From contig JBBSAP010000002.1 of NCBI GenBank assembly GCA_038252165.1, positions 51,892 to 115,891 on the forward strand: a DNA stretch of 64,000 bases. The letters run 5' to 3'. The notes under the pieces were generated by a model. It was given only the letters and a program-made list of their open reading frames with translations, was not told the DNA's origin and made no database searches. The position numbers were made by a program, and so were the translations under genes. This document shows, piece after piece, positions 1-64,000 of the stretch. The first letter of the stretch is position 1. Every line of letters begins with the position of its first letter. This DNA comes from Bacteroidales bacterium (GTDB lineage: Bacteria; Bacteroidota; Bacteroidia; Bacteroidales; VadinHA17).

Positions 1-391
1 TAGTCTTCAGAATGCCATTTCTACCCCGGTCGGCAGCATGATTATTGGCAGTTGCAAAGACATCTATCCCCGCATTAATACATGCTTCAGCAAGAGGAAC
101 AGGAGAGCTGAAAGTCGGATACCCGGAGTATGGAGCGCCAGCCAGCGTGAGCTCGAAATTTGCGATTGCTATATCGGCCTCCGAAATTTCGTCCTTCACG
201 TACTGGAACACATCGTCATAATTATATGAATGTGTTTCTCTGTCTTCAGCCGACCAGATCTGTTCATCGTGCCCCATGATATCTCCTATAAAAAGAAGTG
301 AGATCTTCTCATTCAACGTGTCAGCATCCTGTGCAGACAGTAAAAATGAATTGATCGTTATCAGGACCAGTGAGTTTATTTTTCTGAACAT
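1..391 (-). CDS. CapA/PGA_cap-family metallophosphoesterase-like protein, N-terminal ~130 aa; the gene runs off the left edge
   Basis: My own minus-strand translation from the ATG at 391-389 gives MFRKINSLVLITINSFLLSAQ (signal-like) ...LLFIGDIMGHDEQIW...IANFELTLAG...DVFATANNHAADRGRNG, with no stop before position 1. The GDxMxH and ANNHxxD motifs are typical of CapA. Track ORF 38..229(+) is its antisense shadow. Confidence 0.75.
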   Translation of the reverse strand, partial: MFRKINSLVLITINSFLLSAQDADTLNEKISLLFIGDIMGHDEQIWSAEDRETHSYNYDDVFQYVKDEISEADIAIANFELTLAGAPYSGYPTFSSPVPLAEACINAGIDVFATANNHAADRGRNGILKT

Positions 392-481
392 AAATTACTC
401 AAATAAAGAATTCGTAAATTTAATAATTATTAAATTTGCCGGCTTAAAATAATGGAATCCAATAACTGATTCACAAATAAG

Positions 482-2440
482 ATGAAGGAATCGGGAAATC
501 ACCCGGATATTAAAAAGCTATCTCTTTTAGGTGTAATAGTAACGATGGGGATTGTGTTCGGCGATCTTGGCACGAGTCCGTTGTATACAATGCGTGCTAT
601 CCTGATCGGAGGGGGGGACAATTTTAGCGACTTGCTGATTTATGGTTCATTATCCTGCATTTTCTGGACACTTACATTGTCAACAACAATTAAGTACATA
701 ATTATTGTACTCAGGGCTGACAATAATGGTGAAGGAGGTATTTTTTCGCTTTTTGCACTTATAAAAAAGAAATCTTCATGGGTTGCTGTGCTGACAATGA
801 CAGGAGGTGCCGCCCTTCTTGCTGACGGAGTCATAACACCTTCAATTACAGTTACATCAGCAGTTGAAGGTCTGAGAATGGTTAATCCTGTAATTCCGGT
901 TGTCCCGATAGTTTTGGTTATAATTACTGCACTATTCTTTATCCAGCAATTTGGCACCAAATTAATCGGAAGTTCATTTGGTCCGATAATGCTGATCTGG
1001 TTCGCCATGCTTGGAGTACTGGGTTTTTCCCAGGTAATTCTGCATCCTTTTATCATTAAGGCAGTTAACCCGGTTTACGCTTTCAGGTTTCTGTCGGAGT
1101 ATCCCGGAGGTTTTATTCTTCTGGGAGCAGTTTTCCTTTGCACCACCGGTGCTGAAGCCCTCTATGCAGATCTTGGACATTGTGGAAGGTCAAACATAAG
1201 AGTGTCATGGATCTATGTGAAACTATGCCTGCTTTTAAATTATTTTGGACAGGGTGCGTGGCTTATTTTAAATTATACACCCGGTTCGGATATAAATCCG
1301 TTCTTTAAAATAATGCCGCAATGGCTCCTTTTGCCAGGAATATTGCTGGCGACAGCAGCCGCAATTATTGCCAGCCAGGCGATTATAAGCGGCTCGTTTA
1401 CCCTGATAAGTGAAGCTGTTTCCCTTAACTTCTGGCCAAGAGTCCGGACTCTGCACCCCACTTATATAATGGGGCAGGTATATGTACCATTTGTGAACTG
1501 GTTTCTTTGGATTGCATGTACTCTCGTTGTCATTTCATTTCAGCAATCTGAAAACATGAGCGCGGCTTACGGCCTGGCGATAACAATTACAGAAATTATG
1601 ACAACCTGCCTATTATCATACTACCTGTTGCAAAAAGGGATCAACCACCGCCTTATACTACTTCTGCTTATGGTTTACCTTACAATAGAAGGTAGTTTCC
1701 TGATGGCTAATCTATACAAATTCAAAAATGGAGGCTGGTTCACACTTCTGCTTGCCTCATCATATTTCCTGCTAATGTTCGGCTGGTATTTCGGACGAAA
1801 AATAAAGAACAGGTATATTACTTTTGCCAACCTTAATAAATTTACTGACCTTTTCAGGGATCTGTCAAAAGACGAATCTGTTCCAAAAACTGCAACCAAC
1901 CTTGTTTATATAATCAGAGCAAACAGGAAAGACCAGGTTGAATCGAAAGTTATCTTCTCGATCTTTCATAAACAGCCAAAGAGAGCTGATACATATTGGT
2001 TTATTCATATCGACAGGGTTTCCGATCCTAATCGGTTTGAATATCATGTGACGCAGCTGATCCCCGGAATTCTGATCAGGATTGATTTTGAAATCGGATT
2101 CAAGGTCGAACCCAAGATCAACCTCTATTTCAGAGAAGTGATTGAGGATCTTGTGGGAGAGGGTGAGATAAAACTTGAAAGCGGTTACGATTCCCTGAGA
2201 AAATACAATGTAGCGGGCGATTTCAAATTTGTAAATATTGAAAGAATTATGCCCAGGGATTTTAAGCTTAGCAACCGGGAGAATTTCATTCTGGCCTTAA
2301 ACAGAATTGCTGGCAGATTGAATATTAATGATGTAAAATTCCTTCAGCTTGATTCAACAAATACTATAATTGAACAGGTACCTATCCTGATTGACCAGCC
2401 CAGTCATACAAGGATTAAGCGGATGAATACTCCGGAGTAA
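482..2440 (+). CDS. kup: KUP/HAK/KT-family potassium uptake transporter (copy 1)
   Basis: 652 aa. It has the N-terminal GIVFGDLGTSPLYT signature, about 12 hydrophobic segments, GAEALYADLGHCG, and a long soluble C-terminal domain. Confidence 0.93.
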   Translation: MKESGNHPDIKKLSLLGVIVTMGIVFGDLGTSPLYTMRAILIGGGDNFSDLLIYGSLSCIFWTLTLSTTIKYIIIVLRADNNGEGGIFSLFALIKKKSSWVAVLTMTGGAALLADGVITPSITVTSAVEGLRMVNPVIPVVPIVLVIITALFFIQQFGTKLIGSSFGPIMLIWFAMLGVLGFSQVILHPFIIKAVNPVYAFRFLSEYPGGFILLGAVFLCTTGAEALYADLGHCGRSNIRVSWIYVKLCLLLNYFGQGAWLILNYTPGSDINPFFKIMPQWLLLPGILLATAAAIIASQAIISGSFTLISEAVSLNFWPRVRTLHPTYIMGQVYVPFVNWFLWIACTLVVISFQQSENMSAAYGLAITITEIMTTCLLSYYLLQKGINHRLILLLLMVYLTIEGSFLMANLYKFKNGGWFTLLLASSYFLLMFGWYFGRKIKNRYITFANLNKFTDLFRDLSKDESVPKTATNLVYIIRANRKDQVESKVIFSIFHKQPKRADTYWFIHIDRVSDPNRFEYHVTQLIPGILIRIDFEIGFKVEPKINLYFREVIEDLVGEGEIKLESGYDSLRKYNVAGDFKFVNIERIMPRDFKLSNRENFILALNRIAGRLNINDVKFLQLDSTNTIIEQVPILIDQPSHTRIKRMNTPE

Positions 2441-4386
2441 TGGAAAAGAAACAAGGGCATCTCGATATCAGCAGGCTCTCCTTCGGGGGATTGATCATAA
2501 CTCTTGGGATTGTATTCGGCGATATTGGCACCAGTCCTCTCTATACAATGAAAGCTATCGTTCTTGGCGGTGCCGGGAACTTCAACGAACTTCTGATTTA
2601 CGGTTCATTATCATGTATCTTCTGGACACTAACGCTTCAGACGACCATCAAGTATATTATCATTACTTTAAAAGCCGACAATAAAGGAGAAGGGGGCATA
2701 TATGCACTATTCGCACTTATTAAGAAGAAATCATCATGGGCTGCGGTATTGACTATGATCGGAGGCGCTGCCCTGCTCGCTGACGGGGTTATAACACCTT
2801 CCATAACTGTCACCTCTTCTATTGAAGGATTAAGGCTTTTCAATCCTGATATTCCTGTGGTTCCTATAGTCCTTATAATTTTTGCAGTGCTTTTTTTTAT
2901 CCAGCAGTTCGGGACAAATATTGTAGGCTCATCGTTCGGCCCGATGATGGTCGTATGGTTTTTAATGCTTGGAGTCATCGGTTTTTCCCAACTTGTTAAT
3001 TATCCTGATATAATAAAATCGGTAAATCCTGTTTTTGCCATAAAATTCCTTACCCAATATCCGGGAGGATTTATCCTGCTTGGGGCTGTTTTTCTGTGTA
3101 CAACAGGTGCCGAGGCGCTATATTCTGATTTGGGCCATTGCGGCAGGAAGAATATTCGTATCTCCTGGATATTTGTAAAAACAATGCTTTTATTAAATTA
3201 CTTTGGACAGGGAGGGTGGCTATTGACAAATAAGATTTCAGGAGATGATTTTAATCCATTTTTTACAATCGTGCCTGGATGGTTTCTATTTCCAGCCGTT
3301 CTCATTTCGACAGCAGCTGCAATAATTGCCAGTCAGGCTCTTATCACAGGCTCATTTACGCTTATAAGCGAAGCAGTTTCACTTAATTTCTGGCCCAAGA
3401 TCAGAATCTCATACCCGACTCATGTCAAAGGTCAGGTTTACCTGCCTTCCATTAACTGGTTCCTCTGGATCATGTGCAGTCTTGTTGTATTATATTTCAG
3501 GAAATCCTCGAATATGGAGGCAGCATACGGACTGGCAATTACAATTACAATGATAATGACCACCCTGCTCTTATCATATTACCTCTATCAGAAGAGTACA
3601 CATCGTCGTTATTCACTGTTGATGCTGATTATATTCCTTACAATTGAAGGCAGTTTTCTAATTGCCAATCTGCATAAATTCAAATACGGAGGCTGGTTCA
3701 CCCTGCTGCTTGCTTTGATATATTTCCTTATAATGCTTGGCTGGTATTTTGGACGGAAAATAAGGAACCGGCATATAACATTCGTAAAGCTTGACGGATA
3801 CCTTCCAATTATTGAGGATTTGAGCAAAGACAAATCAGTTCCGATAACAGCCACCAATCTTGTATATCTGATAAAAGCCAATAATAAGGATCAGGTGGAG
3901 GCAAAGGTCCTTTATTCGATTTTTCAGAAACAGCCTAAAAGGGCTGAAGTCTATTGGCTGCTTCATGTAGACAGAGTTGATGATCCGTACAGGTTTGAAT
4001 ATGAGTTCGAGCAAATAATACCGGGGATTCTGATAAGAGTCGATTTTCATATCGGATTTAAAGTCGATCCCAGGATCAATCTCTATTTTAAAGAGGCACT
4101 TGAAGATCTTGTTAAGTCGGGAGAAATAAGCCTGAAGAGCAGCTTTAATTCTTTGAAAAAGCACGACTTCCCGGGCGATTTTAAATTCATTATTATCGAG
4201 AGGATAATGATACGCGACTTCAAATTGTCAAATTGGGAGAACTTCATTCTTACCTTAAACAGGATAGCTCAGGTGATAAGCTTACCGGAGATCAGAACTC
4301 TTAAGCTCGATCCGACTAATACTATTACGGAACAGGTACCGATTATTATCGATCAGACTCGCCTGAAACGCATCAAACGGGTATGA
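2440..4386 (+). CDS. kup: KUP/HAK/KT-family potassium uptake transporter (copy 2, tandem paralog)
   Basis: 648 aa and colinear with copy 1 over its full length (GIVFGDIGTSPLYT, GAEALYSDLGHCG). Its start overlaps the upstream stop (TAATG at 2438-2442). Confidence 0.93.
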   Translation: MEKKQGHLDISRLSFGGLIITLGIVFGDIGTSPLYTMKAIVLGGAGNFNELLIYGSLSCIFWTLTLQTTIKYIIITLKADNKGEGGIYALFALIKKKSSWAAVLTMIGGAALLADGVITPSITVTSSIEGLRLFNPDIPVVPIVLIIFAVLFFIQQFGTNIVGSSFGPMMVVWFLMLGVIGFSQLVNYPDIIKSVNPVFAIKFLTQYPGGFILLGAVFLCTTGAEALYSDLGHCGRKNIRISWIFVKTMLLLNYFGQGGWLLTNKISGDDFNPFFTIVPGWFLFPAVLISTAAAIIASQALITGSFTLISEAVSLNFWPKIRISYPTHVKGQVYLPSINWFLWIMCSLVVLYFRKSSNMEAAYGLAITITMIMTTLLLSYYLYQKSTHRRYSLLMLIIFLTIEGSFLIANLHKFKYGGWFTLLLALIYFLIMLGWYFGRKIRNRHITFVKLDGYLPIIEDLSKDKSVPITATNLVYLIKANNKDQVEAKVLYSIFQKQPKRAEVYWLLHVDRVDDPYRFEYEFEQIIPGILIRVDFHIGFKVDPRINLYFKEALEDLVKSGEISLKSSFNSLKKHDFPGDFKFIIIERIMIRDFKLSNWENFILTLNRIAQVISLPEIRTLKLDPTNTITEQVPIIIDQTRLKRIKRV

Positions 4387-4509
4387 CCTGCTTCATAGTT
4401 TAATGCAATTCCCGGGTGGTTCAGAGCAATTTCAGGAAAAGAGACCCCTGCAGAAACTTAATAGTGTTATTTTAGTCTCTTTATTTGATAACAATTGATC
4501 CGTACTATT

Positions 4510-4878
4510 ATGAAAAGAAATGGTTTCCTGTTAATTATTCTTTTGCTGATGCCTTTTTTCACTGAAAGAAATATTACAGCCCAGGAAGTTCTTGAAATAT
4601 CTGTTCAGTCAGATAAACCAGGAGCCGAAATCCAGTCTGCAATGTGGGGGGTATTTTTTGAAGATATCAACTTTGCAGCTGATGGCGGAATTTATGCCGA
4701 GCTTGTAAAAAACAGATCATTTGAGTTTGAATTACCAATGACCGGCTGGCGGACAATATCAAATCCAAAACTAATCTACCCGGTTTCAACAACTGTCAAA
4801 GTGGCTGGAAGGAAAATAAATGCTGTCGCCGAGCCGTTATCGGTAAGCATCTTTATTATTGATTTTAAAAGCCGGTAA
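4510..4878 (+). pseudogene. Remnant of a GH51-type alpha-L-arabinofuranosidase (signal peptide plus about 80 aa only)
   Basis: MKRNGFLLIILLLMPFF signal, then PGAEIQSAMWGVFFEDINFAADGGIYAELVKNRSFEF, which is the conserved N-terminal block of long GH51 enzymes. The ORF ends after about 122 aa in unrelated sequence, directly abutting dedA. The track start at 4495 is a TTG; the ATG is at 4510. Confidence 0.6.
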
Positions 4879-5528
4879 TGGAATTATTTCAATCACTTCT
4901 GGATTGGTATATAGCCAATCTGAACTATTTCACAATAGCATTGCTGATGCTTATTGAAAGCACATTTCTGCCTTTGCCTTCCGAAGTTGTTATCCCGTTT
5001 GCTGCTTATAAAGCGGCACAGGGCGATCTGAATATTTTTGGAGTTGTATTCTTTGGAACTGCCGGGGCATTAACCGGTTCACTCATTAATTATACACTTG
5101 CATTTTACCTGGGACGACCTATAGTATATAAATTCGCTGAATCAAAGATCGGAAGGCTCTTCCTTCTCTCGAGAGAAAAAGTCGAACATGCAGAGAACTA
5201 TTTTATCAGAAACGGCAAAACCTCAACTTTTATCGGGCGTCTTGTTCCCGGGATAAGGCATCTGATATCCATTCCGGCAGGTCTGGCGAAAATGGATCTT
5301 CGAAGTTTTATGCTTTACACATTTATCGGGGCAGGTATCTGGAATATTATCCTTGCAATAGTTGGTTATTATATTTACGATGTCAGAGATAAAATTTTCC
5401 CGTATCTCGACAATGTACTTTATATCCTGGGAGCTCTCTTTGTTATTTATCTGGTCATAAAAGGAATAATCAGGAGGAGGAATAAAAACAACAAGCCAAA
5501 GTCCGGCTTCGATGTTTTGGATCCATAA
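4878..5528 (+). CDS. DedA/SNARE-associated family membrane protein
   Basis: 216 aa and polytopic, with the ...GKTSTFIGRLVPGIRHLISIPAG... motif typical of DedA. The start overlaps the upstream stop (TAATG). Confidence 0.85.
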   Translation: MELFQSLLDWYIANLNYFTIALLMLIESTFLPLPSEVVIPFAAYKAAQGDLNIFGVVFFGTAGALTGSLINYTLAFYLGRPIVYKFAESKIGRLFLLSREKVEHAENYFIRNGKTSTFIGRLVPGIRHLISIPAGLAKMDLRSFMLYTFIGAGIWNIILAIVGYYIYDVRDKIFPYLDNVLYILGALFVIYLVIKGIIRRRNKNNKPKSGFDVLDP

Positions 5529-5562
5529 GGTGCATCGCACCGCAATATTTATTCTGAACTGG

Positions 5563-5973
5563 TTAAAGGATAGTCGGAAGGAGAAATAAAAGGGCTACAA
5601 TACCGATCGATGCTGCAATCATTCCGGCATTAATCTTATCGTTTTCGACTTTTACGATGTTTTCCATCGGAACAGTCAGTTTTCCGCTTGCTATCTTAAC
5701 TGCGGAAAACGGTTCTGCATAAATATGGACCTGACGGCTTTTTTTGACCACCTCAGGCTTATAGATCAATCCTGTAAAATGATTACCGGCTTCAGTGACA
5801 GGCTTAATGATCCAGGTACTGTCACCGGCATGAAAATAGTAGAGATTTTTCCAGTTTGGCGCTTTTGCTATTTGTCCGGGAGGTAAATTTTTTGTCGATA
5901 CGCAACTGAAAAGCATAAATATCACTGCGAGTAAAAACAAGAAAACACCTGATCTGTGGTATTTCTTAATCAT
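5563..5973 (-). CDS. Hypothetical lipoprotein with C-terminal TM anchor
   Basis: 136 aa. Signal plus lipobox-like LFSC, and a hydrophobic C-terminus (GMIAASIGIVALLFLLPTIL). No recognisable family. Confidence 0.55.
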   Translation of the reverse strand: MIKKYHRSGVFLFLLAVIFMLFSCVSTKNLPPGQIAKAPNWKNLYYFHAGDSTWIIKPVTEAGNHFTGLIYKPEVVKKSRQVHIYAEPFSAVKIASGKLTVPMENIVKVENDKINAGMIAASIGIVALLFLLPTIL

Positions 5974-5978
5974 CGTAA

Positions 5979-6335
5979 TTACTCAATTACTACCGCATCA
6001 TCAAATTTCTGCGACTGAATACTGACCTTCCGGTGCTGAACCTTATGAATCCCCTTGCTTCCGAAAAATCCCCAGCCGCCGCTTCCGAGAAGGAAACCGA
6101 GAGCATATAATCCACCGTTATTGTTCGTTGCGTACATGGTGATATCCTTGTTGAAAAGCATCCCGATAAAGTCGAAAGGGGCTATAAATCCATGCCATAA
6201 TCCTCCGAAAAATCCATACCGGTGACCTGTAAGGCATTGATCAATAATCTCATTTTTAGCACACCCTGTCAACAGGACAATAGCTAAAAATAAAGAAAAA
6301 AGCAGAAAATTTCTTTGATGAGCTTGTAATTTCAT
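5979..6335 (-). CDS. Hypothetical small lipoprotein, Gly-rich
   Basis: 118 aa. Lipobox LLTGC and a glycine-zipper-like stretch (GFLLGSGGWGFFGSKG). Confidence 0.55.
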   Translation of the reverse strand: MKLQAHQRNFLLFSLFLAIVLLTGCAKNEIIDQCLTGHRYGFFGGLWHGFIAPFDFIGMLFNKDITMYATNNNGGLYALGFLLGSGGWGFFGSKGIHKVQHRKVSIQSQKFDDAVVIE

Positions 6336-6361
6336 TTTAATGATTTTTAAATTGACATATA

Positions 6362-6892
6362 TCAGAAAAGAGTCCTGTCGATGGGCTTACCTGAATATTT
6401 CCTTTCGTGATCAATAAGCCATTTTTTCTTTTCCAGTCCACCGCCATAACCGACAAGATCTCCGTCGGAACCGATCACCCTGTGACATGGGATTATTATT
6501 GCTATCCGGTTTGATCCGTTGGCGCCAGCAACTGCTCTTACTGCTCCGGGATTTTTAATCGATTTAGCCTGTTCAAGATAGGATATGGTTTTTCCATAAG
6601 GGATCTTCTTAAGAACATCCCAGACTGTAAGCTGAAAATCGGTTCCCGAAGTTATCAGGGGAAGCGAAAACTCTGTCCTTTTTCCTTTGAAGTATTCTTT
6701 CAGTTGTTTTTTCAGGGCTCTCAGATGCTTGTTGCTTCCTGTCTTTACTGATTCATTGAATGTAAGGGCCATCCGGTTAAATTCAGATTCGAGAGCCGGC
6801 CTGCTTGTGAATTCAAGAAGGCAAATGCCGTCTTTTGTGGCGGCAGCTGCCATATCTCCGAGAGGAGACTCGATTATTATCGTTTTTATCAT
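6362..6892 (-). CDS. ogt: Methylated-DNA--protein-cysteine methyltransferase
   Basis: 176 aa with the active-site motif IIIPCHRVIGSDG (PCHRV) and a conserved C-terminal DNA-binding domain. Confidence 0.9.
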   Translation of the reverse strand: MIKTIIIESPLGDMAAAATKDGICLLEFTSRPALESEFNRMALTFNESVKTGSNKHLRALKKQLKEYFKGKRTEFSLPLITSGTDFQLTVWDVLKKIPYGKTISYLEQAKSIKNPGAVRAVAGANGSNRIAIIIPCHRVIGSDGDLVGYGGGLEKKKWLIDHERKYSGKPIDRTLF

Positions 6893-6903
6893 CTCCCTTC
6901 TTC

Positions 6904-7335
6904 CTAAATTTTCTTCCCTATAAACCTGTCCGAAGTCGACTTAATATATTTGATATTTCTGAACCTCATTGCCGACCAGTCTTCATCGATATTTACCATG
7001 CGGATATCGAAAAACTCAAGATCGTTCAAAGCTTTCCACCCATGATCCCTGTTAAGGTCTGAGGTATACTTTTTTGATGTTTTTTTTGGATAACAGAACC
7101 ACAGGATGCCATCCACGGCAAGATTATGCAGTGCTACCTGGGTGATATCTTCAACTTCCGCCGCTTTTCTGACGAAAATTATCATGAAATCATACGGATA
7201 CCTCAGATCTATTTCATTATCTATCTGGATATCTTTAATTTCCCTTTGTGAAGCCAGTTTAAAACTCTTCTCAGCATTCGAAATAACTATTCGCTTCTGC
7301 CCTTTATAATTCAGCTTTTCAAGAAGAGTCTGCAT
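6904..7335 (-). CDS. Conserved hypothetical cytoplasmic protein (possibly YdeI/DUF3052-like)
   Basis: ORF with ILWFCYPKKTSKKYTSDLNRDHGW. The track start at 7359 is a TTG, and the first ATG (MQTLLEKL) is at 7335. The family assignment is a guess. Confidence 0.45.
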   Translation of the reverse strand: MQTLLEKLNYKGQKRIVISNAEKSFKLASQREIKDIQIDNEIDLRYPYDFMIIFVRKAAEVEDITQVALHNLAVDGILWFCYPKKTSKKYTSDLNRDHGWKALNDLEFFDIRMVNIDEDWSAMRFRNIKYIKSTSDRFIGKKI

Positions 7336-7424
7336 GAGGATCCCCGATTTGTATGGCAATTTAAGAAAAATCTGAAATAACTGATATGTTTCTGATAAAA
7401 GATAGTAAATTTACCATGTCGAAA

Positions 7425-7507
7425 ACGGGGTGCCTTAATATTACGGGCTGAGATCATACCCTTACACCTGATCCGGGTAATGCCGGCGAAGGGAAAAAGC
7501 ACCCCCT
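7425..7507 (+). promoter_or_regulatory. TPP (THI-box) riboswitch
   Basis: ggggtgccttaatattacgggCTGAGAtcataccctTACACCTGATCCGGGTAATGCCGGCGaagggaaaaagcacccc. It contains the CUGAGA and ACCUGAUCnGGnUAAUGCCnGCG cores. The P1 stem is ggggtgc (7427-7433) paired with gcacccc (7499-7505). It lies 27 nt upstream of the receptor ATG. Confidence 0.9.
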
Positions 7508-7533
7508 GACATTTATGAAATTATAAATAATCA

Positions 7534-9963
7534 ATGAAAATCCATTTTTCATTCCTTTTTATTGTTTTCATTTCAGCTTTACTTTTCAATCCGGAATACC
7601 TGAACGGTCAAAGCCTGAGAGGGAAGGTGACTGATTTAAATGACGATCCGCTTGCAGGAGCAAGCATTGCAATTGCCGGTACATATAACGGCGTACAGTC
7701 AGGAGCCGACGGAGTTTATGGCTTCAGCGGACTGAAGCCGGGTAACTATACCATCCGGTTTTCATACATTGGCTATGAAACACTGGTTAAAGACCTGGAA
7801 ATTGTAAACGACACGCTTCTTGATGTTAAGCTCAGTCCGATGGCCATAATTACCGGCGACGTGATCATAAGTGCAACCCGGGCAGGCGATAAGGCTCCGC
7901 TTGCCTATACAAATATTGCCGGCGATATTCTTGAAAAACGTAATTCAGGACAGGATATGCCTTATCTTCTGGGCCTCACGCCATCATTTATTGAAACATC
8001 AGAGGCAGGCAATGGCATCGGCTATACCAGTATGAGGATACGGGGAACTGACGCCAGCAGGATCAATGTAACTATCGATGGCATTCCGCTTAATGATCCT
8101 GAATCACAGCAAGTCTTCTGGGTTGACCTTCCTGACCTTGCTTCATCAGTTGACAATATCCAGGTGCAGCGCGGTGTCGGCACCTCTTCAAATGGAGCGG
8201 GAGCTTTCGGGGCTTCAATTAATATTCAGACAAGGGGTATTGAAAATGAGCCATTTGCTGAGATAAATTCATCAACAGGTTCATTCGGCACCTTTAAGAA
8301 TAATATTACGGCAGGGACAGGACTGCTTAAAAACAGATTCGCATTCCAGATGCGCTATTCTGATCTGCGAAGTAACGGGTACATTGAACGTACTGGTTCA
8401 GAACACAATTCGGCTTTTATGAGCGCTCTTTACAGGTCGGGAAAATCGCTTCTTAAAGCGAACATAATCCTCGGGAAAGAACATACCGGAATAGGGTGGT
8501 GGGGAGTCCCGGCTGATATGCTGGCTGTAAACAGGAGATACAATCCGGCAGGGGAGTACACTGATGAAAATGGAGTAATCCATTACTATGATAATGAGAG
8601 TGATAATTATACCCAGAATCATTACCAGCTTATTTACAGTCTTAGATTATCCGGAAATCTGTCTCTTAATTCGGCTCTTCATTATACAAAAGGGAAAGGC
8701 TATTATGAGGAATTTAAAGAAGACGATTCATTTGCAGATTATGGATTGCAATCAGTAACTATTGGTGGTACAACTTTCAGCCAAAGTGACCTGATACGAA
8801 GAAAATGGATGTCGAACGATTTCTATGGTTTAGTCTGGTCGCTGAATTGCAGGAATGAAAAAATAGAGGCCAGTTTCGGAGGAGGAATGAACCTTTATTC
8901 AGGCGATCATTTCGGGCGGGTAATCTGGATGAGATATCCCGGAGTAGAGGAGAGAGATCATCAATGGTACTTCAATAAGGGTAAAAAAGGAGAAGCAGGT
9001 ATATATGGAAAAATGAACTGGTCAGTATCCCGGACTCTCTCTGTTTTTGGGGATTTGCAGTACCGGTATATTAAATACAGTCTCGAAGGAAGCGATGATG
9101 ATCTGAAGAATATCGGACAGATCCACAGTTTCGGCTTCTTAAATCCAAAAGCCGGCCTGTTTCTGGCAATCGCATCAAATCAGGACGCATATCTCTCATT
9201 TTCAGTAGCAAACAGGGAACCGACCCGTACCGATTTCAAGGAGGCCTCAGGTGACAATGAGGCAATACCCCGGTCAGAAAGACTATACGATACCGAGCTC
9301 GGATATAAGCTGAGATTTGAAAAAAGTTCTTTCGCTCTGAACCTGTATGGCATGATCTATAAAGACCAGCTGGTGCCAACAGGGGAGCTGAGCAATGTTG
9401 GGTACCCTATTATGACAAATGTTGAAAAGAGTTTCAGAACAGGAGCAGAAATCACTGCAGGGTTTATTCCTGCTGATTTTATTGCATGGGACTTCAGCCT
9501 TACCCTCAGCAGAAATAAGATTCCTGACTTTACGGAGCATTACATTGATTATAATACATCCGACTGGTCGTCAGAATATAAAAGCAGGAGGCTGGGCACT
9601 GTTGATATTGCATATTCACCATCGGTTATTGCCAGCAGTGATGTGGCAATAAAAATAATCAATGAAATAAGGCTTCATTTGATAAGCAAATTTGTGAGCA
9701 AACAATACTTTGACAATACCATGAGCAGGGAAAGGATGCTCGATCCCTACTTTTTCAATAATGTAATGATCGATATTGAGCCGGAAACAAAGCGTCTTAA
9801 AGATGCCAGTCTGCAGCTTCTCGTTAATAACATTTTCAATACGGAATATGAGAATAATGCTTACGGCGGCAACTGGTTTGAGGACGGAACCGAAAAAAGC
9901 TGGTCATATTTTTTCCCCCAGGCCGGCATTAACTTTATGCTTAAGCTTGGATTGAAATTCTGA
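7534..9963 (+). CDS. TonB-dependent outer-membrane receptor, riboswitch-linked (probable thiamine/thiamine-precursor receptor)
   Basis: 809 aa. Signal peptide, CarboxypepD_reg-like N-terminal domain (LRGKVTDLNDDPLAGASIAIAG), plug (RIRGTDASRINVTIDGIPLND), and a beta-barrel ending in the aromatic ...LGLKF. The substrate is inferred only from the riboswitch and PnuT context. Confidence 0.88.
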   Translation: MKIHFSFLFIVFISALLFNPEYLNGQSLRGKVTDLNDDPLAGASIAIAGTYNGVQSGADGVYGFSGLKPGNYTIRFSYIGYETLVKDLEIVNDTLLDVKLSPMAIITGDVIISATRAGDKAPLAYTNIAGDILEKRNSGQDMPYLLGLTPSFIETSEAGNGIGYTSMRIRGTDASRINVTIDGIPLNDPESQQVFWVDLPDLASSVDNIQVQRGVGTSSNGAGAFGASINIQTRGIENEPFAEINSSTGSFGTFKNNITAGTGLLKNRFAFQMRYSDLRSNGYIERTGSEHNSAFMSALYRSGKSLLKANIILGKEHTGIGWWGVPADMLAVNRRYNPAGEYTDENGVIHYYDNESDNYTQNHYQLIYSLRLSGNLSLNSALHYTKGKGYYEEFKEDDSFADYGLQSVTIGGTTFSQSDLIRRKWMSNDFYGLVWSLNCRNEKIEASFGGGMNLYSGDHFGRVIWMRYPGVEERDHQWYFNKGKKGEAGIYGKMNWSVSRTLSVFGDLQYRYIKYSLEGSDDDLKNIGQIHSFGFLNPKAGLFLAIASNQDAYLSFSVANREPTRTDFKEASGDNEAIPRSERLYDTELGYKLRFEKSSFALNLYGMIYKDQLVPTGELSNVGYPIMTNVEKSFRTGAEITAGFIPADFIAWDFSLTLSRNKIPDFTEHYIDYNTSDWSSEYKSRRLGTVDIAYSPSVIASSDVAIKIINEIRLHLISKFVSKQYFDNTMSRERMLDPYFFNNVMIDIEPETKRLKDASLQLLVNNIFNTEYENNAYGGNWFEDGTEKSWSYFFPQAGINFMLKLGLKF

Positions 9964-9967
9964 TGGT

Positions 9968-10570
9968 ATGACAATATCTGATTGGATATCAAATAACTGG
10001 ATCGAAATCTTTGGCGCCGTAACCGGCATAATCTACGTTTTTCTCGAAATCAGGCAGAAGATATGGCTCTGGCCTGTGGGAATAGTAACATCTGCAGTTT
10101 ACATAATCGTGTTTTTCACAAGCAAGTTCTACGCTGACATGAGTTTGCAGGGGTATTACCTTGTAATAAGCTTTGTGGGGTGGTACTGGTGGGTAAAGGG
10201 CACAGGGCACAGGGCACAGAGCACGGAGCAAAAAGAAACTGAAAAACTATTTGTAACAAGATTAAAATCCAAAACAGGTGTTGCCCTGGGAGTAATATTT
10301 ATATTGCTGTACTTTTTGATGTGGTTTGTACTTTCGCGCCTTACTGATTCCCCGGTTCCTGAATGGGATTCATTTATAACATCCCTTTCGATCATCGCGA
10401 CATGGATGCTTGCACGAAAGATCTATGAACACTGGTTTTTATGGATAGTTGTTAATTCTGCCTCAGTAATACTGTTTGCAACAAGAGATCTTTATCCGAC
10501 AGTAATCCTGTACCTGGTTTATCTTGCAATGTCGTTTGTCGGGCTTAAAGAGTGGAAGCGCTCCTTATAA
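9968..10570 (+). CDS. pnuT: PnuC-family inner-membrane transporter, PnuT-type (thiamine) by context
   Basis: 200 aa with about 7 TM segments. PnuC-like WxxxN/W-rich helices (NWIEIFGAVTGIIYVFL..., GWYWW). It starts 4 nt after the receptor stop, under the TPP riboswitch. Confidence 0.8.
   Translation: MTISDWISNNWIEIFGAVTGIIYVFLEIRQKIWLWPVGIVTSAVYIIVFFTSKFYADMSLQGYYLVISFVGWYWWVKGTGHRAQSTEQKETEKLFVTRLKSKTGVALGVIFILLYFLMWFVLSRLTDSPVPEWDSFITSLSIIATWMLARKIYEHWFLWIVVNSASVILFATRDLYPTVILYLVYLAMSFVGLKEWKRSL
10198..10225. repeat. Heptanucleotide tandem repeat (GGGCACA x3 plus a degenerate copy) inside the pnuT coding sequence
   Basis: gggcaca gggcaca gggcaca gagcacg, encoding the loop GTGHRAQST between TM helices. 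Confidence 0.85.
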
Positions 10571-11431
10571 AGTGTCACATTTTGAGAACAGTTTCAGGTC
10601 CCAAACATCAGCAAAAACACGTCCTGCCTGTTGTTCTATCCCATACTCCAGGACCATTTCCAGGGAACGTATATCTGGCAGGGTAAAGATGCCTTTTTCA
10701 AGCAGCTGATCCATTGCCCCGTTTCCAGCTCTTACAGGGATTAAAACGCAGCACTCCACGCCTGCATTGAAAGCAAAATCGAGTGTTCGTTTGGCCCAGA
10801 AAACACCTTCGGATTCCGAAAGGGAAGGTGGACGAAGAAGAATAAATGCTCTTGTGAATATATCATGCTCCATGAGAAAATTTACCGATCCGGTAAAATC
10901 GCTGAGCATCATCCTTTTATTGAGTTTCTTCAGAATTTCTGTATTTACAGTCTCCAGTCCGATAGCGATCTGCAGGTCGGATTTTATCATGTCCCTGAAC
11001 CTGAGGCAATTTTCATTTATTAACGAGGGATGACTTTCAACAATAACTGTTTCGAAACTGCTTATCAGAGAAGCAATTTTAGGGTAATCTTTTTCAGGTA
11101 TTGCTTTTTTATCAAAGAAACTACCGCTGTTGTAAAGTTTAAGATTTTTTGCTTCAGGCATATTATTAAGCGCCCATTCAATCTGGGCAGGGATAGCTCC
11201 TTCAGGAACTGATCTGTCTGTGGTGTTTTTCCAAAGGTCGCACATCAGGCAATGAAAAGGACATTCCCTGTTTGTCAGAAAAATGGTAGCGACATCTTCA
11301 ATAGTCCCTGAAGGAGTCCTTTCTTTTTCTATATTCCATGCATAGGGTTTCTGCGGATCGATACTATTTTTATTACCACGGCAGGATACAATCCACTTAT
11401 CGGTTACCGCAGGGTTCGTAAAATCATTCAT
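10565..11431 (-). CDS. Radical SAM protein (Elp3/TIGR01210/RaSEA-like small rSAM)
   Basis: CPFHCLMCD is a CX3CX2C cluster motif, followed by a TIM-barrel-like region (LYNSGSFFD, IGLETV). The preferred start is MNDFTNP at 11431, 2 nt after the upstream stop. The track start at 11512 would overlap the upstream gene by 89 nt. The 3' end overlaps the convergent pnuT by 6 nt. Confidence 0.8.
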   Translation of the reverse strand: MNDFTNPAVTDKWIVSCRGNKNSIDPQKPYAWNIEKERTPSGTIEDVATIFLTNRECPFHCLMCDLWKNTTDRSVPEGAIPAQIEWALNNMPEAKNLKLYNSGSFFDKKAIPEKDYPKIASLISSFETVIVESHPSLINENCLRFRDMIKSDLQIAIGLETVNTEILKKLNKRMMLSDFTGSVNFLMEHDIFTRAFILLRPPSLSESEGVFWAKRTLDFAFNAGVECCVLIPVRAGNGAMDQLLEKGIFTLPDIRSLEMVLEYGIEQQAGRVFADVWDLKLFSKCDTL

Positions 11432-12752
11432 AGCTTGAAAGAAACTCTTTCCGGTAAGCTGTTTCCTTTTCAGGGAAATGATTGCAGAAGGTATTTGCCG
11501 GTGCTGCACCATGCTGAAAACGCCTTTTGGGGAATACAGGCATGGTTATGCCTGTAACTGCTTTGACTCCCCCGGAAACGATTTGTCCCTTAAGATCATA
11601 TAACTTTTTATGATCCCAGCCTGTAATATCAATGAATGGTATACCTTCTGAGACTTCAATCACATTTGGCAATGTATAAGGGCTGAAAGATTCAAAACCA
11701 AGACTTTCACCTGTTGTATAAGTCCTCATGATTCCCCTGCTCAATCCACCTGAGTAAGTAAGAGAGTGTTTTATTGAATCGACTCCCCATCCTTCATGGT
11801 AAAGCATCAGGTTGTTGAGTACGCTTCGGATTGTAAGTTCCGGATTCTCTTCAATAGGATAGTCCTTCATATTCTCGTTGCCTCCATCGCCGTCAATCAT
11901 GAATTTCCAATCCGGATAGCGTGATCTGATGCCTTGCAAAAGTGCCATATTCATTGTAGCTGCCTGTATATCAAGAGGTTTGTAGTCTTCAACTACCCTT
12001 ACAGTATTCTTCCAGTCGAGAGATGAATAATCTGCTTCAATTACTTCAAGGAAAAATCCCAGATTAAGATCATCAAGGAACTTTTTTGCCTGGGTCAGGT
12101 CTTCTCCCCCTCCGTCAATACTAAGAGTAAAAGCCTTAAGCCGCGATGGGCTTTCACCAAGTTCCCTGAGAGCCTGGTACACCAGAAGGAAAAGAGCTCC
12201 GCTGTCAATTCCCGCTGAAAAAGTAATACCAACAGGTCCGGTGCCGGCGCGGAATTTCAACCATTTCTTTATCTCTTCCAATAAGGTTCTTATGTAAAGT
12301 TCCCCTGTTTCCGGAATATCTGATGAAGTGTATTTGTTCCTTTCAGGTTTAAAGAACCTTTCATAGACCGGATTTGGATCGGGACAGCCCAGAAGCTCTA
12401 TTTTTGTTATATAGTGTGCCGGAACCATCCGTGTATATGAAGGATGGAACTGATGATCGAGGCCCTCTTTTTTAAGATAATCAAAGATGGTGTCAATCCG
12501 TTCAGCAACAACAAGCTCAGGTCCGCCCGGCCTTTTTGCAATGAAATACCGGATTGGACGGCCGATTGATCTTGCCATCCTTATCGTTTTGCCATCAACA
12601 GAAACAAGCGAAAACTGCCCGTCTATTTTCCGTACAGCCTCCACGTTCCCCGATCTGACGGCTTCAACAGCTTCCTCATGCGTCATATTATAAATAGCAT
12701 TCTTTGCCGGATTTGTGAGATCCATCACCTTGTTTACATATTGATTAATCAT
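11424..12752 (-). CDS. Asparagine-synthetase-B-like ATP-dependent ligase lacking the glutaminase Cys (beta-lactam-synthetase/carbapenam-synthetase-like architecture)
   Basis: PP-loop-like ITFSAGIDSGALF (compare SGGLDS). The degenerate N-terminal Ntn domain (DGQFSLVSVDG...RMARSIGRPIRYFIA) has no Cys after the initiator Met. The track start at 12773 is a TTG, and the first ATG (MINQYVNK) is at 12752. Confidence 0.7.
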   Translation of the reverse strand: MINQYVNKVMDLTNPAKNAIYNMTHEEAVEAVRSGNVEAVRKIDGQFSLVSVDGKTIRMARSIGRPIRYFIAKRPGGPELVVAERIDTIFDYLKKEGLDHQFHPSYTRMVPAHYITKIELLGCPDPNPVYERFFKPERNKYTSSDIPETGELYIRTLLEEIKKWLKFRAGTGPVGITFSAGIDSGALFLLVYQALRELGESPSRLKAFTLSIDGGGEDLTQAKKFLDDLNLGFFLEVIEADYSSLDWKNTVRVVEDYKPLDIQAATMNMALLQGIRSRYPDWKFMIDGDGGNENMKDYPIEENPELTIRSVLNNLMLYHEGWGVDSIKHSLTYSGGLSRGIMRTYTTGESLGFESFSPYTLPNVIEVSEGIPFIDITGWDHKKLYDLKGQIVSGGVKAVTGITMPVFPKRRFQHGAAPANTFCNHFPEKETAYRKEFLSSYE

Positions 12753-12786
12753 ATTATATGAGTTTAAATTCAACTAACTATTAAGA

Positions 12787-12861
12787 AGTGCCTAGAGTGC
12801 CTAGAGTGAGCTAAAGTTGTAAAAACTCTAAGTACTCTAGTCACTCCAAACTTTAGTCACT
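12787..12861. repeat. 9-nt unit AGTGnCTAG: 3 direct copies followed by 3 inverted copies
   Basis: agtgcctag agtgcctag agtgagcta ... ctaagtact ctagtcact ... ttagtcact. The last inverted unit contains the stop codon (12853-12855) of the CRTAC1 gene. Confidence 0.8.
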
Positions 12862-14619
12862 TTCTTCCATGATTCCCTTCCCCTCCATTATTGTAATATA
12901 TTTATCTGCAGATACATTTTTGTAAACCTCCTTCTTCCCACCGGTCCAGCTGATCTCAAGCGTATCAATTATTTTTGCGCTGCCCAGGCCAATATGTAAC
13001 CTGGGATCATTATTGCTCAGGTAGCTTGTTGCCCATTGATTGACAAGTACCTGCCTCTTTCCGCCGGTTGTAGCGACAACTTTGGCGGCAATTGTTGAAG
13101 CCGGACCTTTACTGCCTTTCAGCGTTAAACCAAGCCAGTGATTTGCATTGCCACCGTCATTCCTGAGCAAAGAAGCCGTAGCTTTCAGGTCAACATGCGA
13201 GATTATGACATCCATATCTCCGTCATTGTCGTAATCCCATATGGCAAGACCTCTTCCTGAACGCTTTACTTTGAAATAATCCCCATACTGCTTCCCTGTG
13301 TCTTTGAAATGTCCTGTGCCGTCATTCTCAAGAAGTAATGGATATTGAAGCACAAGTTCCTCGGCTGTTCCGTTTGCAGAAACAATATCCAGATCCCCAT
13401 CGTTGTCAAAATCAAGGAAAGCTGCAGCCCAGGCACCCTTCCCGGCCAGGGGGCCCTGAACACCGCTTATTTCGGTAATATCCTCGAAGAAACCGTTGCC
13501 CTTATTGCGGTAAAGCGCTCCATAGTCAAGATCAACCACCAGAATATCAATCAGCCCGTCACCATCTACATCACCAATTGACCCATGCATTGAGCCGCTC
13601 CCTATACCATGGCTGTTGGCGGCCACGCCAATCTCAACACCTACCTCCTTATAAACGCCGTTATCATTTCTGAACATGAAATTAAGCTGATGATCGTTAG
13701 CCTGGAAAATATCTATATCTCCGTCATCATCATAATCATATACAGTGAGCCCCATGCATTTTGAATCGGGATAAAACAGGCTGTTTTTTTTGGTAACATC
13801 AACAAACTTCCCATCAGGACCCTGTTCATAGAGCATTGAAGCCTGTCCTTTATATTCAGATGGCTGGGGCATTAAGTCGGGAGTGGCCGGTGTGAAGTAG
13901 TGGGGATCGAAAGCCAGGAAATTACCAACCATTGCATCGAGCCTTCCGTCGCGGTTATGATCCCAGAATGAGACGCCAATGCTCCATTTAACAAATCCGT
14001 TTAATTTTTCCGGACCCCTAAGACCTGTATAATTTGTTATGTCGGCAAATGTTCCGTTGCCATTATTCCTGTAAAAAACATTCGGACCATAATTAAGCAG
14101 GTAGAGATCCTGGTCCCCGTCATTATCATAATCTATTGCTCCTGCTGCCATGCTCCAGTTAGTGTCATTAATACCTGCCTTCTCTGATACGTCTGTGAAT
14201 GTTCCGTTACCATTGTTTTTATAAAGCCTGTCGGGTGTATTGCTGAATTTTTTTCCCTCCGGATCAGATATGCCTTCAATATATGTTCCGTTCATCATTA
14301 ACAGATCCATCAGGTTGTCGTTGTTGTAATCAAATATTGTTATTCCTGATCCGCTGCTTTCAAGAATATTCCTGTAGGAAAGATCGCCGAATGTATATTT
14401 GAAATCAATCCCAGCTTTTACCGTAACATCGGTAAAAGTGATACTTTTCTTTTGCGCTGATGACTGAAAGGAAAAACTAAGGATAAAAAGACAGTAAAAA
14501 AGAATAACTAATGGTCTATTGATACCCCCTTTCTTATCCCGCGGGGCGGGATGTTTTAGCTCCTTCCCCCTTGGGGGAAGGTCGGGAAGGGGGTATTTAA
14601 AATTAATAATACCGGTCAT
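12853..14619 (-). CDS. CRTAC1-family protein (FG-GAP/VCBS repeats plus C-terminal ASPIC/UnbV domain)
   Basis: Repeated DYDNDGDxDL-type Ca-binding FG-GAP/VCBS blades. C-terminal UnbV block NHWLGLTLKG...GGKRQVLVNQWATSYLSNNDPRLHIGLG...LEISWTGG. ATGA overlap with the upstream gene. The first about 34 aa are encoded by a repeat element and precede the actual signal peptide (VILFYCLFILSFSFQSSAQ), so the start is uncertain. Confidence 0.85.
   Translation of the reverse strand: MTGIINFKYPLPDLPPRGKELKHPAPRDKKGGINRPLVILFYCLFILSFSFQSSAQKKSITFTDVTVKAGIDFKYTFGDLSYRNILESSGSGITIFDYNNDNLMDLLMMNGTYIEGISDPEGKKFSNTPDRLYKNNGNGTFTDVSEKAGINDTNWSMAAGAIDYDNDGDQDLYLLNYGPNVFYRNNGNGTFADITNYTGLRGPEKLNGFVKWSIGVSFWDHNRDGRLDAMVGNFLAFDPHYFTPATPDLMPQPSEYKGQASMLYEQGPDGKFVDVTKKNSLFYPDSKCMGLTVYDYDDDGDIDIFQANDHQLNFMFRNDNGVYKEVGVEIGVAANSHGIGSGSMHGSIGDVDGDGLIDILVVDLDYGALYRNKGNGFFEDITEISGVQGPLAGKGAWAAAFLDFDNDGDLDIVSANGTAEELVLQYPLLLENDGTGHFKDTGKQYGDYFKVKRSGRGLAIWDYDNDGDMDVIISHVDLKATASLLRNDGGNANHWLGLTLKGSKGPASTIAAKVVATTGGKRQVLVNQWATSYLSNNDPRLHIGLGSAKIIDTLEISWTGGKKEVYKNVSADKYITIMEGKGIMEESD
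14522..14596. repeat. G5/C5 multi-hairpin element, type A (outer stem enclosing two hairpins)
   Basis: Outer stem ataccccct (14522-14530) pairs with agggggtat (14588-14596). It encloses atcccgc-ggg-gcgggat and ccttccccc-ttg-ggggaagg. Homologous to 47215..47291. Confidence 0.85.
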
Positions 14620-17600
14620 TTAATTACAATATTAGAATTTCCTCTTAACGCATTTAAATACTCGTCTGCTGTCACAACCCTTGTATTGTATTCCCGGTTA
14701 TATTTCAGCAGTTCCGGATCATCCGGATACTTATCGGTTTCAGAGGGAGGATAACTTTTCATTCCATGAAATGGAAGAGGCAAAACTGTATTGCCGAATG
14801 CTGTATTCAGGTCACCGTCTTTTACCCATCCAACGCTGCGGATAAGGAAATCCCTTTTCCATCCTTTTGCCAATGGCGGTAATGTGCTGGCATTGAAGTT
14901 GATTGTAGTTTCATCACCGGCATTTGTAATAATGTATTTATTATCCGACTCTGACAAGAGCGGCAGTACATCGCCGAATCGTGTGTAATTTCCTGACAAA
15001 TCTCTCCATTTCGGTCCCTTTTCAACAACAGAATAATTGAACCAGTGAGGCCCGTAACGGCTTCCTTTTCTGAAAAGCTCGGAGAAGCCTCTGTAGTGCA
15101 GGTCTGCACTTGAAGGGTTAAGAACACTCCTTACGACTGGAGCATCCGGTAAATCTTCAGCGAAGAATATCTGATCCCAGTATATTTCCATATTTGTCCT
15201 GATCCTTATCCGATGATCTTTTGTAAGGAATTTACCTGAAAGATCAGCAATAACAGTTTTATCCTTACCCATAGGAAATCCAGGGCTGCTGCTAACTGAT
15301 TCCCACCCGCCGTTTTTATTTATTACCTGGATCAACGGAGGAGTTACCCTGATATCATCCGATTGGGATATTGCAACATTTATGCTGGCATCTGTAGGGA
15401 ATATCCATCCATTCATAAAAAGAGATAATCTACCTGTCACATCAATGTTTCCCGGATCAATTATAAGATCCCTCATCTCAGTGATTCCCTGATATTTGCC
15501 CGACCTGAAGCCCGAAAGGTAATTGTCATCTTTCTGAGATATTAAATAAAGAACATCATTGCCGTCTGAATCTTCAGCTGAAACAGGAATATGTTTCTCT
15601 TTAACAGTAAGGATCTTTAAACCCGGGAATGGGGGAGGACCAAACTGTTCAGGAACAAAAATATCCAATGAATCGGGGTGATCCACAGCGACAAGTTCCA
15701 GTTTGTCAATGTAAATGGTCTCCCAGAGTTCAGATGTGACCTGAATTGAATAACTTCCATTGTTTTGTTTCAGTATACCCGGAATCTTTAAATAATCATC
15801 CGAGGCATCTGCAAAGGCATATGAGGTATTGCCACCCATTATGCCGGTTGGCATTCCAAGAGCACTTCTCCATAATATATCCTTAACAAAAACATATTCT
15901 TCCCCGTTCCATCCATAGAGAAAAGGACATGAACCCTTAAGTGTTTGCTCCTCGATAAGGGCCTGGTCGGATCCGGGCATAAAAATGTTCTGAGGCACTC
16001 CGTTTGTCCATCTGATCCTGATGATATCAGCTCTCGAATGACTGCCTATTCCAAAATGGATGTTGGGATCAGTCACAACCATTGTCTCATAGAGATCCCC
16101 GGCACGCATCTCGACTTTGGCCCCGATTCCGAAGTGATTATTTTTGGCGCTGCCTGCTCTCAGCCCAACAAGCTTCATGGTGATGTAATGGTTGTTATTT
16201 CCGCCGTCATTGCGCAGAAGGGAAATGCCTCCATTGAGGCCTGCAATTACAGCATCAAGGTCACCATCATCATTATAATCAAAAATTGTTATCTGTTTTC
16301 CATATTTTACATCATCCGGCATTAGATTGGAAACATTTGTGAAACTTCCCTTTCCGTCATTGTAATAAAGGTAAATTCCACGACCATCTCTTTCCTGTGA
16401 TTCCCCTGCCACCATAAGATCGAGAAATCCGTCATTATTAAAATCGAGGAAAGAAGCATCATATACATTTACTTTTTCAAGCGATCGGAACATTTCTGCA
16501 GTATTCTTTTCCTTCTCAAAGGTACCATTACGCTGATTCCTTAAGAGTGAATGATTCCCCCCTGTAACCGAGCCGATAAAAAGGTCAAGATATCCGTCGT
16601 TATTATAATCTCCGGCCGCAACCGCACCAGCTCCTTCATTCCCTGCCAGGCCGCTTTCAGCAGCGATATCCTTGAAAACACCCTGCCGCTGATTTGAATA
16701 TAAGGAGGTGCCTGCGTTTTTATTGACTACAATAAAGTCGATATCATCGTCATCATCAAAATCTCCAAAAGCTGCACCTGTGGAGATGGTTCCCCCGTTC
16801 TGTGGGCCAAGTTTTGCCGACTGATCTTCAAATGTTCCGTCTGAGTTATTTCTCAAAAGCAGGTTTGAATTTGGCAGGATCTCAAACAGATCAAGATCCC
16901 CGTCGTGATCCATATCAAAGAAAAGAGCCTTTTTACCTCCGGTCCTGCTGCCTGCTTTTGCTTTATCAGTTACATCTACAAATGTTCCATTTCCAGTATT
17001 TCGGTATAGGACATCGCCGCCCTCCTTCATCACAAAAAGGTCAGGGAAACCGTCATTATCATAATCAGCAAATGCAGCAGACGATTCATTACCTGAATGC
17101 TTTAAGCCTGCTTTCTCAGACACATCTGTAAATTTCCCCATTTCATTATTGAACAGAAAATGTTTATAGGAAGAGGATACAGGATCATAACTGCCGGCAT
17201 AAAGATCAATATCACCGTCACCATCATAATCACATTCTTCGGCATGAGCTGAATATCTGAATTCTGAATTTTTACTCCCTTCTGACCTGGGAACAATATC
17301 CAGACCGGCTGCAGAAGATACATCCTTATAACTGATAATATCCAGAAGGGAGGTATTTTCTATTTTCCGGGATGAGGAAGACTGTCTGTCGAAAGTTATG
17401 ACCGGAAAGCCTATCAGGGATCCTCCGGGGCCCTTCAGATCCATTATCCCTGCCTGATAAGGTGAAGTAACCTTCAGGTAATTATGGAAAATTGTAAACT
17501 GGATAATTGCATTTTCCCTGTCTTTCTTTTTCAGTAAAGAAAGTGTCTTATTATAGTATTCGACGGCTTCTTTCGGAAATTCAGGGAACTGCTTATTGAT

Positions 17601-18194
17601 TATTTCCATCTGCTCCATTGCCTTATCGAATTCACCCTTCCGGATAAGAATATCTGTAAGGTTAAGACGCGGGACAAGGTTTGCGGGCGCTTTTTCGACC
17701 AGAATATTAATATAATTCTCACGCTGTTTCTGTGAATCTATGTCAGGCAGGGTTGAAAACAATTCAGAAATTTCATAAAGTATTTTTACATGGTCGGGAG
17801 CAAATTCAAGGGCACTCTTAAGCTCTTTAATAGCCTTATCCCGTTCATTGTTCATCTTGAATACTGTGCCCAGTATAAGTCTTATGTCCGGATCTTTCGG
17901 ATCGATCCTGATTGCTTTGTTCAGCTCTTTTTCGGCTTCAGGGTATTTAGCCATCCTTAAGTAAGTCAGGCCGAGATTTGCATATCCAAACTTATCATTC
18001 GGTGCAAGATCAATAAAATTCAGGAATTCCTTTTCAGCCTCCTCCAGCTTAAACTCTTCAAGATAAGCCAGTCCAAGTGTTTTAGTTGTAATAAGGTCAG
18101 TCGATTTTTGTCCGGATTTTTCTCCACTGTTCCTGCACCCCGGAAATAATGAGATTAAAGCTGTGGTAAGTAATATGAAGTAACTCTTTTTCAT
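14616..18194 (-). CDS. Giant lipoprotein: N-terminal TPR repeats, FG-GAP/VCBS repeats, ASPIC/UnbV domain and a ~450-aa C-terminal region of unknown function
   Basis: 1192 aa. Lipobox LFPGC; TPR-like helices (residues ~40-230); many DxDxDGDxD blades; UnbV block NHYITMKLVG...GIGAKVEMRAG...IHFGIGSHSRADIIRIRWTNG; then an unassigned C-terminal region beginning SCPFLYGWNGEEYVF. Confidence 0.85.
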   Translation of the reverse strand: MKKSYFILLTTALISLFPGCRNSGEKSGQKSTDLITTKTLGLAYLEEFKLEEAEKEFLNFIDLAPNDKFGYANLGLTYLRMAKYPEAEKELNKAIRIDPKDPDIRLILGTVFKMNNERDKAIKELKSALEFAPDHVKILYEISELFSTLPDIDSQKQRENYINILVEKAPANLVPRLNLTDILIRKGEFDKAMEQMEIINKQFPEFPKEAVEYYNKTLSLLKKKDRENAIIQFTIFHNYLKVTSPYQAGIMDLKGPGGSLIGFPVITFDRQSSSSRKIENTSLLDIISYKDVSSAAGLDIVPRSEGSKNSEFRYSAHAEECDYDGDGDIDLYAGSYDPVSSSYKHFLFNNEMGKFTDVSEKAGLKHSGNESSAAFADYDNDGFPDLFVMKEGGDVLYRNTGNGTFVDVTDKAKAGSRTGGKKALFFDMDHDGDLDLFEILPNSNLLLRNNSDGTFEDQSAKLGPQNGGTISTGAAFGDFDDDDDIDFIVVNKNAGTSLYSNQRQGVFKDIAAESGLAGNEGAGAVAAGDYNNDGYLDLFIGSVTGGNHSLLRNQRNGTFEKEKNTAEMFRSLEKVNVYDASFLDFNNDGFLDLMVAGESQERDGRGIYLYYNDGKGSFTNVSNLMPDDVKYGKQITIFDYNDDGDLDAVIAGLNGGISLLRNDGGNNNHYITMKLVGLRAGSAKNNHFGIGAKVEMRAGDLYETMVVTDPNIHFGIGSHSRADIIRIRWTNGVPQNIFMPGSDQALIEEQTLKGSCPFLYGWNGEEYVFVKDILWRSALGMPTGIMGGNTSYAFADASDDYLKIPGILKQNNGSYSIQVTSELWETIYIDKLELVAVDHPDSLDIFVPEQFGPPPFPGLKILTVKEKHIPVSAEDSDGNDVLYLISQKDDNYLSGFRSGKYQGITEMRDLIIDPGNIDVTGRLSLFMNGWIFPTDASINVAISQSDDIRVTPPLIQVINKNGGWESVSSSPGFPMGKDKTVIADLSGKFLTKDHRIRIRTNMEIYWDQIFFAEDLPDAPVVRSVLNPSSADLHYRGFSELFRKGSRYGPHWFNYSVVEKGPKWRDLSGNYTRFGDVLPLLSESDNKYIITNAGDETTINFNASTLPPLAKGWKRDFLIRSVGWVKDGDLNTAFGNTVLPLPFHGMKSYPPSETDKYPDDPELLKYNREYNTRVVTADEYLNALRGNSNIVIK

Positions 18195-18245
18195 GCCATC
18201 AAAATTAGCAAATAAAACTTTATAAAATCCCGGTTGGAAGTTAGG

Positions 18246-18406
18246 GATTCCTCATCCCGTCCCGAGTCCTCGGGATCGGGATTCGGAATGACACTGTTTT
18301 TATGGGAGTTTGGGGTAATCAAGGGAGATTAGCAATGGCTAATCTCCCTTGATTACCCCTTAACCAACCACCCAGGCCATGTCATTCCGAGCGTAAGCGA
18401 GGAATC
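18246..18406. repeat. Nested foldback element: GAGGAATC/GTCATTCCGA-type outer arms around a perfect 22-bp core hairpin
   Basis: Left arm is gattcctcatcccgtcccgagtcctcgggatcgggattcggaatgaca. The core is ggggtaatcaagggagattagc (18312-18333), loop aatg, then gctaatctcccttgattacccc (18338-18359). Right arm is gtcattccgagcgtaagcgaggaatc (18381-18406). The right arm overlaps the last codons and the stop of the SBP gene. Confidence 0.88.
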
Positions 18407-19515
18407 TTATTCCCCCCAGTTGTCGGCAATCCATTCATTGTTTTCATTATTTCGAATTTACCCATGCGGTTTCCTTTATCGTCAAACTGAATCAGCCCGG
18501 TTGTCCCTTTGTAACGGATCTGTTTCAGTGACTTCTGAATCATTTCACGGTCGTTTGTCCCAGCAGTTTTGATAGCTTCAATAAGAAGGTTCGTACCGTC
18601 ATAGGCGAATGATGCAGCCATACCTGGCATTTTATTATATGTTTTATGGTACTCCTTAAAGAATAAAAGGTTTTCAGGTCCTGACCAATCACCGGAAGGG
18701 ACAAAAAGAATATTGTCGTATTCCTGGATCTCCCTGGCAGTTAATTCATTTTCATCAAGGATCATTAATGATCCGTAAAGAGGGATTTTTATTTTCTTTA
18801 TTTTTAATTGATTCACTATCTCCTTTGATGCAGAAGGCTTGCAGAATAATACAATGCAATTTGCATCTGCCCTGGCGATCTTGTCAGTTAAAAGGTTAAG
18901 GTGCTGATTGTATTCATCATATGAGAAGTGAAGAGGATCTTGTTTTCCGGATGTTTTTACTGTTTTCATAAAGTTATCAGCTGCCAGTCTGGAATCATAA
19001 TCTTTTCCGGAAATCACTACTATGTTTCTGAATTTATGTTTGTTATAGATATCTTCGAACAGTGAAAGAGCCTGCTGGCGGTCATTCGGCACACAGTTAA
19101 AGAACCATGGAACAAAAGCCTGGGAGAGTGTCGGATCGCCCGACCATGCCGATATAAGAACTACTGTCGATTTTGTTGCAGCTTGTTCAACGAGGTGAGC
19201 ATTGCGTCCATCATGAAATCCAATAAGTGCCCATACTTTCTCATCAAAAATAAGGTTTACTGCCTGTTTTGATCCGGTTCCCCATGGGCCTTCCATGGAA
19301 CGAAAAACTAACTGAAACTTCTGGCCCCTCAGGCCGCCTTTTTCATTTGCATTTTTTATAGCCATTTCAGCACCATGCAAAGCTGAAGTATAGGTGCTAT
19401 CCTGAACAAGTAATCCGATTTTGATAGTCCGGGCATGATTTTCCGGATTCTGGGAAACAGCCTTGCCCGTAATGATAATTTCCAGAAGTATCAGAGTGAG
19501 GCAGACATAAAACAT
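18382..19515 (-). CDS. Exported periplasmic-binding-protein-fold solute-binding protein (Leu/Ile/Val-binding, Peripla_BP_6-like), no cognate permease nearby
   Basis: Signal peptide MFYVCLTLILLEIIITGKAVSQ, then IKIGLLV...GAEMAIKNANEKGGLRGQKFQLV, typical of type-I PBPs. The track start at 19611 reads through a repeat element, and the preferred ATG is at 19515. Confidence 0.75.
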   Translation of the reverse strand: MFYVCLTLILLEIIITGKAVSQNPENHARTIKIGLLVQDSTYTSALHGAEMAIKNANEKGGLRGQKFQLVFRSMEGPWGTGSKQAVNLIFDEKVWALIGFHDGRNAHLVEQAATKSTVVLISAWSGDPTLSQAFVPWFFNCVPNDRQQALSLFEDIYNKHKFRNIVVISGKDYDSRLAADNFMKTVKTSGKQDPLHFSYDEYNQHLNLLTDKIARADANCIVLFCKPSASKEIVNQLKIKKIKIPLYGSLMILDENELTAREIQEYDNILFVPSGDWSGPENLLFFKEYHKTYNKMPGMAASFAYDGTNLLIEAIKTAGTNDREMIQKSLKQIRYKGTTGLIQFDDKGNRMGKFEIMKTMNGLPTTGGNKIPRLRSE

Positions 19516-19518
19516 TTT

Positions 19519-19590
19519 TACCCCTAAATCCCCCAGGGGGGACTTAATTAAAAAACGATAATAAAAACCCCCCATTGGGGGGTAGGGGGT
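19519..19590. repeat. G5/C5 multi-hairpin element, type B
   Basis: tacccctaaatccccc-a-ggggggacttaattaaaaaacgataataaaaacccccc-att-ggggggtagggggt. It fills the whole DAHPS-SBP intergenic space and is homologous to 28844..28913. Confidence 0.85.
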
Positions 19591-19594
19591 GGTT

Positions 19595-20482
19595 TCAGGT
19601 AAATTGGACATTTATATTTTTATATATATCCCTCCCGACAGCCTGTGCAATTTTCTTAAGATCGGTCATCAGCCTTGTAAACTCATCCGGGCTGAGTGAC
19701 TGCTGGCCATCACATAAAGCTTCTTCTGGTTTATAATGCACCTCGATGATGAGGCCGTCGGCACCAGCTGCAATTGCAGCTTTAGCCATAGCAGGCACCA
19801 TCCACCTGTGGCCTGTTCCGTGACTGGGATCTACAAAAACAGGAAGATGGCTCAGATGTTTAAGCATGGGAACCGCGCTAAGGTCAAGAGTGTTCCGTGT
19901 AGTAGTTTCAAAAGTGCGGATACCACGCTCACACAGGATAACCTGATCATTGCCCTGGTTCAGGATATATTCAGCTGCAAGTAAGAACTCTTCTATAGTG
20001 GCCATCATACCGCGCTTCAGTAGTATCGGCTTCCGAAGCATCCCCACTTCTTTCAAAAGCGGGTAGTTATGCATATTCCTTGAGCCGACCTGTAAAATAT
20101 CAGCATATCCTGCAACAAGTTGAACAAGCCGGGTATCCATAACTTCGGTAACTATTGGCAAACCGGTTTCCTTTCTGGCTTCCGCGAGTAATTTTAATCC
20201 TTCCTCTCCGAGACCCTGGAAATTGTAAGGAGAAGAACGGGGCTTGAAAGCGCCCCCTCTCAGGATCATTCCGCCTGCTGACTTAACTGCTTTTGCTGTT
20301 TCCATCAGTTGTTCATTATTTTCCACCGAACAAGGTCCGGCAATTATCACAACCTCTGCAGACCCGATCCTTATTCCGTTCACATCCACAATCGTCGGAT
20401 CAGGTTTTGACTTTCTGTTTACCCTGACCGGGATAGAACATCCACCAATCACTGCAGGATCATTGTAATTATTTGATTCCAT
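19595..20482 (-). CDS. aroF: 3-deoxy-7-phosphoheptulonate (DAHP) synthase, type I-beta, stand-alone (no fused chorismate mutase or ferredoxin-like regulatory domain evident)
   Basis: 295 aa. [44 protein letters not shown] and [10 protein letters not shown] are hallmark I-beta DAHPS motifs (KPRS.PY.FQG distinguishes it from KDO8PS). Confidence 0.88.
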
Positions 20483-20495
20483 CTTTTTATCTCGT

Positions 20496-21818
20496 TTAAT
20501 ATTGATATCCTGTTTTAGGCTTCTTATATATGATTTCTCTTTTATCCATAGGAGCAGCAGGTGAGAATTTAAACTTACCGTTACTGACTTCAGCTATGAA
20601 AATAGGCCTTATGTTATTCCATGATGCATCTAAAATGACCTTGCCTGAAACACCCTGGTAACCCTGAAAAGTTTTCAGATCCAATAGTATATCCCGGATC
20701 AATACACGATTTAATCCAACCTTCTGAATAGCTTCAATGAGCATATTCATTCCGTCATAAGCATGTGCAGCGAACACGTCGGGTTCCATACCAAACCTTT
20801 TTTGATAACTTGCTTTAAAAGTTTTAAGCTTCGGATCATCCGAATCCGGATTATACTGACAGGTTGTTACAATACCTTCAGCCAGGTTCCCGGCGATACT
20901 CAGAAACTCCGGATTCACCATCCTGTCGCAACCATAAACAGGTTGTTGCATGCCCAGCCCGCGTATCTGCTTAAGGATAAGCGCAGATTCTTTTGCATTT
21001 CCCCACAGAACAATAGCATCGGGTGAAGTTTTCTTTATCCTTTCAAGCCTTTCCTTAAAATCTGTCTCTCCGTCACTGAATCGTTCTTCTATTATTATCG
21101 GCAATCCGATACGGGTGGCTGAACGGCTGAAATGAAGAATTCCGACTCTTCCGTAACGATTGTTGGCTCTCATTACAGCTACGCGGGAGTGTTTATCAGT
21201 TTTAAAAATACGGTCAACCAGAACATAGCCGCTTTGCCTGTCGTCGGGAATATTGCGTACCACCCATGGAATATTTGTTTCGGTAAAAGTCGGGTCAGGA
21301 TCACCGGTATTCATATTGAGGATTTCCAGTTTTAAAGTTGCCCTGATAGCTATGTGCGAATTATTATCATCGATAGTGCCCAGCCAGGCCCATACTTTTT
21401 CATCATCCATTTTTACCACCTCATTGGCTGCTGCACCCCAAAGGCCCACATCATTGTGTATCATTAACTTGTACGGAAGACCCTTATAACCTCCTTTTAT
21501 GTTGGCCTCTTCAATGGAGAGCATTGCTCCCTGTAACATCTGCTTCCCGAGAGGCTGTATAACTGAACCTTCCAATGGTCCGAGAAACCCGATTCTTACC
21601 TCTTTCAGATCTGTGGGAGGCAGTTTTTCCCGTCCCGCACCATAGAATTGTAATGGAATAAGGAAATGATATTTATATGCTTTCATATATTTATCATAGG
21701 CAACCAGCTCATCTGGTATGTTTCCGTAGTTAGCTGGTTTCTCCTGTCCGGTTAGCAGTGAAGAAGGTATAATGGAAATAAGGAGAGTAAACAGCAAAAA
21801 CCTGACATGATGCTTCAT
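20496..21818 (-). CDS. Exported Peripla_BP_6-like solute-binding protein (second copy), no cognate permease nearby
   Basis: 440 aa. Signal peptide, then [50 protein letters not shown], typical of the LivJ/amide-binding PBP fold. Confidence 0.75.
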
Positions 21819-21828
21819 ATAAGTGGAT

Positions 21829-22404
21829 TTATTTTATTTTACAAACTGCATAAGCTTCAATCTCTACAAGAAGGGTCTCCCAACAGAGCCTTGCCTGGAT
21901 TCCGGTGCTGGCAGGCAGAGGGTCAAGATTCAGCCACCTGAAGAATGATGTCCGGATCTTATTAAACTCTTCATAATCACGCTCAATGTCCCTAAGATAG
22001 TTTGTGGTTCTTACAACATCATGCCAGGTCATGCCCTCAGCCGAAAGCAAAGTTGTTATATTCCTGTAAGTCCTCCAGGTCTGAGCTTTAAAGTCACCGA
22101 TGTGTTCAGCTTTACCTTCTTCATTAACACTTGCAGTACCGGAAACAAGCAATATTTTATAACCTCCGAGTTCAAGCCTTAATGCTCTTGAGAAGGAGGA
22201 TGGTTTTTGATAATTATAAGCTTCATTCAGAACCTGTGGTGCATGAACCACATGTTTTTCTATCGGAGGGCGCTCACTATGCAGAGAAGGATAGATTGAT
22301 TCGATTATATTATTATCATTCGATAGAATCCCGAGTTTCTTCATCTCAATTCGCTCTCCATCAGTAAGCTTTGAAAGATCTGTGAGTAATCCGCTATTGT
22401 CCAT
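21829..22404 (-). CDS. RidA/YjgF/chorismate-mutase-like-fold protein with ~70-aa N-terminal extension; non-canonical (catalytic Arg apparently absent)
   Basis: The C-terminal ~120 aa align by eye to the YjgF fold: LLVSGTASVNEEGKAEHIGDFKAQTWRTYRNITTLLSAEGMTWHDVVRTTNYLRDI...PASTGIQARL...VEIEAYAV. It has SGT in place of RidA SGQ, and PAST in place of PARS. Confidence 0.65.
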   Translation of the reverse strand: MDNSGLLTDLSKLTDGERIEMKKLGILSNDNNIIESIYPSLHSERPPIEKHVVHAPQVLNEAYNYQKPSSFSRALRLELGGYKILLVSGTASVNEEGKAEHIGDFKAQTWRTYRNITTLLSAEGMTWHDVVRTTNYLRDIERDYEEFNKIRTSFFRWLNLDPLPASTGIQARLCWETLLVEIEAYAVCKIK

Positions 22405-22431
22405 TATTCGATTATTTATACTTATTTCTAT

Positions 22432-23634
22432 TTATTTAATCAATTCTCCACGGCTTACCCCTTTTGAGGTAGCAACCCACAGGTAATCTTCAGCAGCATC
22501 CACTCCGATAATAAAATTATGCGATATTGAAGGCGACAACGGAATTTCCTTTTTCTCTGTTCCATTGGTTATTATAGCTTTCCCGTTTTCACTGTTGTCG
22601 TCTTTTTTATATGTTACCCATGTTGTTCCATCAGTACTGCTTAAGCCATTATCGCTGCATACAAATACTTTCCGGCCTTCGGCTCGCAGGAAGTTTATGA
22701 AATTACTTGCCAGTCCGCTGTCGTGGTCAAAATAACCTTTCCAGTTTTTACCGTCATACCGGCTCATCCCGAAATAAGTTGAGATCCATAAAATATTGTC
22801 GGAATAGGCAGTTGCTGTTGTAATATCATGCACTAAACCATCATCGGGCTGAAGATCTATTTCCATAAAACCATCAGGATCTATATAATCCCTGAAATGT
22901 TTGGTTTCGTAATTGTACTCGATCATTCCTCCTCCCCAGGCTGCAATATATACTTTACCATCGCCGGCGGAGACTCCGTAGGTCCATGGCTCATGCATAG
23001 GGGCATTTTGTTCCGTGAAAATGTCCCAGGTATCGTTCCGGGTGTCATAATGGCCGGCTCCGCCGCCAGTGGCAACCCATATATCTTTCCCATCACAATA
23101 GACACAATAAACGAGGTCGTTGGGCAAGCCGCTGTTGAACTGATTAAAAGTAGTGAATTTACCTGAAGACCACCTTGTAAGCCCCCCCAGTGTTCCAATC
23201 CAGACATCTCCTGTCAGCTCGCTTACATCTACTGAGACTACTCCGTTATGAGCGAGACCATCTTCTGTGGTATAGGTACGCCATTTCTCATTTTCATAAA
23301 CGGCAAGGCCATCGTGTGTTCCGACAAGCACGCGGTCGCCATCAATCCTGACAGTAAATGCCTTATCTGAAGGAAGTCCGTCCTTAGTGGTAAAGTTGCG
23401 CCAGTTGCCGTATACAGGCATCTCCTTTGCCTCCTTTATTACTCGTGAGCTGCCTGGAAGATCTCTGTCGGAACTGTTCTTGTAGAAGCCGGAGACAGAT
23501 ATATTTTTACTCTTTTCCGGCTTTTTAGATTTGTCCGGTTTCTTTAACAATACAATTCCTGCTGCAACTATAGCTACCAAAAGGATGATAAGTGCCGGGT
23601 ATCTGATAAAATTATTACTGGACATATTTTTCAT
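22432..23634 (-). CDS. Membrane-anchored/exported protein made of two-component-regulator propeller (Reg_prop) repeats, no kinase or HTH part
   Basis: 400 aa with an N-terminal TM/signal anchor. Repeated ..DGL.sn.V.sv..d..g.vWigT.gGl..y.. units (e.g. VWIGTLGGLTRWSSGKFTTFN, IWVATGGGAGHYD). Confidence 0.7.
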   Translation of the reverse strand: MKNMSSNNFIRYPALIILLVAIVAAGIVLLKKPDKSKKPEKSKNISVSGFYKNSSDRDLPGSSRVIKEAKEMPVYGNWRNFTTKDGLPSDKAFTVRIDGDRVLVGTHDGLAVYENEKWRTYTTEDGLAHNGVVSVDVSELTGDVWIGTLGGLTRWSSGKFTTFNQFNSGLPNDLVYCVYCDGKDIWVATGGGAGHYDTRNDTWDIFTEQNAPMHEPWTYGVSAGDGKVYIAAWGGGMIEYNYETKHFRDYIDPDGFMEIDLQPDDGLVHDITTATAYSDNILWISTYFGMSRYDGKNWKGYFDHDSGLASNFINFLRAEGRKVFVCSDNGLSSTDGTTWVTYKKDDNSENGKAIITNGTEKKEIPLSPSISHNFIIGVDAAEDYLWVATSKGVSRGELIK

Positions 23635-23649
23635 TATTGAATTTCATTA

Positions 23650-25683
23650 TTAATGAGCAAAAGAAGCTTGATTGATTGAAGTATGTTCCTGGTCATATTC
23701 CTCATCCCTTAGAGATTTCAGATATTCCACCAGATCGTTAAGTTTGGTTTTGGTAAGGTCATTGACCGATCCATGTTGTTCAGTCTTGCCGTAAACTGTC
23801 CATATCTCTTCAAGGGTGGCTGCACGGCCATCGTGAAGATAAGGAGGCGAAAAGAGAATATTATTAAGATGCGGCGTATCAAAAAGTATTGAATCGTCAC
23901 TGGCGGCAAGTGTTCCTACATCTGCCATTTTTTTATTTGTAAAATATGGAGCAGGGTGGCAGGTAATACATCTGTTGACTACCGGAATTTCGAAACCGTT
24001 ATTATCATGTGTGCGCTCAAAAATAGCCTTCCCTCGTTTCTGTGCTTCGGTGAGTTCGCCATTGGGATTATACTGAAGGTTTGGCGGATTGTGTATCCCG
24101 GTCATTATATAAGCTGTAAGAGCATCAAGTTCTTTATAACTGAAAGCCTCGTTTCTTGTCAGAACTGTCGAAAAGCGCATACCATCCTGTTTATAAATAC
24201 TTTGGTTTTTACCATTCCATTTGTATGGTGGAGTATCCCCGATGTTTCTCAGCGATTGGGTATTTGTAATATTGCGCCCCATATCTTTCGACGCCATGTT
24301 GTATACAAGCCCGTCTTCATGTGTATCAGGATGACATGTATAACAGGAATACTGGGTCTGGAAAGTGTGTCCTGCATTGTTAAACAGGCGGCGGCCCTGG
24401 CGTGCAACAGTTATACGGCCTGATCGTCCGAGGTGTATGTACCCGATTGTTTCAAGACTTTCGGTGCTGATTATGGCTATCCTGTCCTCCAGATGCTCAG
24501 CAACATAAAGCTTTGTACCATCAGGAGAAAGAACAATTCCTTTTGGGTTTGCTCCCGTGGGAATACGTTTAAGCACTATACTGCTGCTTATGCCGAGGTA
24601 ATTGGAATATGTCTCAAGCATCTTATCGGTCGATTCAGCAATAAGCTTCCTGACAGCTTCAATATCAATAACTGAGATACAATCGACACCTGCATGGGAA
24701 ACAAAGGCCCGCTTTCCATCAGGAGTTATAGCTATATCAAAAGGATCAGCATAATATGCATTAGGTTCGTCAAGAAGCAGCTGTATGGTTCTTCCGGATG
24801 GTTTCTGCTCAACGATCCCTATACCATTGGTCATCATCCAGCCTCTTTCGATCTGTAGTGTTGGAACATTGTTCTTCGGCCTTATAAGAGGCGTTATCGC
24901 CAGATCGCCCGATGGAGTAAAGGCAATATTTTCCATCAAATATGCCTGTTTTATGTCTCTACGTTCCTCAATCCTCTGTTTTTTGTCATTCACTACTGTA
25001 AGCTCGCACTTTATTGTATCTCCATATGGTGAAGAAAGCGTACGGCGGCTTGTGACTAACACCATATTGCCGTCGGGGCTGATTTGCACTCCGGTCGGAT
25101 TATTCCCGGTAAGCAGTCTTTTTCGTTCCACACCTGAGGTAAGGTCAATTATTGACAGGTCGGATGAAAATGAATTTACCGAATAAAGTGAGTTTCCGTC
25201 AGCGCTCAGAGCCAGACCAGCTGGTCCTCCCCCAGTTTGAAGAGTATCTGCGACAACATATCTTTCAAGATCAACAACCGACACATTGTTCGACCACTGG
25301 TTGCTGACATAAGCAGTTTTCCCATCTCTGCTCACAACAACGCTGTGCGGACGAACACCTACTTCAATCTCCTTTGTGACCCTGTTTTTTTCAGTATTTA
25401 CCACCAGCAAGGCATTGCCTTCTTCTGCAACCACATAGAGGTACTTCCCATCAGGGGATACGGCCAGATTAAATGGCGAGTAGTATTTCGCATTAACCAT
25501 CCTTGAAATAATGCCTGATCTCTGGATATAGAGATGGCACGATGTGCATTTCAGAGGATGATCCGTCGTAGCTGTCAGATTATTAACATGTTCCCTTGCC
25601 CAGCTGTGATAAGGCTTATAAATGACAACACCAAGGATAACAAGGATTGCTGCCGGTATTATAATTTTTGCAAATCTTTTCAT
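23650..25683 (-). CDS. Tri-haem protein: N-terminal CXXCH, YVTN-type beta-propeller and C-terminal di-haem cytochrome c peroxidase/MauG-family domain
   Basis: CXXCH motifs are CTSCH, CYTCH and CITCH. YVTN-like blades (SPDGKYLYVVAEEGNALLVV, SRDGKTAYVSNQWSNNVSVVD...). CCP/MauG block CYTCHPDTHEDG...FDTPHLNNILFSPPYLHDGRAATLEE. The ATG is at 25683, 1 nt after the upstream stop; the track start at 25692 is a TTG. Confidence 0.8.
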   Translation of the reverse strand: MKRFAKIIIPAAILVILGVVIYKPYHSWAREHVNNLTATTDHPLKCTSCHLYIQRSGIISRMVNAKYYSPFNLAVSPDGKYLYVVAEEGNALLVVNTEKNRVTKEIEVGVRPHSVVVSRDGKTAYVSNQWSNNVSVVDLERYVVADTLQTGGGPAGLALSADGNSLYSVNSFSSDLSIIDLTSGVERKRLLTGNNPTGVQISPDGNMVLVTSRRTLSSPYGDTIKCELTVVNDKKQRIEERRDIKQAYLMENIAFTPSGDLAITPLIRPKNNVPTLQIERGWMMTNGIGIVEQKPSGRTIQLLLDEPNAYYADPFDIAITPDGKRAFVSHAGVDCISVIDIEAVRKLIAESTDKMLETYSNYLGISSSIVLKRIPTGANPKGIVLSPDGTKLYVAEHLEDRIAIISTESLETIGYIHLGRSGRITVARQGRRLFNNAGHTFQTQYSCYTCHPDTHEDGLVYNMASKDMGRNITNTQSLRNIGDTPPYKWNGKNQSIYKQDGMRFSTVLTRNEAFSYKELDALTAYIMTGIHNPPNLQYNPNGELTEAQKRGKAIFERTHDNNGFEIPVVNRCITCHPAPYFTNKKMADVGTLAASDDSILFDTPHLNNILFSPPYLHDGRAATLEEIWTVYGKTEQHGSVNDLTKTKLNDLVEYLKSLRDEEYDQEHTSINQASFAH

Positions 25684-25684
25684 A

Positions 25685-27118
25685 CTATTCAAGCTCTACT
25701 ATCTTCTCTTTAACATCAGTAATATGAACTGGGATAATAACCGGTGGTTTTTTTATTGCATCGGATACTATATTGTCGGGAACCAGTTCAGTGTTTTCGT
25801 GGCATCCTATACATCCGCGTCTTTCATTAGGACGTAACCATAACCATGAACACGGACTGCCGACAACATTGCCATCCTTATCAAGTGTCCTGATACGGAA
25901 TGGTGTGTCGGCTATAACTTTTAGCTGAAATGATCCGTCTTTTTCAACCTCAACCACTCCATATGTTGTATCAACGCCAAGCACCTCAATCTTAAGGGCT
26001 TTCCTTACGGAAGAGGAATTTTCCGGAAGAAATGGATCTCTGAAATTTATATCCTGGCACAAAAGCAAACCTGTTTTCACCTGCATATCCACTTCGCTGG
26101 GAAGTTTTTTTGGTCTTTCGTATGCTTCGACCTGGACGATATCAAGTATATGATAATCAGGATCATTATAAATTGCCTGCTCAAGCGATCTCTTTTCAGG
26201 ATCAAACTCATAAAGCGCAAAACGATCTGAATCAGATTTACGGTAGGATACAAGATATTTACCAGGACGGAGAGGGAGTACATTATGAAAATCTCCTGAG
26301 ATCCCTGATGTCAGGTCAGTTTTAGAATGCAATGGCCTTTTATAGTCTATTGAAACCAATCTGCCCGAGGTCGGGTTTTCATTATCAGATTCAACAAATA
26401 CAATCCTGCCATCTGCAGTTTCATGTGCGCTGCTTACCATGGGGCTTATCCCCGGACCCACATAGAACATATCGGCTTTGGTGCCATCAGGGCGCATAAC
26501 TATCAGCATAGGATCTCCCTGAACCGGCAATAATTGCTTTTTAACTGTAAGCAGCCTGCCATCTCTCAGGACAGTTGTTCCAAGATTGTCATCAGGGCTG
26601 AATGAGATCTGCCTGAGGTCGGAACCATCTGTATTGCATGTATAGAGGCAATGTGCTGACTTTACCGTATCATTAATTGTCAGCTTGCTGAATACAATTC
26701 GTCCACCGGGTACATAAGCCGGATCAGTACATTCTTCCCTGCCTGAAGTTATCTGCCTGTACTTAAGATTCTTCAGGTTCATTTCCCAGATCTGCCATGT
26801 GTCATTTTCCTTCTTCTGCCCTGCAAAGAGCATGAATCTTCCGTCATAAGATATTTCAGGGAAGCATGCTGAATGGAAATCTCCTGTCAGTGTTTTTTGT
26901 GAACCGGGTCTTCCTGTCTCGAGAGAACTGATCCTTGCGCCGGGTAAATAACTCCAGGATACCCCGCTTGAATAATCCGGAAGCTGCATATTTCCTGGAA
27001 CTTCCGTAAGGATCAGTGAATTATTTTCTGACGCCTTTTTACTGCACGACACAATTATCACACAAGCCAGGCTTACCAGAATAATTTCAGTTAAAATAAA
27101 TGTCCGCTTCATCATCAT
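25685..27118 (-). CDS. Lipoprotein with TolB/PD40-like beta-propeller and a C-terminal single CXXCH haem-c motif
   Basis: 477 aa. Lipobox IIVSC; PD40-like repeats (EISYDGRFMLFAGQ, YTCNTDGSDLRQIS, MRPDGTKADMF); C-terminal RRGCIGCHENTELVPDN. Confidence 0.65.
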   Translation of the reverse strand: MMMKRTFILTEIILVSLACVIIVSCSKKASENNSLILTEVPGNMQLPDYSSGVSWSYLPGARISSLETGRPGSQKTLTGDFHSACFPEISYDGRFMLFAGQKKENDTWQIWEMNLKNLKYRQITSGREECTDPAYVPGGRIVFSKLTINDTVKSAHCLYTCNTDGSDLRQISFSPDDNLGTTVLRDGRLLTVKKQLLPVQGDPMLIVMRPDGTKADMFYVGPGISPMVSSAHETADGRIVFVESDNENPTSGRLVSIDYKRPLHSKTDLTSGISGDFHNVLPLRPGKYLVSYRKSDSDRFALYEFDPEKRSLEQAIYNDPDYHILDIVQVEAYERPKKLPSEVDMQVKTGLLLCQDINFRDPFLPENSSSVRKALKIEVLGVDTTYGVVEVEKDGSFQLKVIADTPFRIRTLDKDGNVVGSPCSWLWLRPNERRGCIGCHENTELVPDNIVSDAIKKPPVIIPVHITDVKEKIVELE

Positions 27119-27133
27119 AAAGGACCAGTGGTT

Positions 27134-28804
27134 TTAGGGTTCTTTTACTTCAAGTATCTGGTTGGCTTTTACATTTTCAAGGATCTGGACTTTTCCCGAG
27201 GGCCATTTTATTTCAATCCTTTCAACAATGTCATTAGCGGCCAGTCCGAAATGTATTCTCGGATCATTCTGTGAAAGATAGCCGGTTGTGGTTTTTTTCT
27301 GGGCTATCTGTATTTTGCCTCCTGAAGTTAATTTAATCCTTGCGCCTATTCCTTCTCTGTTGCTGGTGGTACCTTTCAGATCAAGCATAAGCCAGTTATT
27401 CTGATTCCCCTTGTTGTTCCGGAGAAAAGACGCCGGGCTGTTAAGATTAACGATGAATATATCAAGATCGCCATCATTGTCATAATCGCCTATGCAGGCC
27501 CCTCTTCCCACATGTTCTTCATTGAAATACTTTCCGAGTTCCAGTGATACATCCTTGAATACCCCGTTTCCTTCATTCTCAAAAAGCTGATCTTCCTGGC
27601 CATACAGGTGTTTTAGCGCGCCGTTGGTCTTAAAAATGTCAGGATCACCGTCATTATCATAGTCCATGAAGGAAGAGGACCATCCGACAAACTGTGCGGC
27701 CTGCATCGAGATATTGGATGCCACACCTTTATCCGAGAATATTCCGTTGCCCAGATTTTCATAAAGAGAGCAATATGTATCATCTGATACAAAAAGATCG
27801 ATCAGGCCATCATTATTATAATCAGCAAAATCGACTGACATGCTTACTGTTGCTTCTCCTGCCTGGCTGAAGGCAGTCCCCGACATGGTTCCTTTATCGA
27901 CAAATCCTTTGCCCCCTTCATTGTGCCACAGATAATTCAATGTATGATCGTTTGCAACAAAAATATCAATGAATCCGTCATCGTCATAATCAGCTGCACC
28001 AACACCCATTGCCCTTCCATCCATGTCGGTTATTCCCATTTTATCTGTTACATCCTCAAATGTACCGTCGCCGTTGTTATGATAAAGGATATCTTTCTGT
28101 GCATCGTAGGCCATTGGACCCGGAAATCCGTCCGGAGCATAAAAGTATTTGTAATCAGGGTCAAAGGCAAGATAATTTCCCACATAGAGATCGAGAAAGC
28201 CGTCATTGTCATAATCGGCCCATACAGAGCCTACACTGCATTCATTTCCGCCTGAAACATTTGCACGCTTTGTAACATCAGTGAATGATCCGTTACGGTT
28301 ATTTTTCAGTAGGACATTCGGTCCGTAATTGCTAATAAAAAGATCAGGATAACCGTCATTATTAAAATCACCGGCAACAATACCCATGCTATACCATGGT
28401 CCGCTCACACCTGCTTTTTTCGTAACATCTTCAAAGGTCCCGTTGCCTTTGTTCCTGTAAAGGTGATTTCCCGGCATTTCAGATGGCTTTTCGCTTTTAC
28501 TGATACCCTCAAGCCATGTTCCGCTGCAGACATATATGTCAATATAACCATCCTGGTCAAAGTCGAGAAAAGCAGCGCCACCACCGTCTGATTGAATAAT
28601 ATTGGTCAGGTCATCATCGCCGATCGAGTGTACAAAATCAAGTCCGATCTGCTGACCGATCTCCTGGTAGAATTCATCAGTTGCAACTGCCACAGCAGTT
28701 TCAGATTGCTTTGCCGATCCTGAGGCAGTCTTGCTTCCCTGACGGCAGCCGGCAAAAATCAATATCACCAGAAGGACTATTGGAATAAATGGATTGTGTC
28801 GCAT
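27134..28804 (-). CDS. CRTAC1-family lipoprotein (FG-GAP/VCBS repeats plus ASPIC/UnbV domain)
   Basis: 556 aa. Lipobox IFAGC; DFDQDGYIDIY-type blades; UnbV block NNWLMLDLKG...REGIGARIKLTSGGKIQIAQKKTTTGYLSQNDPRIHFGLA...IEIKWPSG. Confidence 0.88.
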   Translation of the reverse strand: MRHNPFIPIVLLVILIFAGCRQGSKTASGSAKQSETAVAVATDEFYQEIGQQIGLDFVHSIGDDDLTNIIQSDGGGAAFLDFDQDGYIDIYVCSGTWLEGISKSEKPSEMPGNHLYRNKGNGTFEDVTKKAGVSGPWYSMGIVAGDFNNDGYPDLFISNYGPNVLLKNNRNGSFTDVTKRANVSGGNECSVGSVWADYDNDGFLDLYVGNYLAFDPDYKYFYAPDGFPGPMAYDAQKDILYHNNGDGTFEDVTDKMGITDMDGRAMGVGAADYDDDGFIDIFVANDHTLNYLWHNEGGKGFVDKGTMSGTAFSQAGEATVSMSVDFADYNNDGLIDLFVSDDTYCSLYENLGNGIFSDKGVASNISMQAAQFVGWSSSFMDYDNDGDPDIFKTNGALKHLYGQEDQLFENEGNGVFKDVSLELGKYFNEEHVGRGACIGDYDNDGDLDIFIVNLNSPASFLRNNKGNQNNWLMLDLKGTTSNREGIGARIKLTSGGKIQIAQKKTTTGYLSQNDPRIHFGLAANDIVERIEIKWPSGKVQILENVKANQILEVKEP

Positions 28805-28843
28805 AACAGGTTTATAAAATTAAAAGGCACAAATATATCTTTT

Positions 28844-28913
28844 TGCCCCTAGATCCCCTGAAGGGGACTTCTTAAATAAACGAATTTATACCCCCTTTAG
28901 GGGGAAGGGGGCA
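28844..28913. repeat. G5/C5 multi-hairpin element, type B (second copy)
   Basis: tgcccctagatcccc-tgaa-ggggacttcttaaataaacgaatttataccccc-ttta-gggggaagggggca. It has the same orientation and module order as 19519..19590 and lies between the histidine kinase stop and the first CRTAC1 gene. Confidence 0.85.
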
Positions 28914-29011
28914 TATCCGTTCCTAACCTGTTTACCTTAGAAATTAACCGGTTCAATTTTAGGAAATGCCTGTTAAACGGGAGTTAAAACGAGATTAAAA
29001 AAGAATTAATT

Positions 29012-30382
29012 TTATGATGTTGGGGGGAGAAGCAGTGTAATTTTAGTCCCCATGCCGATCTTTGAAGAGATATTTATCGTGCCGTTATGATTTTTAATTA
29101 TCTGATTTACAAGCGAGAGACCGATACCGGTCCCGGAATATGAAAAAGTGTTGCCGCCGCGGTAAAAAGGTTCGAAGATTTTTTTGATATCCTCCTCTGA
29201 AATACCAATACCTCGGTCCTCAAATACCACCTTTACCCATCTGTCGGTACTCCCGAACTTTATATCAACAGCATTATCGGAAGAGTATTTGCATGCATTT
29301 TCAATTATGTTGCTGATTGCTGTTTTCAGCAGGTATTCATCACCTGCCACGATGATCTGTTCCGAATCGGTCACCGAACTATCAGGTGATATATTAATAT
29401 GAAATGAAGCATTGAATTTTTTCATTTCTTCCTGTGCCTTCCAGATAATATCATCTATCCTTAGTTTAGTACTGTAACTGGAAGGCCCTTCTGCACTTGT
29501 TCTGGCAATAAGAAGCAGCCTGTTTGACAGGTCAATCAATGATTTAATGTCTTCAAGCACGGAGCCAAGTGCACTTTTGTATTCATCACCCGACCGGTCT
29601 TTCATCATCAAAACCTCTATCTGGCCGTTTATTGAAGTAAGCGGAGTTCTCAGTTCATGCGAGGCATTGGCTATGAAATTCTTCTGCATGGCAAATGATG
29701 TTTCAAGGCGCTCAAGCATCCTGTTAAATGTTCCGGCCAGCCGTCCGATCTCATCAGTTCCATTACCTTCGGGGACCCTTAAATTCAAACTGGTTATTGT
29801 TATTTCGTCGACTTTACGGACAACATCAGAAATTGGTTTCAGTGCTCTCCCCGAATAAAACCACCCTGCAATAAAAAACGAAATGAGACTTATAAAGCAT
29901 ACTATCATCAGGATAATCCGGAGTTTTTTCATGTGCATATGTCCGTCTTTATCAATAGCCGCACCAATTACTGCAAATTTGTATAATCCGGTTGTATGCG
30001 ATATACCCAGCACTTCATATGAATCCTGTTTACGAACTACCTCTTTATCTGATTCTACCTGCCCGATGATGTCATCTATTTCTTTTAATTCCCAGAATCT
30101 GTCGGATGTATATAAGGTATCCCTGTTAAAATTGAGGATCATATATTTTTCTTCAGGTAATCGGGCTGGATATCCGGTGCCGCTTCGCAGAATAAGATTT
30201 GCATTATATTCATAACTGTCGAGCACCAGCTTAGCTACGCTTACGGCTCTCGACCTGAGGAGATTGTAAAAATCATTACGACGGAAATTAGCCGAAGAAT
30301 AATAAATTGCAATTGAAGCTATTAACATTATTAATCCTCCGATGAGGAGAAACTGTAAGGTTAATCTGGTCCTGATCTGCAT
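29012..30382 (-). CDS. Sensor histidine kinase (2 TM, HAMP, HisKA, HATPase_c)
   Basis: H-box FIANASHELRTPLT, N/G boxes (NIIENACKYS, GTGIGLSLV), HAMP-like RALKPISDVVRKVDEIT. The preferred ATG (MQIRTRL) is at 30382. Confidence 0.9.
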   Translation of the reverse strand: MQIRTRLTLQFLLIGGLIMLIASIAIYYSSANFRRNDFYNLLRSRAVSVAKLVLDSYEYNANLILRSGTGYPARLPEEKYMILNFNRDTLYTSDRFWELKEIDDIIGQVESDKEVVRKQDSYEVLGISHTTGLYKFAVIGAAIDKDGHMHMKKLRIILMIVCFISLISFFIAGWFYSGRALKPISDVVRKVDEITITSLNLRVPEGNGTDEIGRLAGTFNRMLERLETSFAMQKNFIANASHELRTPLTSINGQIEVLMMKDRSGDEYKSALGSVLEDIKSLIDLSNRLLLIARTSAEGPSSYSTKLRIDDIIWKAQEEMKKFNASFHINISPDSSVTDSEQIIVAGDEYLLKTAISNIIENACKYSSDNAVDIKFGSTDRWVKVVFEDRGIGISEEDIKKIFEPFYRGGNTFSYSGTGIGLSLVNQIIKNHNGTINISSKIGMGTKITLLLPPTS

Positions 30383-30389
30383 CCTTCTC

Positions 30390-31070
30390 TTAACTTTGAT
30401 CTCCGAAAATATAGCCGAATCCAACCTTTGTATGGATCAGCTTTTTGTCAAATCCTTTATCAATCTTCTTTCGCAGGAAGTTGACATAAACATCCACTAC
30501 GTTAGTGCTGAAGCCAAAACTGGAATCCCACACCTTCTCGGCAATATCATTTCTTGAAAGGACCCTGCCGGTATTTCTCATAAAATATTCAAGAAGCGAA
30601 AACTCTTTAGCTGTAAGGTCGATAAATGAATTTCCCCTTCGTGCCGCCTTCCTGTCAAGATCAAGTTCCAGATCAGCAATAAAAAGCTTGTTAGCCGTTT
30701 CTCGCGGATGGTCAGAGCTCATAAGCAGAACCTTAACCCTTGCGAGCAATTCCCTGAATTCAAATGGTTTTACAAGGTAATCATTTGTACCGGCTTCGAA
30801 TCCGGCAAGCTTATCTTCAGTGGTTCCAAGGGCAGTAAGCATGAGAACAGGGATCCCGGGGAAGGTCATCTTGAACTTTTTACACAACTCCAGGCCGCCT
30901 GTCCCGGGAATTACAATATCAAGTATGAAAAGATCATATTTATACTGACGTGCAAGTTTTTCTGCAAACATGCTGTCGTATGCAATATCGGCCTCATACT
31001 GACTCTCTTCAAGGCCTTTTTTTATAAATGATGCTACCTTGGACTCATCCTCGACGATCAGGATTTTCAT
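30390..31070 (-). CDS. OmpR/PhoB-family response regulator
   Basis: 226 aa. Receiver domain (MKILIVEDE...DLFILDIVIPG...KPF) plus a winged-helix output (LTAKEFSLLEYFMRN...VGFGYIF). Confidence 0.93.
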   Translation of the reverse strand: MKILIVEDESKVASFIKKGLEESQYEADIAYDSMFAEKLARQYKYDLFILDIVIPGTGGLELCKKFKMTFPGIPVLMLTALGTTEDKLAGFEAGTNDYLVKPFEFRELLARVKVLLMSSDHPRETANKLFIADLELDLDRKAARRGNSFIDLTAKEFSLLEYFMRNTGRVLSRNDIAEKVWDSSFGFSTNVVDVYVNFLRKKIDKGFDKKLIHTKVGFGYIFGDQS

Positions 31071-31189
31071 GGATCTAAAATAAAAACAATTAATGACTAT
31101 CTGTAATCATGAATAAAAATGGTAATGAATTCATTAACTTCATTATAATTTACTTTAATTTCTTATATATCAAATTGAGATTCCTCTTA

Positions 31190-31249
31190 TCTCCGCCATC
31201 AGGCGGAGCTATTCGGAATGACATGTCATTCCGAGCGTTAGTGAGGAAT
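31190..31249. repeat. Hairpin plus back-to-back GTCATTCCGA arms (core-less member of the foldback family)
   Basis: ctccgcc-atca-ggcggag, then attcggaatgaca|tgtcattccgagcgttagtgaggaatc. Confidence 0.8.
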
Positions 31250-31630
31250 CTCTATCTTAAATTATTATTGGTTCCCGATACTCATAAAAACTTTTTTCTA
31301 CCTTAATATTTATAAATCTCTTGTTGGCAATATAGTAATTTCCGGTTATTCTTTAATCAGTTTTTAAGATTATGGACTAAGGGCCGATATGTTTTTTATC
31401 ATAAAGCCACGGATATTAAACATCAGCAGCTGATAATCAGTTTATTCACGAAAATTTTTCCCCGGTTCTGACATGTTTTGCCGGTTCTTGATTTATTTTT
31501 TCAGAAGAATAAATTTAAATTTTGTTTTAATATGATTTTAATTTTTCTATATTTGATCTTTCGAATTTCAAATTTAGTTTGATTTTAGAATGAACCTTTT
31601 ATCTAACCTGTTTAACCAAAACAATTGACT

Positions 31631-34600
31631 ATGCAAATTACTACAAAACTACGGCGTATTACGCTGTTTTTGTTCAGTATGGTCCTTTCCTCAGGCATTC
31701 TCTTTGCTCAGGAAAGAACCGTAACCGGGAAAGTCACCGCTGAAGGCGAAGGAGCTGTCCCGGGTGTAAACGTTACAGTACAGGGGACAGTTATCGGAGC
31801 TATGACAGGAATTGATGGGACCTACTCGTTAAGAGTACCAGGACCGGCATCAGTCCTTGTCTTTTCATCTATAGGCTACGTAACCCAATCATTAACAGTA
31901 GGATCCCAGGCAGTTATCAATGTAACCCTGGAATCTGATGTTCAGGCACTCCAGGAAGTGGTTGTGACCGGGTACACCCAGCAAAGAAGGAGGGACCTGA
32001 CTGGCTCTATCGCAACTGTTGAACCCGATAAACTTAAAGCTGTGCCTACCGGAAACGTAAGTAACGCTCTTCAGGGCCGGACTTCAGGGGTTACAGTTAT
32101 CGGAGACGGCCGACCGGGAGAAACTGCTAAGGTGAGGATCAGAGGATTTTCTTCTTTTGAGAATAACGATCCTTTGTATGTCGTTGATGGTGTCCCTACA
32201 CAGGACATTTCATCACTTAACCCGAATGACATAGCTTCACTTTCAGTGCTTAAGGATGCCGGAGCTGCTTCTATTTACGGTTCAAGGGCATCAAATGGTG
32301 TTATTATCATTTCGACAAAAAGAGGTCAGAAGGGAACCCAGGTTAACTACAGTGCGTATTTTGGTATGCTTGATCCGGGGAAAGGACCGAATAACATGTT
32401 GAATGCGAAGGAATATGCAGATCTTCAGTGGCTGGTTTATAAAAATGACGGAACTGTCGAGATCCATCCTTTTTACGGCTCCTCAGCCAATGCATCCCCG
32501 ACATTTCCAAACTGGGCAGGGGATACTGACTGGTATGATGCAATTACCAGAACTGCAATGACCCAAAACCACGACCTGTCCCTTTCAGGAGGAACAGATA
32601 ATGCAAGGTTCTTTGCAGCTATCGGCGTTCTGAAGCAGGAAGGGATTATTCTTTACACAGATGCAAATAAATACACTGCAAGGTTCAATTCCGAATTTAA
32701 CTTCCTTAATGACAGGATAAAAGTAGGAGAAAATATTACTCTTTCATATCGTACAAATCATGGTGTTTCCAATAATGATGAAGGTAGTCCGATTCAGCAG
32801 GCATCCTACAGAAGCCAGCCTATTATTCCTGTTATAATGAGTGTTGCAGTTCCTGATGGTTTAACCCATGCATTTCTTCCGGGTGAATATGGCGGAACAG
32901 GAATCGCTCCCCGTCTCGGACAGGCTGAAAACGAAGTAGCCTCAAGAACAAGATCAAAGGATAACAATAACTGGAACATTCGTCTTCTCGGAAGTGCTTT
33001 CGTTGATGTAAAGATCTTCCAGGGTCTTAATTTCAAATCCACAATAGGAGGTACTTTCAACAATGGCTATTGGCAGGGGTACTCATTTAAAACCTATGAA
33101 AGATCAGAAAATAACGCAACTAATAGCTTCAGTGAAGGTGCCTGGTTTAATAATGACTGGGTATGGACAAATCAGCTGACGTTCGACAAAACCTTTGGCG
33201 ATCACAAAATACTCGCAGTCGGGGGATATGAAGCAGTTAAATATGGCATGGGACGGGATGTATCAGGTAACCGTGCCGAATATTTTTCAGATGATGTCCT
33301 CTACAGAACATTGAATAACGGTGCCAAAATTATCAGTGCCAATTCCAGCTTATACACACCCACTTCACTGTTATCCCAGTTCTTAAGGGCAGACTATTCA
33401 TTTAGGGACAAGTATATGATAAGCGCTACTGTTCGCCGCGACGGTTCTTCAAGGTTTGGTACGGAAAACCGTTATGGTGTTTTCCCGTCCTTTTCTGCAG
33501 GATGGCGTATAAAGGATGAAGCTTTCTTATCAGCCGTTGGATGGCTGTCGGAACTCAAACTGAGGGGTTCATACGGTACTATGGGTAACCAGCTTGCCGT
33601 TTCACCACAGAACCAGTTCTTTTCATACGGGGGCGATCCTGGTTCATCATTTTATGATATAAACGGCACGTTTACTTCATCAGCTCAGGGATTCCGTCCT
33701 ACAAGAATTGGTAATCCGAATGCCAAGTGGGAAACAAACGTTACAACTGACGTGGGATTTGAGGCTGGTCTGTTTAATAATAAGATCGGTATTAAGTTTG
33801 ACTGGTACTCGAAGAAAACAAAGGATCTGTTATACCCTGTTGAACTTCCGGGAACAGCCGGAGCAGCTGATGCACCTTACGTGAATATTGCATCGATGTC
33901 CAACACCGGTCTGGATATGGAATTATCTTACAGGGATAAATGGGGTGACCTGGGCTTTGATGGGAACCTGGCTTTTACCACCTATAAGAATAATATTGAC
34001 AAGATTGCCGAAGGAGTTAATTTCTTTGACTCGGGTGGTTCCAGGATCGGTGCTTTCGCAAGAAATATGGAAGGTCATTCTATGTCTGAATTTTTCGGCT
34101 ATCAGGTTCAGAACCTTTTCCAGTCAGCTTCTGAGGTTGACCAGGCAGCTGTTCAGGACGGGGCAGAAGCAGGATTCTTCAGATTCCAGGACTCAGACGA
34201 TGACTCATCGATCACCCCTGACGACAGGGTATTTATCGGTAATCCTAATCCGAAATTCACATATGGTCTTAACCTTGCATTCACATTCAAGAATTTCGAT
34301 CTGGCTGCATTCATTTATGGATCTCAGGGCAACCAAATCTTCAACTGGAACTCATGGTGGGTTGATTTCTGGCCATCATTCCAGGGACAAAAGAGTACTG
34401 ATCTTCTTTATGACAGCTGGACTCCTACAAATACTGCGGCAAGGGTGCCAAAAGCTTCAAACATCTCGAACTTCTCAACTAATACCCAGTCATGCAGCTT
34501 CTATGTTGAAGACGGATCATTCCTCAGGATGAAAAACCTTCAGCTCGGATATACGATACCTGAAAGCATCCTTGGGAAAGTAAATATAAGATCGTTGAGG

Positions 34601-34750
34601 ATTTACGTTCAGGGTGTGAACCTTTTCACTTTCACAAAGTATTCTGGTCTTGATCCGGAACTTGGCGGAGACGATCGTAACTTTGGAATTGATGCAGGTA
34701 ACTATCCGCTTGTTAAGCAGTATCTTGTCGGATTGAACGTGAATTTCTAA
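31631..34750 (+). CDS. SusC/RagA-family TonB-linked outer-membrane protein
   Basis: About 1040 aa. Signal; CarboxypepD_reg domain (RTVTGKVTAEGEGAVPGVNVTVQGT); plug (IASLSVLKDAGAASIYGSRASNGVIIISTKRG); barrel ending ...LVGLNVNF. The track start at 31625 is a TTG and the ATG is at 31631. Confidence 0.93.
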   Translation: MQITTKLRRITLFLFSMVLSSGILFAQERTVTGKVTAEGEGAVPGVNVTVQGTVIGAMTGIDGTYSLRVPGPASVLVFSSIGYVTQSLTVGSQAVINVTLESDVQALQEVVVTGYTQQRRRDLTGSIATVEPDKLKAVPTGNVSNALQGRTSGVTVIGDGRPGETAKVRIRGFSSFENNDPLYVVDGVPTQDISSLNPNDIASLSVLKDAGAASIYGSRASNGVIIISTKRGQKGTQVNYSAYFGMLDPGKGPNNMLNAKEYADLQWLVYKNDGTVEIHPFYGSSANASPTFPNWAGDTDWYDAITRTAMTQNHDLSLSGGTDNARFFAAIGVLKQEGIILYTDANKYTARFNSEFNFLNDRIKVGENITLSYRTNHGVSNNDEGSPIQQASYRSQPIIPVIMSVAVPDGLTHAFLPGEYGGTGIAPRLGQAENEVASRTRSKDNNNWNIRLLGSAFVDVKIFQGLNFKSTIGGTFNNGYWQGYSFKTYERSENNATNSFSEGAWFNNDWVWTNQLTFDKTFGDHKILAVGGYEAVKYGMGRDVSGNRAEYFSDDVLYRTLNNGAKIISANSSLYTPTSLLSQFLRADYSFRDKYMISATVRRDGSSRFGTENRYGVFPSFSAGWRIKDEAFLSAVGWLSELKLRGSYGTMGNQLAVSPQNQFFSYGGDPGSSFYDINGTFTSSAQGFRPTRIGNPNAKWETNVTTDVGFEAGLFNNKIGIKFDWYSKKTKDLLYPVELPGTAGAADAPYVNIASMSNTGLDMELSYRDKWGDLGFDGNLAFTTYKNNIDKIAEGVNFFDSGGSRIGAFARNMEGHSMSEFFGYQVQNLFQSASEVDQAAVQDGAEAGFFRFQDSDDDSSITPDDRVFIGNPNPKFTYGLNLAFTFKNFDLAAFIYGSQGNQIFNWNSWWVDFWPSFQGQKSTDLLYDSWTPTNTAARVPKASNISNFSTNTQSCSFYVEDGSFLRMKNLQLGYTIPESILGKVNIRSLRIYVQGVNLFTFTKYSGLDPELGGDDRNFGIDAGNYPLVKQYLVGLNVNF

Positions 34751-34769
34751 TTGTTAAAAATGATGTAAT

Positions 34770-36515
34770 ATGAAAAAGACAAAAGTTATATTAGCTTTAA
34801 TATTCGCGGTAGTCGTTTTAATTGGTTCCTGCAAGCAGAGTTTCCTTGATATCAAACCTGCAGGAGGCCTGGATCAAAGTATATTAGCTACCCCGGACGG
34901 TATTGAAACACTTGTAGTCGGAGCCTATTCACTGCTCGACGGAATGTCCTGGCAATTTGGCTGGGAGTCCGCTTCAACCAACTGGGTTTATGGTTCGATC
35001 AGAGGTTTGGAAGCAAATAAAGGGACTGATTCAGGCGACCAGCCTGATATCAATCCGCTCCAGACCTTCTCCGAAACATCCACGAATCCCTACCTGAATG
35101 TAAAATGGAGACAGGTATATGAGGCTGTTTCACGATGCAACAGTGTTATCGCAGTTGTTAATCAGGCTCTCGAAAAAGGAACCATTACCCAGGATGAGGC
35201 CAATTCTTTTATTAAACAGGCCAGAGTCCTGCGCGGATGGTACCATTTTGAAGCATGGAGAATGTGGGAGAAAATCCCGTATCTGGATGAAACTACGGAT
35301 CCTGCCACAGTTACTAACTCAGAAGATGTAAGGCCACAGATCATTGCTGACCTGACTCAAGGAACAACCCTTCCCGAGGATATGGGTGCAATCGGCAAAT
35401 GGAATGCAACTGTTTCAAAAGTTGTCCTTGCCAAAGCACTGATGCAGATGAATAAAGATTATGCCACAGCAAAACCTCTTCTTGAGAGTGTGAAAACCAG
35501 CGGCAAACAACCTAATGGTGGCGCAATCGGCCTTGCCGACACTTACGGAGAGATCTTTGATATTGCAAACAGAAACGGGAAAGAAGCTGTTTATACTGTT
35601 CAGTATTCAGTAAATGACGGCTCCGGCGGTAACAATGGCGGAAATGGTGAAGTATTGAATTTCCCCTACAAGGGAGGAGGCTCCCCCGGCGGATGCTGCG
35701 GATTCTTTAACCCGACACAGGAATTTGTAAATTCATTCAGGACATCAGGCGGTTTGCCATTACTTGACTTTTCTTACAATCTGAGTCCTGTCAAAAGTGA
35801 CCAGGCAGTTCCTAAAGCACCTGCTGAGGGTCCTGATCCTTTCGTCACAGATGCTGGTCCTCTCGACCCAAGACTTGACTGGTCGGTAGGCAGAAGAGGA
35901 ATACCTTACTGGGATTGGGGAAAACATACCGGAGCTGACTGGATCCGCGACCAGACTTATTCCGGCCCCTACAGCCCGAAGAAACAGGTATATAAGAAAT
36001 CTCAGGAAGGAACCTATACAGAAGTTGGTAACTGGACATCCGGATGGACCGCCAACGGCTATCGCATGATCCGTTATGCTGATGTTCTGCTTATGCTTGC
36101 AGAATGCCAGATTGAAACAGGCGATCTTGCAGGTGCCCGCACCAATGTAAATCTTGTAAGAGCAAGAGCTGCCAATCCTGCCGGATTCGTAATGGACGGA
36201 GCAGTTCCTGCTGCTAATTATGTAATTAACCAGTATCCTTTGACAGGCGCACCTTTTGATACAAAAGGCGATGCAACTACAGCGCTTCGTATGGAGAGGA
36301 AACTGGAACTCGGCCAGGAAGGTCACAGATGGTTTGACCTTAACAGATGGGGTGCAACCGTCATTGAACTTAACAGGGTGCTTGCTTATGAGAAGACAAT
36401 GCCGTGGGGTACTGCACTTTATGGCGCCGCAACTGTAGGCCCGGAAGATGCTACATTCCCGATTCCTCAGCGTCAGCTCGATGTAAGCAACGGAACACTT
36501 GTCCAGAACAGATAA
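34770..36515 (+). CDS. SusD/RagB-family nutrient-binding outer-membrane lipoprotein
   Basis: 581 aa. Lipobox LIGSC, TPR-like SusD core (ARVLRGWYHFEAWRMW, IRYADVLLMLAEC), immediately downstream of SusC. Confidence 0.92.
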   Translation: MKKTKVILALIFAVVVLIGSCKQSFLDIKPAGGLDQSILATPDGIETLVVGAYSLLDGMSWQFGWESASTNWVYGSIRGLEANKGTDSGDQPDINPLQTFSETSTNPYLNVKWRQVYEAVSRCNSVIAVVNQALEKGTITQDEANSFIKQARVLRGWYHFEAWRMWEKIPYLDETTDPATVTNSEDVRPQIIADLTQGTTLPEDMGAIGKWNATVSKVVLAKALMQMNKDYATAKPLLESVKTSGKQPNGGAIGLADTYGEIFDIANRNGKEAVYTVQYSVNDGSGGNNGGNGEVLNFPYKGGGSPGGCCGFFNPTQEFVNSFRTSGGLPLLDFSYNLSPVKSDQAVPKAPAEGPDPFVTDAGPLDPRLDWSVGRRGIPYWDWGKHTGADWIRDQTYSGPYSPKKQVYKKSQEGTYTEVGNWTSGWTANGYRMIRYADVLLMLAECQIETGDLAGARTNVNLVRARAANPAGFVMDGAVPAANYVINQYPLTGAPFDTKGDATTALRMERKLELGQEGHRWFDLNRWGATVIELNRVLAYEKTMPWGTALYGAATVGPEDATFPIPQRQLDVSNGTLVQNR

Positions 36516-36534
36516 AAATCTTTCTTTATCCATT

Positions 36535-36570
36535 AATAAGGACATGCCAAGGCATGTCCTTATTTTTTAT
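36535..36570 (+). terminator. Rho-independent terminator/attenuator hairpin after SusD
   Basis: aataaggacatgcc-aa-ggcatgtccttatt followed by ttttat. A 14-bp perfect stem 20 nt after the stop, and only about 24 nt before the next ATG. Confidence 0.7.
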
Positions 36571-36593
36571 ATTCGCATTCATAATAGTTGTCT

Positions 36594-39500
36594 ATGAAAA
36601 GGTTTTTATTATTAATATTTGCCTGGCTTCTGATCTCATGCACCGAATTACCAAAATTCCGTCTTATGGATACAAGCCGTACAGGGATTGATTTTCAGAA
36701 TACAATCACTGAATCCGACAGCCTGAATGTTATAAATGAGGAATACATATTCAACGGAGCAGGAGTAGGAGCAGGGGATCTTAATAACGACGGACTGACT
36801 GATCTGGTCTTTGCCGGTAACCAGGTATCTTCAAAAATTTATCTAAATCTTGGTAACTTCAGGTTCAGGGATATTACTTCAGATTTCAAAGGTCTTGGTA
36901 GCGATCAGTGGTACAGCGGGGTAGCCCTTGCCGATGTTAACAACGACGGCTGGCTCGATGTCTATCTTACCTCAACAGCAGGCAGAGATAGGAAAAGATG
37001 CAAAAACAGGTTATGGATCAACGGAGGAAGTTACAATGGTACAGATCCGGTTTTTACAGAGATGGCTGAGGATTATGGGATTGACAATGAAGATCAATCG
37101 GTGGCAGCAGCATTTTTTGATTACGACCTCGACGGATACCTTGACCTGTATATTCTTAATAATGTGGTCAGTTCTTCAGTAAGTTCTTCTTACAGGCAAA
37201 AGATCATTGATGGCAGTGCAATTAATAATGATAAACTTTATCATAATAATGGTAACGGAACATTCTCTGATGTCACCGGGAAATCAGGTATTTTAATTGA
37301 AGGATTCGGAATGGGCCTTGCTATAAGTGATCTGAATAAAGATGGATACCCCGATATTTATATTTCAAACGATTTCCTTTCAAACGATCTGCTATATATT
37401 AACCAGCATGACGGAACCTTCCGGAATGAAATATCAAAATACATTTCGTACCAGTCTAAATCTTCGAAGGGGAATGATATAGCAGATATAAACAATGACG
37501 GCTGCCCGGAGATATTTACACTTGATATGATGCCTGAGGCATACTGGAGAAAAAAACAGACCATAAATGGTTTCAATTATCTGTATTACTGGGGAGATTT
37601 TGAAAACGGATTTGAACATCAGTACCAGAGGAATATGCTCCATCTCAATAACGGATTCCTTAACGGTGCCCTCCTTCCGTTCAGCGAAATCGGACAGTAT
37701 ATGGGAATATACCAGACCGACTGGAGCTGGTCTCCCCTGTTTGCTGATTATGATAATGACGGAGACAAAGATCTTCTGGTTACCAATGGATTTCCCCGGG
37801 ACATCAGGGATAAAGACTGGACAAGACTAAAAGTAAAGGCCGTCGGTTCGTTAGCTTCTGAAAAACTTGTGTCTGATATGGCGCCGGAACTTAAAATTCC
37901 TGATTATGCATTTGAAAACAAAGGAGACCTGAAGTTTGTTAAGAAAACTGACTGGCTTCCTGAAATACAATCTTTTTCATACGGTGCCACTTTTGCAGAC
38001 CTCGACAATGACGGCGACCTCGATTATATTGTCAGCAATTTGAACCACAAGCCATTTATATATAAAAACAATACAATAGAAAAGTCAAAGAAAAATGCCC
38101 GCTATCTTAATATCAGACTGAAAGGAACTGCATCCAATACTATGGCCATCGGAGCAAAGGTCGAAATATGGACAAAAGTTGGCTATCAGTATTATGAACA
38201 CTTTCTTTCCAGAGGGTATGCTTCTTCAGTCGATCCGGTGATTCACTTTGGTGTTTCGGATAATCTGGTCATTGACTCAATAAAAGTTACATGGCCCGGA
38301 GCAGGGAAAATCACTAAGCTTAATAATATACCTGTAAACCAGTCAATTGAAATCAGTGAAGAGAATTCTCTGCCTGCTGACCTGACTGTAAAGGGAACTG
38401 AAAATAATGATCAGATGTTTTCAATGATTGAAGATGCAGTGAATTATGTACATAATCAGGTCGATTTCAATGATTACAGTCTGAGCCAGAAAATTATCCC
38501 TCATAAATTTTCCCAGATAGGCCCTTGCATGGCCAGAGGAGACATAAACGGAGACGGTAAGGATGACATTGTAATCGGATCAACAAATCTGCTTCCAACA
38601 AAAGTATTTATCAGGAAAGGAAACAGGTTCGAAGAGACTTTTTTCGAAGGGCTGACTACAAAGAAAAACTTTTCTGAATCAGATCTGGCAATTATCGATA
38701 TTGACGGAGACGGTGATAATGATGTTGTTGCAGTGGCAGGAGCTTATGAAAACAACAATGAAAGTGAATTCACCCACTTTATTTATGAAAACAGGAATGG
38801 AGTATTTATAAGCAGTCCGCTCAATATACCTCCATTCCCGGCTTCTGTAGTGCGCCCATGCGACATTGACAGGGACGGAGATATCGACCTTTTTATTGGA
38901 TCGAGGGTAAAAAAAGGGATGTTTCCTTATGCCAGTCATTCCTGGATATTGATTAATAAAAATGGTACTTTTTCAGCTGACCCTTCTAACCGTCTGAACC
39001 TTGGCATGGTAACCGATGCAGTATGGACCGATTATGACAAAGATGGCTGGGACGACCTGATTGTTGCCAGGGAATGGAATTCACTGGCAATATTAAAGAA
39101 CAATAAAGGGAAAGAGATGGTTCCTCAAATATTACCTGAAATTGAATTAAAACATGGATTCTGGTATTCCCTGGCTTTAGGTGATTTTGATAATGACGGG
39201 GATTTGGATATAATAGCAGGGAACCTGGGAGAAAATCACAGATTTATGATCAGTGATAAATTTCCTCTGCGACTTTATGCAATAGACATTGACCCTGACG
39301 GTATTATAGATCCTTTAATGACAGGTTACTGGAAAGACCGTTATGGTAAAATGGCAGAGTATCCTGTTAACTATCTTGATGAGCTGTGGTCTCAGTCACC
39401 CCTGATCAGGGAGGTTTATAAAGATTACACAACTTTCAGCTATCTGAACTTCAATGAGATGTTCTCGGAACAAACAATGAAAAGGCTGGAATTCAGCCTC

Positions 39501-39896
39501 TATGTAAATACCGGTTCAAGCTATATCATCTGGAATGACAGAACATCTTTCAGATGGGAGAAGCTGCCCGCACAGGTTCAAATGTCACCGTTGAGAAGGG
39601 TCATTGTAAGGGATATTAACGGGGATAACCTGAAGGATATCCTTGCAGCAGGAAATGATTATACCTGGGATCTTGCAACTGGTTTCTTTGACTCATCCAA
39701 AGGCCTGGTGCTTTTGAATAACGGGAAGAAGACAGAAATGGATGCCCGGCCGGCATTTAAAGTTGTCGAACCCCCGCAAAGCGGATTTGTAATCCAGGGC
39801 ATGGTTGAGTCACTGTTATGGTTTGATGGTGATACTTCACTGCTGGTTGCCGGAATCAACAGAAAAAAAGCAGTTGTATTTGCCCATCCAAAATGA
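36594..39896 (+). CDS. Large VCBS/FG-GAP-repeat plus ASPIC/UnbV lipoprotein (CRTAC1-related), copy 1
   Basis: About 1100 aa. Lipobox LLISC; blades such as GDLNNDGLTDLVF, ADVNNDGWLDVYL, DYDNDGDKDLLV; central UnbV block YLNIRLKGTASNTMAIGAKVEIW...FLSRGYASSVDPVIHFGVS...IKVTWPGAG; then a second VCBS half. Confidence 0.88.
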   Translation: MKRFLLLIFAWLLISCTELPKFRLMDTSRTGIDFQNTITESDSLNVINEEYIFNGAGVGAGDLNNDGLTDLVFAGNQVSSKIYLNLGNFRFRDITSDFKGLGSDQWYSGVALADVNNDGWLDVYLTSTAGRDRKRCKNRLWINGGSYNGTDPVFTEMAEDYGIDNEDQSVAAAFFDYDLDGYLDLYILNNVVSSSVSSSYRQKIIDGSAINNDKLYHNNGNGTFSDVTGKSGILIEGFGMGLAISDLNKDGYPDIYISNDFLSNDLLYINQHDGTFRNEISKYISYQSKSSKGNDIADINNDGCPEIFTLDMMPEAYWRKKQTINGFNYLYYWGDFENGFEHQYQRNMLHLNNGFLNGALLPFSEIGQYMGIYQTDWSWSPLFADYDNDGDKDLLVTNGFPRDIRDKDWTRLKVKAVGSLASEKLVSDMAPELKIPDYAFENKGDLKFVKKTDWLPEIQSFSYGATFADLDNDGDLDYIVSNLNHKPFIYKNNTIEKSKKNARYLNIRLKGTASNTMAIGAKVEIWTKVGYQYYEHFLSRGYASSVDPVIHFGVSDNLVIDSIKVTWPGAGKITKLNNIPVNQSIEISEENSLPADLTVKGTENNDQMFSMIEDAVNYVHNQVDFNDYSLSQKIIPHKFSQIGPCMARGDINGDGKDDIVIGSTNLLPTKVFIRKGNRFEETFFEGLTTKKNFSESDLAIIDIDGDGDNDVVAVAGAYENNNESEFTHFIYENRNGVFISSPLNIPPFPASVVRPCDIDRDGDIDLFIGSRVKKGMFPYASHSWILINKNGTFSADPSNRLNLGMVTDAVWTDYDKDGWDDLIVAREWNSLAILKNNKGKEMVPQILPEIELKHGFWYSLALGDFDNDGDLDIIAGNLGENHRFMISDKFPLRLYAIDIDPDGIIDPLMTGYWKDRYGKMAEYPVNYLDELWSQSPLIREVYKDYTTFSYLNFNEMFSEQTMKRLEFSLYVNTGSSYIIWNDRTSFRWEKLPAQVQMSPLRRVIVRDINGDNLKDILAAGNDYTWDLATGFFDSSKGLVLLNNGKKTEMDARPAFKVVEPPQSGFVIQGMVESLLWFDGDTSLLVAGINRKKAVVFAHPK

Positions 39897-40010
39897 TTTA
39901 TTGTATGGCATGGGTTTTGAGCCTTTGAGTTTGTAAATAGACTGATAATATTTAATTCCAGGTGCGAAACACTAATTTTTTAAAACCTGATTACCAAAAA
40001 CAACATTCCA

Positions 40011-40673
40011 ATGGATTTAAAAAAGTCAATCCTCTTTATAACGTTATCATTATTTGCCGGATTAACAGGTTTGCATGCTCAGACAGTGAAAGACGCTGAC
40101 GGCAATCTCTACCTTACCGTTAAGATAGGCAGGCAGGAATGGATAGCTGAAAACTTAAAAACCACAAAGTTCAACGACGGCAAACAAATTGCTCTCGTGA
40201 AAGATGAAAAGCAATGGAAGGCTCTCGGAACACCAGGTTACTGTCTCTTTAATAACGATCTTTCAAATAAGGAAGAATACGGGGCTTTATATAACTGGTA
40301 TGCCGTAAACACAAAAAAGTTGTGTCCGAAAGGTTGGCATGTCCCGACTGATGAGGAATGGAGGACAATGGTTGCCTTTCTGGGGGATAAAAATACAGCT
40401 GCCAATAAACTGAAAGAATCTGGAACCGATCACTGGAAAAACGCTCTTGTTGTTACTACAAACGATTATGATTTTTCAGCTCTCCCGGGAGGTACACGGC
40501 TCTATTCGGGTTCTTTTCCCGAATTTGGTAACTCATATGCAGTATGGTGGACATCTTCAGAATTCAGTTCACTGGCAGCTTATAACTGGGGATTGCATAA
40601 TTCGACCAGCAGGGTATTCAACGGATACGACAATAAGCAGTGCGGGTTTTCCGTCAGATGCATAATGGATTAA
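40011..40673 (+). CDS. FISUMP-domain protein (Fibrobacter succinogenes major paralogous domain, TIGR02145-like)
   Basis: 220 aa. Signal, then DADGNLYLTVKIGRQEWIAENL...YGALYNWYAV...LCPKGWHVPTDEEW...FSALPGGTR...WWTSSE...GFSVRCI. Confidence 0.85.
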   Translation: MDLKKSILFITLSLFAGLTGLHAQTVKDADGNLYLTVKIGRQEWIAENLKTTKFNDGKQIALVKDEKQWKALGTPGYCLFNNDLSNKEEYGALYNWYAVNTKKLCPKGWHVPTDEEWRTMVAFLGDKNTAANKLKESGTDHWKNALVVTTNDYDFSALPGGTRLYSGSFPEFGNSYAVWWTSSEFSSLAAYNWGLHNSTSRVFNGYDNKQCGFSVRCIMD

Positions 40674-40786
40674 TTGTTCATATTTTTTTATTTTTATTCC
40701 CTTCTCCCGGTGGAGACGGGTGAACGGTGCAGGGATAGGGCAAAACAGACTTATTAAATGAAGTGATTATTTATATTACTCAATAT

Positions 40787-43700
40787 ATGAAAAAACTACT
40801 GCTTCTCTTTTATTCTGTTCTCCTTATTTCATGCCATCAATCGCCTAAATTCGAGTTACTCAAATCCACACAGACCGGAGTCGATTTCAGCAACGACATA
40901 ACCGAATCAGACAGCTTCAATGTTATGACCTATGAATACATATACAATGGTGCCGGATTGGGTATTGCAGACCTGAATAATGACGGATACTCCGATATCG
41001 TTTTTGCAGGGAACCAGGTATCTCCCAGAATATATCTCAACCTTGGAAATTTCAGATTCAGAGATATCACCTCAAATTTTGAAGGTCTTACAAATAATCA
41101 GTGGTTCAGTGGTGTGGCAATAGTTGATATCAATAGCGACGGCCTGCAGGATGTATATATTACATCGACAAAGGATTCAATTCCGGAAAGGTGTAAAAAT
41201 CGTCTTTGGATCAACATGGGGATAAGGGAAAACAATGAGCCATGGTTCAGGGAAAAGGCTGAAGAATACGGGATAGCTTATAACGGACTGTCAGTTCAAT
41301 CGGCATTTTTAGATTATGATCTTGACGGTGACCTCGACCTTTATATTTTAAACAATACTGTTAATTCAAGGATGAATACTGCATACCGCAAAAAAGTTAC
41401 CGACGGCAGTGCACTTAATAATGACAGGCTCTTCAGGAATAACGGCAATAATACATTTACTGATGTGACCGTTGAGGCTGGAATAGTTTACGAAGGATTC
41501 GGGCTTGGTATCGCCGTTGGCGATGTAAATAAGGATGGATGGCCAGATATTTATATTTCCAACGACTTTATTTCCAACGATCTCCTCTACATCAACCAGC
41601 GCAACGGAACATTCAAAAATGAGATTAGAAAATTCCTGTCATATCAGACTAAATCATCAATGGGCAATGATATGGCCGATGTCAATAATGATGGTTATCC
41701 CGACATGTTTACCCTCGATATGCTTCCCGAACACTATTTCAAGAAACGCCAGACCATTGCCGGGTTCAGCTATATGTTTTATGTTCTCGACGAGGAATTC
41801 AATTTTGAACATCAGTATTTAAGGAATATGCTCCATATACATAACGGATTCATCAACGGCGAAATGCTTCCTTTCAGCGAGGTTGGCCAGATGAGTGGTA
41901 ATATCTTTGATACCGAATGGAGCTGGTCGCCTCTTTTTGCCGATTATGATAACGACGGAGACAAAGACCTTATTGTTGCAAATGGTTATCCCAAAGATCT
42001 TACCGACAAGGACTGGACCAGATATAAGGTCGCAGTCTATGGATATGTTGCTGATGAAGATCATGTAATCGGTATGGCTCCCTCAATCAAGGTCAATAAT
42101 ATGGCATTTGAGAACACTAATCTTTCAAATTTTGAGAAAACGAAAGACTGGCTTCCTGATGTGCCTTCTTATTCCTACGGAGCTTCATTTGTCGATCTTG
42201 ATAATGATGGAGACCTCGATTATGTTTCAAATAATCTGAATGATAAAGCATTCATTCTTCGGAATAAAAGTGTTGAAAAATCAGGAAAAAAAGCAGGATA
42301 TCTCAGGATAAAGTTAAAAGGCAAGGAAGGAAATACAATGGCTCTGGGTGCAAAGGCAGAAATATGGTGCAACGGTAAATACCAGTTCAATGAACATTTT
42401 CTGAGCAGGGGATATGCTTCATCTGTCGATCCTATCATCCATTTCGGTATTGGTGAGAGTAAAATAATTGATTCTTTGAAGATTGCATGGCCCTCAACAG
42501 GCAATGTCACTGTGCTTAAGAATATTAATGGAGGTCAGACTATAGAAATAGAAGAGACAAATTCGTCACCTTCAAAACAACCCTTAATTAAAGCGCTGAA
42601 TAGCGAGCTTCTGTTTCAAAAATGCGACAGCGTCATTAAATATAAACACGAACAGACCGATTTTCCCGACTTTTACCTCGATCAGAACATAATACCGCAT
42701 AAGTTTTCGCAGATCGGGCCAAAAATGGCCAGAGGTGACATAAATGGAGATGGACAGGATGATATTATAATCGGCTCGACAAACCTCCTGCCGACGAAAG
42801 TCTTTTTACGGAAAGGAAAAAGGTTTGAGGAAGCTTTCTTTGAAGGCCTGACAACAAGAAAGAATTTTTCTGAGTCAGATCTGGCAGTTTTCGACATCGA
42901 CGGAGATGGGGATAATGATATTATTGCCGTTGCCGGAGGATACGAGAATCAGGATGAGAACGAATACCGTCATTATCTCTATAGGAATGAAAATGGTTCA
43001 TTTAAAAGAATCGAACTTCCTGTTCCTCCATTTCCGGCTTCGGTTGTAAAGCCATTTGATTTCGATCATGACGGAGATATCGATCTGTTTATAGGATCAA
43101 GAGTGAAAAAAGGAAACTTTCCACATTCAGATCCTTCCTGGCTTGTTTTAAATGAGAAAGGAGATCTTTCGGCAAAGCCTCCCCTGAAGCTCGACCTGGG
43201 AATGGTGACTGACGCAGTTTGGAGCGATTACGATAAGGATGGATGGGAAGACCTGATGGTGGCCAGGGAATGGAATTCCATTGCTGCATTGAAAAACATG
43301 AAAGGGAAGAATATTATTCAGCAGAATATCAAAGGATTTGAAAATTATCACGGTTTCTGGTATTCAATTATTTCAGGTGATTTTGACAACGATGGCGACG
43401 ATGACTATATAGCCGGAAACCTTGGAGAAAATCACAGGTTTACCGTAACTGATAAATATCCGTTAAGCCTCTATTCGATCGACCTTGATATGGACGGAGT
43501 TATTGATCCTCTTTCAACTGCATACTGGGAGGACAAAAATGGAAAAATGACCGAATATCCGATAAATTATCTTGACGAGCTTATTGAACAGTCAAATCTG
43601 TTCCGGAAACTATTTAATGATTATAAATCATTCAGTTATGCCAGTATAAACGATATGATTGATGAGAGTATTTTAAAACGTCTTGAGTTTAAGCTCCGGG

Positions 43701-44083
43701 TTAACACCACGTCAAGCTACATTATCTGGAATGAAAACGGCAATATGAAATGGGAAGTGCTTCCATTGGATTTCCAGGTCGCACCCTTGAAGAAAATGAT
43801 TGTAAAAGATCTGAATAATGATAATTATCCGGATATCATAGCGGGAGGGAATGATTATACCTATGATATCTCAACCGGATATTATGATGCTCTTAAAGGA
43901 ATTGTGCTTTTAAGCAGCGGGAAACGGCAGTATGATGCAGTTAAGCCTGCAGAAAGCGGACTTCTGCTTCGGGGAATGGTTGAGTCACTTCTTTATTTTG
44001 AAGGCGATATGCCGCTGATAGTGGCAGGGATGAACCGGGGAGAGGCTGTGGTCTATTTGATCCGCTCTAATTCACCGGAATGA
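40787..44083 (+). CDS. Large VCBS/FG-GAP-repeat plus ASPIC/UnbV lipoprotein, copy 2 (paralog of 36594..39896)
   Basis: Colinear with copy 1 and roughly two-thirds identical by eye (e.g. IYLNLGNFRFRDITS and NRLWIN are identical in both). Lipobox LLISC. The ATG is at 40787; the track start at 40763 is a GTG. Confidence 0.88.
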   Translation: MKKLLLLFYSVLLISCHQSPKFELLKSTQTGVDFSNDITESDSFNVMTYEYIYNGAGLGIADLNNDGYSDIVFAGNQVSPRIYLNLGNFRFRDITSNFEGLTNNQWFSGVAIVDINSDGLQDVYITSTKDSIPERCKNRLWINMGIRENNEPWFREKAEEYGIAYNGLSVQSAFLDYDLDGDLDLYILNNTVNSRMNTAYRKKVTDGSALNNDRLFRNNGNNTFTDVTVEAGIVYEGFGLGIAVGDVNKDGWPDIYISNDFISNDLLYINQRNGTFKNEIRKFLSYQTKSSMGNDMADVNNDGYPDMFTLDMLPEHYFKKRQTIAGFSYMFYVLDEEFNFEHQYLRNMLHIHNGFINGEMLPFSEVGQMSGNIFDTEWSWSPLFADYDNDGDKDLIVANGYPKDLTDKDWTRYKVAVYGYVADEDHVIGMAPSIKVNNMAFENTNLSNFEKTKDWLPDVPSYSYGASFVDLDNDGDLDYVSNNLNDKAFILRNKSVEKSGKKAGYLRIKLKGKEGNTMALGAKAEIWCNGKYQFNEHFLSRGYASSVDPIIHFGIGESKIIDSLKIAWPSTGNVTVLKNINGGQTIEIEETNSSPSKQPLIKALNSELLFQKCDSVIKYKHEQTDFPDFYLDQNIIPHKFSQIGPKMARGDINGDGQDDIIIGSTNLLPTKVFLRKGKRFEEAFFEGLTTRKNFSESDLAVFDIDGDGDNDIIAVAGGYENQDENEYRHYLYRNENGSFKRIELPVPPFPASVVKPFDFDHDGDIDLFIGSRVKKGNFPHSDPSWLVLNEKGDLSAKPPLKLDLGMVTDAVWSDYDKDGWEDLMVAREWNSIAALKNMKGKNIIQQNIKGFENYHGFWYSIISGDFDNDGDDDYIAGNLGENHRFTVTDKYPLSLYSIDLDMDGVIDPLSTAYWEDKNGKMTEYPINYLDELIEQSNLFRKLFNDYKSFSYASINDMIDESILKRLEFKLRVNTTSSYIIWNENGNMKWEVLPLDFQVAPLKKMIVKDLNNDNYPDIIAGGNDYTYDISTGYYDALKGIVLLSSGKRQYDAVKPAESGLLLRGMVESLLYFEGDMPLIVAGMNRGEAVVYLIRSNSPE

Positions 44084-44574
44084 TACTGATATTTAACGAC
44101 TTCCCAGCATGATGAGCAGTTAAAGAGAGGAGTATCCCTTGTGTGTTCCGGAACATCTGCAGTTATTATCCTGTCCTTAAGACTAATGATCCTCATATCC
44201 GATTCGATGGCTGCCACCATCATGAAATCCTTTTCCCTGCCAAGAATGATCAGCTGCTCACTAATTGTCTGAAAATCACCCTGAAAAGTCTTAACAGTAA
44301 CAATCGCATCATTTTTTTGATCATCATCAATCTGGCCTGTGAATATCAGCGAGGGATCAATTACAAAAGATTTTTGTCCTTCTTTAATGATAATGGTATT
44401 ATTCTCCGAATCAGTTTTATGAGGATTAGCAAGCCGGCTCATAATATGTTTCTCAGCAACCACGATGACCTTTTTCCTCGTCCTTCTTTCTGATGCATCA
44501 CCAGTGGTTACTGAATTCTTTGAACAGGATCCCGTCAATACCACAATTGCAAGAAAAAGGCAAAATGTCCTCAT
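44053..44574 (-). CDS. Hypothetical lipoprotein
   Basis: MRTFCLFLAIVVLTGSC lipobox with no family recognised. Its 3' end overlaps the convergent VCBS gene by 31 nt. Confidence 0.5.
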   Translation of the reverse strand: MRTFCLFLAIVVLTGSCSKNSVTTGDASERRTRKKVIVVAEKHIMSRLANPHKTDSENNTIIIKEGQKSFVIDPSLIFTGQIDDDQKNDAIVTVKTFQGDFQTISEQLIILGREKDFMMVAAIESDMRIISLKDRIITADVPEHTRDTPLFNCSSCWEVVKYQYHSGELERIK

Positions 44575-44738
44575 ATAAATAATATTAAAGATTACCAAAA
44601 ATATTACAAAAAAGTGATTTTAAAAACCTGTATATAATATGTAGTTGATTTTAGCAGAAAGAAGATGTAACTTTGGCCTTAAGTTTGTTTTAATAGGTAA
44701 TATGCTGAAAAACCGAAAGCATAAATAATATTAATAAA

Positions 44739-45446
44739 ATGAAAATAAAAATATTTCTTTTGATTCTGCTGTCTCCTCTTTTTTTAGCTACTATCACAGC
44801 TCAAAAAACCAGTAATAAGATCACTATTACCGGAACAGTATTTGATGTGAGTGGAACTCCACTAATGAATGCAATGATTCTGGTCGATGGTGTAAAAAGC
44901 AGTTCCCTGACAGATTCACAGGGAAGGTATAAGATCAAAGTCAAACGGGATGCAAAAATGATTGGAATATTATCCTTCGGCTCAGGTATGGTGGAAGAAG
45001 CTATAGACGGCCGGACTGAAATTAATTTCAAATTCAGTAAGTCAGGACTTGAACAGCCAAATAGCAGTACCAGTGCATCAGGTGACGGAGGCTTTAATAC
45101 CGGGTATAATTATGTGAAACAGAAGAACACAACTACTCCGGTAGATAAGATAGATGGGACAAATAAAAAATATGCCTCATATAGAACAGTTTCAGAAATG
45201 ATCCTCAGGGAAACATCCGGAGTAAAACTAACTACAAGTGGTTATATTATACTGGATTCCAAGGATTTCTTTGGAAGTGTTCCTGCTCTGCTGGTAGTTG
45301 ACGGAGTTTATGTTGATAGTTTTGATGGAATTACACCTTCAACAGTCGAATCAATATCGGTTCTTAAAGGCTCTTCAGCTGCAATTTATGGTTCAAGAGG
45401 TTATGGAGGAGCAATCGTTATCACTACCAAAAAGCAGAACAAATAG
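44739..45446 (+). CDS. Stand-alone CarboxypepD_reg plus TonB-plug-like protein (no beta-barrel)
   Basis: 235 aa. Signal; ITITGTVFDVSGTPLMNAMILVDG...GRYKIKV; C-terminal plug-like VESISVLKGSSAAIYGSRGYGGAIVITTKK, then a stop. Confidence 0.7.
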   Translation: MKIKIFLLILLSPLFLATITAQKTSNKITITGTVFDVSGTPLMNAMILVDGVKSSSLTDSQGRYKIKVKRDAKMIGILSFGSGMVEEAIDGRTEINFKFSKSGLEQPNSSTSASGDGGFNTGYNYVKQKNTTTPVDKIDGTNKKYASYRTVSEMILRETSGVKLTTSGYIILDSKDFFGSVPALLVVDGVYVDSFDGITPSTVESISVLKGSSAAIYGSRGYGGAIVITTKKQNK

Positions 45447-45601
45447 AAGTATTTGTCTCACACGGTTCCTGGCATGACATAAGTTTGGGTGCAGGAGATC
45501 ATTATTGCCCGATCGCTTCTGCGGTTAAAAAACTCATCAAGGTTTAAAATTATATTCTACCTTTAAAGCATCAGAAGTTAACAGAGCTGTATATTGTCAG
45601 T

Positions 45602-47176
45602 ATGGAACGAGAAAGGAAGATAAGCGTATTATTTGTTTTTTTATTAGGGATACTCTTATGTACCGGCTGCAACAAGGAATCCGGAATGGATATTGTGAAA
45701 ACTGAAAGTAAGCCTCAGATCGAACCGGATTACATTGATGTGACCATACCTCCCAATATTGCTCCGATGAATTTTAAGATCATAGAAGAGGGGAAACATT
45801 TTAAAGTTACAGCCACATCAGGCACAAACGGGTCCGGAATAACATTAAAATCATCAGACGGGAACATATGTTTTCCTGAAAAATCGTGGAGAAAACTTAT
45901 TAAGGAATGTAAGGGTAATAAAGTTGTGATTCAGGTGTATTCTTCCGATGGAAAGAAGGTCATAAAAAAGTATGAGCCATTCAATATGCTTGTTGCTGAT
46001 GAGCCGGTTGATCCTTACCTGGCTTACAGATTAATATATCCGGGGTACTACAATTGGTCGAATATCAGAATTATGCAGAGATCGATCGAAAGCTTCAGCG
46101 AAGAACCGGTTATCGATAACCGGATACTTGATATGAATTGTGCCAACTGCCACGCTTTCAACCAGTACAATCCCGATAAATTCATGGTTCACATCAGAGG
46201 ATCCCATGGCGGCACCTATTTTGCCGACAATGGAAGGATTACAAGGAGAGAGCCTAAAATTGATGCTATGCCTGGCGGGGCAACATACCCCGCATGGCAT
46301 CCAGGGGGTAAATTTGTAGCCTACTCATCCAACCAGGTAAGACAGGGTTTCTATGCCCGTCCTGAAAAAGTCATTGAAGTATTTGACCTGGTTTCCACCA
46401 TAGTTTTATTTGATCTGGAGAACAATGAAACAACTCTTGTCAGGCAGCGTGATACTACAAAATATCTTCAAACATTTCCTTCCTGGTCGCCGGATGGGAA
46501 ATACCTCTACTACTGCAGAGCCATTCAGAGCAATACCGAGACAAGCATGACCCTTGAAGAGATAAAAACAACAAAATATGATATTGTTAGAGTGCCATTT
46601 GATCCGGAATCAAAAATATTTGGTGAGGCAGAAATGGTTTTCAACGCTTCTGAAAGAAACAAGAGCGCTTCGTTTCCAAGGATTTCACCCGACGGCAACT
46701 ACCTTGTTCTGACACTTGCAGATTACGGGACTTTCCCGATATGGCACAGGGAAGCCGATTTATATATAGTTGATCTCAGAAACGGAGAGAGTAAGAAAAT
46801 GAATCTGAACAGTAACGATAATGAGAGCTATCACTCATGGTCGTCCAATGGAAAGTGGCTGGTTTTCAGCAGTAAAAGAACTGACGGCAGAAGCACCAGA
46901 CCATTCTTTGCATATTTTAGTTCATGGGACAGTACAGGAAAACCTTTTATCCTGCCGCAAAAAGATCCCACATATTACGACAAATTGATGGAATCGTTTA
47001 ATATACCGGAGTTTATCAAAGGGAGGATCAGGTTCAATCCGCATGACTTTGCATCGGCAGTGAAAGGTGAATTAATTAAAGCTAAGCCCGGAAATCCCCG
47101 GGATTCATTGCTGCAATGGGAGAAACAAAAGATAAATGTCAAACGGAACCCGGGTGAGATGTCGATACATGAATAA
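45602..47176 (+). CDS. Lipoprotein with a CXXCH haem-c motif and TolB/PD40-like beta-propeller repeats
   Basis: 524 aa. Lipobox LLCTGC; NCANCHAF; PD40-like SWSPDGKYLYY, ISPDGNYLVL, SWSSNGKWLVFSSKRTDG. Confidence 0.65.
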   Translation: MERERKISVLFVFLLGILLCTGCNKESGMDIVKTESKPQIEPDYIDVTIPPNIAPMNFKIIEEGKHFKVTATSGTNGSGITLKSSDGNICFPEKSWRKLIKECKGNKVVIQVYSSDGKKVIKKYEPFNMLVADEPVDPYLAYRLIYPGYYNWSNIRIMQRSIESFSEEPVIDNRILDMNCANCHAFNQYNPDKFMVHIRGSHGGTYFADNGRITRREPKIDAMPGGATYPAWHPGGKFVAYSSNQVRQGFYARPEKVIEVFDLVSTIVLFDLENNETTLVRQRDTTKYLQTFPSWSPDGKYLYYCRAIQSNTETSMTLEEIKTTKYDIVRVPFDPESKIFGEAEMVFNASERNKSASFPRISPDGNYLVLTLADYGTFPIWHREADLYIVDLRNGESKKMNLNSNDNESYHSWSSNGKWLVFSSKRTDGRSTRPFFAYFSSWDSTGKPFILPQKDPTYYDKLMESFNIPEFIKGRIRFNPHDFASAVKGELIKAKPGNPRDSLLQWEKQKINVKRNPGEMSIHE

Positions 47177-47214
47177 TTTATAGCAAGTTGATATTAAATT
47201 ATTTATATTATTTA

Positions 47215-47291
47215 TTACCCCCTTCCTAACCTTCCCCCACGGGGGAAGGAACTAATCATTTCCCCCTTGGGGGAAATAAGAAAGGGGGTAA
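47215..47291. repeat. G5/C5 multi-hairpin element, type A (second copy)
   Basis: Outer stem ttaccccctt (47215-47224) pairs with aagggggtaa (47282-47291). It encloses ccttccccc-acg-ggggaagg and atttccccc-ttg-ggggaaat. Confidence 0.85.
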
Positions 47292-47335
47292 AGCTAATTT
47301 TTAAAGCAAAATTATTTTGCATAGAGGCTAGTCAA

Positions 47336-49108
47336 ATGTTTAACAGATTAAAAATTAGTAAGGAAACAGATGTCTGGTATCTGCTGGCTTTCTTTTTTAT
47401 TCTGGCTTTCAGCTATTTTTACTGTTTTGGCGGTTATCTTCTCTTTTTTCAGGAACAGCAGTCATTGTTTCTTTATGACTCTGCCTATTTCCATGATTTT
47501 CTGATAAGACCAGGCGGATTTCTGGATCTGTCAGGGAAGTTTCTGACGCAGTTTTATTTTAGCAAATTCGCCGGCTCAGTAATTTTAGCTGTCGTCCTTA
47601 CACTTCCTGCTGTCGTTCTCCTGCACATAAACAGGAAACTTATACCCGGTGCAGGATTTTCAAATATTCTTCTGCTGATACCTTCCTGCATCATGCTGCT
47701 GATGCAGACCCACTATTATCACCTGATGATGTATAATCTTGGATTACTCTTTGCTTTGCTTTATTTCCTGCTTTCCGTATTATCAGATAAAAAGGCAATC
47801 CGTTACCTTGTACTGGTTCTGTTTCCGTTTTTTTATTACCTGACTGGTTCTTATGCACTGATCTTCTTATGTTTGTATATCCTCTATAACCTCTTATATA
47901 TTAAAGGTCCCCGGAAGTTTTACTTATCAATATTTTTATTGTCCGTAGCTGCACTCTCTTTAATATTATTCAAAAAGGTATTTCTGGTGCAGAGCATAAG
48001 CCAACTCTTCCTTTTCCCATTTCCATTCATTAATGACACTACCCATAAGGCACTGTTTTACTCCCTGACCGGCTATGTGATTTTGTATCCTGCACTTTGC
48101 AGGCTTTCTGGTTTGGTAAAACTGAAAAAGCTGAAAATCAGGTTAGTATGCCTGGTCCTTCCGGTTATCGTTTTTTCTTTGACAATTGTAATGCTGCTAA
48201 CAGGATATAATTCCCAGACAGCAAGGGTAATTAATCTTGAAAAACTTGCCTTTGAAGAAAAATGGAATGAGTTGATAGAATACCAGGAAAAATATCCTTC
48301 GGAGAATATGATTGGACAGTACTTCTATAATGTTGCTCTCTCTGAAACTGATCAGCTGTGCGACAGATTGTTTTACGGACGTCAGGATTTCGGCACAGGT
48401 TCTCTTTTCCTGGAATGGAGCAGTGAACATATTAATTGGGGAGCTTATTCTTTTTATGCCACCGGACTTATAAACGAAGCCCAGCGATGGGCCTATGAGG
48501 AAATGGTTGTTTACGGCCGATGTCCGCAGAATATGAAACTGCTGACAAAAACCAGTCTTATAACCGGTAATTACCGTATGGCGAAGAAATACACCGGAAT
48601 TTTGGGAAAAACACTTTTTTACAGAGCCTGGTCAAAAAAATATGAAAGAATGGCTGCAGACACTTCAATCATAAGGTCAGATCCTGAGCTGGGAATTAAG
48701 TTAAAGACTCTGCCGGGGGATGATTTTTTCATTCATCTCGAATCGCCCGAGGCTAATCTTCCACTGCTTGTTGATGAAAATCCGGAGAACAGAAGAGCTT
48801 TTGAATACCTGATGTCATGGTTGTTGCTTGGCAAGAATGTTGACATATTGGTGAATAATGTCAGGCTGATGAAAAATATGGGATACACCCGGATTCCCCT
48901 TCATATTGAAGAGGCAATTTTGATTTACTTTAACAGCCAGGGGAAGTTCCCTGATCTCGGCGGACTTACGATTAGCAACGAAACCAGGTTGCGGTTTAAC
49001 CAGTACTTTACAACCTATGTTCAGTCGCGGCAAAATCCTGCAACACTTAGAGAAAAAATGGAGAAACAATTCGGCAATACATTCTGGTATTATTTTCATT
49101 TTAAATGA
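47336..49108 (+). CDS. Large polytopic membrane protein with soluble C-terminal domain (DUF6057-like; assignment tentative)
   Basis: About 590 aa. About 9-10 hydrophobic segments in the first ~320 aa, then a helical soluble domain. The track start at 47267 is a TTG inside the repeat element, and the ATG (MFNRLKIS) is at 47336. Confidence 0.6.
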   Translation: MFNRLKISKETDVWYLLAFFFILAFSYFYCFGGYLLFFQEQQSLFLYDSAYFHDFLIRPGGFLDLSGKFLTQFYFSKFAGSVILAVVLTLPAVVLLHINRKLIPGAGFSNILLLIPSCIMLLMQTHYYHLMMYNLGLLFALLYFLLSVLSDKKAIRYLVLVLFPFFYYLTGSYALIFLCLYILYNLLYIKGPRKFYLSIFLLSVAALSLILFKKVFLVQSISQLFLFPFPFINDTTHKALFYSLTGYVILYPALCRLSGLVKLKKLKIRLVCLVLPVIVFSLTIVMLLTGYNSQTARVINLEKLAFEEKWNELIEYQEKYPSENMIGQYFYNVALSETDQLCDRLFYGRQDFGTGSLFLEWSSEHINWGAYSFYATGLINEAQRWAYEEMVVYGRCPQNMKLLTKTSLITGNYRMAKKYTGILGKTLFYRAWSKKYERMAADTSIIRSDPELGIKLKTLPGDDFFIHLESPEANLPLLVDENPENRRAFEYLMSWLLLGKNVDILVNNVRLMKNMGYTRIPLHIEEAILIYFNSQGKFPDLGGLTISNETRLRFNQYFTTYVQSRQNPATLREKMEKQFGNTFWYYFHFK

Positions 49109-49129
49109 ATCATACTGATTCCCTCTATA

Positions 49130-49465
49130 GGTGACATGTACTCACCACCGAGCCCCTCTTTTGGTGACATTTACTCACCCCCAACCCCCTCTAATGGTGA
49201 CATGTACTCACCCCAGAGTCCCTCTTATGGTGACATGTACTCACCCCCCAACCCCCTCTCTGCTGACGCAAAGAGGGAGCTTAAATCATCCACGATCTGT
49301 AATCTCCCCCTCTTTACGAAGTAGAGAGGGGGATTAAGGGGGTGAGTACCTGAAGAAAAGCAAAGAGGGGGTTGGGGGTGAGTACATGAAAAAAGAAGTA
49401 GAGCGGGGGAGGCTTAATCATGTACAGATTAAGCCCCTCCCACTACGGGGGAGGGGTTGGGGAGA
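49130..49465. repeat. Composite repeat block: four head-to-tail 33-nt units followed by inverted partial units and G/C-tract hairpins
   Basis: Units start at 49130, 49163, 49196 and 49229 (ggtgacatgtactcacc[cc..]a[ga]ccccctct.at). Inverted copies are agggggtgagtac (49336-49349) and agagggggttgggggtgagtacatg (49364-49388). Further hairpins are tccccctct/agaggggga, ggcttaatc/gattaagcc and cccctcc/ggagggg. Confidence 0.88.
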
Positions 49466-49472
49466 GGTCAGC

Positions 49473-49505
49473 CAAAAAAAAGAGACGCCCAATTTGGACG
49501 TCTCT
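49473..49505 (-). terminator. Rho-independent terminator of the minus-strand susC/susD pair
   Basis: On the minus strand: agagacgtcc-aaatt-gggcgtctct followed by tttttttt, about 30 nt after the SusD stop. Confidence 0.75.
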
Positions 49506-49536
49506 ATATCAAAAAACTGTTTAAATAATTACAAAA

Positions 49537-51318
49537 TCAATAAGCCGGATCCTGTGTAATAATACCTTTCTGAAGGTCGATCACACCCTGGTATATGGGC
49601 CAGTAATCATCTTCAGTAGCATTGAAGACGGCTACTCCCGGGGCTGCCAGAAACGACCTGAAGGTAATATCATCAGCGATGTAAGCATTCAGTGTTGTGG
49701 CCAGGATACCCCAGCGACGCAGGTCGAAGAAACGCATATTGGTGCATGCAAATTCAATCCTGGTCTCCTCCTGAACAGCTTTCAGCGCATTAGCCTTGGA
49801 ATCGAAAGGATATAATCCGGGGCCGGGATAAGGTTCTACCTTATAGTTGGCTGCAGGTTTATTCCAATCGACTACAGGATTAGAAGCGAGGTTTTTAGTA
49901 CTGGTGCAGAGTCCCATTACAGGAGTGCTGGTTTTTGCACGGTTGCGGATCATGTTTACATATGTCCTGGCGAGTTCCAGATCAGGAGCAGTTTCTTCCA
50001 GGGCACATTCAGCTCTCCATAAAAGGATACTTGCGTAACGGTAGGTCCTGAAGTTTTTCCCATTACGGAAGCCGGATCCGTTGAGGTTCAAAGACTGCTC
50101 TTCCTTCTTGTGCATGAATGTTTTGGTCATCATCGGTCCGCCATTATTCTGTTCACGAATCCAGTCATTTCCCGGATGAATACCCCAGCCCAGGAAGTCA
50201 ACGCCACGACGGGCTACGATCCAGTCAACACGCGGATCAAGAGGTTCCGCTGTCGGAGTAAAGTCTGCGCCGCTTGCTATACCCATATCAGTTTCCAGAT
50301 GTTTGCGGGCAGCCATATCGAGAACAGGCAATCCGTTAGCGTCAACCTGGAAAGCATCGAAAAGGTTCCGTGAAGGTTGATAAAATCCCCAGCCGCCGCA
50401 ACTTGCAGGGCCATTCTGATGGAAATTACATCCCGAACCATGGACAGAAGCAGTAGCTGTCGCTGTAGTGGTACACTGTAACTCGAAAATGGATTCAGCG
50501 TTATTCTCATGAGTCATGTCGAAGTTCCAGTAAAACTCAGGTACCAGACTGAATACGTTGCTGTTGATGATATCATCAAGAAGCGGTTTGGCAAGGACGT
50601 ATTCCTTCTGATACATATGGGCCTGGGCTTTTATGGCTTCGGCAGCATATTTGTTTATACGACCTTTTTCGTTATTGTATTTTGTTACCGGCAGATTGTC
50701 GATTGCAAACTGCAGGTCAGCTTCCATTTCATCCCAGCCGGGAGAGTCGTTTGGAACTGCTTCCGGTGCGAGATCTCCCAGTTCAGTCGGCGTTCTAACA
50801 TAAGGGATCTTTTCAAAGATCTTGTTTGCCTGGAAGTGGAACCATGCTCTCAGGGCTTTAAGCTCTCCTTCAACCTGCTTGGCCCTGGTATCACTTAACT
50901 TTGTAGGACCCTTCTGGGTCTCCCACAGGAATGTAAGAGCAACGTTTGCACGGGCAACCCCGTCATAACAAAGAGTCCATCTTTCGTTCAGATAAGGATT
51001 GTTGGGCAAAGCTTCATATCTCTCAAGCAGGTTATAATTAGCCTGGTCGCCTGCAGAGGTGCCTTTATAGGCATCATCGGAACACCCGCCGGCATAAGTC
51101 CAGTCGCTGGTCATAGCACCTCCGAACATAGATCCCCCATTCTGCATCCTCTCATAAACGCCAGCGAGTAGCGCTTCAACACCTTCCGGAGTCTGTATTA
51201 CACTACCTGCTGCTACCCCCGGGGGCTCTTTGGTAAGAAACGACTCACTGCATGAATATATCATCAGTAAGCTTCCGAGAAGCACGATGATTGATAATAG
51301 TTTGAATATTCTTTTCAT
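49537..51318 (-). CDS. SusD/RagB-family lipoprotein
   Basis: 593 aa. Lipobox MIYSC; SusD core (LKALRAWFHFQANKIF, YRYASILLWRAECALE). Confidence 0.9.
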   Translation of the reverse strand: MKRIFKLLSIIVLLGSLLMIYSCSESFLTKEPPGVAAGSVIQTPEGVEALLAGVYERMQNGGSMFGGAMTSDWTYAGGCSDDAYKGTSAGDQANYNLLERYEALPNNPYLNERWTLCYDGVARANVALTFLWETQKGPTKLSDTRAKQVEGELKALRAWFHFQANKIFEKIPYVRTPTELGDLAPEAVPNDSPGWDEMEADLQFAIDNLPVTKYNNEKGRINKYAAEAIKAQAHMYQKEYVLAKPLLDDIINSNVFSLVPEFYWNFDMTHENNAESIFELQCTTTATATASVHGSGCNFHQNGPASCGGWGFYQPSRNLFDAFQVDANGLPVLDMAARKHLETDMGIASGADFTPTAEPLDPRVDWIVARRGVDFLGWGIHPGNDWIREQNNGGPMMTKTFMHKKEEQSLNLNGSGFRNGKNFRTYRYASILLWRAECALEETAPDLELARTYVNMIRNRAKTSTPVMGLCTSTKNLASNPVVDWNKPAANYKVEPYPGPGLYPFDSKANALKAVQEETRIEFACTNMRFFDLRRWGILATTLNAYIADDITFRSFLAAPGVAVFNATEDDYWPIYQGVIDLQKGIITQDPAY

Positions 51319-51354
51319 AATTTATTTATATTAATTTTTCATAAAATATAAAGA

Positions 51355-54300
51355 TTAGAGGCCAAAGGAAATTCCAAACAGGAATTGCTTTGTTGTAGGC
51401 CATGCACCTGAGTCGATTCCCATATTGATTGCTGAATTTGGAATCGCTATTTCAGGATCCAGTCCCGAATACTTGGTCATGGTAAACAGGTTGGAACCCT
51501 GGAAATAAAGCGTGACGGTACTGAATCTGCTATTCAGAAGCTTGTTGAAATCGTACCCGATCCGCAGGGTTTTCATGCGCAGAAATGAACCGTCTTCCAG
51601 AAAGGCAGTTGATGGCTCCTGGTGCGGGGTGTCATTCTGATAAATGATCGGCATTGTAGCATCTGCATTGCTCTTCAGGTACGGGCTTCCCCATGATTCA
51701 TAAAGCCTTCTGTGGCTTTTTCCTGACTCGAACTGGGTATAGTCAATAAACCTGCTGACATAGTTTACAACATCGTTCCCAACTGTTGCAAACAGAGTGG
51801 TCGAAAAGCTGAATCCCTTGTAACCCAGGTTTATACTGAGACCTGCAGTAAAATCAGGATGAGGAGATCCGATATAGGTACGGTCGTTGGCATCGATAAC
51901 ATTATCAGGTTCGCCGTTAGGACCGCTTACATCTCTGTATTTGAAATGTCCGGGTTTATTGTATGTACCGGCAGCTCCGAATGCCTTTGGCCAATTATCG
52001 GCCTCAGCCTGGGACTGGAAGATACCGTCAACAATATAACCAAAGAATTCAGGGAATGCTCTCCCTGTCTGTGTCCTGGTATAATACTTCTCACGATACC
52101 CTGATCCCTGGTAGAAGTCAGTTGCAACGTCGGTAAGTCGTACCAGCTCATTTTTATAAGTTGAGAATACAAGGTCTGCGCTATATGTAAAATCGCCGTT
52201 CATTGAACTGTTTGCGTATCCAAGCGTAAGATCCACACCGGTATTTTTCATCTCACCTATGTTGATAGATGGCCTGGAAGCAGTACCAAGTACCAATGGT
52301 AATTGTTTTGGATAGAGCATATCTTTTGTGCTGCGCTGCCAGACATCCAAAGCTAAGGTGAAGTTTTTGAGCAGGGTTGCATCAATACCAATATTGATCG
52401 TGGTGGTTGACTCCCATTTTACACTGGTGTTACCGAAGGTGGACTGATAGAATCCGGTATTACTAAAGGCTGTATTATTACCTGTCATACCATAACTTGC
52501 GCCTTCTTCGCTGTAGGCAAACATGGTATAAGGATTATAATTACCACCCATAGTACCACTCATACGGTCGTTACCAACTGAGCCATAACCTACACGTATT
52601 TTAAGTTCATTCAGCCAGTTTTTGGTTGAGGCCATAAAGCTCTCTTCGGATACTCTCCATCCGGCTGAGAATGCCGGGAAAATACCATATTTTTTAGTTC
52701 CGAAACGGGAGGATCCATCGCGCCTTACCACTGCTTCAAAAAGATACTTGTCAGCAAATGCATAATTTAAACGTCCGAACAGTGAGAAGAGGCTGTATGC
52801 ACTATTCCCGTCTGAGTTAGCTATACTACGCAGACCTGTATTCAGACTCATATAATTAACGTCCAGGAACGGGAACTCTGCCCTGCTTGCGGCCATAGAG
52901 GTGGAATTATTATCATAAGCTTCAGAACCGACAATGGCCTTAAAGCTATGCTCACCTGTTGTCAGTGAATACTCAAGTGTATTTGTCCATGTCCAGTTCA
53001 GACCGGAACCGGCATTTTTAGTGTAGCTGTCATAAGTTCCTCTTTCTGCAGCAGCAACCTCAACAAATCCAAAACTCCTTTGATTATAGCCATACTGATT
53101 AATACCAATAAGGGTTTTGGCTGACAATCCTTTCAGAATGTTCAACCTGGCGAAGGCATTGCCACTGAAGTTCATCCGCTTGTAGAAATTGTACTGATTC
53201 TTGTCAAGCAGGAATAGCGGATTCTGGGCGTTGCCCATACCTGATGACCTTGATCCGGCATAGGTTGTTCCTGATTCATCATAGACAGGCACTGTTGTCG
53301 GGAGCCTGTAACACCATGAGACGATCGAAGATTCGCCGTTGTCTGTCTGATGTCCATGATCATTAGTGAACTGCACTCCCACATTCGTACCCAGATCGAT
53401 CCATTTTGCCGGGGATGTTGTAATATTTGAACGGAAACTATACCTTTCAAAACCAGTATATTTAAAGATTCCTTCTTCATCGGTGTAGCCAAGAAGAAAT
53501 GCGTAGGTAGTATTCTGAGAACCACCTGCAATATCGAGGGTATACTCCTTGAGTGCTGCGTTCCTCGTTGTTTCACCAAACCAGTCGGTGCCAGGACTTG
53601 CTCTTGCAATAAGGTATGTATCGTCTCCATCCCGAACAGCCATCTTATTGTCATATAATGACATGTCGGCAAGCGGCGATCCCTGCGCAGCCGCAGTGGG
53701 GAAGATATAATAAGGAATCACAGGTGCGGCACCGTTGCCAAACTGGGTATGCTTATAATTTTTAGGATCGGATGGTTGACCAATCGGCAAACCGGCATTC
53801 TTAGCCTCGAGCCAGAGCATATCAGCCCATTCCTGGGTATTCAGCAGACTGTAAAATTTTCCAGGTCTGGAAATACCCTGCCGTATGTTCAGATTCATGG
53901 TGACTTTCTGGTTTTTCTTACCTGCCTTGGTTGTGATAAGCACAACGCCGTTGGCAGCCCTTGCACCATAAATTGATTGCGCCGCAGCATCTTTTAATAT
54001 AGATATGGTTTCAACATCATTGGGTGAATAAGATCCGCCAGGCACACCATCAACAACATAAAGAGGGTTGGCATCGTTAATGGTTGTCATACCACGGATC
54101 CTGATAGAAGATCCTTCACCCGGGGTATGCTGGTTGAGTATTGTCACCCCGGCTACTTTACCCTGAAGACGGGTAATCGGGTCAGTAGCGGCACTTTCAG
54201 AAAGTGAAGCCGCATTAACCTGTGAAACAGCACCTGTAAGAGATTTCCTTGCCTGGGTTGAATAACCAACAACCACAATCTCATCAAGTTTTGTTTCGGC

Positions 54301-54669
54301 CTGTGTCATAACCACATCAATAGTACTCTGTGAACCCACAGGTATCTCTTTAGTCATGTAACCAATAAAGGAGAAGTTCAAAACTGAGCTTGAAGAAGCT
54401 ACAGGCAGGGCATACCTGCCATCTACATCTGTTATGGCACCGTTGATCGTGCCTTTTTCCAGGATGTTAACACCAGGCAGTGCTTCTCCCGCAGCATCTG
54501 TAACCCGGCCTGTGACTCTCTTCTGTTGCATATCACCAGGAGCAGGTACGCTGGCAGCAAATGCCTGTACCGTTCCAAGCAATAACAACAGTGTTAATAG
54601 TTTCACGACAAATTTGTATTTAATCAAACCCGTCCATAATGAAACATCTCGCATGATTGTTTTAGTCAT
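51355..54669 (-). CDS. SusC/RagA-family TonB-linked outer-membrane protein
   Basis: 1104 aa. CarboxypepD_reg (KRVTGRVTDAAGEALPGVNILEKGT), plug (VETISILKDAAAQSIYGARAANGVVLITTKAG), barrel ending LFGISFGL. Confidence 0.93.
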   Translation of the reverse strand: MTKTIMRDVSLWTGLIKYKFVVKLLTLLLLLGTVQAFAASVPAPGDMQQKRVTGRVTDAAGEALPGVNILEKGTINGAITDVDGRYALPVASSSSVLNFSFIGYMTKEIPVGSQSTIDVVMTQAETKLDEIVVVGYSTQARKSLTGAVSQVNAASLSESAATDPITRLQGKVAGVTILNQHTPGEGSSIRIRGMTTINDANPLYVVDGVPGGSYSPNDVETISILKDAAAQSIYGARAANGVVLITTKAGKKNQKVTMNLNIRQGISRPGKFYSLLNTQEWADMLWLEAKNAGLPIGQPSDPKNYKHTQFGNGAAPVIPYYIFPTAAAQGSPLADMSLYDNKMAVRDGDDTYLIARASPGTDWFGETTRNAALKEYTLDIAGGSQNTTYAFLLGYTDEEGIFKYTGFERYSFRSNITTSPAKWIDLGTNVGVQFTNDHGHQTDNGESSIVSWCYRLPTTVPVYDESGTTYAGSRSSGMGNAQNPLFLLDKNQYNFYKRMNFSGNAFARLNILKGLSAKTLIGINQYGYNQRSFGFVEVAAAERGTYDSYTKNAGSGLNWTWTNTLEYSLTTGEHSFKAIVGSEAYDNNSTSMAASRAEFPFLDVNYMSLNTGLRSIANSDGNSAYSLFSLFGRLNYAFADKYLFEAVVRRDGSSRFGTKKYGIFPAFSAGWRVSEESFMASTKNWLNELKIRVGYGSVGNDRMSGTMGGNYNPYTMFAYSEEGASYGMTGNNTAFSNTGFYQSTFGNTSVKWESTTTINIGIDATLLKNFTLALDVWQRSTKDMLYPKQLPLVLGTASRPSINIGEMKNTGVDLTLGYANSSMNGDFTYSADLVFSTYKNELVRLTDVATDFYQGSGYREKYYTRTQTGRAFPEFFGYIVDGIFQSQAEADNWPKAFGAAGTYNKPGHFKYRDVSGPNGEPDNVIDANDRTYIGSPHPDFTAGLSINLGYKGFSFSTTLFATVGNDVVNYVSRFIDYTQFESGKSHRRLYESWGSPYLKSNADATMPIIYQNDTPHQEPSTAFLEDGSFLRMKTLRIGYDFNKLLNSRFSTVTLYFQGSNLFTMTKYSGLDPEIAIPNSAINMGIDSGAWPTTKQFLFGISFGL

Positions 54670-55099
54670 ACTTTTGAAGTTAGTTAGGTTAATGAAAATA
54701 AATAATTAGAAATACTAAGTTAAAATTCTTAGAATATTTAAGGATTGGGAGCAGAGCTCCCGGTAGAAATTCAAAATTTAAGCTGTATCTTTCATAGGCA
54801 TCATGGTTAGGTTAGTAGGGTATTCCAAATATATTAAATTTTTTTCCTTTTCAAACTTTTTGCAGATATTTTTTTAAATCATGTAATCAGCATATTAGCA
54901 AAGTTCTATAGATTGTTAATATGAAGAAATGATTCGCACTGACCTGAATTTTATGAATTTTTAATTAAAAAGACGTTAAAACTGCTTAATGAAGTCCTGA
55001 AAGAAAAATGATATCTGAGAAAATGTAGTAAATTTATTGACCTTTCCGTCAGGGTTATATGTTTTATAAGCCCTCTGGAGCATATGAAAAGAATACAAT

Positions 55100-56842
55100 A
55101 TGAAAAGGAGCTTTATCTATATTTTGTTGATAATAATACCCATGATGGGCTTGCTGAGTGACTGCAGTGATGATTTTCTCGATGTACAGCCGTCAGGTGG
55201 TTTAAGCCAGTTTACACTGGCAACTGAGAAAGGTATTAACGCCCTGCTCGTCGGAGCCTATTCACTGCTTGACGGCGTAAGCTCTTCATTCGGATGGGAG
55301 TCTGCATCTTCCAACTGGGTGTATGGATCTATACGGGGTATGGAAGCCAACAAGGGAACTGATGCAGGTGATTCGCCTTCTGATATCATTTCAATTCAAA
55401 ACTTTTCGGAAACAGCCTCGAATATCTGGACAACCACATATCTGAATATAAAATGGATAGAGGTATATGAAGCTATAGCAAGGTGCAATAATGTAGTCAG
55501 GGTAATAAACCAGGCACTTGCAGATGGCAATATTACGCAGGCGCAGGCTGACCTTTTTCTTGAACAGGCAAGGGCACTGAGGGGATGGTACCACTTTGAA
55601 GCATGGAGAATGTGGGCAAAAATACCCTATGTGGATGAGACAACAGATATTGGTGCTGTCACTAATAAAGAGGATATAAGAGATAAAATTATTGCCGATC
55701 TGCAGGCTGGGACTAAATTGCCGGATAATATGGGCGCAATCGGTAGATTTAACGGGACTGTTTCAAAAGTTCTCCTCGCCAAAGCCCAAATGCAGATGAA
55801 CCATAATTATACTGAAGCGCTTGCTCTCCTACAAAGCGCTAAAAACGGAACAAAACCAAACGGTGCTCCAATAGGACTTGCGCCTACCTATGGCGAAATA
55901 TTTGATGTCGTCAACAGGAACGGCATTGAATCTGTCTATACAGTTCAGACTTCAGTAAATGACGGTTCCGGAGGTATTAATGGGGGATATGGAGAAGTTT
56001 TGAATTTCCCCTACAAGCCATATGGAGGTGGACCGGCAGGCTGCTGCGGATTTTTCCAGCCCACACAGGAGTTTGTAAATTCATTCAGAACATCAGGCGG
56101 ATTGCCATTACCTGACTTTTCCTATAATGAAAATCCGGTGAAAAGCGACCAGGGATTAAAACCATCGGATCCTTTTACTGAAGATACCGGACCTCTTGAT
56201 CCAAGGATTGACTGGTCAGTCGGCAGAAGGGGAATCCCATACTGGGACTGGGGTGTTCATTCCGGTTCAGACTGGTTACGTGAACAGTCTTATGCAGGAC
56301 CTTACAGCCCAAAGAAACAGGTATATAAAAAATCACAGGAAGGAGTATATACAGAAGTTGACAGCTGGTCATCAGGATTTACTGCAAATGGATACCGTAT
56401 GATACGTTATGCTGACATTCTGTTATTACTGGCTGAATGCCAGATAGAAACAGGAGATCTTCCCGGAGCGCTTGCAAATATTAATCTGGTCCGGGCAAGA
56501 GCCGCAAATCCTGCCGGATTTGTAAAAGAGGCAGATGGAGTTACCAATGCAGCAAATTATGTTATTTCTGAATATCTTTCATTCCCTGACAGGGATTATG
56601 CAAGAAAAGCCCTTTATCTGGAAAGAAAACTGGAATTGGGTCAGGAAGGTCACAGATGGTTCGATCTGAACAGGTGGGGAATTGCGGTTGCCGAACTTAA
56701 CAGAGCACTTGAATATGAGAAAGCAACTCCCTGGGGAAACAATTTGTACGGGAATGCAATAGTTGGTCCGGAGGATATAACTTACCCCATTCCCCAGCGC
56801 CAGATAGACTTAAGCGACGGGAGACTGGTTCAAAACAGGTAG
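55100..56842 (+). CDS. SusD/RagB-family lipoprotein, orphan (no adjacent co-directional SusC); close paralog of 34770..36515
   Basis: 580 aa. Lipobox LLSDC. Long blocks are identical or near-identical to the first SusD (GWESAS.NWVYGSIRG.EANKGTD, RGWYHFEAWRMW, GCCGFF.PTQEFVNSFRTSGGLPL, LELGQEGHRWFDLNRWG). Confidence 0.9.
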   Translation: MKRSFIYILLIIIPMMGLLSDCSDDFLDVQPSGGLSQFTLATEKGINALLVGAYSLLDGVSSSFGWESASSNWVYGSIRGMEANKGTDAGDSPSDIISIQNFSETASNIWTTTYLNIKWIEVYEAIARCNNVVRVINQALADGNITQAQADLFLEQARALRGWYHFEAWRMWAKIPYVDETTDIGAVTNKEDIRDKIIADLQAGTKLPDNMGAIGRFNGTVSKVLLAKAQMQMNHNYTEALALLQSAKNGTKPNGAPIGLAPTYGEIFDVVNRNGIESVYTVQTSVNDGSGGINGGYGEVLNFPYKPYGGGPAGCCGFFQPTQEFVNSFRTSGGLPLPDFSYNENPVKSDQGLKPSDPFTEDTGPLDPRIDWSVGRRGIPYWDWGVHSGSDWLREQSYAGPYSPKKQVYKKSQEGVYTEVDSWSSGFTANGYRMIRYADILLLLAECQIETGDLPGALANINLVRARAANPAGFVKEADGVTNAANYVISEYLSFPDRDYARKALYLERKLELGQEGHRWFDLNRWGIAVAELNRALEYEKATPWGNNLYGNAIVGPEDITYPIPQRQIDLSDGRLVQNR

Positions 56843-56895
56843 AAAAAGTTGCTGGTTGCGAGTTACTGGTTCCTGGTCAGGAAAGCAGCAAGCAG

Positions 56896-56978
56896 AGCAA
56901 CAAGCAACAAGCAACAAGCAACAAGCAACAAGCAACAAGCAACAAGCAACAAGCAACAAGCAACAAGCAACAAGCAAC
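56896..56978. repeat. Heptanucleotide microsatellite (AGCAACA) x11 plus a partial copy
   Basis: Perfect copies start at 56896, 56903 ... 56966, and a partial agcaac starts at 56973. The tract ends 21 nt upstream of the thiamine pyrophosphokinase ATG and is flanked by the 8-bp inverted repeat aagttgct/agcaactt. Confidence 0.95.
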
Positions 56979-56999
56979 TTGATTAATATACATTCGGTT

Positions 57000-57623
57000 A
57001 TGTCAAAAGAAGCAGTTATCCTCGCTGATGGAAGATTTCCCACTCATGCTATCCCTCTTTCTTACCTCAGGAAAGCTGATCACATCATCTGTTGTGACGG
57101 CAGCGCTGAAAATCTTATTGCAGCGAATCTCGAGCCCGAGGCTATCATCGGTGATCTCGATTCACTCAATCCACTAATTTCAGAGAGGTTTGCCGATCGT
57201 CTCTTCAGGGATAGCGATCAGGACACCAATGATCTGACCAAAGCAATAAAATGGTGCATAAATAAAAGGTATAAGGAGATTGTGATCCTGGGAGCTACAG
57301 GGAAGAGGGAAGATCATACGATAGGCAATATATCGCTGCTTACGGAATATGCCAGGGACATAAGAGTGACCATGGTAACCGATACCGGCACTCTCAAACC
57401 GCTTCTGAAAAGCGGTGTTGTCAAATGTTTTCCCGGACAGCAGGTTTCAATCTTTTCAATCAATCCTGAAACGGAAATAACTTCTATTGGATTAAAGTAC
57501 CCTCTTGAAAACCTTAAACTGAAGAACTGGTGGATGGCTACATTGAATGAAGCAGAAGGAGATTCGTTCGAAATCATTTTTAATGGGGGGCCGCTTATCA
57601 TATATCAGAAGTTCGGGGAATAA
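57000..57623 (+). CDS. thiN: Thiamine pyrophosphokinase (thiamine diphosphokinase)
   Basis: About 207 aa from MSKEAVILADG. ...IICCDGSAENL...IIGDLDSL...DQDTNDLTKAI...ILGATGKREDHTIGNISLL are TPK catalytic-domain motifs, followed by a C-terminal thiamine-binding beta domain. The longer track ORF (from 56856) only adds translation of the heptamer tract. Confidence 0.85.
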   Translation: MSKEAVILADGRFPTHAIPLSYLRKADHIICCDGSAENLIAANLEPEAIIGDLDSLNPLISERFADRLFRDSDQDTNDLTKAIKWCINKRYKEIVILGATGKREDHTIGNISLLTEYARDIRVTMVTDTGTLKPLLKSGVVKCFPGQQVSIFSINPETEITSIGLKYPLENLKLKNWWMATLNEAEGDSFEIIFNGGPLIIYQKFGE

Positions 57624-57625
57624 TT

Positions 57626-57715
57626 GTCTTGCAGGTCTTGCAGGTCTTGCACGACTTGCATGACTTTTATGACTTGCATGACTTGCACGACTTTTATGAC
57701 TTGCACGACTTTTTA
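57626..57715. repeat. Degenerate 9-nt tandem array (G[TA]CTT[GT][CT]A[GCT]) x10
   Basis: gtcttgcag x2, gtcttgcac, gacttgcat, gacttttat, gacttgcat, gacttgcac, gacttttat, gacttgcac, gacttttta. The array starts 3 nt after the TPK stop. Confidence 0.9.
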
Positions 57716-57750
57716 AGTATTCATCGGATCCTCATAGAAAGCAGATCTTG

Positions 57751-57792
57751 TCTCCCCCGTGGGGGAGATCCCGCTTTAGCGGGAGAGGGGGT
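57751..57792. terminator. Tandem G5/C5 hairpins between convergent genes (probable bidirectional terminator; same module family as the type A/B elements)
   Basis: tctccccc-gtg-ggggaga and tcccgc-ttta-gcggga, ending in gagggggt. It abuts the stop (57793-57795) of the minus-strand LuxR-type gene. Confidence 0.55.
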
Positions 57793-58725
57793 TTATTTAT
57801 TCATCATATCTTTGACCAGATTTATCAGCTGCACCCTGCTCCTAACATTAGTTTTGATGTAAATATGGTGAGTGTGATCCTTTACTGTCTGCAGGCTTAT
57901 AAATAGTTTGTCGGATATCTCTTTGTTACTTAGTCCATTGCAAATTTCCCTGACCACTTCCGATTCCCTTGGTGTCACTTCGAACCTTTTACAGAACTCA
58001 TCAAACGGGTGATTCTTTTCCGGCTCTGAAGCTAAGGAGGGAATGAGGGTCCCATAACTGAACCATATGGGAAGAAATATATTTCCAAGGAAAAATGCGA
58101 AGATAAATACTATTGAAAGCAAGGCCTGTGTTGTGTAAAACAGGAGAGGCACGCATTGAACCATCATTATCATGAACAGTGCCGGAGCAATTATCCTCCT
58201 GTCATACTCGTGAATGACCTGCTGCCTCTTCCATGGAAAATGGATGAGATAAGCTGCAATGAAGAAATGAATGAGGTTCATTATTATATAGTATTCCCGT
58301 ATAACAAAGGAAGTGTTGAAGGAATTTGTCCCGGTTATGAAGTAACCCACTACTATCAGCACGGAGAAATTGGCTAAAAAAAACCAGAAAACAAACCATT
58401 TGTTGCCGATCTTTCCAGTGAGACTCCCTGTAAACCTGATAAGCATAAGCCAGGCAATCACAAGAAATGGCAGTCCGAGAAGCATTGCCAGGTCCGACAA
58501 CCTTATGAGCTGTTCCGGAGAAATGAAAGAAGCCAGGAATGATTTGACAGCCACCTGTCCCCATATCCCGTAAAACCCGAAAGTGTAAATGAAAACCTGG
58601 AAATAGAGAAGAGACGAAAAGATTTCAGGTTTGTATCTATTCCTTAACCGTGATGCGAGTATTATGCCCGCGGCCGAAAGTGCAACGGAAACAATAAAAA
58701 TCAGGTAAAACAATAATTTGATCAT
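57793..58725 (-). CDS. Polytopic membrane protein with C-terminal LuxR/GerE-type HTH (membrane-embedded one-component regulator)
   Basis: 310 aa. About 7-8 hydrophobic helices, then TPRESEVVREICNGLSNKEISDKLFISLQTVKDHTHHIYIKTNVRSRVQL. Confidence 0.75.
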   Translation of the reverse strand: MIKLLFYLIFIVSVALSAAGIILASRLRNRYKPEIFSSLLYFQVFIYTFGFYGIWGQVAVKSFLASFISPEQLIRLSDLAMLLGLPFLVIAWLMLIRFTGSLTGKIGNKWFVFWFFLANFSVLIVVGYFITGTNSFNTSFVIREYYIIMNLIHFFIAAYLIHFPWKRQQVIHEYDRRIIAPALFMIMMVQCVPLLFYTTQALLSIVFIFAFFLGNIFLPIWFSYGTLIPSLASEPEKNHPFDEFCKRFEVTPRESEVVREICNGLSNKEISDKLFISLQTVKDHTHHIYIKTNVRSRVQLINLVKDMMNK

Positions 58726-59215
58726 GTCTTAAAGTTATTGAGATTATTTCGGATTCCGGATTTCGGATAGGGGATTTATTTGTATTTCCTGCGATTCTGA
58801 CACCCTCGCACCCGATAATTATCTGAAACCACGGTGGGTTGGGCTACCCTTTATACACATCTTGCTGATTTGCTTAAATTCATTTAGTGATGCAAACATG
58901 GATATTGGACTTCCAGCCTCCAAGGCTGGCTCCTTCGCAAAAAATACATAGATTATTTTTATACCCGGCCTTCCCAGGAAGGATAATCCATATCTGCATA
59001 TCTGATTGGATTTTATAATTGTCCGAAAGGTGCGTATAAACGTTAGGTGGGAGGGGGGCTTTTTCCCAATGCTATATCCACAACTTAAGTATTGGTTCCC
59101 ATACTAAAGTAGGAAAGTGTAAGAATCACTACTATAGTTTGACTTCTGTGAGAAAAACAGGGTTTACATTTGGTGTATCATAAACGAAAACATATTTGAT
59201 TTAATAATTAAAGCA

Positions 59216-59974
59216 ATGGAAACGGAAAGAAACTACAAATTGGTCCCGACATTCGGAAACAGCTTCGGAACAGGATTTCAGGTTATGCTCGATAATTTTC
59301 TCAGGCTGCTGCTTGTCGTCTTAGTACTTGTTATTCTGACTGCGCCTTTCAGCGGTATGAACTGGAAATTTGATGCAGGTGATTTTCCCAAAAATGCATT
59401 TGACTGGGGTCATTGGTTCGGGAATGATGTGCATAAACTGTTAGCGGTTGGTGCACTTGGGATGCTCGGTATTTTTATCGGGTTAATAGCCCTTGCCTAT
59501 ACATTTCTTGCAGCCCCTGTGGTCAATTACGGCGGTGATATGATATTTGTCCAGGCAGTAAGGAAAATCAAGCCCGATTTTGAACTTCTTATAAAAGGAT
59601 TCTGGGAAAACTACCTTTATATTATACTGGCCAACCTTCTTGTAACTGCCCTGATCGTATTAGGATGCTTCGCACTTATTGTTCCAGGGATCATTATCGC
59701 CTGCCGGCTTGTCTTCGTCTCATATATTGTGATGGACAAGAAGCTTGATCCGATAGAAGCTGTCGAGCTCAGCTGGAAGCTTACCAGGGGGCACGGATGG
59801 AGGATTTTTGCCATGGGACTGGTCTCTGTCTTTATATTTTTCTTCGGTCTCATGCTGTTCATTATAGGGATATTCCCTGCCATCATGTGGATATCAAGTT
59901 CCTTTGCAGCATTGTATCAATCGGTTCTTCTTGAGAAGGAGAAGCCGGCTGAGGTTCAGCAGACAGCAGTTTGA
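59216..59974 (+). CDS. Polytopic membrane protein of unknown function (DUF975/YciC-like look)
   Basis: 252 aa with about 5-6 TM segments, and MDKKLDPIEAVELSWKLTRGHGWRIF in a loop. The family call is tentative. Confidence 0.6.
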   Translation: METERNYKLVPTFGNSFGTGFQVMLDNFLRLLLVVLVLVILTAPFSGMNWKFDAGDFPKNAFDWGHWFGNDVHKLLAVGALGMLGIFIGLIALAYTFLAAPVVNYGGDMIFVQAVRKIKPDFELLIKGFWENYLYIILANLLVTALIVLGCFALIVPGIIIACRLVFVSYIVMDKKLDPIEAVELSWKLTRGHGWRIFAMGLVSVFIFFFGLMLFIIGIFPAIMWISSSFAALYQSVLLEKEKPAEVQQTAV

Positions 59975-59994
59975 CCTCGCTACAAACCGGTCTT

Positions 59995-60377
59995 TCACCT
60001 CACTATAATCCCTCTCCCGAAAGAGAGGGATTTTTTATAATAGTGACCTTAAAGCCCCTTCTGAGCTACTCTTTATACTCATCTTCTCGGTGTAGAATCA
60101 GAGTATTTGATGGAGATTCCTCGCTAACGCTCGGAATGACAGGGGATTTTTTGTGAACGTGGGAAAAAGCGGCGATTTGCAGTGAATACTCAATTTACGT
60201 TGCTGGTTTTATTTTGCAAATCGCCGCTTTTTCCCCTTGACTCCCAAAATCGTACCTGTCATTCCGAATCCCGAGTCCTCGGGATGAGGAATCTCATTCA
60301 TAAACAATTACACCTGATTTTGAAATGATGTGTATAAAGCCCTTTCTCATCTAGGAGAGGGATTTAGGGTGAGGTGG
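59995..60377. repeat. ~380-bp imperfect long palindrome (foldback/MITE-like) with GTCATTCCGA-family inner arms and a perfect 21-bp core hairpin
   Basis: Outer ends are tcacctcactataatccctctcc and ggagagggatttagggtgaggtgg. The arms share ctttatac[at]catc...gagattcctc. Inner arms are gattcctcgctaacgctcggaatgaca (60115-) and tgtcattccgaatcccgagtcctcgggatgaggaatc (-60293). The core is gggaaaaagcggcgatttgca (60161-60181) paired with tgcaaatcgccgctttttccc (60215-60235). Confidence 0.85.
60007..60037 (+). terminator. Rho-independent terminator after 59216..59974
   Basis: atccctctc-ccgaaa-gagagggat followed by tttttt. Confidence 0.7.
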
Positions 60378-60585
60378 TAAACAGGAGGGGGTTGGGAGGT
60401 GATTAAATAAAATATAGCTTTTTTTACAATCAGTGGTTCATTGTATTGAATTTTTTACTATTTTAGACTCGTTACTCCTCCATATGAAAAAAAGAGAACA
60501 AAGGTTCTGAACCGATAAAAACTCCCCCCAATTCCAGGCAACTGTTTATCAATAATAAAACAACCAATCTAAATTATTCAGTAAG

Positions 60586-61893
60586 ATGAAATCATTAATA
60601 AAATTCGTCATTGTGGTAGCATTAATCGGCCTGACAGCAGGCAATGCAAAGTGTCAGATCAGGGTGGATCTTAAGGGTAAGATCAATAACAAAGTCAACC
60701 AGCGGGTGAATCAGCGCACCGACCAGGCTATTGATAAAGGTTTGGATAATGTTGAGGACGACATCAAAGGAGATACAAAAGAAACTGATTCGTCAAACGG
60801 GAATCAGGATGCCCGGGATAACGAACAAGCCGAAGCAAATAATACAGATCAGGGAGATAAGGCGGCCGGAAATCAGCAACCCCAGCTTCAGTCATATTCC
60901 AAATATGACTTTGTCCCCGGCGAAAAAGTAATCTTTTTTGAGGATTTCACCCAGGATGCCGTTGGTGATTTCCCTGCCTTATGGAATACAAATGGGTCTG
61001 CTGAAGTGGTAACAACCAATCTGTTCCCTGGTAACTGGATGAGATATATAATGAGGGAGTGTGTCTGGACTGATGCTTTGCTTAATTTGCCCGATAATTA
61101 CACCATAGAATATGATGTTATACCTATTGCAGGTGAAGAAAAAGGAATGGCAGGCTGGGAGATGCTGCTGATGCAGGCCAAAAATGTAAAAGCGTGGGAT
61201 AGCGGATCAGCTCCGGGAAAGGGAGGTTTCTCGTTCTCAGTAGAGTATTTCGGCAGACCAGGCTACAGTACCTGGCTGTATGGACCTGAATGTGAGGATT
61301 CAAAATTAGGCGGAAGTAAGGAAGGAGAAGAGTATAAACAAAAGGAAAACCAGAAATACCATATAGCAATATGGGTTCAGAAGACAAGAGTTCGCTTATA
61401 TCAGAATCAGGATAAGATTTTCGACGTTCCCAGAGCTTTCCCGACAGGTTGTGTGAAACCCGACAGGCTCCGTTTTGAAAATGGAGCTGCAATGGTTGGC
61501 AACATTCGCATTGCAGTTGGAGCACCTGATATGCGCAGCAAACTGATAACCGAAGGCAAGCTGGTAAGTTATGGTATTTATTTTGATGTGAATAAGGATG
61601 TTGTAAAACCCGAATCTTATGGGACCCTAAAGGAGATCGCCACTGTACTTCAGGAAAATCCGGTCGTCAGGGTTAAAATTGTCGGCCATACAGATGCTGA
61701 TGGTTCTGATGCTGCCAATCTTGATCTTTCAAAGCACCGCGGTGCTTCGGTAAAAAATGAACTTGTAAAGACTTTCGGAATAGATGCGGCAAGGCTCGAA
61801 TCGGATGGAATGGGCGAAGGACAGCCTGTGGCACCAAATGATACTCCGGCAAACAAGGCTCTTAACCGCAGGGTTGAATTTATAAAACTGTAA
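60586..61893 (+). CDS. OmpA-family protein (N-terminal low-complexity region, central unknown domain, C-terminal OmpA/peptidoglycan-binding domain)
   Basis: The C-terminus VKIVGHTDADGSDAANLDLSKHRGASVKNELV...NRRVEFIKL is a canonical OmpA_C block. Signal peptide present. Confidence 0.88.
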   Translation: MKSLIKFVIVVALIGLTAGNAKCQIRVDLKGKINNKVNQRVNQRTDQAIDKGLDNVEDDIKGDTKETDSSNGNQDARDNEQAEANNTDQGDKAAGNQQPQLQSYSKYDFVPGEKVIFFEDFTQDAVGDFPALWNTNGSAEVVTTNLFPGNWMRYIMRECVWTDALLNLPDNYTIEYDVIPIAGEEKGMAGWEMLLMQAKNVKAWDSGSAPGKGGFSFSVEYFGRPGYSTWLYGPECEDSKLGGSKEGEEYKQKENQKYHIAIWVQKTRVRLYQNQDKIFDVPRAFPTGCVKPDRLRFENGAAMVGNIRIAVGAPDMRSKLITEGKLVSYGIYFDVNKDVVKPESYGTLKEIATVLQENPVVRVKIVGHTDADGSDAANLDLSKHRGASVKNELVKTFGIDAARLESDGMGEGQPVAPNDTPANKALNRRVEFIKL

Positions 61894-61952
61894 CAGCAGA
61901 AAGATTTTCAGGAATTCCATGATTTAATAGTTTAATCCATAATCTAAAAACG

Positions 61953-62864
61953 ATGAAAACAAAAGCAATATTTCTTTTATTCGCAATCATGATTTTGTTG
62001 CCCTCAACAACTTATTCTCAGGGATATATTCTGAGAAGGGTTATCAACAGAAAGATCGACCAAAAAATTGATTCGGCAGTTGATAAAAGCGCAAAGGATA
62101 AAGCTGATGAAAAAGCCAATCAGAACCAGGCTGATACAACATCGGCTCCGAACAAGGGTGGTACCAAAGGGACGGGCCGCGGGCTATTTGGCGGGAAAAT
62201 TGATATCAAATATGATGAAGAATACAAATTCACTGGCAGGATTTATATGCAGATGGAAACATATGATAAAAAGGATGTGGCCAAATCAGATTTTTATACC
62301 TATTTCAATGCAAATACTTTAAATGCCGGAATAGAGGTTAAACCCGTTGATTCCAAAGAAGGAGAAAAAGCTGTGCCAACAGCATTTCTTTTTGATAATG
62401 ATAACAGGTGCCTCATGGTACTTGTAGAAAATAGTAAGACCGGTATGATCTCATCTATTCCGTCTGATTCAGCATTAGCTGCGCAAGCCAAGACTCAGAA
62501 AGGTGCAAAAACTGAACAGGCCACAATAACAAAAACTGGTAATTCACGGGTTATTGCCGGATATAAGTGTGATGAGTACAAAATAATTGAACCAGACAAG
62601 AGCGGTTACTCAAATGTATGGATGACAAAAGATGTTAAAATCAAGGCCGATAAGAAGAACTGGGGAAAGGCAGGGATGCCTGATTATTATGGCTACCCTG
62701 GTTTCGAAAACGCAACGATGCTTGCCATGGAAGCCTATGACAAGGATAACAAGATCAAAAGTAAAATGGAGACCAAAGAGATTAACGAAAATTTTAAGCA
62801 TTCCATATCTACAGTCGGATATTCGTTTATTAAAATGAATTTCGGGCAGGCAGGGAGGAAGTAA
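61953..62864 (+). CDS. Exported hypothetical protein, DUF4412-like
   Basis: 303 aa. Signal peptide, a Lys/Asp-rich linker similar to the upstream OmpA protein N-terminus (INRKIDQKIDSAVDKSAKDKADEKANQ versus INNKVNQRVNQRTDQAIDKGLDNVEDD), and GYKCDEYKI in the C-terminal beta-rich part. Confidence 0.6.
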   Translation: MKTKAIFLLFAIMILLPSTTYSQGYILRRVINRKIDQKIDSAVDKSAKDKADEKANQNQADTTSAPNKGGTKGTGRGLFGGKIDIKYDEEYKFTGRIYMQMETYDKKDVAKSDFYTYFNANTLNAGIEVKPVDSKEGEKAVPTAFLFDNDNRCLMVLVENSKTGMISSIPSDSALAAQAKTQKGAKTEQATITKTGNSRVIAGYKCDEYKIIEPDKSGYSNVWMTKDVKIKADKKNWGKAGMPDYYGYPGFENATMLAMEAYDKDNKIKSKMETKEINENFKHSISTVGYSFIKMNFGQAGRK

Positions 62865-62880
62865 TCTGCCGGATTGGATG

Positions 62881-63018
62881 AGGATTGCTTCCCACGCTTT
62901 GCGTGGTCGCAATGACACTGCACTTCTGCAGCATTACTTGTATTTCAGTAAACCAATTTGACTTATGTCCGCTGTCATTGCGAGGAGTCCCGGTTAACCG
63001 GGACGACGAAGCAATCCT
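62881..63018. repeat. Foldback element of the GTCATTGCGA/GAAGCAATCC variant
   Basis: Left arm is aggattgcttc-ccacgc-ttt-gcgtgg-tcgcaatgaca. Right arm is tgtcattgcga-ggagtcccgg-ttaa-ccgggacgac-gaagcaatcct. A ~45-nt unpaired core separates them. It lies between convergent genes. Confidence 0.85.
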
Positions 63019-63045
63019 ATGCATTAAGCAGAAAACTAAACCTGA

Positions 63046-64000
63046 TTATACCTTTTTCAGCTTCGCAAATCTCAGCAACAGTTTCTTTTTGCCGTCATTC
63101 TCAAAATCAACTGTGGCTGTTGTATTTGGGGATTCGCCTTCGATGCTGAAAATTATTCCCTTGCCGAATCTCTCATGCTGAACCTTGTCTCCTTCTGAAA
63201 ATTCGCCTGAATCACTGCCATTAAAAGCCGAAATGGAAGCGCTTCCTGAAGTTGCTACTTTTTTGTATTTGCCGGGAAGGGAGTATTTGTGAGGCTCTTC
63301 CCTGAATGACTGAGGCCGGGTTTCGTTATTATTTCTGGCAGAAAAAGGTTTCCCTCCTGTCTGCGGATAAGCGAGGAACTTCTGATCCATCTCCCTCAGG
63401 AATCTGCTTGGTCCGCTTCTTTCAAGGTTACCCCATTTATACCTGTTCATTGCATAACTTAGCGTGGCCATCTTCCCTGCACGTGTTACCGCAACGTAAA
63501 ACAACCGTCTTTCCTCTTCGAGCTCCCTGGGATTGCCGGCTGACATTGGTGAGGGAAAAAGGGTGTCCTCCATTCCGGCAATATATACATGCCTGAATTC
63601 AAGCCCCTTGGCTGAGTGCATTGTCATTAGTGTCACCTTATCACGGTCCTCCTCCTTATCGTTATCCTGGTCAGTAAGAAGCGCAACATTGGTCATATAA
63701 GCCTCAAGTGTCGATGGCTCACCATTGGTCTCAGCCCCCTCGGTAAATATCTTTATTCCGTTAAGAAGCTCTTCAAGGTTCTCATACCTGCTTACCTCCT
63801 CCGGAGATTTCCCTTCCCTGAGCTCTTTCATAATTCCCGATCCCATGGCTATCTCCCTTGCCTTCGTATAAGCATCCGTTTCAGCAGTATTTATTCTGAA
63901 AGCATTTATCAGATCAGTGTAGCCTGTTAATTTTTTAACAGTGCCTGAATTAAAATGATCTGTATAAGCGGAGATCGACGAAATTACCTGCCATGGAGTG
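63046..64000 (-). CDS. UvrD/PcrA/Rep-family (SF1) DNA helicase, C-terminal part; the gene continues past the right edge
   Basis: LMTMHSAKGLEFRHVYIAGMEDTLFPS...EEERRLFYVAVTRAGKMATLSY are helicase motifs V/VI. I checked the frame by hand and it stays open from 63846 to 64000 (…TPWQVISSISAYTDHFNSGTVKKLTGY…), so the Met at 63846 is internal. Confidence 0.88.
   Translation of the reverse strand, partial: TPWQVISSISAYTDHFNSGTVKKLTGYTDLINAFRINTAETDAYTKAREIAMGSGIMKELREGKSPEEVSRYENLEELLNGIKIFTEGAETNGEPSTLEAYMTNVALLTDQDNDKEEDRDKVTLMTMHSAKGLEFRHVYIAGMEDTLFPSPMSAGNPRELEEERRLFYVAVTRAGKMATLSYAMNRYKWGNLERSGPSRFLREMDQKFLAYPQTGGKPFSARNNNETRPQSFREEPHKYSLPGKYKKVATSGSASISAFNGSDSGEFSEGDKVQHERFGKGIIFSIEGESPNTTATVDFENDGKKKLLLRFAKLKKV

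Follow-up and report, generated by a model that had tools for sequence, protein, structure and literature searches.

What does a bacterium do with a run of genes that mixes cytoplasmic small-molecule enzymes with exported haem, CRTAC1 and binding proteins? We addressed this question for a 64 kb stretch of a Bacteroidales genome (the window), in which a sequence-only reading had proposed an undescribed system. We found the array to be a typical representative, from Bacteroidota, of the 'clade III' hydrazine synthase (HZS)-like gene cluster, which was described in December 2025 with no function assigned (Hagglund et al., Genome Biol Evol 2025, PMC12758564). Judged by sequence comparison, its two haem propeller proteins are distant homologues of HZS alpha and of a fused HZS beta-gamma, and are named accordingly below. 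The array is a conserved unit with no assigned function, as proposed, but it is not wholly undescribed, since the genes that make up its core (CRTAC1, alpha, beta-gamma and those for both binding proteins) have already been published as a cluster.

Layout and conservation of the array

ORF calling reproduced all 14 co-directional minus-strand genes and their coordinates between 10565 and 31070 (Table 1), and Pfam and NCBIfam profile searches recovered every family assignment made earlier. From the response regulator to the TPR-CRTAC1 giant, the junctions measure 7, 207, 15, 1, 15, 27, 10, 13, 79 and 187 nt, followed by an ATGA overlap between the giant and CRTAC1b, 100 nt, and an 8-nt overlap between the AsnB-like and radical SAM genes. 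These lengths, which rest on the most plausible starts (ATG at 30382 for the histidine kinase, 25683 for beta-gamma, 19515 for SBP2, 12752 for the AsnB-like gene and 11431 for the radical SAM gene), agree with the gaps previously counted. Only the last junction, read as 2 nt at 11424-11431, differs: an ATG does lie 2 nt before the stop codon, but the genes overlap. The analysis supports the division into four enzymes of the cytoplasm and at least eight exported proteins, and sequence inspection reveals a lipobox, signal peptide or membrane anchor on every core protein. The array holds no CAZyme, NRPS or PKS, and the suggested absence of an ABC permease or ATPase for the binding proteins extends to the entire 64 kb.

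Table 1. Features of the cluster and its surroundings, in window coordinates
Feature	Coordinates	Strand	Evidence and remarks
SusC, SusD, CRTAC1 (1102 aa), Fib_succ_major, CRTAC1 (1106 aa) array	31625..44083	+	divergent; loosely associated
OmpR-type response regulator	30390..31070	-	Response_reg, Trans_reg_C; optional module
Sensor histidine kinase (HAMP, HisKA, HATPase_c)	29012..30382	-	Pfam/NCBIfam; 7-nt gap after response regulator
Intergenic gap	28805..29011	-	G/C hairpin 28887-28915; 24-nt motif 28846-28869; TAnnTTTG-like box; z-score -1.1 (28836-28960)
CRTAC1-family lipoprotein (CRTAC1a)	27134..28804	-	Pfam FG-GAP/VCBS propeller, UnbV_ASPIC; lipobox FAGC
HZS-alpha-like single-haem propeller protein (alpha), probably a lipoprotein	25685..27118	-	Pfam PF18582; 5c2v_A
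HZS beta-gamma-like fusion (beta-gamma)	23650..25683	-	NF052342; 5c2v_B, 5c2v_C
Membrane-anchored Reg_prop beta-propeller (p400)	22432..23634	-	weak Reg_prop match; N-terminal hydrophobic anchor
Rid/YjgF-fold protein	21829..22404	-	80-aa N-terminal extension; no catalytic Arg; optional
Orphan LivJ-type periplasmic binding protein 1 (SBP1)	20496..21818	-	Peripla_BP_6 7.9e-43; signal peptide
Stand-alone type I-beta DAHP synthase	19595..20482	-	NF006421, TIGR01361; optional
Terminator-like hairpin with T run	19516..19594	-	second copy of 24-nt motif; z-score -2.2 (19516-19594)
Orphan LivJ-type periplasmic binding protein 2 (SBP2)	18382..19515	-	Peripla_BP_6 4.8e-32; signal peptide from M33
Strongly structured gap	18195..18381	-	22-nt perfect palindrome 18312-18359; z-score -9.1 (18232-18381)
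Giant TPR + CRTAC1-type lipoprotein, 1192 aa	14616..18194	-	lipobox FPGC
Second CRTAC1-family protein (CRTAC1b)	12853..14619	-	domain match; travels with AsnB-like/radical SAM pair
AsnB-like PP-loop enzyme, 442 aa	11424..12752	-	Asn_synthase 2.6e-8; no glutaminase nucleophile
RaSEA-like (TIGR01210-type) radical SAM enzyme	10565..11431	-	TIGR01210 96.6 bits (cut-off 212)

The array is probably co-transcribed for the most part. Its larger gaps had been taken for structured repeat elements; hairpins are indeed present (RNA-folding z-scores in Table 1, and -3.8 for the gap at 12753-12852), but a common repeat, a 24-nt motif with 0 matches expected by chance, is restricted to two of them (19521-19544 and 28846-28869). 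The gap between histidine kinase and CRTAC1a contains a bipartite element that recurs at the equivalent junction in L043 and L046, and probably forms the boundary between a regulator unit and the structural operon. The element preceding SBP2 likewise recurs at the equivalent junction in L002 and L050, and the gap preceding the giant varies in length among relatives (276 nt in L082, 25 nt in L083).

Conservation decisively favours a genuine unit over the accidental adjacency that the sequence-only reading had named as its main refutation. Among GTDB species genomes, at least 582 stretches carry a relative of alpha, and about 50 species-level genomes, with alpha identities as low as 35%, keep the gene order. 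Counted over 50 species-level loci for the genes before alpha and 49 for those after it, CRTAC1a lies immediately 5' of alpha in 50/50, while beta-gamma, p400 and SBP1 follow downstream in 49/49 and SBP2 and the giant in 48/49. The constant parts are, in order, the CRTAC1 lipoprotein (2.4e-24 to human CRTAC1, 9etn), one-haem alpha, three-haem beta-gamma, the Reg_prop propeller, the two LivJ-type binding proteins and the TPR-CRTAC1 giant. The 400-aa propeller p400 matches the sensor domain that lies in the periplasm in hybrid two-component systems from Bacteroides (4a2l, 1.4e-20; 3v9f, 3.8e-13), and domain searches returned no match for the C-terminal 447 aa of the giant.

Attached and optional modules

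CRTAC1b, the AsnB-like enzyme and the RaSEA-like radical SAM enzyme form a permanently attached module. The AsnB-like enzyme is the most conserved protein of the locus: nearly all of its matches are exactly 442 aa long and at least 79% identical, the PP-loop SAGIDS is invariant, and neither sequence nor profile searches found a PDB relative. The radical SAM gene always follows it directly (41/41), and a CRTAC1-family ORF lies directly 5' of it in 21 of 28 metagenome loci. The pair stands at the cluster end in L082-L084 and many metagenome loci, at the cluster start in L011, L054, L056, L057, L062, L070, L071, L081, L133 and L134, and, in L158-L160, next to CRTAC1 genes that are arranged differently; in L056 and L081, CRTAC1b has shifted to the front together with it. 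The radical SAM enzyme of the window carries the cluster motif CX3CX2C (C84; CPFHCLMC), but an 84-nt in-frame deletion relative to L082 and aligned homologues has removed 28 C-terminal residues. Three of four conserved C-terminal cysteines are lost, and given this loss the module may be impaired here.

The position of this pair bears on whether the array could be a composite, in which the envelope genes form one unit and the AsnB-like/radical SAM pair, serving for example RNA or cofactor modification, and a housekeeping DAHP synthase are mere neighbours. Other lineages, most of them unidentified, carry more divergent AsnB-like genes (58-63% identity) beside housekeeping genes, such as those for pseudouridine synthase and complex I (L153) or MetH and LigA (L155), often without CRTAC1, so that the pair could have a function of its own; the array is, moreover, interrupted by hairpins and terminator-like sites. 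The radical SAM enzyme falls into the same family as RaSEA, an archaeosine tRNA enzyme whose model is its nearest (1.5e-27), and resembles it in its compact single-domain build, its CX3CX2C motif and its obligate pairing with a second enzyme gene. However, it scores 97 against a cut-off of 212, its host is bacterial, its neighbours are CRTAC1 genes and its partner is an AsnB-like PP-loop enzyme instead of ArcS; no ArcS gene adjoins the pair in the loci examined, and the array and its flanks contain no tRNA-guanine transglycosylase or preQ0 gene. The pair furthermore retains its CRTAC1 neighbour through at least four arrangements in Bacteroidales, Prolixibacteraceae, Cytophagales and more divergent metagenome contigs, and junctions within the array measure 1-27 nt or overlap. 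We consider a composite improbable.

The DAHP synthase, the Rid-fold protein, the two-component system and the SusC/SusD/CRTAC1 array are optional additions. The two-component system had been counted as part of the array; it is present here, but lies upstream in only 31/50 related loci, where the kinase always accompanies the regulator (closest NCBIfam models CopR/CusR/HprR-like, all under their cut-offs). The SusC/SusD/CRTAC1 array lies outside the coordinates given for the proposed system. A SusC gene is found upstream in 21/50 related loci, and the SusC-SusD-CRTAC1 set is also divergent from the AsnB-like/radical SAM pair in L124, L125 and L127. With two 1100-aa CRTAC1 proteins encoded after its SusC/SusD pair, this array resembles CAZyme-free Bacteroidota SusC/SusD loci with CRTAC1/UnbV_ASPIC proteins, which to our knowledge are uncharacterised, yet the haem, binding-protein and radical SAM genes are not known from any described PUL.

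From the four cytoplasmic enzymes, a shikimate-derived molecule had been proposed. Spelled out for a shikimate- or chorismate-derived product, the DAHP synthase would raise precursor flux, the Rid protein would convert chorismate in the manner of a chorismatase, the AsnB-like enzyme would amidate and the radical SAM enzyme tailor the product; in the periplasm, both binding proteins would bind it and the haem proteins would redox-cycle it. The DAHP synthase (NF006421, 457 bits, cut-off 335; TIGR01361, 404 bits, cut-off 268) is indeed stand-alone and apparently unregulated within a non-aromatic cluster, as is typical of pathways drawing on shikimate, and all four enzymes recur in one cluster in 38/49 loci. 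SBP1 best matches amino-acid binding proteins (4gnr, 3td9, about 1e-23), and its weaker PDB matches include entries that we take to be aromatic-acid binding proteins, their deposited names not saying so. However, the DAHP synthase is found in 41/49 loci and the Rid protein in 43/49; they are missing from 8 and 6, every combination occurs, and therefore neither is an essential step, which weakens the proposal. The Rid protein has PAS in place of PAR, with the RidA arginine in 0/51 orthologues, and its weak match to the FkbO/Hyg5 chorismatases (28 bits) is far under the cut-off of 325. The array also lacks a chorismate-using enzyme and an exporter, and the AsnB-like/radical SAM pair occurs without DAHP synthase or Rid protein as well (L057, L081, L124-L127). 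A shikimate-derived product is thus unlikely in our view.

The haem proteins and clade III

The sequence-only reading had recognised a PD40 propeller with CXXCH and a YVTN tri-haem CCP/MauG-like protein; these domains were right, but the homology to HZS was missed. Alpha scores 67 bits against PF18582 (HZS_alpha), above the cut-off of 26.6, and its sole significant PDB relative is 5c2v_A (4e-22). Beta-gamma, which combines an N-terminal hydrophobic segment and an extra haem with a 7-bladed YVTN propeller and a di-haem CCP/MauG-like domain, is closest to 5c2v_B (1.1e-49) and 5c2v_C (9.6e-18), ahead of CCP and MbnH, and the top NCBIfam matches of both proteins are the hydrazine_alpha, _beta, _gamma and _BC models. 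A single CXXCH in alpha (C436) and three in beta-gamma (C49, C450, C575) are constant in 72/72 and 67/67 orthologues, respectively, and Trp489 and His637 of beta-gamma are invariant in 68/68 sequences, the window included.

With clade III (PMC12758564), the cluster shares the order of a CRTAC1/FG-GAP gene, alpha, fused beta-gamma and two substrate-binding-protein genes, a short alpha without haem alpha-II and the C-terminal part, an extra haem motif in beta-gamma and Trp at the gamma-His144 position, and no feature contradicts membership. The hit tables of that study include Bacteroidota (Maribacter, Prolixibacteraceae, VadinHA17), and it, too, concludes against hydrazine synthesis. It makes no mention of the Reg_prop propeller, the TPR-CRTAC1 giant, the CRTAC1b/AsnB-like/radical SAM module, the DAHP synthase, the Rid protein, the two-component system or the SusC/D array; 'DAHP' and 'radical SAM' have 0 occurrences in its main text.

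Anammox HZS (Kuenenia stuttgartiensis, PDB 5C2V; beta-gamma fused in Scalindua) has the same domain architecture in both haem subunits: in alpha, a propeller is joined to a middle domain that bears haem, and in beta-gamma, a 7-bladed propeller to a di-haem domain. In contrast to HZS, the gene order of the cluster is reversed, beta-gamma has a membrane anchor and, near its N-terminus, an additional haem, and CRTAC1, binding-protein and AsnB-like/radical SAM partners are present.

The di-haem domain also invites comparison with MauG, and a system that makes a protein-derived cofactor, as with MauG or quinohaemoprotein amine dehydrogenase, would have it oxidise Trp, Tyr or Cys of alpha or CRTAC1 to a quinone- or kynurenine-type cofactor; the binding proteins would then deliver amines or amino acids for the matured enzyme to oxidise, with the radical SAM enzyme as maturase. 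The C-terminal 250 residues of beta-gamma, with two CXXCH, an invariant inter-haem Trp at the CCP/MauG position and PY(L/F)HDG, score over the Pfam CCP_MauG cut-off and weakly match MbnH, MauG and quinohaemoprotein amine dehydrogenase beta models. A subunit with a 7-bladed propeller likewise accompanies a di-haem or radical SAM maturase in methylamine dehydrogenase and QHNDH, and the LivJ-type binding proteins would also fit. However, a gene for a small cofactor-bearing subunit is absent and the gaps hold no fitting conserved short ORF; beta-gamma also differs from CCP, MauG and MbnH in joining its di-haem domain to a propeller and an extra haem and in having an alpha subunit as partner. In the alignment, the distal ligand of the second haem appears to be His, as in HZS gamma, rather than Met as in CCP or Tyr as in MauG. 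Finally, HZS is much closer (1e-49, 1e-17) than MauG or MbnH (3e-4), whose PDB matches are weak and partial (1iqc, 1.5e-4; 6e1c, 3.3e-4). Such a cofactor system therefore seems doubtful.

That the cluster encodes a true hydrazine synthase, or forms N-N bonds in another anammox-like way, is highly improbable: although HZS subunits are the nearest characterised relatives of both haem proteins, these score 5-8 times under the family cut-offs (107 against 800 for alpha with NF052339, 244 against 1250 for beta-gamma with NF052342), alpha lacks the second haem motif and, with no Tyr within 37 residues after CXXCH, an equivalent of alpha-Tyr591, beta-gamma has Trp for gamma-His144 in 68/68 sequences and a deletion of the gamma-Cys165 segment, the window contains no hydrazine dehydrogenase or HAO gene, and the cluster occurs in non-anammox bacteria, some aerobic, such as the aerobic Maribacter (L051), a cultured representative of which has most of the cluster. 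As the HZS catalytic residues are absent, the cluster is not for hydrazine synthesis.

A possible role for the cluster

We propose that alpha and beta-gamma build a membrane-anchored periplasmic four-haem oxidoreductase of HZS-like construction, which, by gene order and analogy to HZS, may form a complex with CRTAC1. Catalysis would take place at a haem of the CCP/MauG-like gamma part, with a second open haem in alpha, and the extra N-terminal haem of beta-gamma could provide a link to membrane electron carriers. The invariant Trp points to peroxidase- or MauG-like chemistry rather than hydrazine synthesis. The CRTAC1 propellers might act as structural or substrate-presenting partners, and the cytoplasmic AsnB-like/radical SAM couple might supply or mature something that the CRTAC1-containing assemblies need. 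A small ligand resembling an amino acid or amide would be captured by the two binding proteins and passed to the enzyme rather than imported. Taken as a whole, this reading of the cluster, as encoding a four-haem oxidoreductase with CRTAC1 and binding-protein partners, has in our judgement an even chance of being correct.

A fourteen-gene array with relatives of hydrazine synthase

The window carries 14 consecutive ORFs, all on the minus strand between 10565 and 31070, just as the sequence-only reading had described. Starts were chosen by agreement with homologues and by signal peptides, and with these starts the junctions, in gene order, are 7, 207, 15, 1, 15, 27, 10, 13, 79 and 187 nt, an ATGA overlap, 100 nt and an 8-nt overlap, in agreement with the lengths listed in that reading; every family it had assigned was reproduced with Pfam and NCBIfam. 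It had also noted that the two solute-binding proteins, SBP1 and SBP2, lack an ABC permease and ATPase, and neither is encoded within the 64-kb window or in the gene tables of four related loci (L001, L082-L084). In binding-protein-dependent ABC importers, such genes accompany that of the binding protein.

Features of the window. Presence is given for loci with sufficient flanking sequence among the best 80 of at least 582 loci
Feature	Coordinates (strand)	Chosen start	Description (basis)	Presence
Gene 1, RR	30390-31070 (-)		OmpR-type response regulator (Pfam/NCBIfam)	31/50, upstream with HK
Gene 2, HK	29012-30382 (-)	ATG 30382	HK with HAMP, HisKA, HATPase (Pfam/NCBIfam)	31/50, upstream with RR
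Gene 3, CRTAC1a	27134-28804 (-)		CRTAC1-type lipoprotein, FG-GAP and UnbV_ASPIC (Pfam/NCBIfam)	50/50, immediately 5' of alpha
Gene 4, alpha	25685-27118 (-)		HZS-alpha-like propeller, one CXXCH, 477 aa
Gene 5, beta-gamma	23650-25683 (-)	ATG 25683	HZS beta-gamma-like fusion, YVTN propeller, three CXXCH, CCP_MauG domain, 677 aa	49/49
Gene 6, p400	22432-23634 (-)		Reg_prop propeller (Pfam/NCBIfam)	49/49
Gene 7, Rid	21829-22404 (-)		Rid-fold protein, 191 aa (Pfam/NCBIfam)	43/49
Gene 8, SBP1	20496-21818 (-)		Peripla_BP_6	49/49
Gene 9, DAHP synthase	19595-20482 (-)		Type I-beta (scores above curated cut-offs)	41/49
Gene 10, SBP2	18382-19515 (-)	M33 (19515)	Peripla_BP_6	48/49
Gene 11, TPR-CRTAC1 giant	14616-18194 (-)		TPR and CRTAC1 protein, 1192 aa (Pfam/NCBIfam)	48/49
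Gene 12, CRTAC1b	12853-14619 (-)		Second CRTAC1 protein (Pfam/NCBIfam)
Gene 13, AsnB-like	11424-12752 (-)	ATG 12752	Asn_synthase-like protein (Pfam/NCBIfam)
Gene 14, rSAM	10565-11431 (-)	ATG 11431	Radical SAM protein, CX3CX2C (Pfam/NCBIfam)
Hairpin, SBP2/TPR-CRTAC1 gap	18232-18381		Folding z = -9.1, -78 kcal/mol
Palindrome in the same gap	18312-18359		Perfect, 22 nt
Hairpin	12753-12852		Folding z = -3.8
Hairpin	19516-19594		Folding z = -2.2
Hairpin	28836-28960		Folding z = -1.1
Bipartite element, two copies	19521-19590 and 28846-28915 (-)		About 70 nt
PnuC-type transporter gene	9968-10570		200 aa
TonB-dependent receptor gene	7534-9963
Kup-type K+ transporter genes	482-4386		Two in tandem, full length, 652 and 648 aa
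235-aa ORF	44739-45446		CarboxypepD_reg and Plug domains alone

The alpha protein matches the middle domain of Pfam HZS_alpha with 67 bits (cut-off 26.6), and its sole significant relative in the PDB is the alpha subunit of hydrazine synthase (HZS; 5c2v_A, 4e-22). For beta-gamma, the best NCBIfam match is the model of the fused beta-gamma subunit (3e-72), and the best PDB matches are HZS beta (1.1e-49) and HZS gamma (9.6e-18), with cytochrome c peroxidase (CCP, 1.5e-4) and MbnH (3.3e-4) far behind. To judge from these matches, the two proteins are distant homologues of anammox HZS.

Homologues of HZS outside anammox bacteria were described in December 2025 and form four clades, with Maribacter, Prolixibacteraceae and Bacteroidales VadinHA17 among the Bacteroidota in the hit tables and with CRTAC1 propellers accompanying alpha and beta-gamma in clades I-III (PMC12758564). 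Clade III, to which no function was assigned, has a CRTAC1/FG-GAP gene upstream of alpha, two substrate-binding-protein genes downstream, an alpha protein without haem alpha-II and the C-terminal part, and a beta-gamma protein with one extra haem motif (PMC12758564). In the window, alpha lies directly 5' of the fused beta-gamma gene with a 1-nt gap, an order kept in 49 of 49 loci, and CRTAC1a lies upstream of alpha and not between alpha and beta-gamma (50 of 50); two Peripla_BP_6 genes follow downstream (49 of 49 and 48 of 49, all among the best 80 of at least 582 loci). The single CXXCH of alpha and the three of beta-gamma are shared by 72 of 72 and 67 of 67 orthologues, respectively. The window agrees with clade III in every point, and its cluster is a typical member of this recently described and functionally unexplained kind. 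The other ten genes of the array are not mentioned in PMC12758564, in whose main text 'DAHP' and 'radical SAM' have no occurrence.

Haem motifs and key residues of alpha and beta-gamma

Like di-haem CCP and MauG proteins, beta-gamma combines two CXXCH motifs in one domain of about 300 aa with an inter-haem Trp (C450, C575, W489), and it gives a partial match to Pfam CCP_MauG (38.5 bits, cut-off 25.6). Because the HZS motif PPFRH pairs with PPYKW of the window in the alignment with HZS gamma (5c2v_C), Trp takes the place of gamma-His144 (gamma residue numbers are our own mapping from the chain sequence), as it does in CCP and MauG. All 68 aligned sequences, that of the window among them, have this Trp. 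At the position aligned with the distal ligand of the second haem, beta-gamma reads EQHG as against DMHG in HZS gamma, and the His is invariant; this ligand is Met in CCP and Tyr in MauG. A MauG- or quinohaemoprotein-type system for a protein-derived cofactor is a rival reading, but the gene for a small subunit is missing.

True hydrazine synthesis is rejected on the residues: besides the exchange of gamma-His144 for Trp, the DRVCG segment with gamma-Cys165, the third covalent haem link in HZS, is deleted, appearing as a gap in the window query of the 5c2v_C alignment. Anammox HZS has alpha-Tyr591, just past the CXXCH motif, as the ligand of haem alpha-I and carries a second haem, alpha-II, whereas the window alpha has neither, since it holds a single CXXCH (CIGCH) and no Tyr in the next 37 residues. 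A two-residue gap at the alpha-Tyr591 position was reported for clades I-III (PMC12758564). Scores against the HZS equivalog models stay 5-8 times below the cut-offs, at 107 versus 800 bits for alpha and 244 versus 1250 bits for beta-gamma, and none of the annotated window ORFs (150 aa or longer) encodes a multi-haem HAO/HDH-like protein. The cluster was also found in the cultured strain Maribacter polysiphoniae DSM 23514 (L051), where the visible stretch runs from CRTAC1a through the TPR-CRTAC1 giant; Maribacter is aerobic.

Core and accessory genes of the cluster

A profile scan with the alpha alignment, covering one genome per GTDB species, revealed at least 582 stretches that encode a relative of alpha. 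We compared the best 80 of these, mainly MAGs labelled Bacteroidales or Rikenellaceae and otherwise Prolixibacteraceae, Draconibacterium, Flavobacteriaceae, Lutibacter, Cytophagales and Rhodothermales, by calling ORFs in each locus and matching them to the window proteins. Downstream genes were scored in the 49 loci with at least 8.5 kb beyond alpha, and upstream genes in the 50 with at least 6 kb. Within this set of the best 80 of at least 582, the order of the core genes is identical in every locus compared, down to 35% alpha identity, so that the objection of a non-conserved gene order, which the sequence-only reading had raised against itself, falls away. Every core protein carries a lipobox, signal peptide or membrane anchor on sequence inspection. 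Taken together, we consider the claims on identity and conservation very probably correct.

By the same comparison, the two-component system, DAHP synthase and Rid are accessories and do not belong to the core; a SusC gene lies upstream in 21 of 50 loci (best 80 of at least 582). Since 8 of 49 related loci are without its gene, DAHP synthase is not required by the cluster, and presence and absence of the Rid and DAHP synthase genes occur in all four combinations (38, 5, 3 and 3 loci of the same set). The proposal that the array makes a small molecule from the shikimate branch is weakened because both proteins are dispensable, with 41 of 49 loci encoding DAHP synthase and 43 of 49 Rid (best 80 of at least 582). 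The DAHP synthase itself scores above both type I-beta thresholds (NF006421, 457 bits, cut-off 335; TIGR01361, 404 bits, cut-off 268) and has no chorismate-mutase or regulatory domain. The Rid protein differs from RidA, whose catalytic Arg (Arg105 in E. coli, motif PAR) is replaced in a PAS motif; none of 51 orthologues has Arg at this position, 44 having Ser and 6 Ala. It also differs from the FkbO/Hyg5 chorismatases with their tandem YjgF-like domains, in that its 191 aa match the last domain only (TIGR04444, 28 bits versus a threshold of 325).

Among the core proteins, p400 has an N-terminal membrane anchor and a propeller akin to the domain with which Bacteroides hybrid two-component systems sense ligands in the periplasm (4a2l, 1.4e-20). 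Among solved structures, SBP1 is closest to LivJ-type proteins that bind amino acids (about 1e-23). Clustering of unassigned ORFs across the 80 loci yielded no further recurrent partner; the single recurrent family, in 9 loci, we take for a putative Gfo/Idh/MocA-type oxidoreductase. Three long-read MAGs (L026, L040, L043) have several cluster genes split into two to four ORFs, probably by assembly frameshift errors and not as pseudogenes, and such splitting explains the lone 'missing' SBP2 in the count. In a MAG labelled Chloroflexota (L074), the whole cluster is found in its Bacteroidota form together with SusC and SusD, and most of the window proteins have counterparts there at 61-77% identity. 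The contig was probably mis-binned from Bacteroidota, so that L074 does not show the cluster to occur in Chloroflexota.

The larger gaps of the array had been described as filled by structured repeats. They do hold hairpins (table), but a shared repeat occurs in just two of them. This bipartite element, with only two copies in 64 kb, has a CCCCC...GGGGG hairpin followed by an AT-rich spacer and then AAGTCCCC-N-GGGGATYTAGGGG; it is found at the same or other cluster junctions in four related genomes (L002, L043, L046, L050) and may serve regulation or represent a small mobile repeat. The SBP2/TPR-CRTAC1 gap, which shows exceptionally strong folding around its palindrome, varies in length among relatives, from 276 nt in L082 to 25 nt in L083. 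Rfam gave no match across the 64 kb, and a sigma-70 promoter scan was no better than shuffled sequence (51 found, 46.5 expected). Elsewhere in the window lie two Kup-type genes and, just past a second large CRTAC1 gene, a 235-aa ORF that looks like a truncated TonB-dependent/SusC-type receptor gene.

The AsnB-like/rSAM pair and its link to CRTAC1 proteins

No product of the locus is more conserved than the AsnB-like protein, whose matches are nearly all exactly 442 aa long and at least 79% identical. It matches Pfam Asn_synthase with 34 bits (cut-off 21), and its PP-loop (SGGxDS motif) reads SAGIDS, with S179, G181, D183 and S184 invariant in 20 sequences. It departs from the AsnB/beta-lactam synthetase family by the absence of the glutaminase Cys nucleophile (N-terminus MINQYV, no Cys2); the TIGR01536 match, which starts at profile position 114, reaches 31 bits versus an equivalog score of 267. 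The mean pLDDT of its AlphaFold2 model is 44, too low for use. For the rSAM protein, with C84, C88 and C91 as the cluster motif, the nearest family is the archaeosine enzyme RaSEA (TIGR01210, 1.5e-27), at 96.6 bits and below the cut-off of 212. RaSEA has ArcS as partner and belongs to a tRNA 7-deazaguanine pathway, whereas the adjoining gene here is always the AsnB-like one (41 of 41), and no ArcS or TGT domain occurs among the annotated window ORFs. Sequence searches for both proteins and a profile search for the AsnB-like one found no PDB match even at E = 10. Foldseek against the PDB with the rSAM model (pLDDT 88.5) returned generic rSAM barrels alone (Elp3, PFL-AE; TM about 0.5) and therefore no clue to the substrate. 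Literature searches on CRTAC1/UnbV, TIGR01210 and AsnB-plus-rSAM clusters found nothing relevant.

The window rSAM is 288 aa long; lengths of 312-327 aa are found in all 22 aligned homologues and in every other member of the 90% cluster to which it belongs. An in-frame 84-nt deletion at the 3' end (10565-10575) removes the last 28 residues, including three of four conserved Cys (CxxC...CxC). As an independent Logan assembly of SRR19962010 (L085) has the same 288 aa, this is a real allele, and it may be impaired. The PnuC-type transporter and TonB-dependent receptor genes converge on the rSAM gene, a neighbourhood kept in L082, L085, L089, L100, L112, L130 and L163; since PnuC has 200 aa here and 236 aa in L082, sequence has been lost from either side of this convergent junction.

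Because 10-kb flanks left the pair out of reach in most genome loci, it was used as a separate anchor. Three long contigs reached via rSAM homologues (L082-L084) show TPR-CRTAC1, CRTAC1b, AsnB-like and rSAM in the window order. In eight other loci (L011, L054, L056, L057, L062, L070, L071, L081) the pair lies directly upstream of CRTAC1a, and in L073 rSAM alone is visible at the contig edge; where upstream sequence suffices, a CRTAC1-family gene precedes the pair in 4 of 4 cases (CRTAC1b in L056 and L081, an 1100-aa type in L011 and L057). With the pair at its front, the cluster is in effect circularly permuted. When a scan of metagenomes was anchored on the AsnB-like protein, it added 80 loci: at 64% identity or more, rSAM directly follows the AsnB-like gene in 41 of 41, and a CRTAC1-family ORF immediately precedes the pair in 21 of 28. 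The other seven represent a third arrangement, with the pair divergent from a SusC gene in six and no visible neighbour in L146; the SusC-SusD-CRTAC1 set is complete in L124, L125 and L127, where the contig is long enough. More divergent loci have rSAM followed by CRTAC1b (L159) or CRTAC1-like genes ahead of the pair (L158, L160).

At least four arrangements keep the pair associated with CRTAC1-family genes, which argues for a functional link rather than inherited synteny; that the array is a composite of unrelated units is contradicted by this survival of the linkage through rearrangement. A caveat comes from the most divergent AsnB-like genes (58-63% identity), which have housekeeping neighbours, such as a pseudouridine synthase and complex I genes in L153 or MetH, LigA and DUF1501 in L155; rSAM follows in 8 of these 16 loci and a CRTAC1 gene is nearby in 4. 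A RiPP reading was dropped, as the gaps flanking the pair range from overlap to about 470 nt and offer no room for a conserved short ORF. Within the third arrangement (group L124-L128), L124 and L127 show it in full, with three more genes after the pair and a divergent SusC-SusD-CRTAC1 set; in L127 the three encode Peptidase_S58 (DmpA-like), URO-D-like and creatininase-family proteins, and L124 has ORFs of equal sizes. This arrangement offers a different set of candidate pathway partners.

The homology, the haem-motif counts, the invariance of Trp and His, the signals for export, the conservation of gene order and the lack of an importer are observations. We propose the following outline, which as a whole is somewhat more likely to be wrong than right. 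Alpha and beta-gamma would form an HZS-like complex with one catalytic haem in the CCP/MauG-like part and an open haem in alpha, while the extra haem, just past the N-terminal hydrophobic segment of beta-gamma, could link the complex to electron carriers of the membrane. The reaction would be of peroxidase/MauG type, with the CRTAC1 propellers as partners of the complex. The two SBPs might trap a small ligand of amino-acid or amide type on behalf of the enzyme and not for transport, and the AsnB-like/rSAM couple may make or mature something required by CRTAC1-containing assemblies. A bolder version, which we think improbable, is that hundreds of Bacteroidota species possess an envelope enzyme system, an evolutionary sister of HZS, for a new two-site channelled transformation of nitrogen compounds (e.g. 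hydroxylamine/amine chemistry on an organic substrate), dependent on a product or modification from a new CRTAC1-tied AsnB-like/RaSEA-like couple.

To our knowledge, HZS was long believed to be without relatives, and bacterial CRTAC1-family proteins are abundant and unexplained. HZS homologues were reported only in 2025, without known function (PMC12758564), and our finding is not categorically new; new are the full conserved gene set, its division into core members and accessories, the association of the AsnB-like/rSAM pair with CRTAC1 genes, and a cultured carrier strain. The HZS homologues of Bacteroidota belong to a much larger, strictly conserved gene set than described before, which adds a sensor-type propeller, three CRTAC1 proteins, two orphan SBPs and the AsnB-like/rSAM couple. 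Since the cultured Maribacter strain carries most of the cluster, the role of HZS-like enzymes outside anammox can be tested by genetics and biochemistry. The consistent link to a specific AsnB-like/rSAM pair is a first functional lead for bacterial CRTAC1-family proteins, and the function of both these proteins and the HZS relatives is now open to experiment.

Follow-up and report, generated by a model that had tools for sequence, protein, structure and literature searches.

A stretch of 64,000 nucleotides from a Bacteroidales bacterium (hereafter the window) carries a gene for an asparagine-synthetase-like ligase that runs into a gene for a radical SAM enzyme (rSAM), which raises the question of whether the two enzymes work together and, if so, on which substrate. 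The pair appears to be unstudied so far, though it is kept across several bacterial phyla, and no publications on it were found. The reading preferred here, put forward tentatively and with distinctly less than even confidence, is that this obligate pair would be the conserved catalytic core of a so far uncharacterised pathway for a small molecule. Its substrate would most likely be an aromatic carboxylic acid derived from shikimate, which would undergo ligation and then RaSEA-like cleavage.

The ligase gene (11424..12752, minus strand) encodes a PP-loop protein of the AsnB superfamily that lacks the glutaminase nucleophile, as judged from its ORF, Pfam, hhalign, an AF2 model and Foldseek; its length of 442 aa is the one called for all of its homologues. 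The traits of the AS-B superfamily are all present, namely a match to Pfam Asn_synthase (34.3 bits; cutoff 21), the PP-loop, D289, K409 and a two-domain fold. The PP-loop, SAGIDS (12201..12218; family consensus SGGxDS), aligns with SGGLDS of ASNS and AsnB, and S179, G181, D183 and S184 are invariant in the family alignment. The motif DGDGGNEN (11871..11894) is the equivalent of SGEGSDE in AsnB, and the position of AsnB E348 is occupied by a conserved Asp289, so that an acidic residue is kept. In the motif PKRRFQHG (11508..11531), K409 corresponds to K449 of AsnB (RQKEQFSDG), and K409, Q413 and G415 are invariant. The AF2 model (pLDDT 91.6) matches BLS (6e-13), TsnB9 (5.8e-11), ASNS, AsnB and CarA in Foldseek, all with TM values of 0.53-0.65, a range that holds for every solved AS-B enzyme, and its fold is equidistant from beta-lactam synthetase, AsnB, CarA and TsnB9.

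It is at its N terminus that the ligase departs from AsnB. In hhalign, residues 22-417 align with residues 97-458 of E. coli AsnB (probability 95%), and since the AsnB counterpart starts only at residue 97, the glutaminase domain has lost its first ~96 residues. The missing Cys is explained by the loss of the whole first half of this domain. Even in the longest possible ORF (TTG at 12773) the first Cys is residue 130, so no alternative start, a possibility raised in the preliminary description of this locus, yields an N-terminal Cys. Similarly, neither GATase_6 nor GATase_7 matched any of 83 family members. The preliminary description had proposed a degenerate, Cys-less glutaminase domain; the lack of Cys is borne out, but the remaining part (residues 44-150, 12303..12623, aligned with AsnB ~118-200) is not decaying, as 40 of its 107 columns reach 90% or more conservation across phyla, a level equal to that of the synthetase domain. 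That description had also seen the architecture of beta-lactam synthetase, carbapenam synthetase and lasso cyclases; a glutaminase-dead member of the superfamily it is, but its fold does not set it nearer BLS, CarA or lasso cyclases than true AsnB.

Assignment to AsnB itself (TIGR01536) was rejected, because the N-terminal Cys and a complete glutaminase domain are lacking and the score of 30.8 bits is far below the cutoff of 267.1. Membership among BLS/CarA enzymes was likewise rejected, given Foldseek scores equal to those for ASNS and AsnB, profile matches (E 0.006-0.02) confined to the PP-loop region, and a context without clavam or carbapenem genes; no clavulanate, carbapenem or trichostatin genes were found near the pair. 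Identity as an anti-phage defence system was dismissed as well, since among the PADLOC models only DndC matched, over the PP-loop (E 0.005-0.009). Taken together, alignments and model support a glutaminase-dead member of the AsnB/beta-lactam synthetase/CarA superfamily, and from its motifs and predicted fold the ligase would be a competent adenylating enzyme. As it has no glutaminase, its nitrogen cannot come from glutamine hydrolysis.

The second gene (10565..11431, minus strand) encodes a RaSEA-related radical SAM protein (TIGR01210, Pfam), present in the window as a deletion variant of 288 aa. Its CX3CX2C cluster motif, CPFHCLMC (11240..11263), is invariant in the family. Both minus-strand reading frames, the SAGIDS loop (read from 12218 to 12201) and the CPFHCLMC motif (11263 to 11240) were recovered as first described. 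The only significant curated match of the rSAM is TIGR01210/RaSEA (E 1e-27 to 1e-32 over ~240 residues), with 96.6 bits (E 1.5e-27) for the window protein, 110.5 bits for the full-length homologue P0130 and 87-89 bits for the rSAMs of other phyla, against a cutoff of 212. The Pfam model Radical_SAM (PF04055) also stays below its cutoff of 29.5, at 17.6-25.1 bits (window, 21.6). A weak hhalign match covers 169 columns of the E. coli YhcC barrel (E 0.004), and the alignment with E. coli QueE is limited to 40 columns at the Cys motif. Thus the initial placement in the TIGR01210/RaSEA class holds insofar as no other curated family matches, but at 97-110 bits the sequences identify a relative of RaSEA rather than a member; membership was rejected on this score, on the absence of an ArcS/ArcTGT/preQ0 pathway and on the non-archaeal hosts. 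Nor did the rSAM map to a housekeeping family, an outcome that had been considered at first.

All homologues of the rSAM are 313-316 aa long, compared with 288 aa in the window. DNA comparison with L001 showed that the window gene misses 84 nt between two TGYGACA repeats; alignments place the in-frame junction, between KCD and TL, at 10571..10576 (minus strand). The 28 missing residues cover RCLDxRxxRLTxMNLxQKFISxIKCTC and with it three of the four invariant Cys of an additional C-terminal Cys4 tail, which is characteristic of the family and does not align to the TIGR01210 model. The identical deletion is present in the Logan assembly of SRR19962010. Without these three Cys the window gene is possibly a non-functional copy, and the rSAM may be inactive in this particular genome. 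Neither the deletion nor the upstream cluster described below figured in the preliminary description.

The association of the two genes is close. The rSAM gene starts, with its ATG, 2 nt ahead of the ligase stop; the resulting overlap of 8 nt (ATGAATGA, 11424..11431, minus strand) places this start codon within the 3' end of the ligase gene. This overlap, ATGArTrA, is common to 76 of 77 testable Bacteroidota loci, and the ligase precedes the rSAM in 79 of 80 Bacteroidota species genomes. A search that started from the rSAM in metagenomes of other phyla found the ligase at most 500 nt upstream in 60 of the 65 loci that could be tested. The hosts belong to Bacteroidota, Planctomycetota, Acidobacteriota and Balneolaceae, and no phage or plasmid copies were found. 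The adjacency exceeds chance. The translational coupling proposed in the preliminary description is supported by these sequences, as is strict linkage in place of the scattered occurrence that had been envisaged, and the two proteins probably are an obligate enzyme pair that forms a complex. Against obligate pairing stand ligase homologues without rSAM in one Berkelbacteria genome and one archaeon, and about 3-5 of the 65 rSAM loci of other phyla without an adjacent ligase. In the archaeon, a single case, the ligase homologue adjoins a haem-oxygenase-like protein, which only suggests an O2-dependent substitute for the rSAM.

The same data bear on the simplest explanation of the locus, an ordinary ammonia-dependent asparagine synthetase beside an unrelated radical SAM gene. 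The Pfam Asn_synthase match and source annotations that read 'asparagine synthase (glutamine-hydrolysing)' would fit it. The TIGR01536 score, the loss of half of the glutaminase domain, a small and separate family (744 representatives at E<=1e-3 among 1.84 billion) and an adjacency with 8-nt overlap kept across phyla do not, and the linkage statistics effectively refute this explanation, whose probability is negligible.

In Bacteroidota, the pair terminates a conserved cluster of ~20 kb. On the same minus strand of the window, Pfam identified two CRTAC1-like FG-GAP/ASPIC proteins directly upstream, one of 588 aa and the other a 1192-aa TPR fusion with a lipoprotein signal (12853..18194). There follow a Peripla_BP_6 binding protein, a DAHP synthase (19595-20482), a second binding protein and a RidA-like protein of 191 aa (21829-22404), together at 18382..22404, and then (22432..28804) a 400-aa propeller, homologues of hydrazine synthase beta-gamma (23650-25692) and alpha (25685-27118), and a third CRTAC1-like protein (27134-28804). 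At the head of this same-strand array, described from the window only, is a two-component system with an OmpR-type regulator and a CusS-like kinase (29012..31070). No other genes accompany the pair as constantly as the CRTAC1-like ones, which are present in at least 75 of 80 Bacteroidota loci. The order binding protein, DAHP synthase, binding protein, RidA-like protein is kept in Bacteroidota; the DAHP synthase, a dedicated copy (TIGR01361, 404 bits), is absent from four clusters. Where the flank is long enough, in four loci, the propeller gene is always preceded by the hydrazine-synthase beta-gamma gene. The RidA-like protein would suit imine disposal, but it has Ser at what we take to be the position of the catalytic Arg of RidA. 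Between Bacteroidales and Maribacter all cluster genes are 59-80% identical, so recent horizontal spread may account for some of the shared gene order. A cluster with hydrazine-synthase homologues, CRTAC1 and two binding proteins has been noted before, and the present arrangement matches its 'clade III' (PMC12758564).

In the other phyla the surroundings differ. Of 35 long metagenome loci, 9-12 have CRTAC1-like genes beside the pair, as do Aquisphaera and Blastocatellia. In 47 of 59 loci the pair is directly followed by orthologous genes for a flavin-dependent halogenase whose nearest relatives are CtcP (1.6e-42) and PltM (2e-40); this halogenase is absent from the Bacteroidota loci. An aromatic small molecule as substrate is what the DAHP synthase of Bacteroidota and the PltM/CtcP-like halogenase found elsewhere point to, and as the former is missing from four clusters and the latter from Bacteroidota, this substrate is inferred from two non-overlapping contexts. 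The nucleoside or peptide substrates named in the preliminary description found no support.

The constancy of the CRTAC1-like genes across three phyla fits another explanation, in which the pair would make or mature a cofactor for exported propeller and haem proteins. In the PQQ and CTQ systems, radical SAM enzymes of the cytoplasm act in this way for propeller dehydrogenases of the periplasm. Lipoprotein or signal sequences are likewise found on the exported proteins of the cluster and on none of ligase, rSAM, DAHP synthase and RidA-like protein, and the cluster of PMC12758564 is in line with the idea. The halogenase-like flavoprotein is weakly similar to the cofactor maturases QhpG, LodB and GoxB, but it is far nearer to true halogenases. 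Moreover, 23 of 35 long non-Bacteroidota loci have no CRTAC1 gene within reach, no hydrazine-synthase homologue was seen beside the pair outside Bacteroidota in the contexts read, and a small subunit or peptide gene is absent. On balance, such a role is unlikely.

Still less probable is a RiPP-like pathway, in which the ligase would amidate, cyclise or nitrilate a peptide carboxylate and the rSAM would cross-link or modify the same peptide. AS-like enzymes do modify peptides in several RiPP classes (PMC13060819), and one Blastocatellia locus has an MNIO enzyme and an NHLP-like protein after the halogenase. However, the MNIO neighbour is limited to this one locus, the cluster gaps of 80 loci hold no conserved small ORF or precursor peptide, and no lasso B-protein, PqqD/RRE, Transglut_core, leader peptidase or SPASM domain occurred in the contexts read. 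The preliminary observation that a precursor peptide and a B-protein are missing is borne out.

The RaSEA match of the rSAM, together with a PP-loop partner that recalls QueC/QueE, could also indicate that bacteria modify tRNA or DNA in an archaeosine-like or 7-deazaguanine-type manner. This is very improbable: the contexts read contain no Tgt, DpdA, QueC, QueD or QueE genes, the ligase is of the AS-B type with QueC touched by 1 of 83 members (E 0.15), the QueE alignment goes no further than the Cys motif, phage copies were not found, and the neighbours are exported proteins and enzymes of secondary-metabolism type.

In the preferred reading, ligation followed by cleavage, the ligase would use ATP at the PP-loop to adenylate a carboxylate, and would couple this to an external amine; the conserved N-terminal remnant would probably bind the amine donor or the rSAM partner. 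The rSAM would then act on the adduct, a step predicted from homology to one characterised enzyme at a sub-threshold score. The favoured chemistry would be hydrogen abstraction beside the new C-N bond, so that the C-N bond of the donor is cut and the nitrogen left on the acyl group, following the logic of ArcS-RaSEA, in which an amino acid is appended and then cut off. The product would then pass to the co-conserved exported proteins for use, binding or sensing, namely the CRTAC1-like propellers, the binding proteins and, in Bacteroidota, the homologues of hydrazine synthase; other phyla would halogenate it. RaSEA is active only in complex with ArcS, whose nitrogen donor is lysine (PMC11298593), and a precedent for amino acids as cleavable nitrogen donors exists in the PEARL/Amm14 system (PMC12715798).

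A bolder and rather doubtful extension holds that the rSAM has taken over the function of the glutaminase domain in an enzyme of the asparagine synthetase type. A whole amino acid, attached for example by an alpha-amino group or a lysine to the adenylated aromatic carboxylate, would serve as donor, and the RaSEA-like partner would then cut it off through radical C-N cleavage. To our knowledge, oxygen-independent 'append-and-cleave' amidation has not been described for carboxylates. If this extension is right, the pair would be such a route, and its product, a metabolite or cofactor, would be linked to the exported proteins of the CRTAC1-like and hydrazine-synthase-like kinds in Bacteroidota and Planctomycetota. 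More generally, the pair may represent a new way to build a small aromatic molecule.

It is also possible, if somewhat less so than the preferred reading, that no nitrogen is relayed at all: the ligase would make a lasting amide, lactam or nitrile from free ammonia or from a building block that is retained, and the rSAM would carry out an unrelated radical step on the same scaffold, for instance C-C bond formation, methylation, cyclisation or dehydration. AS-like enzymes are very diverse in outcome and some take ammonia (PMC13060819); beta-lactam synthetase, TsnB9, TsrC and PesC work in this way, and Foldseek puts the ligase as near to BLS, CarA and TsnB9 as to AsnB. The distant likeness of the rSAM to RaSEA, its extra Cys4 tail and a halogenase placed as in ordinary biosynthetic clusters are also consistent with it. 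It leaves unexplained, however, that the rSAM has no other detectable relative than the one enzyme known for removing an appended amino acid, and that the N-domain remnant of the ligase is so strongly conserved.

Among known systems, AsnB/ASNS share with the ligase the two-domain AS-B fold (TM 0.56-0.65), the PP-loop, a GEGSDE-type motif and the K449 equivalent, but the ligase lacks Cys1 and the first ~96 glutaminase residues, has Asp for E348, is 13-16% identical, scores far below the TIGR01536 cutoff and is coupled to an rSAM. BLS, carbapenam synthetase and the hydroxyamidotransferase TsnB9 are AS-B enzymes recruited to secondary metabolism and count among the best Foldseek matches (CarA, TM 0.62). 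BLS and CarA are also without glutaminase activity. The ligase is no nearer to these three than to AsnB, its sequence resembles theirs in the PP-loop region only (E 0.006-0.03), and they lack an rSAM partner. TsrC, PesC and the lasso cyclases resemble the ligase as adenylating enzymes of the AS-like type, which make C-N bonds at carboxylates (PMC13060819); assignment to the lasso cyclases was rejected for want of a precursor peptide, a B-protein/RRE and a leader peptidase. QueC and QueE pair the same enzyme superfamilies in one short pathway but belong to other families within both and have another gene context; with the QueC and QueE alignments given above and no NCBIfam match, membership was rejected. 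PEARL and Amm14 of ammosamide biosynthesis likewise append and cleave an amino acid nitrogen donor on an aromatic scaffold, although with unrelated enzymes (a tRNA-dependent ligase and a flavin/oxidoreductase), a peptide-bound substrate and no rSAM (PMC12715798). The archaeosine synthase complex of Euryarchaeota, ArcS-RaSEA, differs in its hosts, which here are bacteria, and in its partner, an ArcTGT-like, ATP-independent lysine transferase instead of an ATP-dependent AsnB-type ligase; the rSAM described here scores roughly half of what the family cutoff asks for, and an invariant Cys4 tail sets it apart. As there are no tRNA or preQ0 genes near the pair, its substrate is probably a carboxylate rather than a nitrile on tRNA. 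Nonetheless, both systems have an rSAM of the TIGR01210 lineage, and the likeness would extend to the initial joining of a donor amino acid through a C-N bond by the partner, to the obligate association of the two, and to nitrogen that comes from an amino acid and not from glutamine hydrolysis (PMC11298593).

Comparison of genomic and metagenomic loci showed that the ligase, a PP-loop protein of the AsnB superfamily (AS-B), is genetically welded to a relative of RaSEA (TIGR01210), the archaeal radical SAM partner of ArcS. In the window, the ligase gene (12752..11424, minus strand, 442 aa) and the radical SAM (rSAM) gene (11431..10565, minus strand, 288 aa) overlap by 8 nt, and the rSAM ATG lies within the final ligase codons (TAT GAA TGA vs ATG AAT GA.). 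The preliminary description had correctly placed the motifs SAGIDS (12218..12201) and CPFHCLMC (11263..11240), and its claim that the ligase lacks the N-terminal nucleophile Cys also stands: the longest ORF, which opens with a TTG at 12773, has its first Cys no earlier than residue 130, and an alternative start therefore cannot recover the nucleophile. In the 100-nt gap that precedes the ligase gene (12753-12852), the short direct repeats ctctaggcact and gtgactaRag each occur twice.

A scan in which each GTDB species was represented by a single genome returned 292 relatives. The best 80 of these belong to Bacteroidota throughout (Bacteroidales MAGs, Rikenellaceae, Prolixibacteraceae, Odoribacter, Flavobacteriaceae, and Maribacter arenosus), and the rSAM directly follows the ligase in 79 of these 80 loci, with an ATGArTrA overlap at 76 of the 77 testable junctions. 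Ligase homologues are 442 aa long in every call. The family is small, with 744 representatives at E<=1e-3 among 1.84 billion, and extends to Planctomycetota, Acidobacteriota, Armatimonadota, Balneolaceae, one Berkelbacteria genome, and one archaeon. In the non-Bacteroidota clade, a metagenome search that started from the rSAM located the ligase upstream, at a distance of at most 500 nt, in 60 of 65 testable loci. Public data hold more than 8000 matches for both families, from at least four phyla, and both are notably frequent in soil, peat, and sediment Bacteroidales.

In Berkelbacteria and in the archaeon, the ligase has no accompanying rSAM. A 782-aa Berkelbacteria protein downstream of the ligase was rejected as an rSAM, its alignment being spurious. 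On the archaeal contig (L088, 9193-11389), a single case, the gene immediately before the ligase homologue encodes a haem-oxygenase-like (Haem_oxygenas_2) protein, a candidate oxygen-dependent counterpart of the rSAM. Apparent ligase–rSAM fusions (proteins P0253, P0308, P0314, and P0356, and a 756-aa ORF in locus L018) are frameshifted high-GC or long-read artefacts and were kept out of the Rosetta-stone evidence; the contig of another homologue, P0337, is too short to inform on context.

The ligase matches a single Pfam model, Asn_synthase, at 34 bits, and scores 30.8 bits against TIGR01536, the model of true AsnB, whose cutoff is 267. A PDB search with the single sequence returned nothing; the family profile matched human ASNS (5e-14) and E. 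coli AsnB (4e-10) over the PP-loop half, with marginal matches to beta-lactam synthetase, CarA, and TsnB9. An early AlphaFold model built from 17 near-identical sequences (pLDDT 46) was discarded, and a model from 83 diverse sequences reached a pLDDT of 91.6. With Foldseek, the latter aligned over its whole length, at 10-16% identity, with AS-B structures: beta-lactam synthetase (6e-13, TM 0.61), human ASNS (TM 0.65), AsnB (0.59-0.61), TsnB9 (0.53), and CarA (0.62). These profile and structure comparisons mark the ligase as a separate AS-B branch, equally distant from all known members.

Alignment with E. coli AsnB (NC_000913) by hhalign, at a probability of 95%, paired ligase residues 22-417 with AsnB 97-458. 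The motif SGGLDS corresponds to SAGIDS, SGEGSDE to DGDGGNE (E348 to Asp289), and RQKEQFSDG to PKRRFQHG (K449 to K409), and the first ~96 AsnB residues are without counterpart in the ligase. Those residues bear Cys1 and the glutamine-binding R49 and N74-E76, in AsnB numbering. GATase Pfam models matched none of the 83 family members, even at E<=1. In the N-domain (residues 44-150), 40 of 107 columns are at least 90% conserved across phyla, a level equal to that of the catalytic domain, and this domain is repurposed rather than a relic. Taken together, the comparisons show a ligase that looks competent for adenylation and C-N bond formation and that cannot draw its nitrogen from glutamine. True asparagine synthesis is effectively excluded.

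The preliminary description had likened the rSAM to the small Elp3/TIGR01210 class, which includes RaSEA. TIGR01210 is indeed its sole significant curated match, but no score reaches the family cutoff of 212: the window copy obtains 96.6 bits, a full-length homologue 110.5, and homologues from other phyla 87-89. The match to Pfam Radical_SAM is below threshold, and neither single-sequence nor profile searches of the PDB found a related structure. Comparison of the family profile with E. coli proteins gave a weak match to the YhcC barrel (169 columns, E 0.004) and an alignment with QueE confined to the surroundings of the Cys motif. The rSAM is a bacterial relative of RaSEA and not a member of the family, and the homology between the two is moderate. 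Its homologues, all of 313-316 aa, terminate in four invariant Cys (C-x1-2-C ... C-x1-2-C), which are kept in Bacteroidota, Planctomycetota, Acidobacteriota, and Balneolaceae.

In the window copy, an in-frame 84-nt deletion between two TGYGACA direct repeats (10565-10582, junction at ~10573/10574) has removed 28 residues, including three of these four Cys, and this copy may be inactive. The same 288-aa gene is present in the Logan assembly of SRR19962010, which is not necessarily independent of the window; the deletion is therefore probably real and not an artefact of a single assembly. A second example of decay is locus L074 (~11170-11800), where an IS-like insertion cuts the ligase at about residue 392 and the rSAM is gone. 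With one rSAM probably defective and another pair broken, the system looks dispensable.

In Bacteroidota, the pair is preceded by a conserved series of genes on the same strand: a CRTAC1-like FG-GAP/ASPIC lipoprotein, homologues of hydrazine-synthase alpha and then beta-gamma, a propeller protein, a RidA-like protein, a DAHP synthase (TIGR01361, 404 bits) between two binding proteins, a TPR-CRTAC1 fusion, and a CRTAC1-like protein, followed by the ligase and the rSAM. The genes downstream of the pair vary, which makes the pair the end of the cluster. In the window, the hydrazine-synthase homologues (23650-27118, minus strand) have a CRTAC1-like gene and two binding-protein genes at their flanks. 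The beta-gamma homologue is fusion-like (5c2v_B 1.2e-49, 5c2v_C 1e-17) with three CxxCH motifs, and the alpha-like protein is short, with one CxxCH (5c2v_A 4e-22). This upstream part fits the 'clade III' hydrazine-synthase-homologue cluster, which has a CRTAC1 gene upstream of alpha, one extra haem motif, and two binding proteins downstream, and in whose description the ligase and rSAM are unmentioned (PMC12758564).

Cluster proteins are all 59-80% identical between the window genome and Maribacter. This level of identity points to strong constraint or, alternatively, to horizontal transfer of the cluster as a unit. The most conserved is the RidA-like protein (21829-22404, minus strand, 191 aa, 80% identity), which has an 80-residue N-terminal extension and weak similarity to FkbO/Hyg5 chorismatases. 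At the position of the catalytic Arg of RidA it has a Ser, and its value as support for imine disposal was downgraded on that account. Only four cluster proteins, the RidA-like protein, the DAHP synthase, the ligase, and the rSAM, lack an export signal. With such neighbors, the pair might supply a cofactor to the exported propeller and haem proteins; this ranks third among the readings considered, behind the two weighed below.

Outside Bacteroidota (L085, L089, L090, L091, and L092-L171), the pair forms the first two genes of a trio whose third is a homologue of flavin-dependent halogenases. Orthologues of this flavoprotein (33-57% identity) directly follow the pair in Blastocatellia, Balneolaceae, Pirellulaceae, and one 5.3-Mb contig, and in 47 of 59 testable metagenome loci it is the gene directly after the rSAM. 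It bears halogenase motifs, and its nearest solved relatives are the tetracycline 7-halogenase CtcP (1.6e-42) and PltM (2e-40). Of 35 long loci, 9-12 have beside the trio a module made up of TPR-CRTAC1, CRTAC1, and an RnfD-like membrane protein; Aquisphaera insulae and Blastocatellia have it as well. An NMT1-type ABC importer sometimes goes with this module.

Genes for deazaguanine synthesis, tRNA modification, RRE domains, B-proteins, or leader peptidases were absent from every context examined. The cluster gaps contain no conserved small ORF, and the preliminary description, too, had seen no precursor-peptide-like ORF or lasso B-protein; the recurrent 'peptides' in those gaps are fragments of larger genes and a translated TPP riboswitch. 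Modification of a peptide ranks below cofactor supply, and modification of a nucleic acid ranks lower still. Searches of phage and plasmid collections and a PADLOC defence-system search were all negative.

Convergent on the rSAM gene is an operon that is unrelated to the pair. A TPP riboswitch (7416-7512, plus strand, 50.1 bits) precedes genes for a TonB-dependent receptor (7534-9963) and a PnuC-family transporter (9968-10570, plus strand), which form a thiamine uptake unit. An Rfam scan of the window at gathering thresholds returned nothing, since the riboswitch lies just under the gathering score of 54.3 and is missed by default. The receptor and PnuC were rejected as partners of the pair: they lie behind the riboswitch, on the opposite strand, and are present in 24 of 80 loci. 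The PnuC-family protein is 36 residues shorter than its closest relative (L001, 12267-12977), still matches Pfam over its full length, and ranges from 200 to 254 aa among loci. Elsewhere, the window carries a thiamine pyrophosphokinase gene (56856-57623), two tandem Kup-type potassium transporter genes (482-4386, plus strand), and five CRTAC1-like FG-GAP/ASPIC genes (12853-18194 and 27134-28804, minus strand; 36588-39896 and 40763-44083, plus strand). Two of the five are located behind a SusC/SusD pair (31625-36515); additional SusC/SusD pairs lie at 49537-54669 and 55100-56842.

The substrate would be an aromatic small molecule, as suggested by the dedicated DAHP synthase in one lineage and the phenol-type halogenase in the others, an argument that joins two non-overlapping contexts. 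The rSAM would then remove a donor amino acid appended by the ligase and leave the donor nitrogen on the substrate. An almost equally probable rival has the amide persist while the rSAM performs unrelated radical chemistry. If true, the nitrogen relay would be a new way to deliver nitrogen to an activated carboxylate and would take RaSEA chemistry beyond archaeal tRNA and into bacterial metabolites. The pair is a lead for new enzymology and a possible biochemical way into the hydrazine-synthase-homologue/CRTAC1 cluster, whose function has been posed as a question by recent work on the origin of anammox. Cultured carriers exist (M. arenosus and A. insulae), which makes the role of the pair directly testable.

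Both enzymes come from well-known superfamilies. The literature searched describes neither bacterial relatives of RaSEA nor the strict coupling of a glutaminase-less AS-B ligase to one of them, and it gives no account of the pair in an AS-like, rSAM, and halogenase cluster. RaSEA and ArcS are active only as a complex, with lysine as the nitrogen donor (PMC11298593); this, together with the constant 8-nt overlap, suggests that the ligase and the rSAM may also form a complex. The whole reading, of a complex that acts on an aromatic small molecule and whose rSAM removes the appended donor, is offered tentatively, as a possibility that is more doubtful than not. An append-and-cleave logic on aromatic scaffolds has a precedent, non-homologous to the pair, in the PEARL/Amm14 system (PMC12715798).

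Follow-up and report, generated by a model that had tools for sequence, protein, structure and literature searches.

Among described repeats, the CGTC REPs surveyed by Di Nocera, De Gregorio and Rocco (BMC Genomics 14:522, 2013; PMC3733652) and the Ssn-related motifs described by Chenal et al. (Nat Commun 16:2388, 2025; PMC11893778) come closest to the elements considered here. According to the former paper, which distinguishes four families, a CGTC REP carries an unpaired CGTC tag (TGTC and CCTC variants being accepted) and a stem of 8–9 bp, with A-T at positions 1 and 2, that closes a loop of 4–5 nt or longer. In that paper, the repeats are described as forming mostly head-to-head dimers with 20–100 bp spacers, some of which contain stem-loops, as at times overlapping the ends of ORFs and being able to supply stop codons, as lacking a dedicated transposase, and as occurring in five phyla including Bacteroidetes, with Chlorobi also reported; dRS3 of Neisseria and RPE-4 and RPE-6 of Rickettsia are counted there as members (PMC3733652). 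Chenal et al. found that dRS3 hides a longer oriented motif, the NTS (CGTCATTCCCGCGMAVGCGGGAATCYRG), and that NTS-like Ssn-related motifs (SRM) flank ssnA, a gene for a 94-aa single-domain GIY-YIG protein; the partner proteins of SRMs are placed in CDD family cd10448. Binding of SsnA to the hairpin requires single-stranded DNA and is confined to one strand; neither RNA nor duplex DNA is bound. The cut falls a few nucleotides 5' of the motif, with the GTC before the palindrome governing cutting and the C after it governing binding (PMC11893778). In the NIMEs of Neisseria (dRS3-RS-dRS3), which are stated to be absent outside that genus (PMC1797815), dRS3 brackets other sequence.

We analyzed a 64-kb stretch of DNA, hereafter the window, whose host is an uncultured Bacteroidales-like bacterium. 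In the block at 18246–18406, here called pair 1, one unit occurs in two copies, inverted relative to each other, on either side of a unique perfect 22-bp palindrome (Table 1). The two units differ solely in how long their inserted apical stem-loop is. Folded as a single strand, unit 1L has a 5-bp stem at its base, then a 2x2 GA/GA loop and an apical stem, with a predicted free energy of -15.1 kcal/mol (z = -3.5). The sequence-only reading had described the arms and the core of this pair, and all of its statements about their sequence were verified; the core is also unique, as it had claimed, with no second occurrence in the window even at 3 mismatches.

Table 1 Repeat units, spacers, palindromic cores and the overlapping gene in the 64-kb window
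Feature	Positions	Strand	Description
Unit 1L	18246..18293	-	GATTCCTC...TCGGAATGACA; minus strand: TGTC-ATTCC-GA-[29-nt apical hairpin]-GA-GGAAT-C
Spacer, unit 1L head to core	18294..18311	.	G-poor on the unit's own strand
Palindromic core 1	18312..18359	.	Arms 18312–18333 and 18338–18359, 22 nt each, 100% complementary; 4-nt loop
Spacer, core to unit 1R head	18360..18379	.	Orthologous to the 20 nt after unit 1 in L121 and L122
Unit 1R, short form	18380..18406	+	TGTCATTCCGAGCGTAAGCGAGGAATC; TGTC-ATTCC-GA-GC-GTAA-GC-GA-GGAAT-C
Periplasmic substrate-binding protein gene	18382..19611	-	Peripla_BP_6, Pfam E = 4.8e-32
Unit 2L	31179..31223	-	25-nt apical insert
Unit 2R, short form	31224..31250	+	Abuts unit 2L head to head, no spacer
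Unit 3L, short form	60115..60141	-	4-nt apical loop on a 2-bp stem
Palindromic core 2	60161..60235	.	Perfect 21-bp arms 60161–60181 and 60215–60235; 33-nt loop
Unit 3R	60257..60293	+	Apical hairpin ATCCCGAGTCCTCGGGAT, related to the apical hairpin of unit 1L
Unit 4L	62883..62917	-	Stem variant ATTGC/GCAAT, compensatory change
Unit 4R	62973..63016	+	Stem variant ATTGC/GCAAT

The window contains three further pairs. All four are intergenic and head to head, with spacers of 0, 55, 86 and 115 nt. The sequence-only reading had listed each of the others: the pair at 60115–60293, with its different perfect 21-bp core, is present as it described, and the variant pair that it put at 62881–63018 exists, with slightly tighter limits. 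The copy that it reported at 31211–31249, as arms back to back, likewise exists, but that span covers only the abutting inner halves of a full pair that runs from 31179 to 31250. The spacer of pair 4 (62918–62972) contains merely a small 5-bp stem-loop at one end. Allowing at most one mismatch, TGTCATTCCGA occurs nine times in the window as against 1.18 expected, and none of 100 shuffled sequences reached nine. A match at 51630, TGTCATTCTGA, falls within a gene and has no matching tail, and was taken as a chance occurrence.

Each arm is a self-contained hairpin made up of a TGTC tag, a 5-bp stem (ATTCC/GGAAT), a G-A/G-A internal loop, an apical stem-loop and a final C, and the order of TGTC, an AT-led 5-bp stem, the GA/GA loop, an apical hairpin and C is kept in all eight units of the window. 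In the short form (units 1R, 2R and 3L) the 5 bp and the GA/GA loop are followed by 2 bp and a 4-nt loop, giving nine positions with two non-Watson-Crick pairs, while the other five units carry apical inserts of 15–29 nt. GTC stands directly 5' and C directly 3' of the palindrome in every one of the eight, which gives the unit an orientation. The stem covaries: in the sequences that we fetched, the variants ATCCT, ATTTC, ATTCT and ATCCC were each also found with their complementary partner, and the complementary tail was present for 41 of 64 head variants in CCT, 33 of 57 in CCC, 38 of 53 in TTC and 35 of 45 in TCT.

Several features distinguish the two strands of the unit. The 5' strand of the stem is pyrimidine-rich throughout; internal mismatches of the apical stem, read on the YGTC strand, are G:T in nine cases and A:C in none; and on the opposite strand the G-A/G-A loop would become T-C/T-C. 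With respect to flanking genes, single units are sense in 26 cases and antisense in 33, which with crude gene calling amounts to no orientation bias. Taken together, the asymmetry between G:T and A:C, the GA loop and the lack of a gene-orientation bias suggest that the structure is selected on one DNA strand and not in a transcript, and this pattern fits a unit that serves as a target in single-stranded DNA rather than in RNA.

These observations bear on whether the pair might instead act at the RNA level, as is possible for classical REPs, in the role of an mRNA 3' terminator, a 3'-end protector or a translation brake whose core is a terminator-like hairpin selected for its structure. Pair 1 does lie between a stop codon, which it follows directly, and the conserved motif upstream of the next gene, single units are found between convergent genes more often than between divergent ones (26 versus 13, again with crude gene calling), the cores vary in sequence yet remain hairpins, and Di Nocera et al. 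argue that many such repeats are transcribed (PMC3733652). However, no T-run terminator was predicted at 18000–18600, and searches of Rfam with the whole window (at the gathering threshold) and with 18200–18450 (by E-value) returned only chance miRNA-like matches on the palindrome. The stems of the cores are also perfectly Watson-Crick paired, with no G-U pair, which points to maintenance at the DNA level; and neither the orientation counts nor the failure of SsnA to bind RNA (PMC11893778) is what such a role would lead one to expect. We therefore consider an RNA-level element unlikely. A role in RNA, as a 3'-end hairpin with the stop codon enclosed in a stem, may exist alongside as a secondary effect, but we do not favor it as the main function.

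The reading that we prefer is that pair 1 is probably a head-to-head dimer of an oriented CGTC/TGTC-tagged REP of the NTS/SRM hairpin type, the predicted target of a cognate Ssn-type nuclease. Like the NTS and the SRMs, the units in the window are oriented, multi-copy, intergenic hairpins with YGTC 5' and C 3' of an AT-led palindrome (ATTCC...GGAAT), and outside the interior of the stem their layout equals that of the NTS base for base; the signs in GA-type units of a strand-specific function other than in RNA would be a further likeness. They differ in having the G-A/G-A internal loop where the NTS has C-G pairs, in an apical hairpin that among GA-type units is very variable (from a 4-nt loop up to about 60 nt), and in their setting, the host not being a proteobacterial symbiont and the window holding no ssn gene. 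The published SRM search sequence, HGTCWYN(0-2)YYVSBRHN(0-5)WNVSBRGN(0-2)RNCYNB, matched none of the eight units in the window and none of 581 GA-type units, whereas the NTS consensus and the repeats of two loci used as positive controls (L253 and L256) matched it; the pattern misses GA-type units, whose G-A positions and long apical inserts it does not allow. Searching the literature with raw sequence strings returned primers only.

With the CGTC REPs, as set out by Di Nocera et al. (PMC3733652), the units share a TGTC tag and an AT...AT stem start (eight of eight), the 4-nt loop in the short form, head-to-head dimers of which some have structured spacers, overlap with the end of an ORF and the lack of an associated transposase. 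Their tail, by contrast, is C+TC/CT rather than CCA, and many copies carry long apical inserts. Outside the window, GA-type units occur singly, in tandem, tail to tail and head to head, and in this wider sample tail-to-tail dimers outnumber head-to-head ones (128 versus 34), which differs from the mostly head-to-head arrangement given in that paper.

To follow the unit beyond the window we searched IMG/VR and species-representative genomes for the pattern TGTCATTCCGA-N(6-36)-GAGGAATC. It was found in at least 120 viral stretches and at least 120 genome records, so that the arms belong to a repeated family, as the sequence-only reading had proposed; copies confined to this locus would have spoken against that proposal. 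The genome matches listed come from about 20 phyla, and 119 of the 120 are MAGs. They include Acidobacteriota, Chloroflexota, Bacteroidota, Verrucomicrobiota, Planctomycetota, Nitrospirota, Proteobacteria and Firmicutes, together with candidate-phyla-radiation bacteria, one Nanoarchaeota MAG and others. By our estimate, chance alone would give the 19-nt pattern with its gap roughly 130 matches in the full 596 Gb. Direct closure into a stem is seen for about half of the inner segments, compared with about 5% in random sequence, and 66 of the 120 genome loci listed contain two or more units; given this stem closure and these multi-unit loci, most of the pattern matches are genuine. Enrichment among the ORFs around units on viral contigs was dominated by related phages.

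Clustering of the ORFs in the 120 genome loci revealed small GIY-YIG ORFs overlapping units. A profile search of about 2 Mb then gave five GIY-YIG ORFs, of which four lie within 200 nt of units and three are flanked by units on both sides. The order forward unit, gene, reverse unit, with units of the GA type, was found in loci from Chitinophagales (L129), Acidobacteriota (L137), Gammaproteobacteria (L161) and Chitinophagaceae (L258), and this inverted flanking of small GIY-YIG genes is shared with the SRMs. Counted from their start codons, the flanked ORFs encode about 82–114 aa, and the proteins of the first three of these loci match Pfam PF01541 at E = 1e-14 to 1e-12; NCBIfam returned nothing specific for the flanked proteins. 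When loci were picked by protein similarity alone, YGTC-tagged hairpins stood beside the gene in six of six, one of which (L253) has the canonical NTS on both sides of its GIY-YIG gene. At E <= 1e-10 the protein family comprises 1,906 or more members; the listed ones measure 97–167 aa, most of them 100–116 aa, and many are on very short contigs. In the window itself, hmmsearch with E up to 10 found no Ssn-like ORF, and a YhbQ-type GIY-YIG query had no match on the viral loci.

The identity of the flanked gene also bears on a second alternative, in which the units are classical REPs or REPINs mobilized by a RAYT, that is, a Y1 transposase of the IS200/IS605 type. The architecture is indeed the same: REP/BIME/REPIN sequences have a tag and an imperfect palindrome, form inverted doublets that can fold as a long hairpin, and are located after genes, and the RAYT system likewise pairs the repeat with a dedicated gene for a small single-strand-specific enzyme that is flanked by its own repeats. 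Yet the tag is YGTC (TGTC in the window) and not GTAG, the gene actually flanked by units encodes a GIY-YIG protein and not an HUH Y1 enzyme, no Y1_Tnp domain was found among the window ORFs scanned, and Di Nocera et al. report finding no Y1 transposase flanked by CGTC repeats (PMC3733652). REP sequences are, moreover, lineage-specific, whereas the GA-type motif is nearly the same across many phyla. We regard mobilization by a RAYT as extremely improbable.

At the locus of pair 1, the unit meets the 3' end of a gene for a periplasmic substrate-binding protein, whose Peripla_BP_6 domain ends near residue 383–390 of 409. A DAHP synthase gene neighbors this gene. The complement of unit 1R supplies KIPRLRSE, the eight final codons, together with the stop codon; the ORF thus ends ...GGNKIPRLRSE*, with its TGA being the complement of the TCA at 18382–18384 in the right arm, exactly as had been read from the sequence. 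What had been concluded from this, namely that the element has replaced the native 3' end of the gene, is misleading. Orthologs of the binding protein (54–66% identity, with conserved synteny to a TPR/FG-GAP gene) end ...(K/E)(N/K)EIPR* or ...NEIPRLRSE*, that is, in unit-encoded residues, in at least 43 of 120 cases, because the same unit sits at the same place. Orthologs free of the unit stop at ...GVPxSSE*, a point past which the unit lengthens the protein by about nine residues, and on a rough tree the unit-encoded tail requires at least 19 changes of state. The frequency of the tail and the number of changes imply that the overlap is old and shared and has been repeatedly gained, lost or decayed. 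The overlap at the gene end is thus an old, shared and unstable arrangement and not a recent replacement.

Comparison of orthologous intergenic sites shows how the block is composed. A scan of metagenomes for orthologous loci yielded three loci only. At one orthologous site (L250) no unit is present, and nothing separates the stop codon from the conserved motif upstream of the next gene; at two (L121 and L122) there is unit 1 with 20 nt after it and nothing more; and at another (L249) a hybrid of units 1 and 2 has arisen by deletion, with its joint at an ATGA microhomology. Both units are present in L248, L251, L123/L247 and L124. Comparison of L248, L251 and L123 shows that the units are kept, as are the spacers of roughly 19 nt by each head, including those corresponding to 18294–18311. 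The cores of these sites, in contrast, are not the same: that of L248 is a perfect palindrome of 23 bp, in L251 this palindrome recurs with the 4-nt loop inverted (ACCA versus TGGT), and L123 has a 135-nt composite containing a CACCCCCCAACCCCC-type repeat, which also occurs in the window at 47215–47291 and 49234–49378. The cores are therefore interchangeable, as the sequence-only reading had suggested, with the arms kept and the core swapped.

It had further likened the block to a MITE or foldback element, on which reading the whole 161 bp would be one non-autonomous element, with the arms as terminal inverted repeats around a cassette-like core, inserted in the 3' end of the gene. That inverted arms flank variable cores at four sites, all of them intergenic, is what such an element would lead one to expect. 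The arms, however, are complete hairpin units that occur also singly, in tandem and tail to tail; two orthologous sites carry unit 1 without a core or unit 2; the sites with both units keep them and their spacers while replacing the core; the unit at the gene end is common to many of the orthologs; and no target-site duplication was found at the orthologous sites. The block is thus not one mobile piece, since its parts are present independently at orthologous sites and no duplication accompanies them, and we judge a MITE or foldback origin very improbable.

The cores call for separate consideration. Cores 1 and 2 are the only perfect short-range inverted repeats of at least 20 bp in the 64 kb, and both are inside head-to-head pairs, where they lie 16–21 nt from each head, start with GGG or GGA and end with CCC or TCC. 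Each occurs once in the window and is absent from the 251 loci that we fetched, and the pairs are single dimers and not arrays. At the orthologous site there have been three unrelated palindromes and one inversion of a loop, with the units and the ~19-nt spacers kept. Of 22 head-to-head spacers at least 40 nt long in the wider sample, 6 contain a perfect repeat of at least 10 bp, mostly in this lineage. Long perfect palindromic cores are therefore no general property of such dimers, and the nuclease-target model leaves them unexplained. They may have originated through fold-back repair that follows a nick, as small palindromic mobile elements or under selection for a hairpin. We rejected two simpler accounts: Ssn cut sites do not coincide with the core boundaries, as the published cut is a few nucleotides and not about 19 nt 5' of the tag, and the whole dimer did not arise by fold-back duplication, as the two spacers are not complementary. 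No target-site duplication around the cores was consistent from one core to another.

Replacement of the cores raises the question of whether the units serve as docking sites for a recombinase, the cores being scars or remnants of elements that were inserted and excised. dRS3 is an integration site of Nf phages, and the building of the mosaic arrays of Neisseria has been ascribed, as a proposal, to a dRS3-specific recombinase (PMC1797815); here, too, units are common on viral contigs, cores have been replaced at the orthologous site, and the core of L123 holds a repeat family that is also in the window. Against this, there is no recombinase or integrase gene in the vicinity of the units of the window, where a Pfam scan of 30 larger ORFs detected no transposase, recombinase or integrase, no such gene family is enriched near units in the 120 genome loci, and the cores have no shared ends beyond GGG...CCC. 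Docking of a recombinase is, in our judgment, improbable.

A precedent for such turnover is the NIME, in which, as here, conserved short inverted repeats bracket unrelated inserts of 20–200 bp at syntenic positions while the content between the repeats changes from genome to genome. The pairs are distinct from NIMEs in both repeat and arrangement: dRS3 is ATTCCC-N8-GGGAAT, and the units in the window, being ATTCC-GA-N(4-29)-GA-GGAAT or ATTGC...GCAAT, do not match it; and single dimers take the place of the long arrays of Neisseria. The inserts of NIMEs belong to repeated RS families, and those in the dimers with cores are perfect palindromes that are unique in the window. It is conceivable, although we give the idea little credence, that head-to-head SRM pairs in this Bacteroidales lineage are hot spots at which perfect 21–23 bp palindromes are created and replaced, in a NIME-like turnover of cassettes outside Neisseria. 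A possible route would be a single-strand nick by Ssn in the spacer followed by fold-back (snap-back) synthesis; if this were true, a NIME-like process would have a defined enzymatic cause.

For the units themselves, a nuclease-target mechanism modeled on SsnA would run as follows. Whenever replication, repair or DNA uptake, for instance, exposes single-stranded DNA, the strand 5'-TGTCATTCCGA...GAGGAATC-3' would fold into the hairpin, and a cognate single-domain GIY-YIG Ssn nuclease would bind it and nick a few nucleotides 5' of the GTC tag; the expected single-stranded substrate for a homologue of the type found in L129 and L258 would be ...CCAGGCCATGTCATTCCGAGCGTAAGCGAGGAATCTTA. In a head-to-head pair, cut sites on both strands would fall inside the spacer, which may account for its being the part that varies. 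By analogy with the published activity of SsnA on the NTS, we infer that the source organism encodes a cognate nuclease and that the copies in the window are cut. The units would spread and persist together with SRM-ssn-SRM modules and accumulate downstream of genes, and their surroundings would become prone to recombination, which would fit the swapped cores, the deletions and the gains and losses at the orthologous site. Overlap with the stop codon of the binding-protein gene would then follow incidentally from a unit lying at the end of the gene.

Our findings suggest that the conserved arms are a known kind of repeat with a recently found enzyme partner and not a new mobile element. The units belong to a subtype with a GA-loop stem and a variable apical hairpin that the current SRM search pattern misses. 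Because this subtype is present in MAGs assigned to about 20 phyla, as well as on many viral contigs, the reach of the Ssn/SRM system may be much greater than has been reported. One practical consequence is that gene callers will keep yielding tails of the form "...EIPR*" and "...EIPRLRSE*", and spurious small ORFs, from such units. The series of orthologous sites, from no unit through one unit and a hybrid to two units with different cores, constitutes a natural time course, and it shows the repeats remodeling a gene end and the adjoining intergenic region.

At the end of the binding-protein gene, two of the orthologous loci (L248 and L251) carry the same perfect palindrome of 22-23 bp between the head-to-head hairpin units, with the 4-nt loop inverted from one locus to the other (ACCA versus TGGT). 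At the level of sequence, this inverted loop is the signature of a putative flip between the palindrome arms. In a third orthologous locus, L249, the pair is represented by a single hybrid of unit 1 and unit 2, GATTCCTCGCTTACGCCCGGAATGAGGAATC, consistent with a deletion at an ATGA microhomology that would have taken out the two heads and the two spacers together with the core. In the orthologous dimer of L123 and L247, the core contains a CACCCCCCAACCCCC motif that is similar to a second repeat family, one that occupies two intergenic regions of the window itself.

Coordinates of repeats and neighboring features in the window and in related loci
Feature	Location	Description
Second repeat family	window 49100-49480	~33-nt direct copies GGTGACATGTACTCACCCC(CC)AACCCCCTCT, then inverted copies AGAGGGGG..GGGGGTGAGTAC
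Hairpin related to second repeat family	window 47215-47291	
Perfect palindrome	L248:2655-2891	stretch that holds the palindrome; loop ACCA
Perfect palindrome	L251:3787-4010	stretch that holds the palindrome; loop TGGT
Hybrid unit	L249:1694-1752	GATTCCTCGCTTACGCCCGGAATGAGGAATC
Unit tail	L161:1786-1812	GGAGGAATC
Tandem array	L141:6240-7150	period ~329 bp
Upstream sequence, TPR/FG-GAP gene	window 18195-18225	GTTTTATTTGYTAATTTTGAYGGYATG
Start region, binding-protein gene	window 19576-19611	
ORF with hydrazine-synthase alpha domain match	window 25685-27118	PF18582, E = 1.7e-18

The sequence GTTTTATTTGYTAATTTTGAYGGYATG, immediately 5' of the start of the TPR/FG-GAP gene, is conserved in all of the orthologous loci, including the unit-free L250. 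Here TAATTTTG matches the Bacteroidetes -7 promoter box, TAnnTTTG, and its use as such would imply a very short leader for the TPR/FG-GAP gene. Read from its first ATG, the binding-protein ORF is 409 aa long, as against 397 aa in the identical database protein (P0001), and the true start probably lies 12 codons downstream of the first ATG. Elsewhere in the window, an ORF that matches the middle domain of hydrazine-synthase alpha belongs to an operon that also holds binding proteins, a DAHP-synthase-like gene and an L-PSP protein; the synteny of this gene cluster is kept in all relatives examined.

At L161, where units flank a GIY-YIG gene, the unit tail GGAGGAATC stops ~6 nt upstream of the ATG, and therefore the repeat may double as the ribosome-binding site of that gene. 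Among the matches listed, many small GIY-YIG homologues are carried on contigs of only 500-2000 bp, as we would expect if flanking repeats break metagenome assemblies. In a Dehalococcoidia metagenome-assembled genome (L141), units in both orientations, together with a perfect 12-bp hairpin, make up a tandem array similar in appearance to a BIME or NIME array. Metagenome-assembled genomes account for 119 of the 120 motif-bearing genome records among the matches listed, the sole isolate being Pontibacter roseus DSM 17521 (L235). This excess may stem from the composition of the collection, or the subtype may be concentrated in lineages of soil and sediment that are rarely brought into culture.
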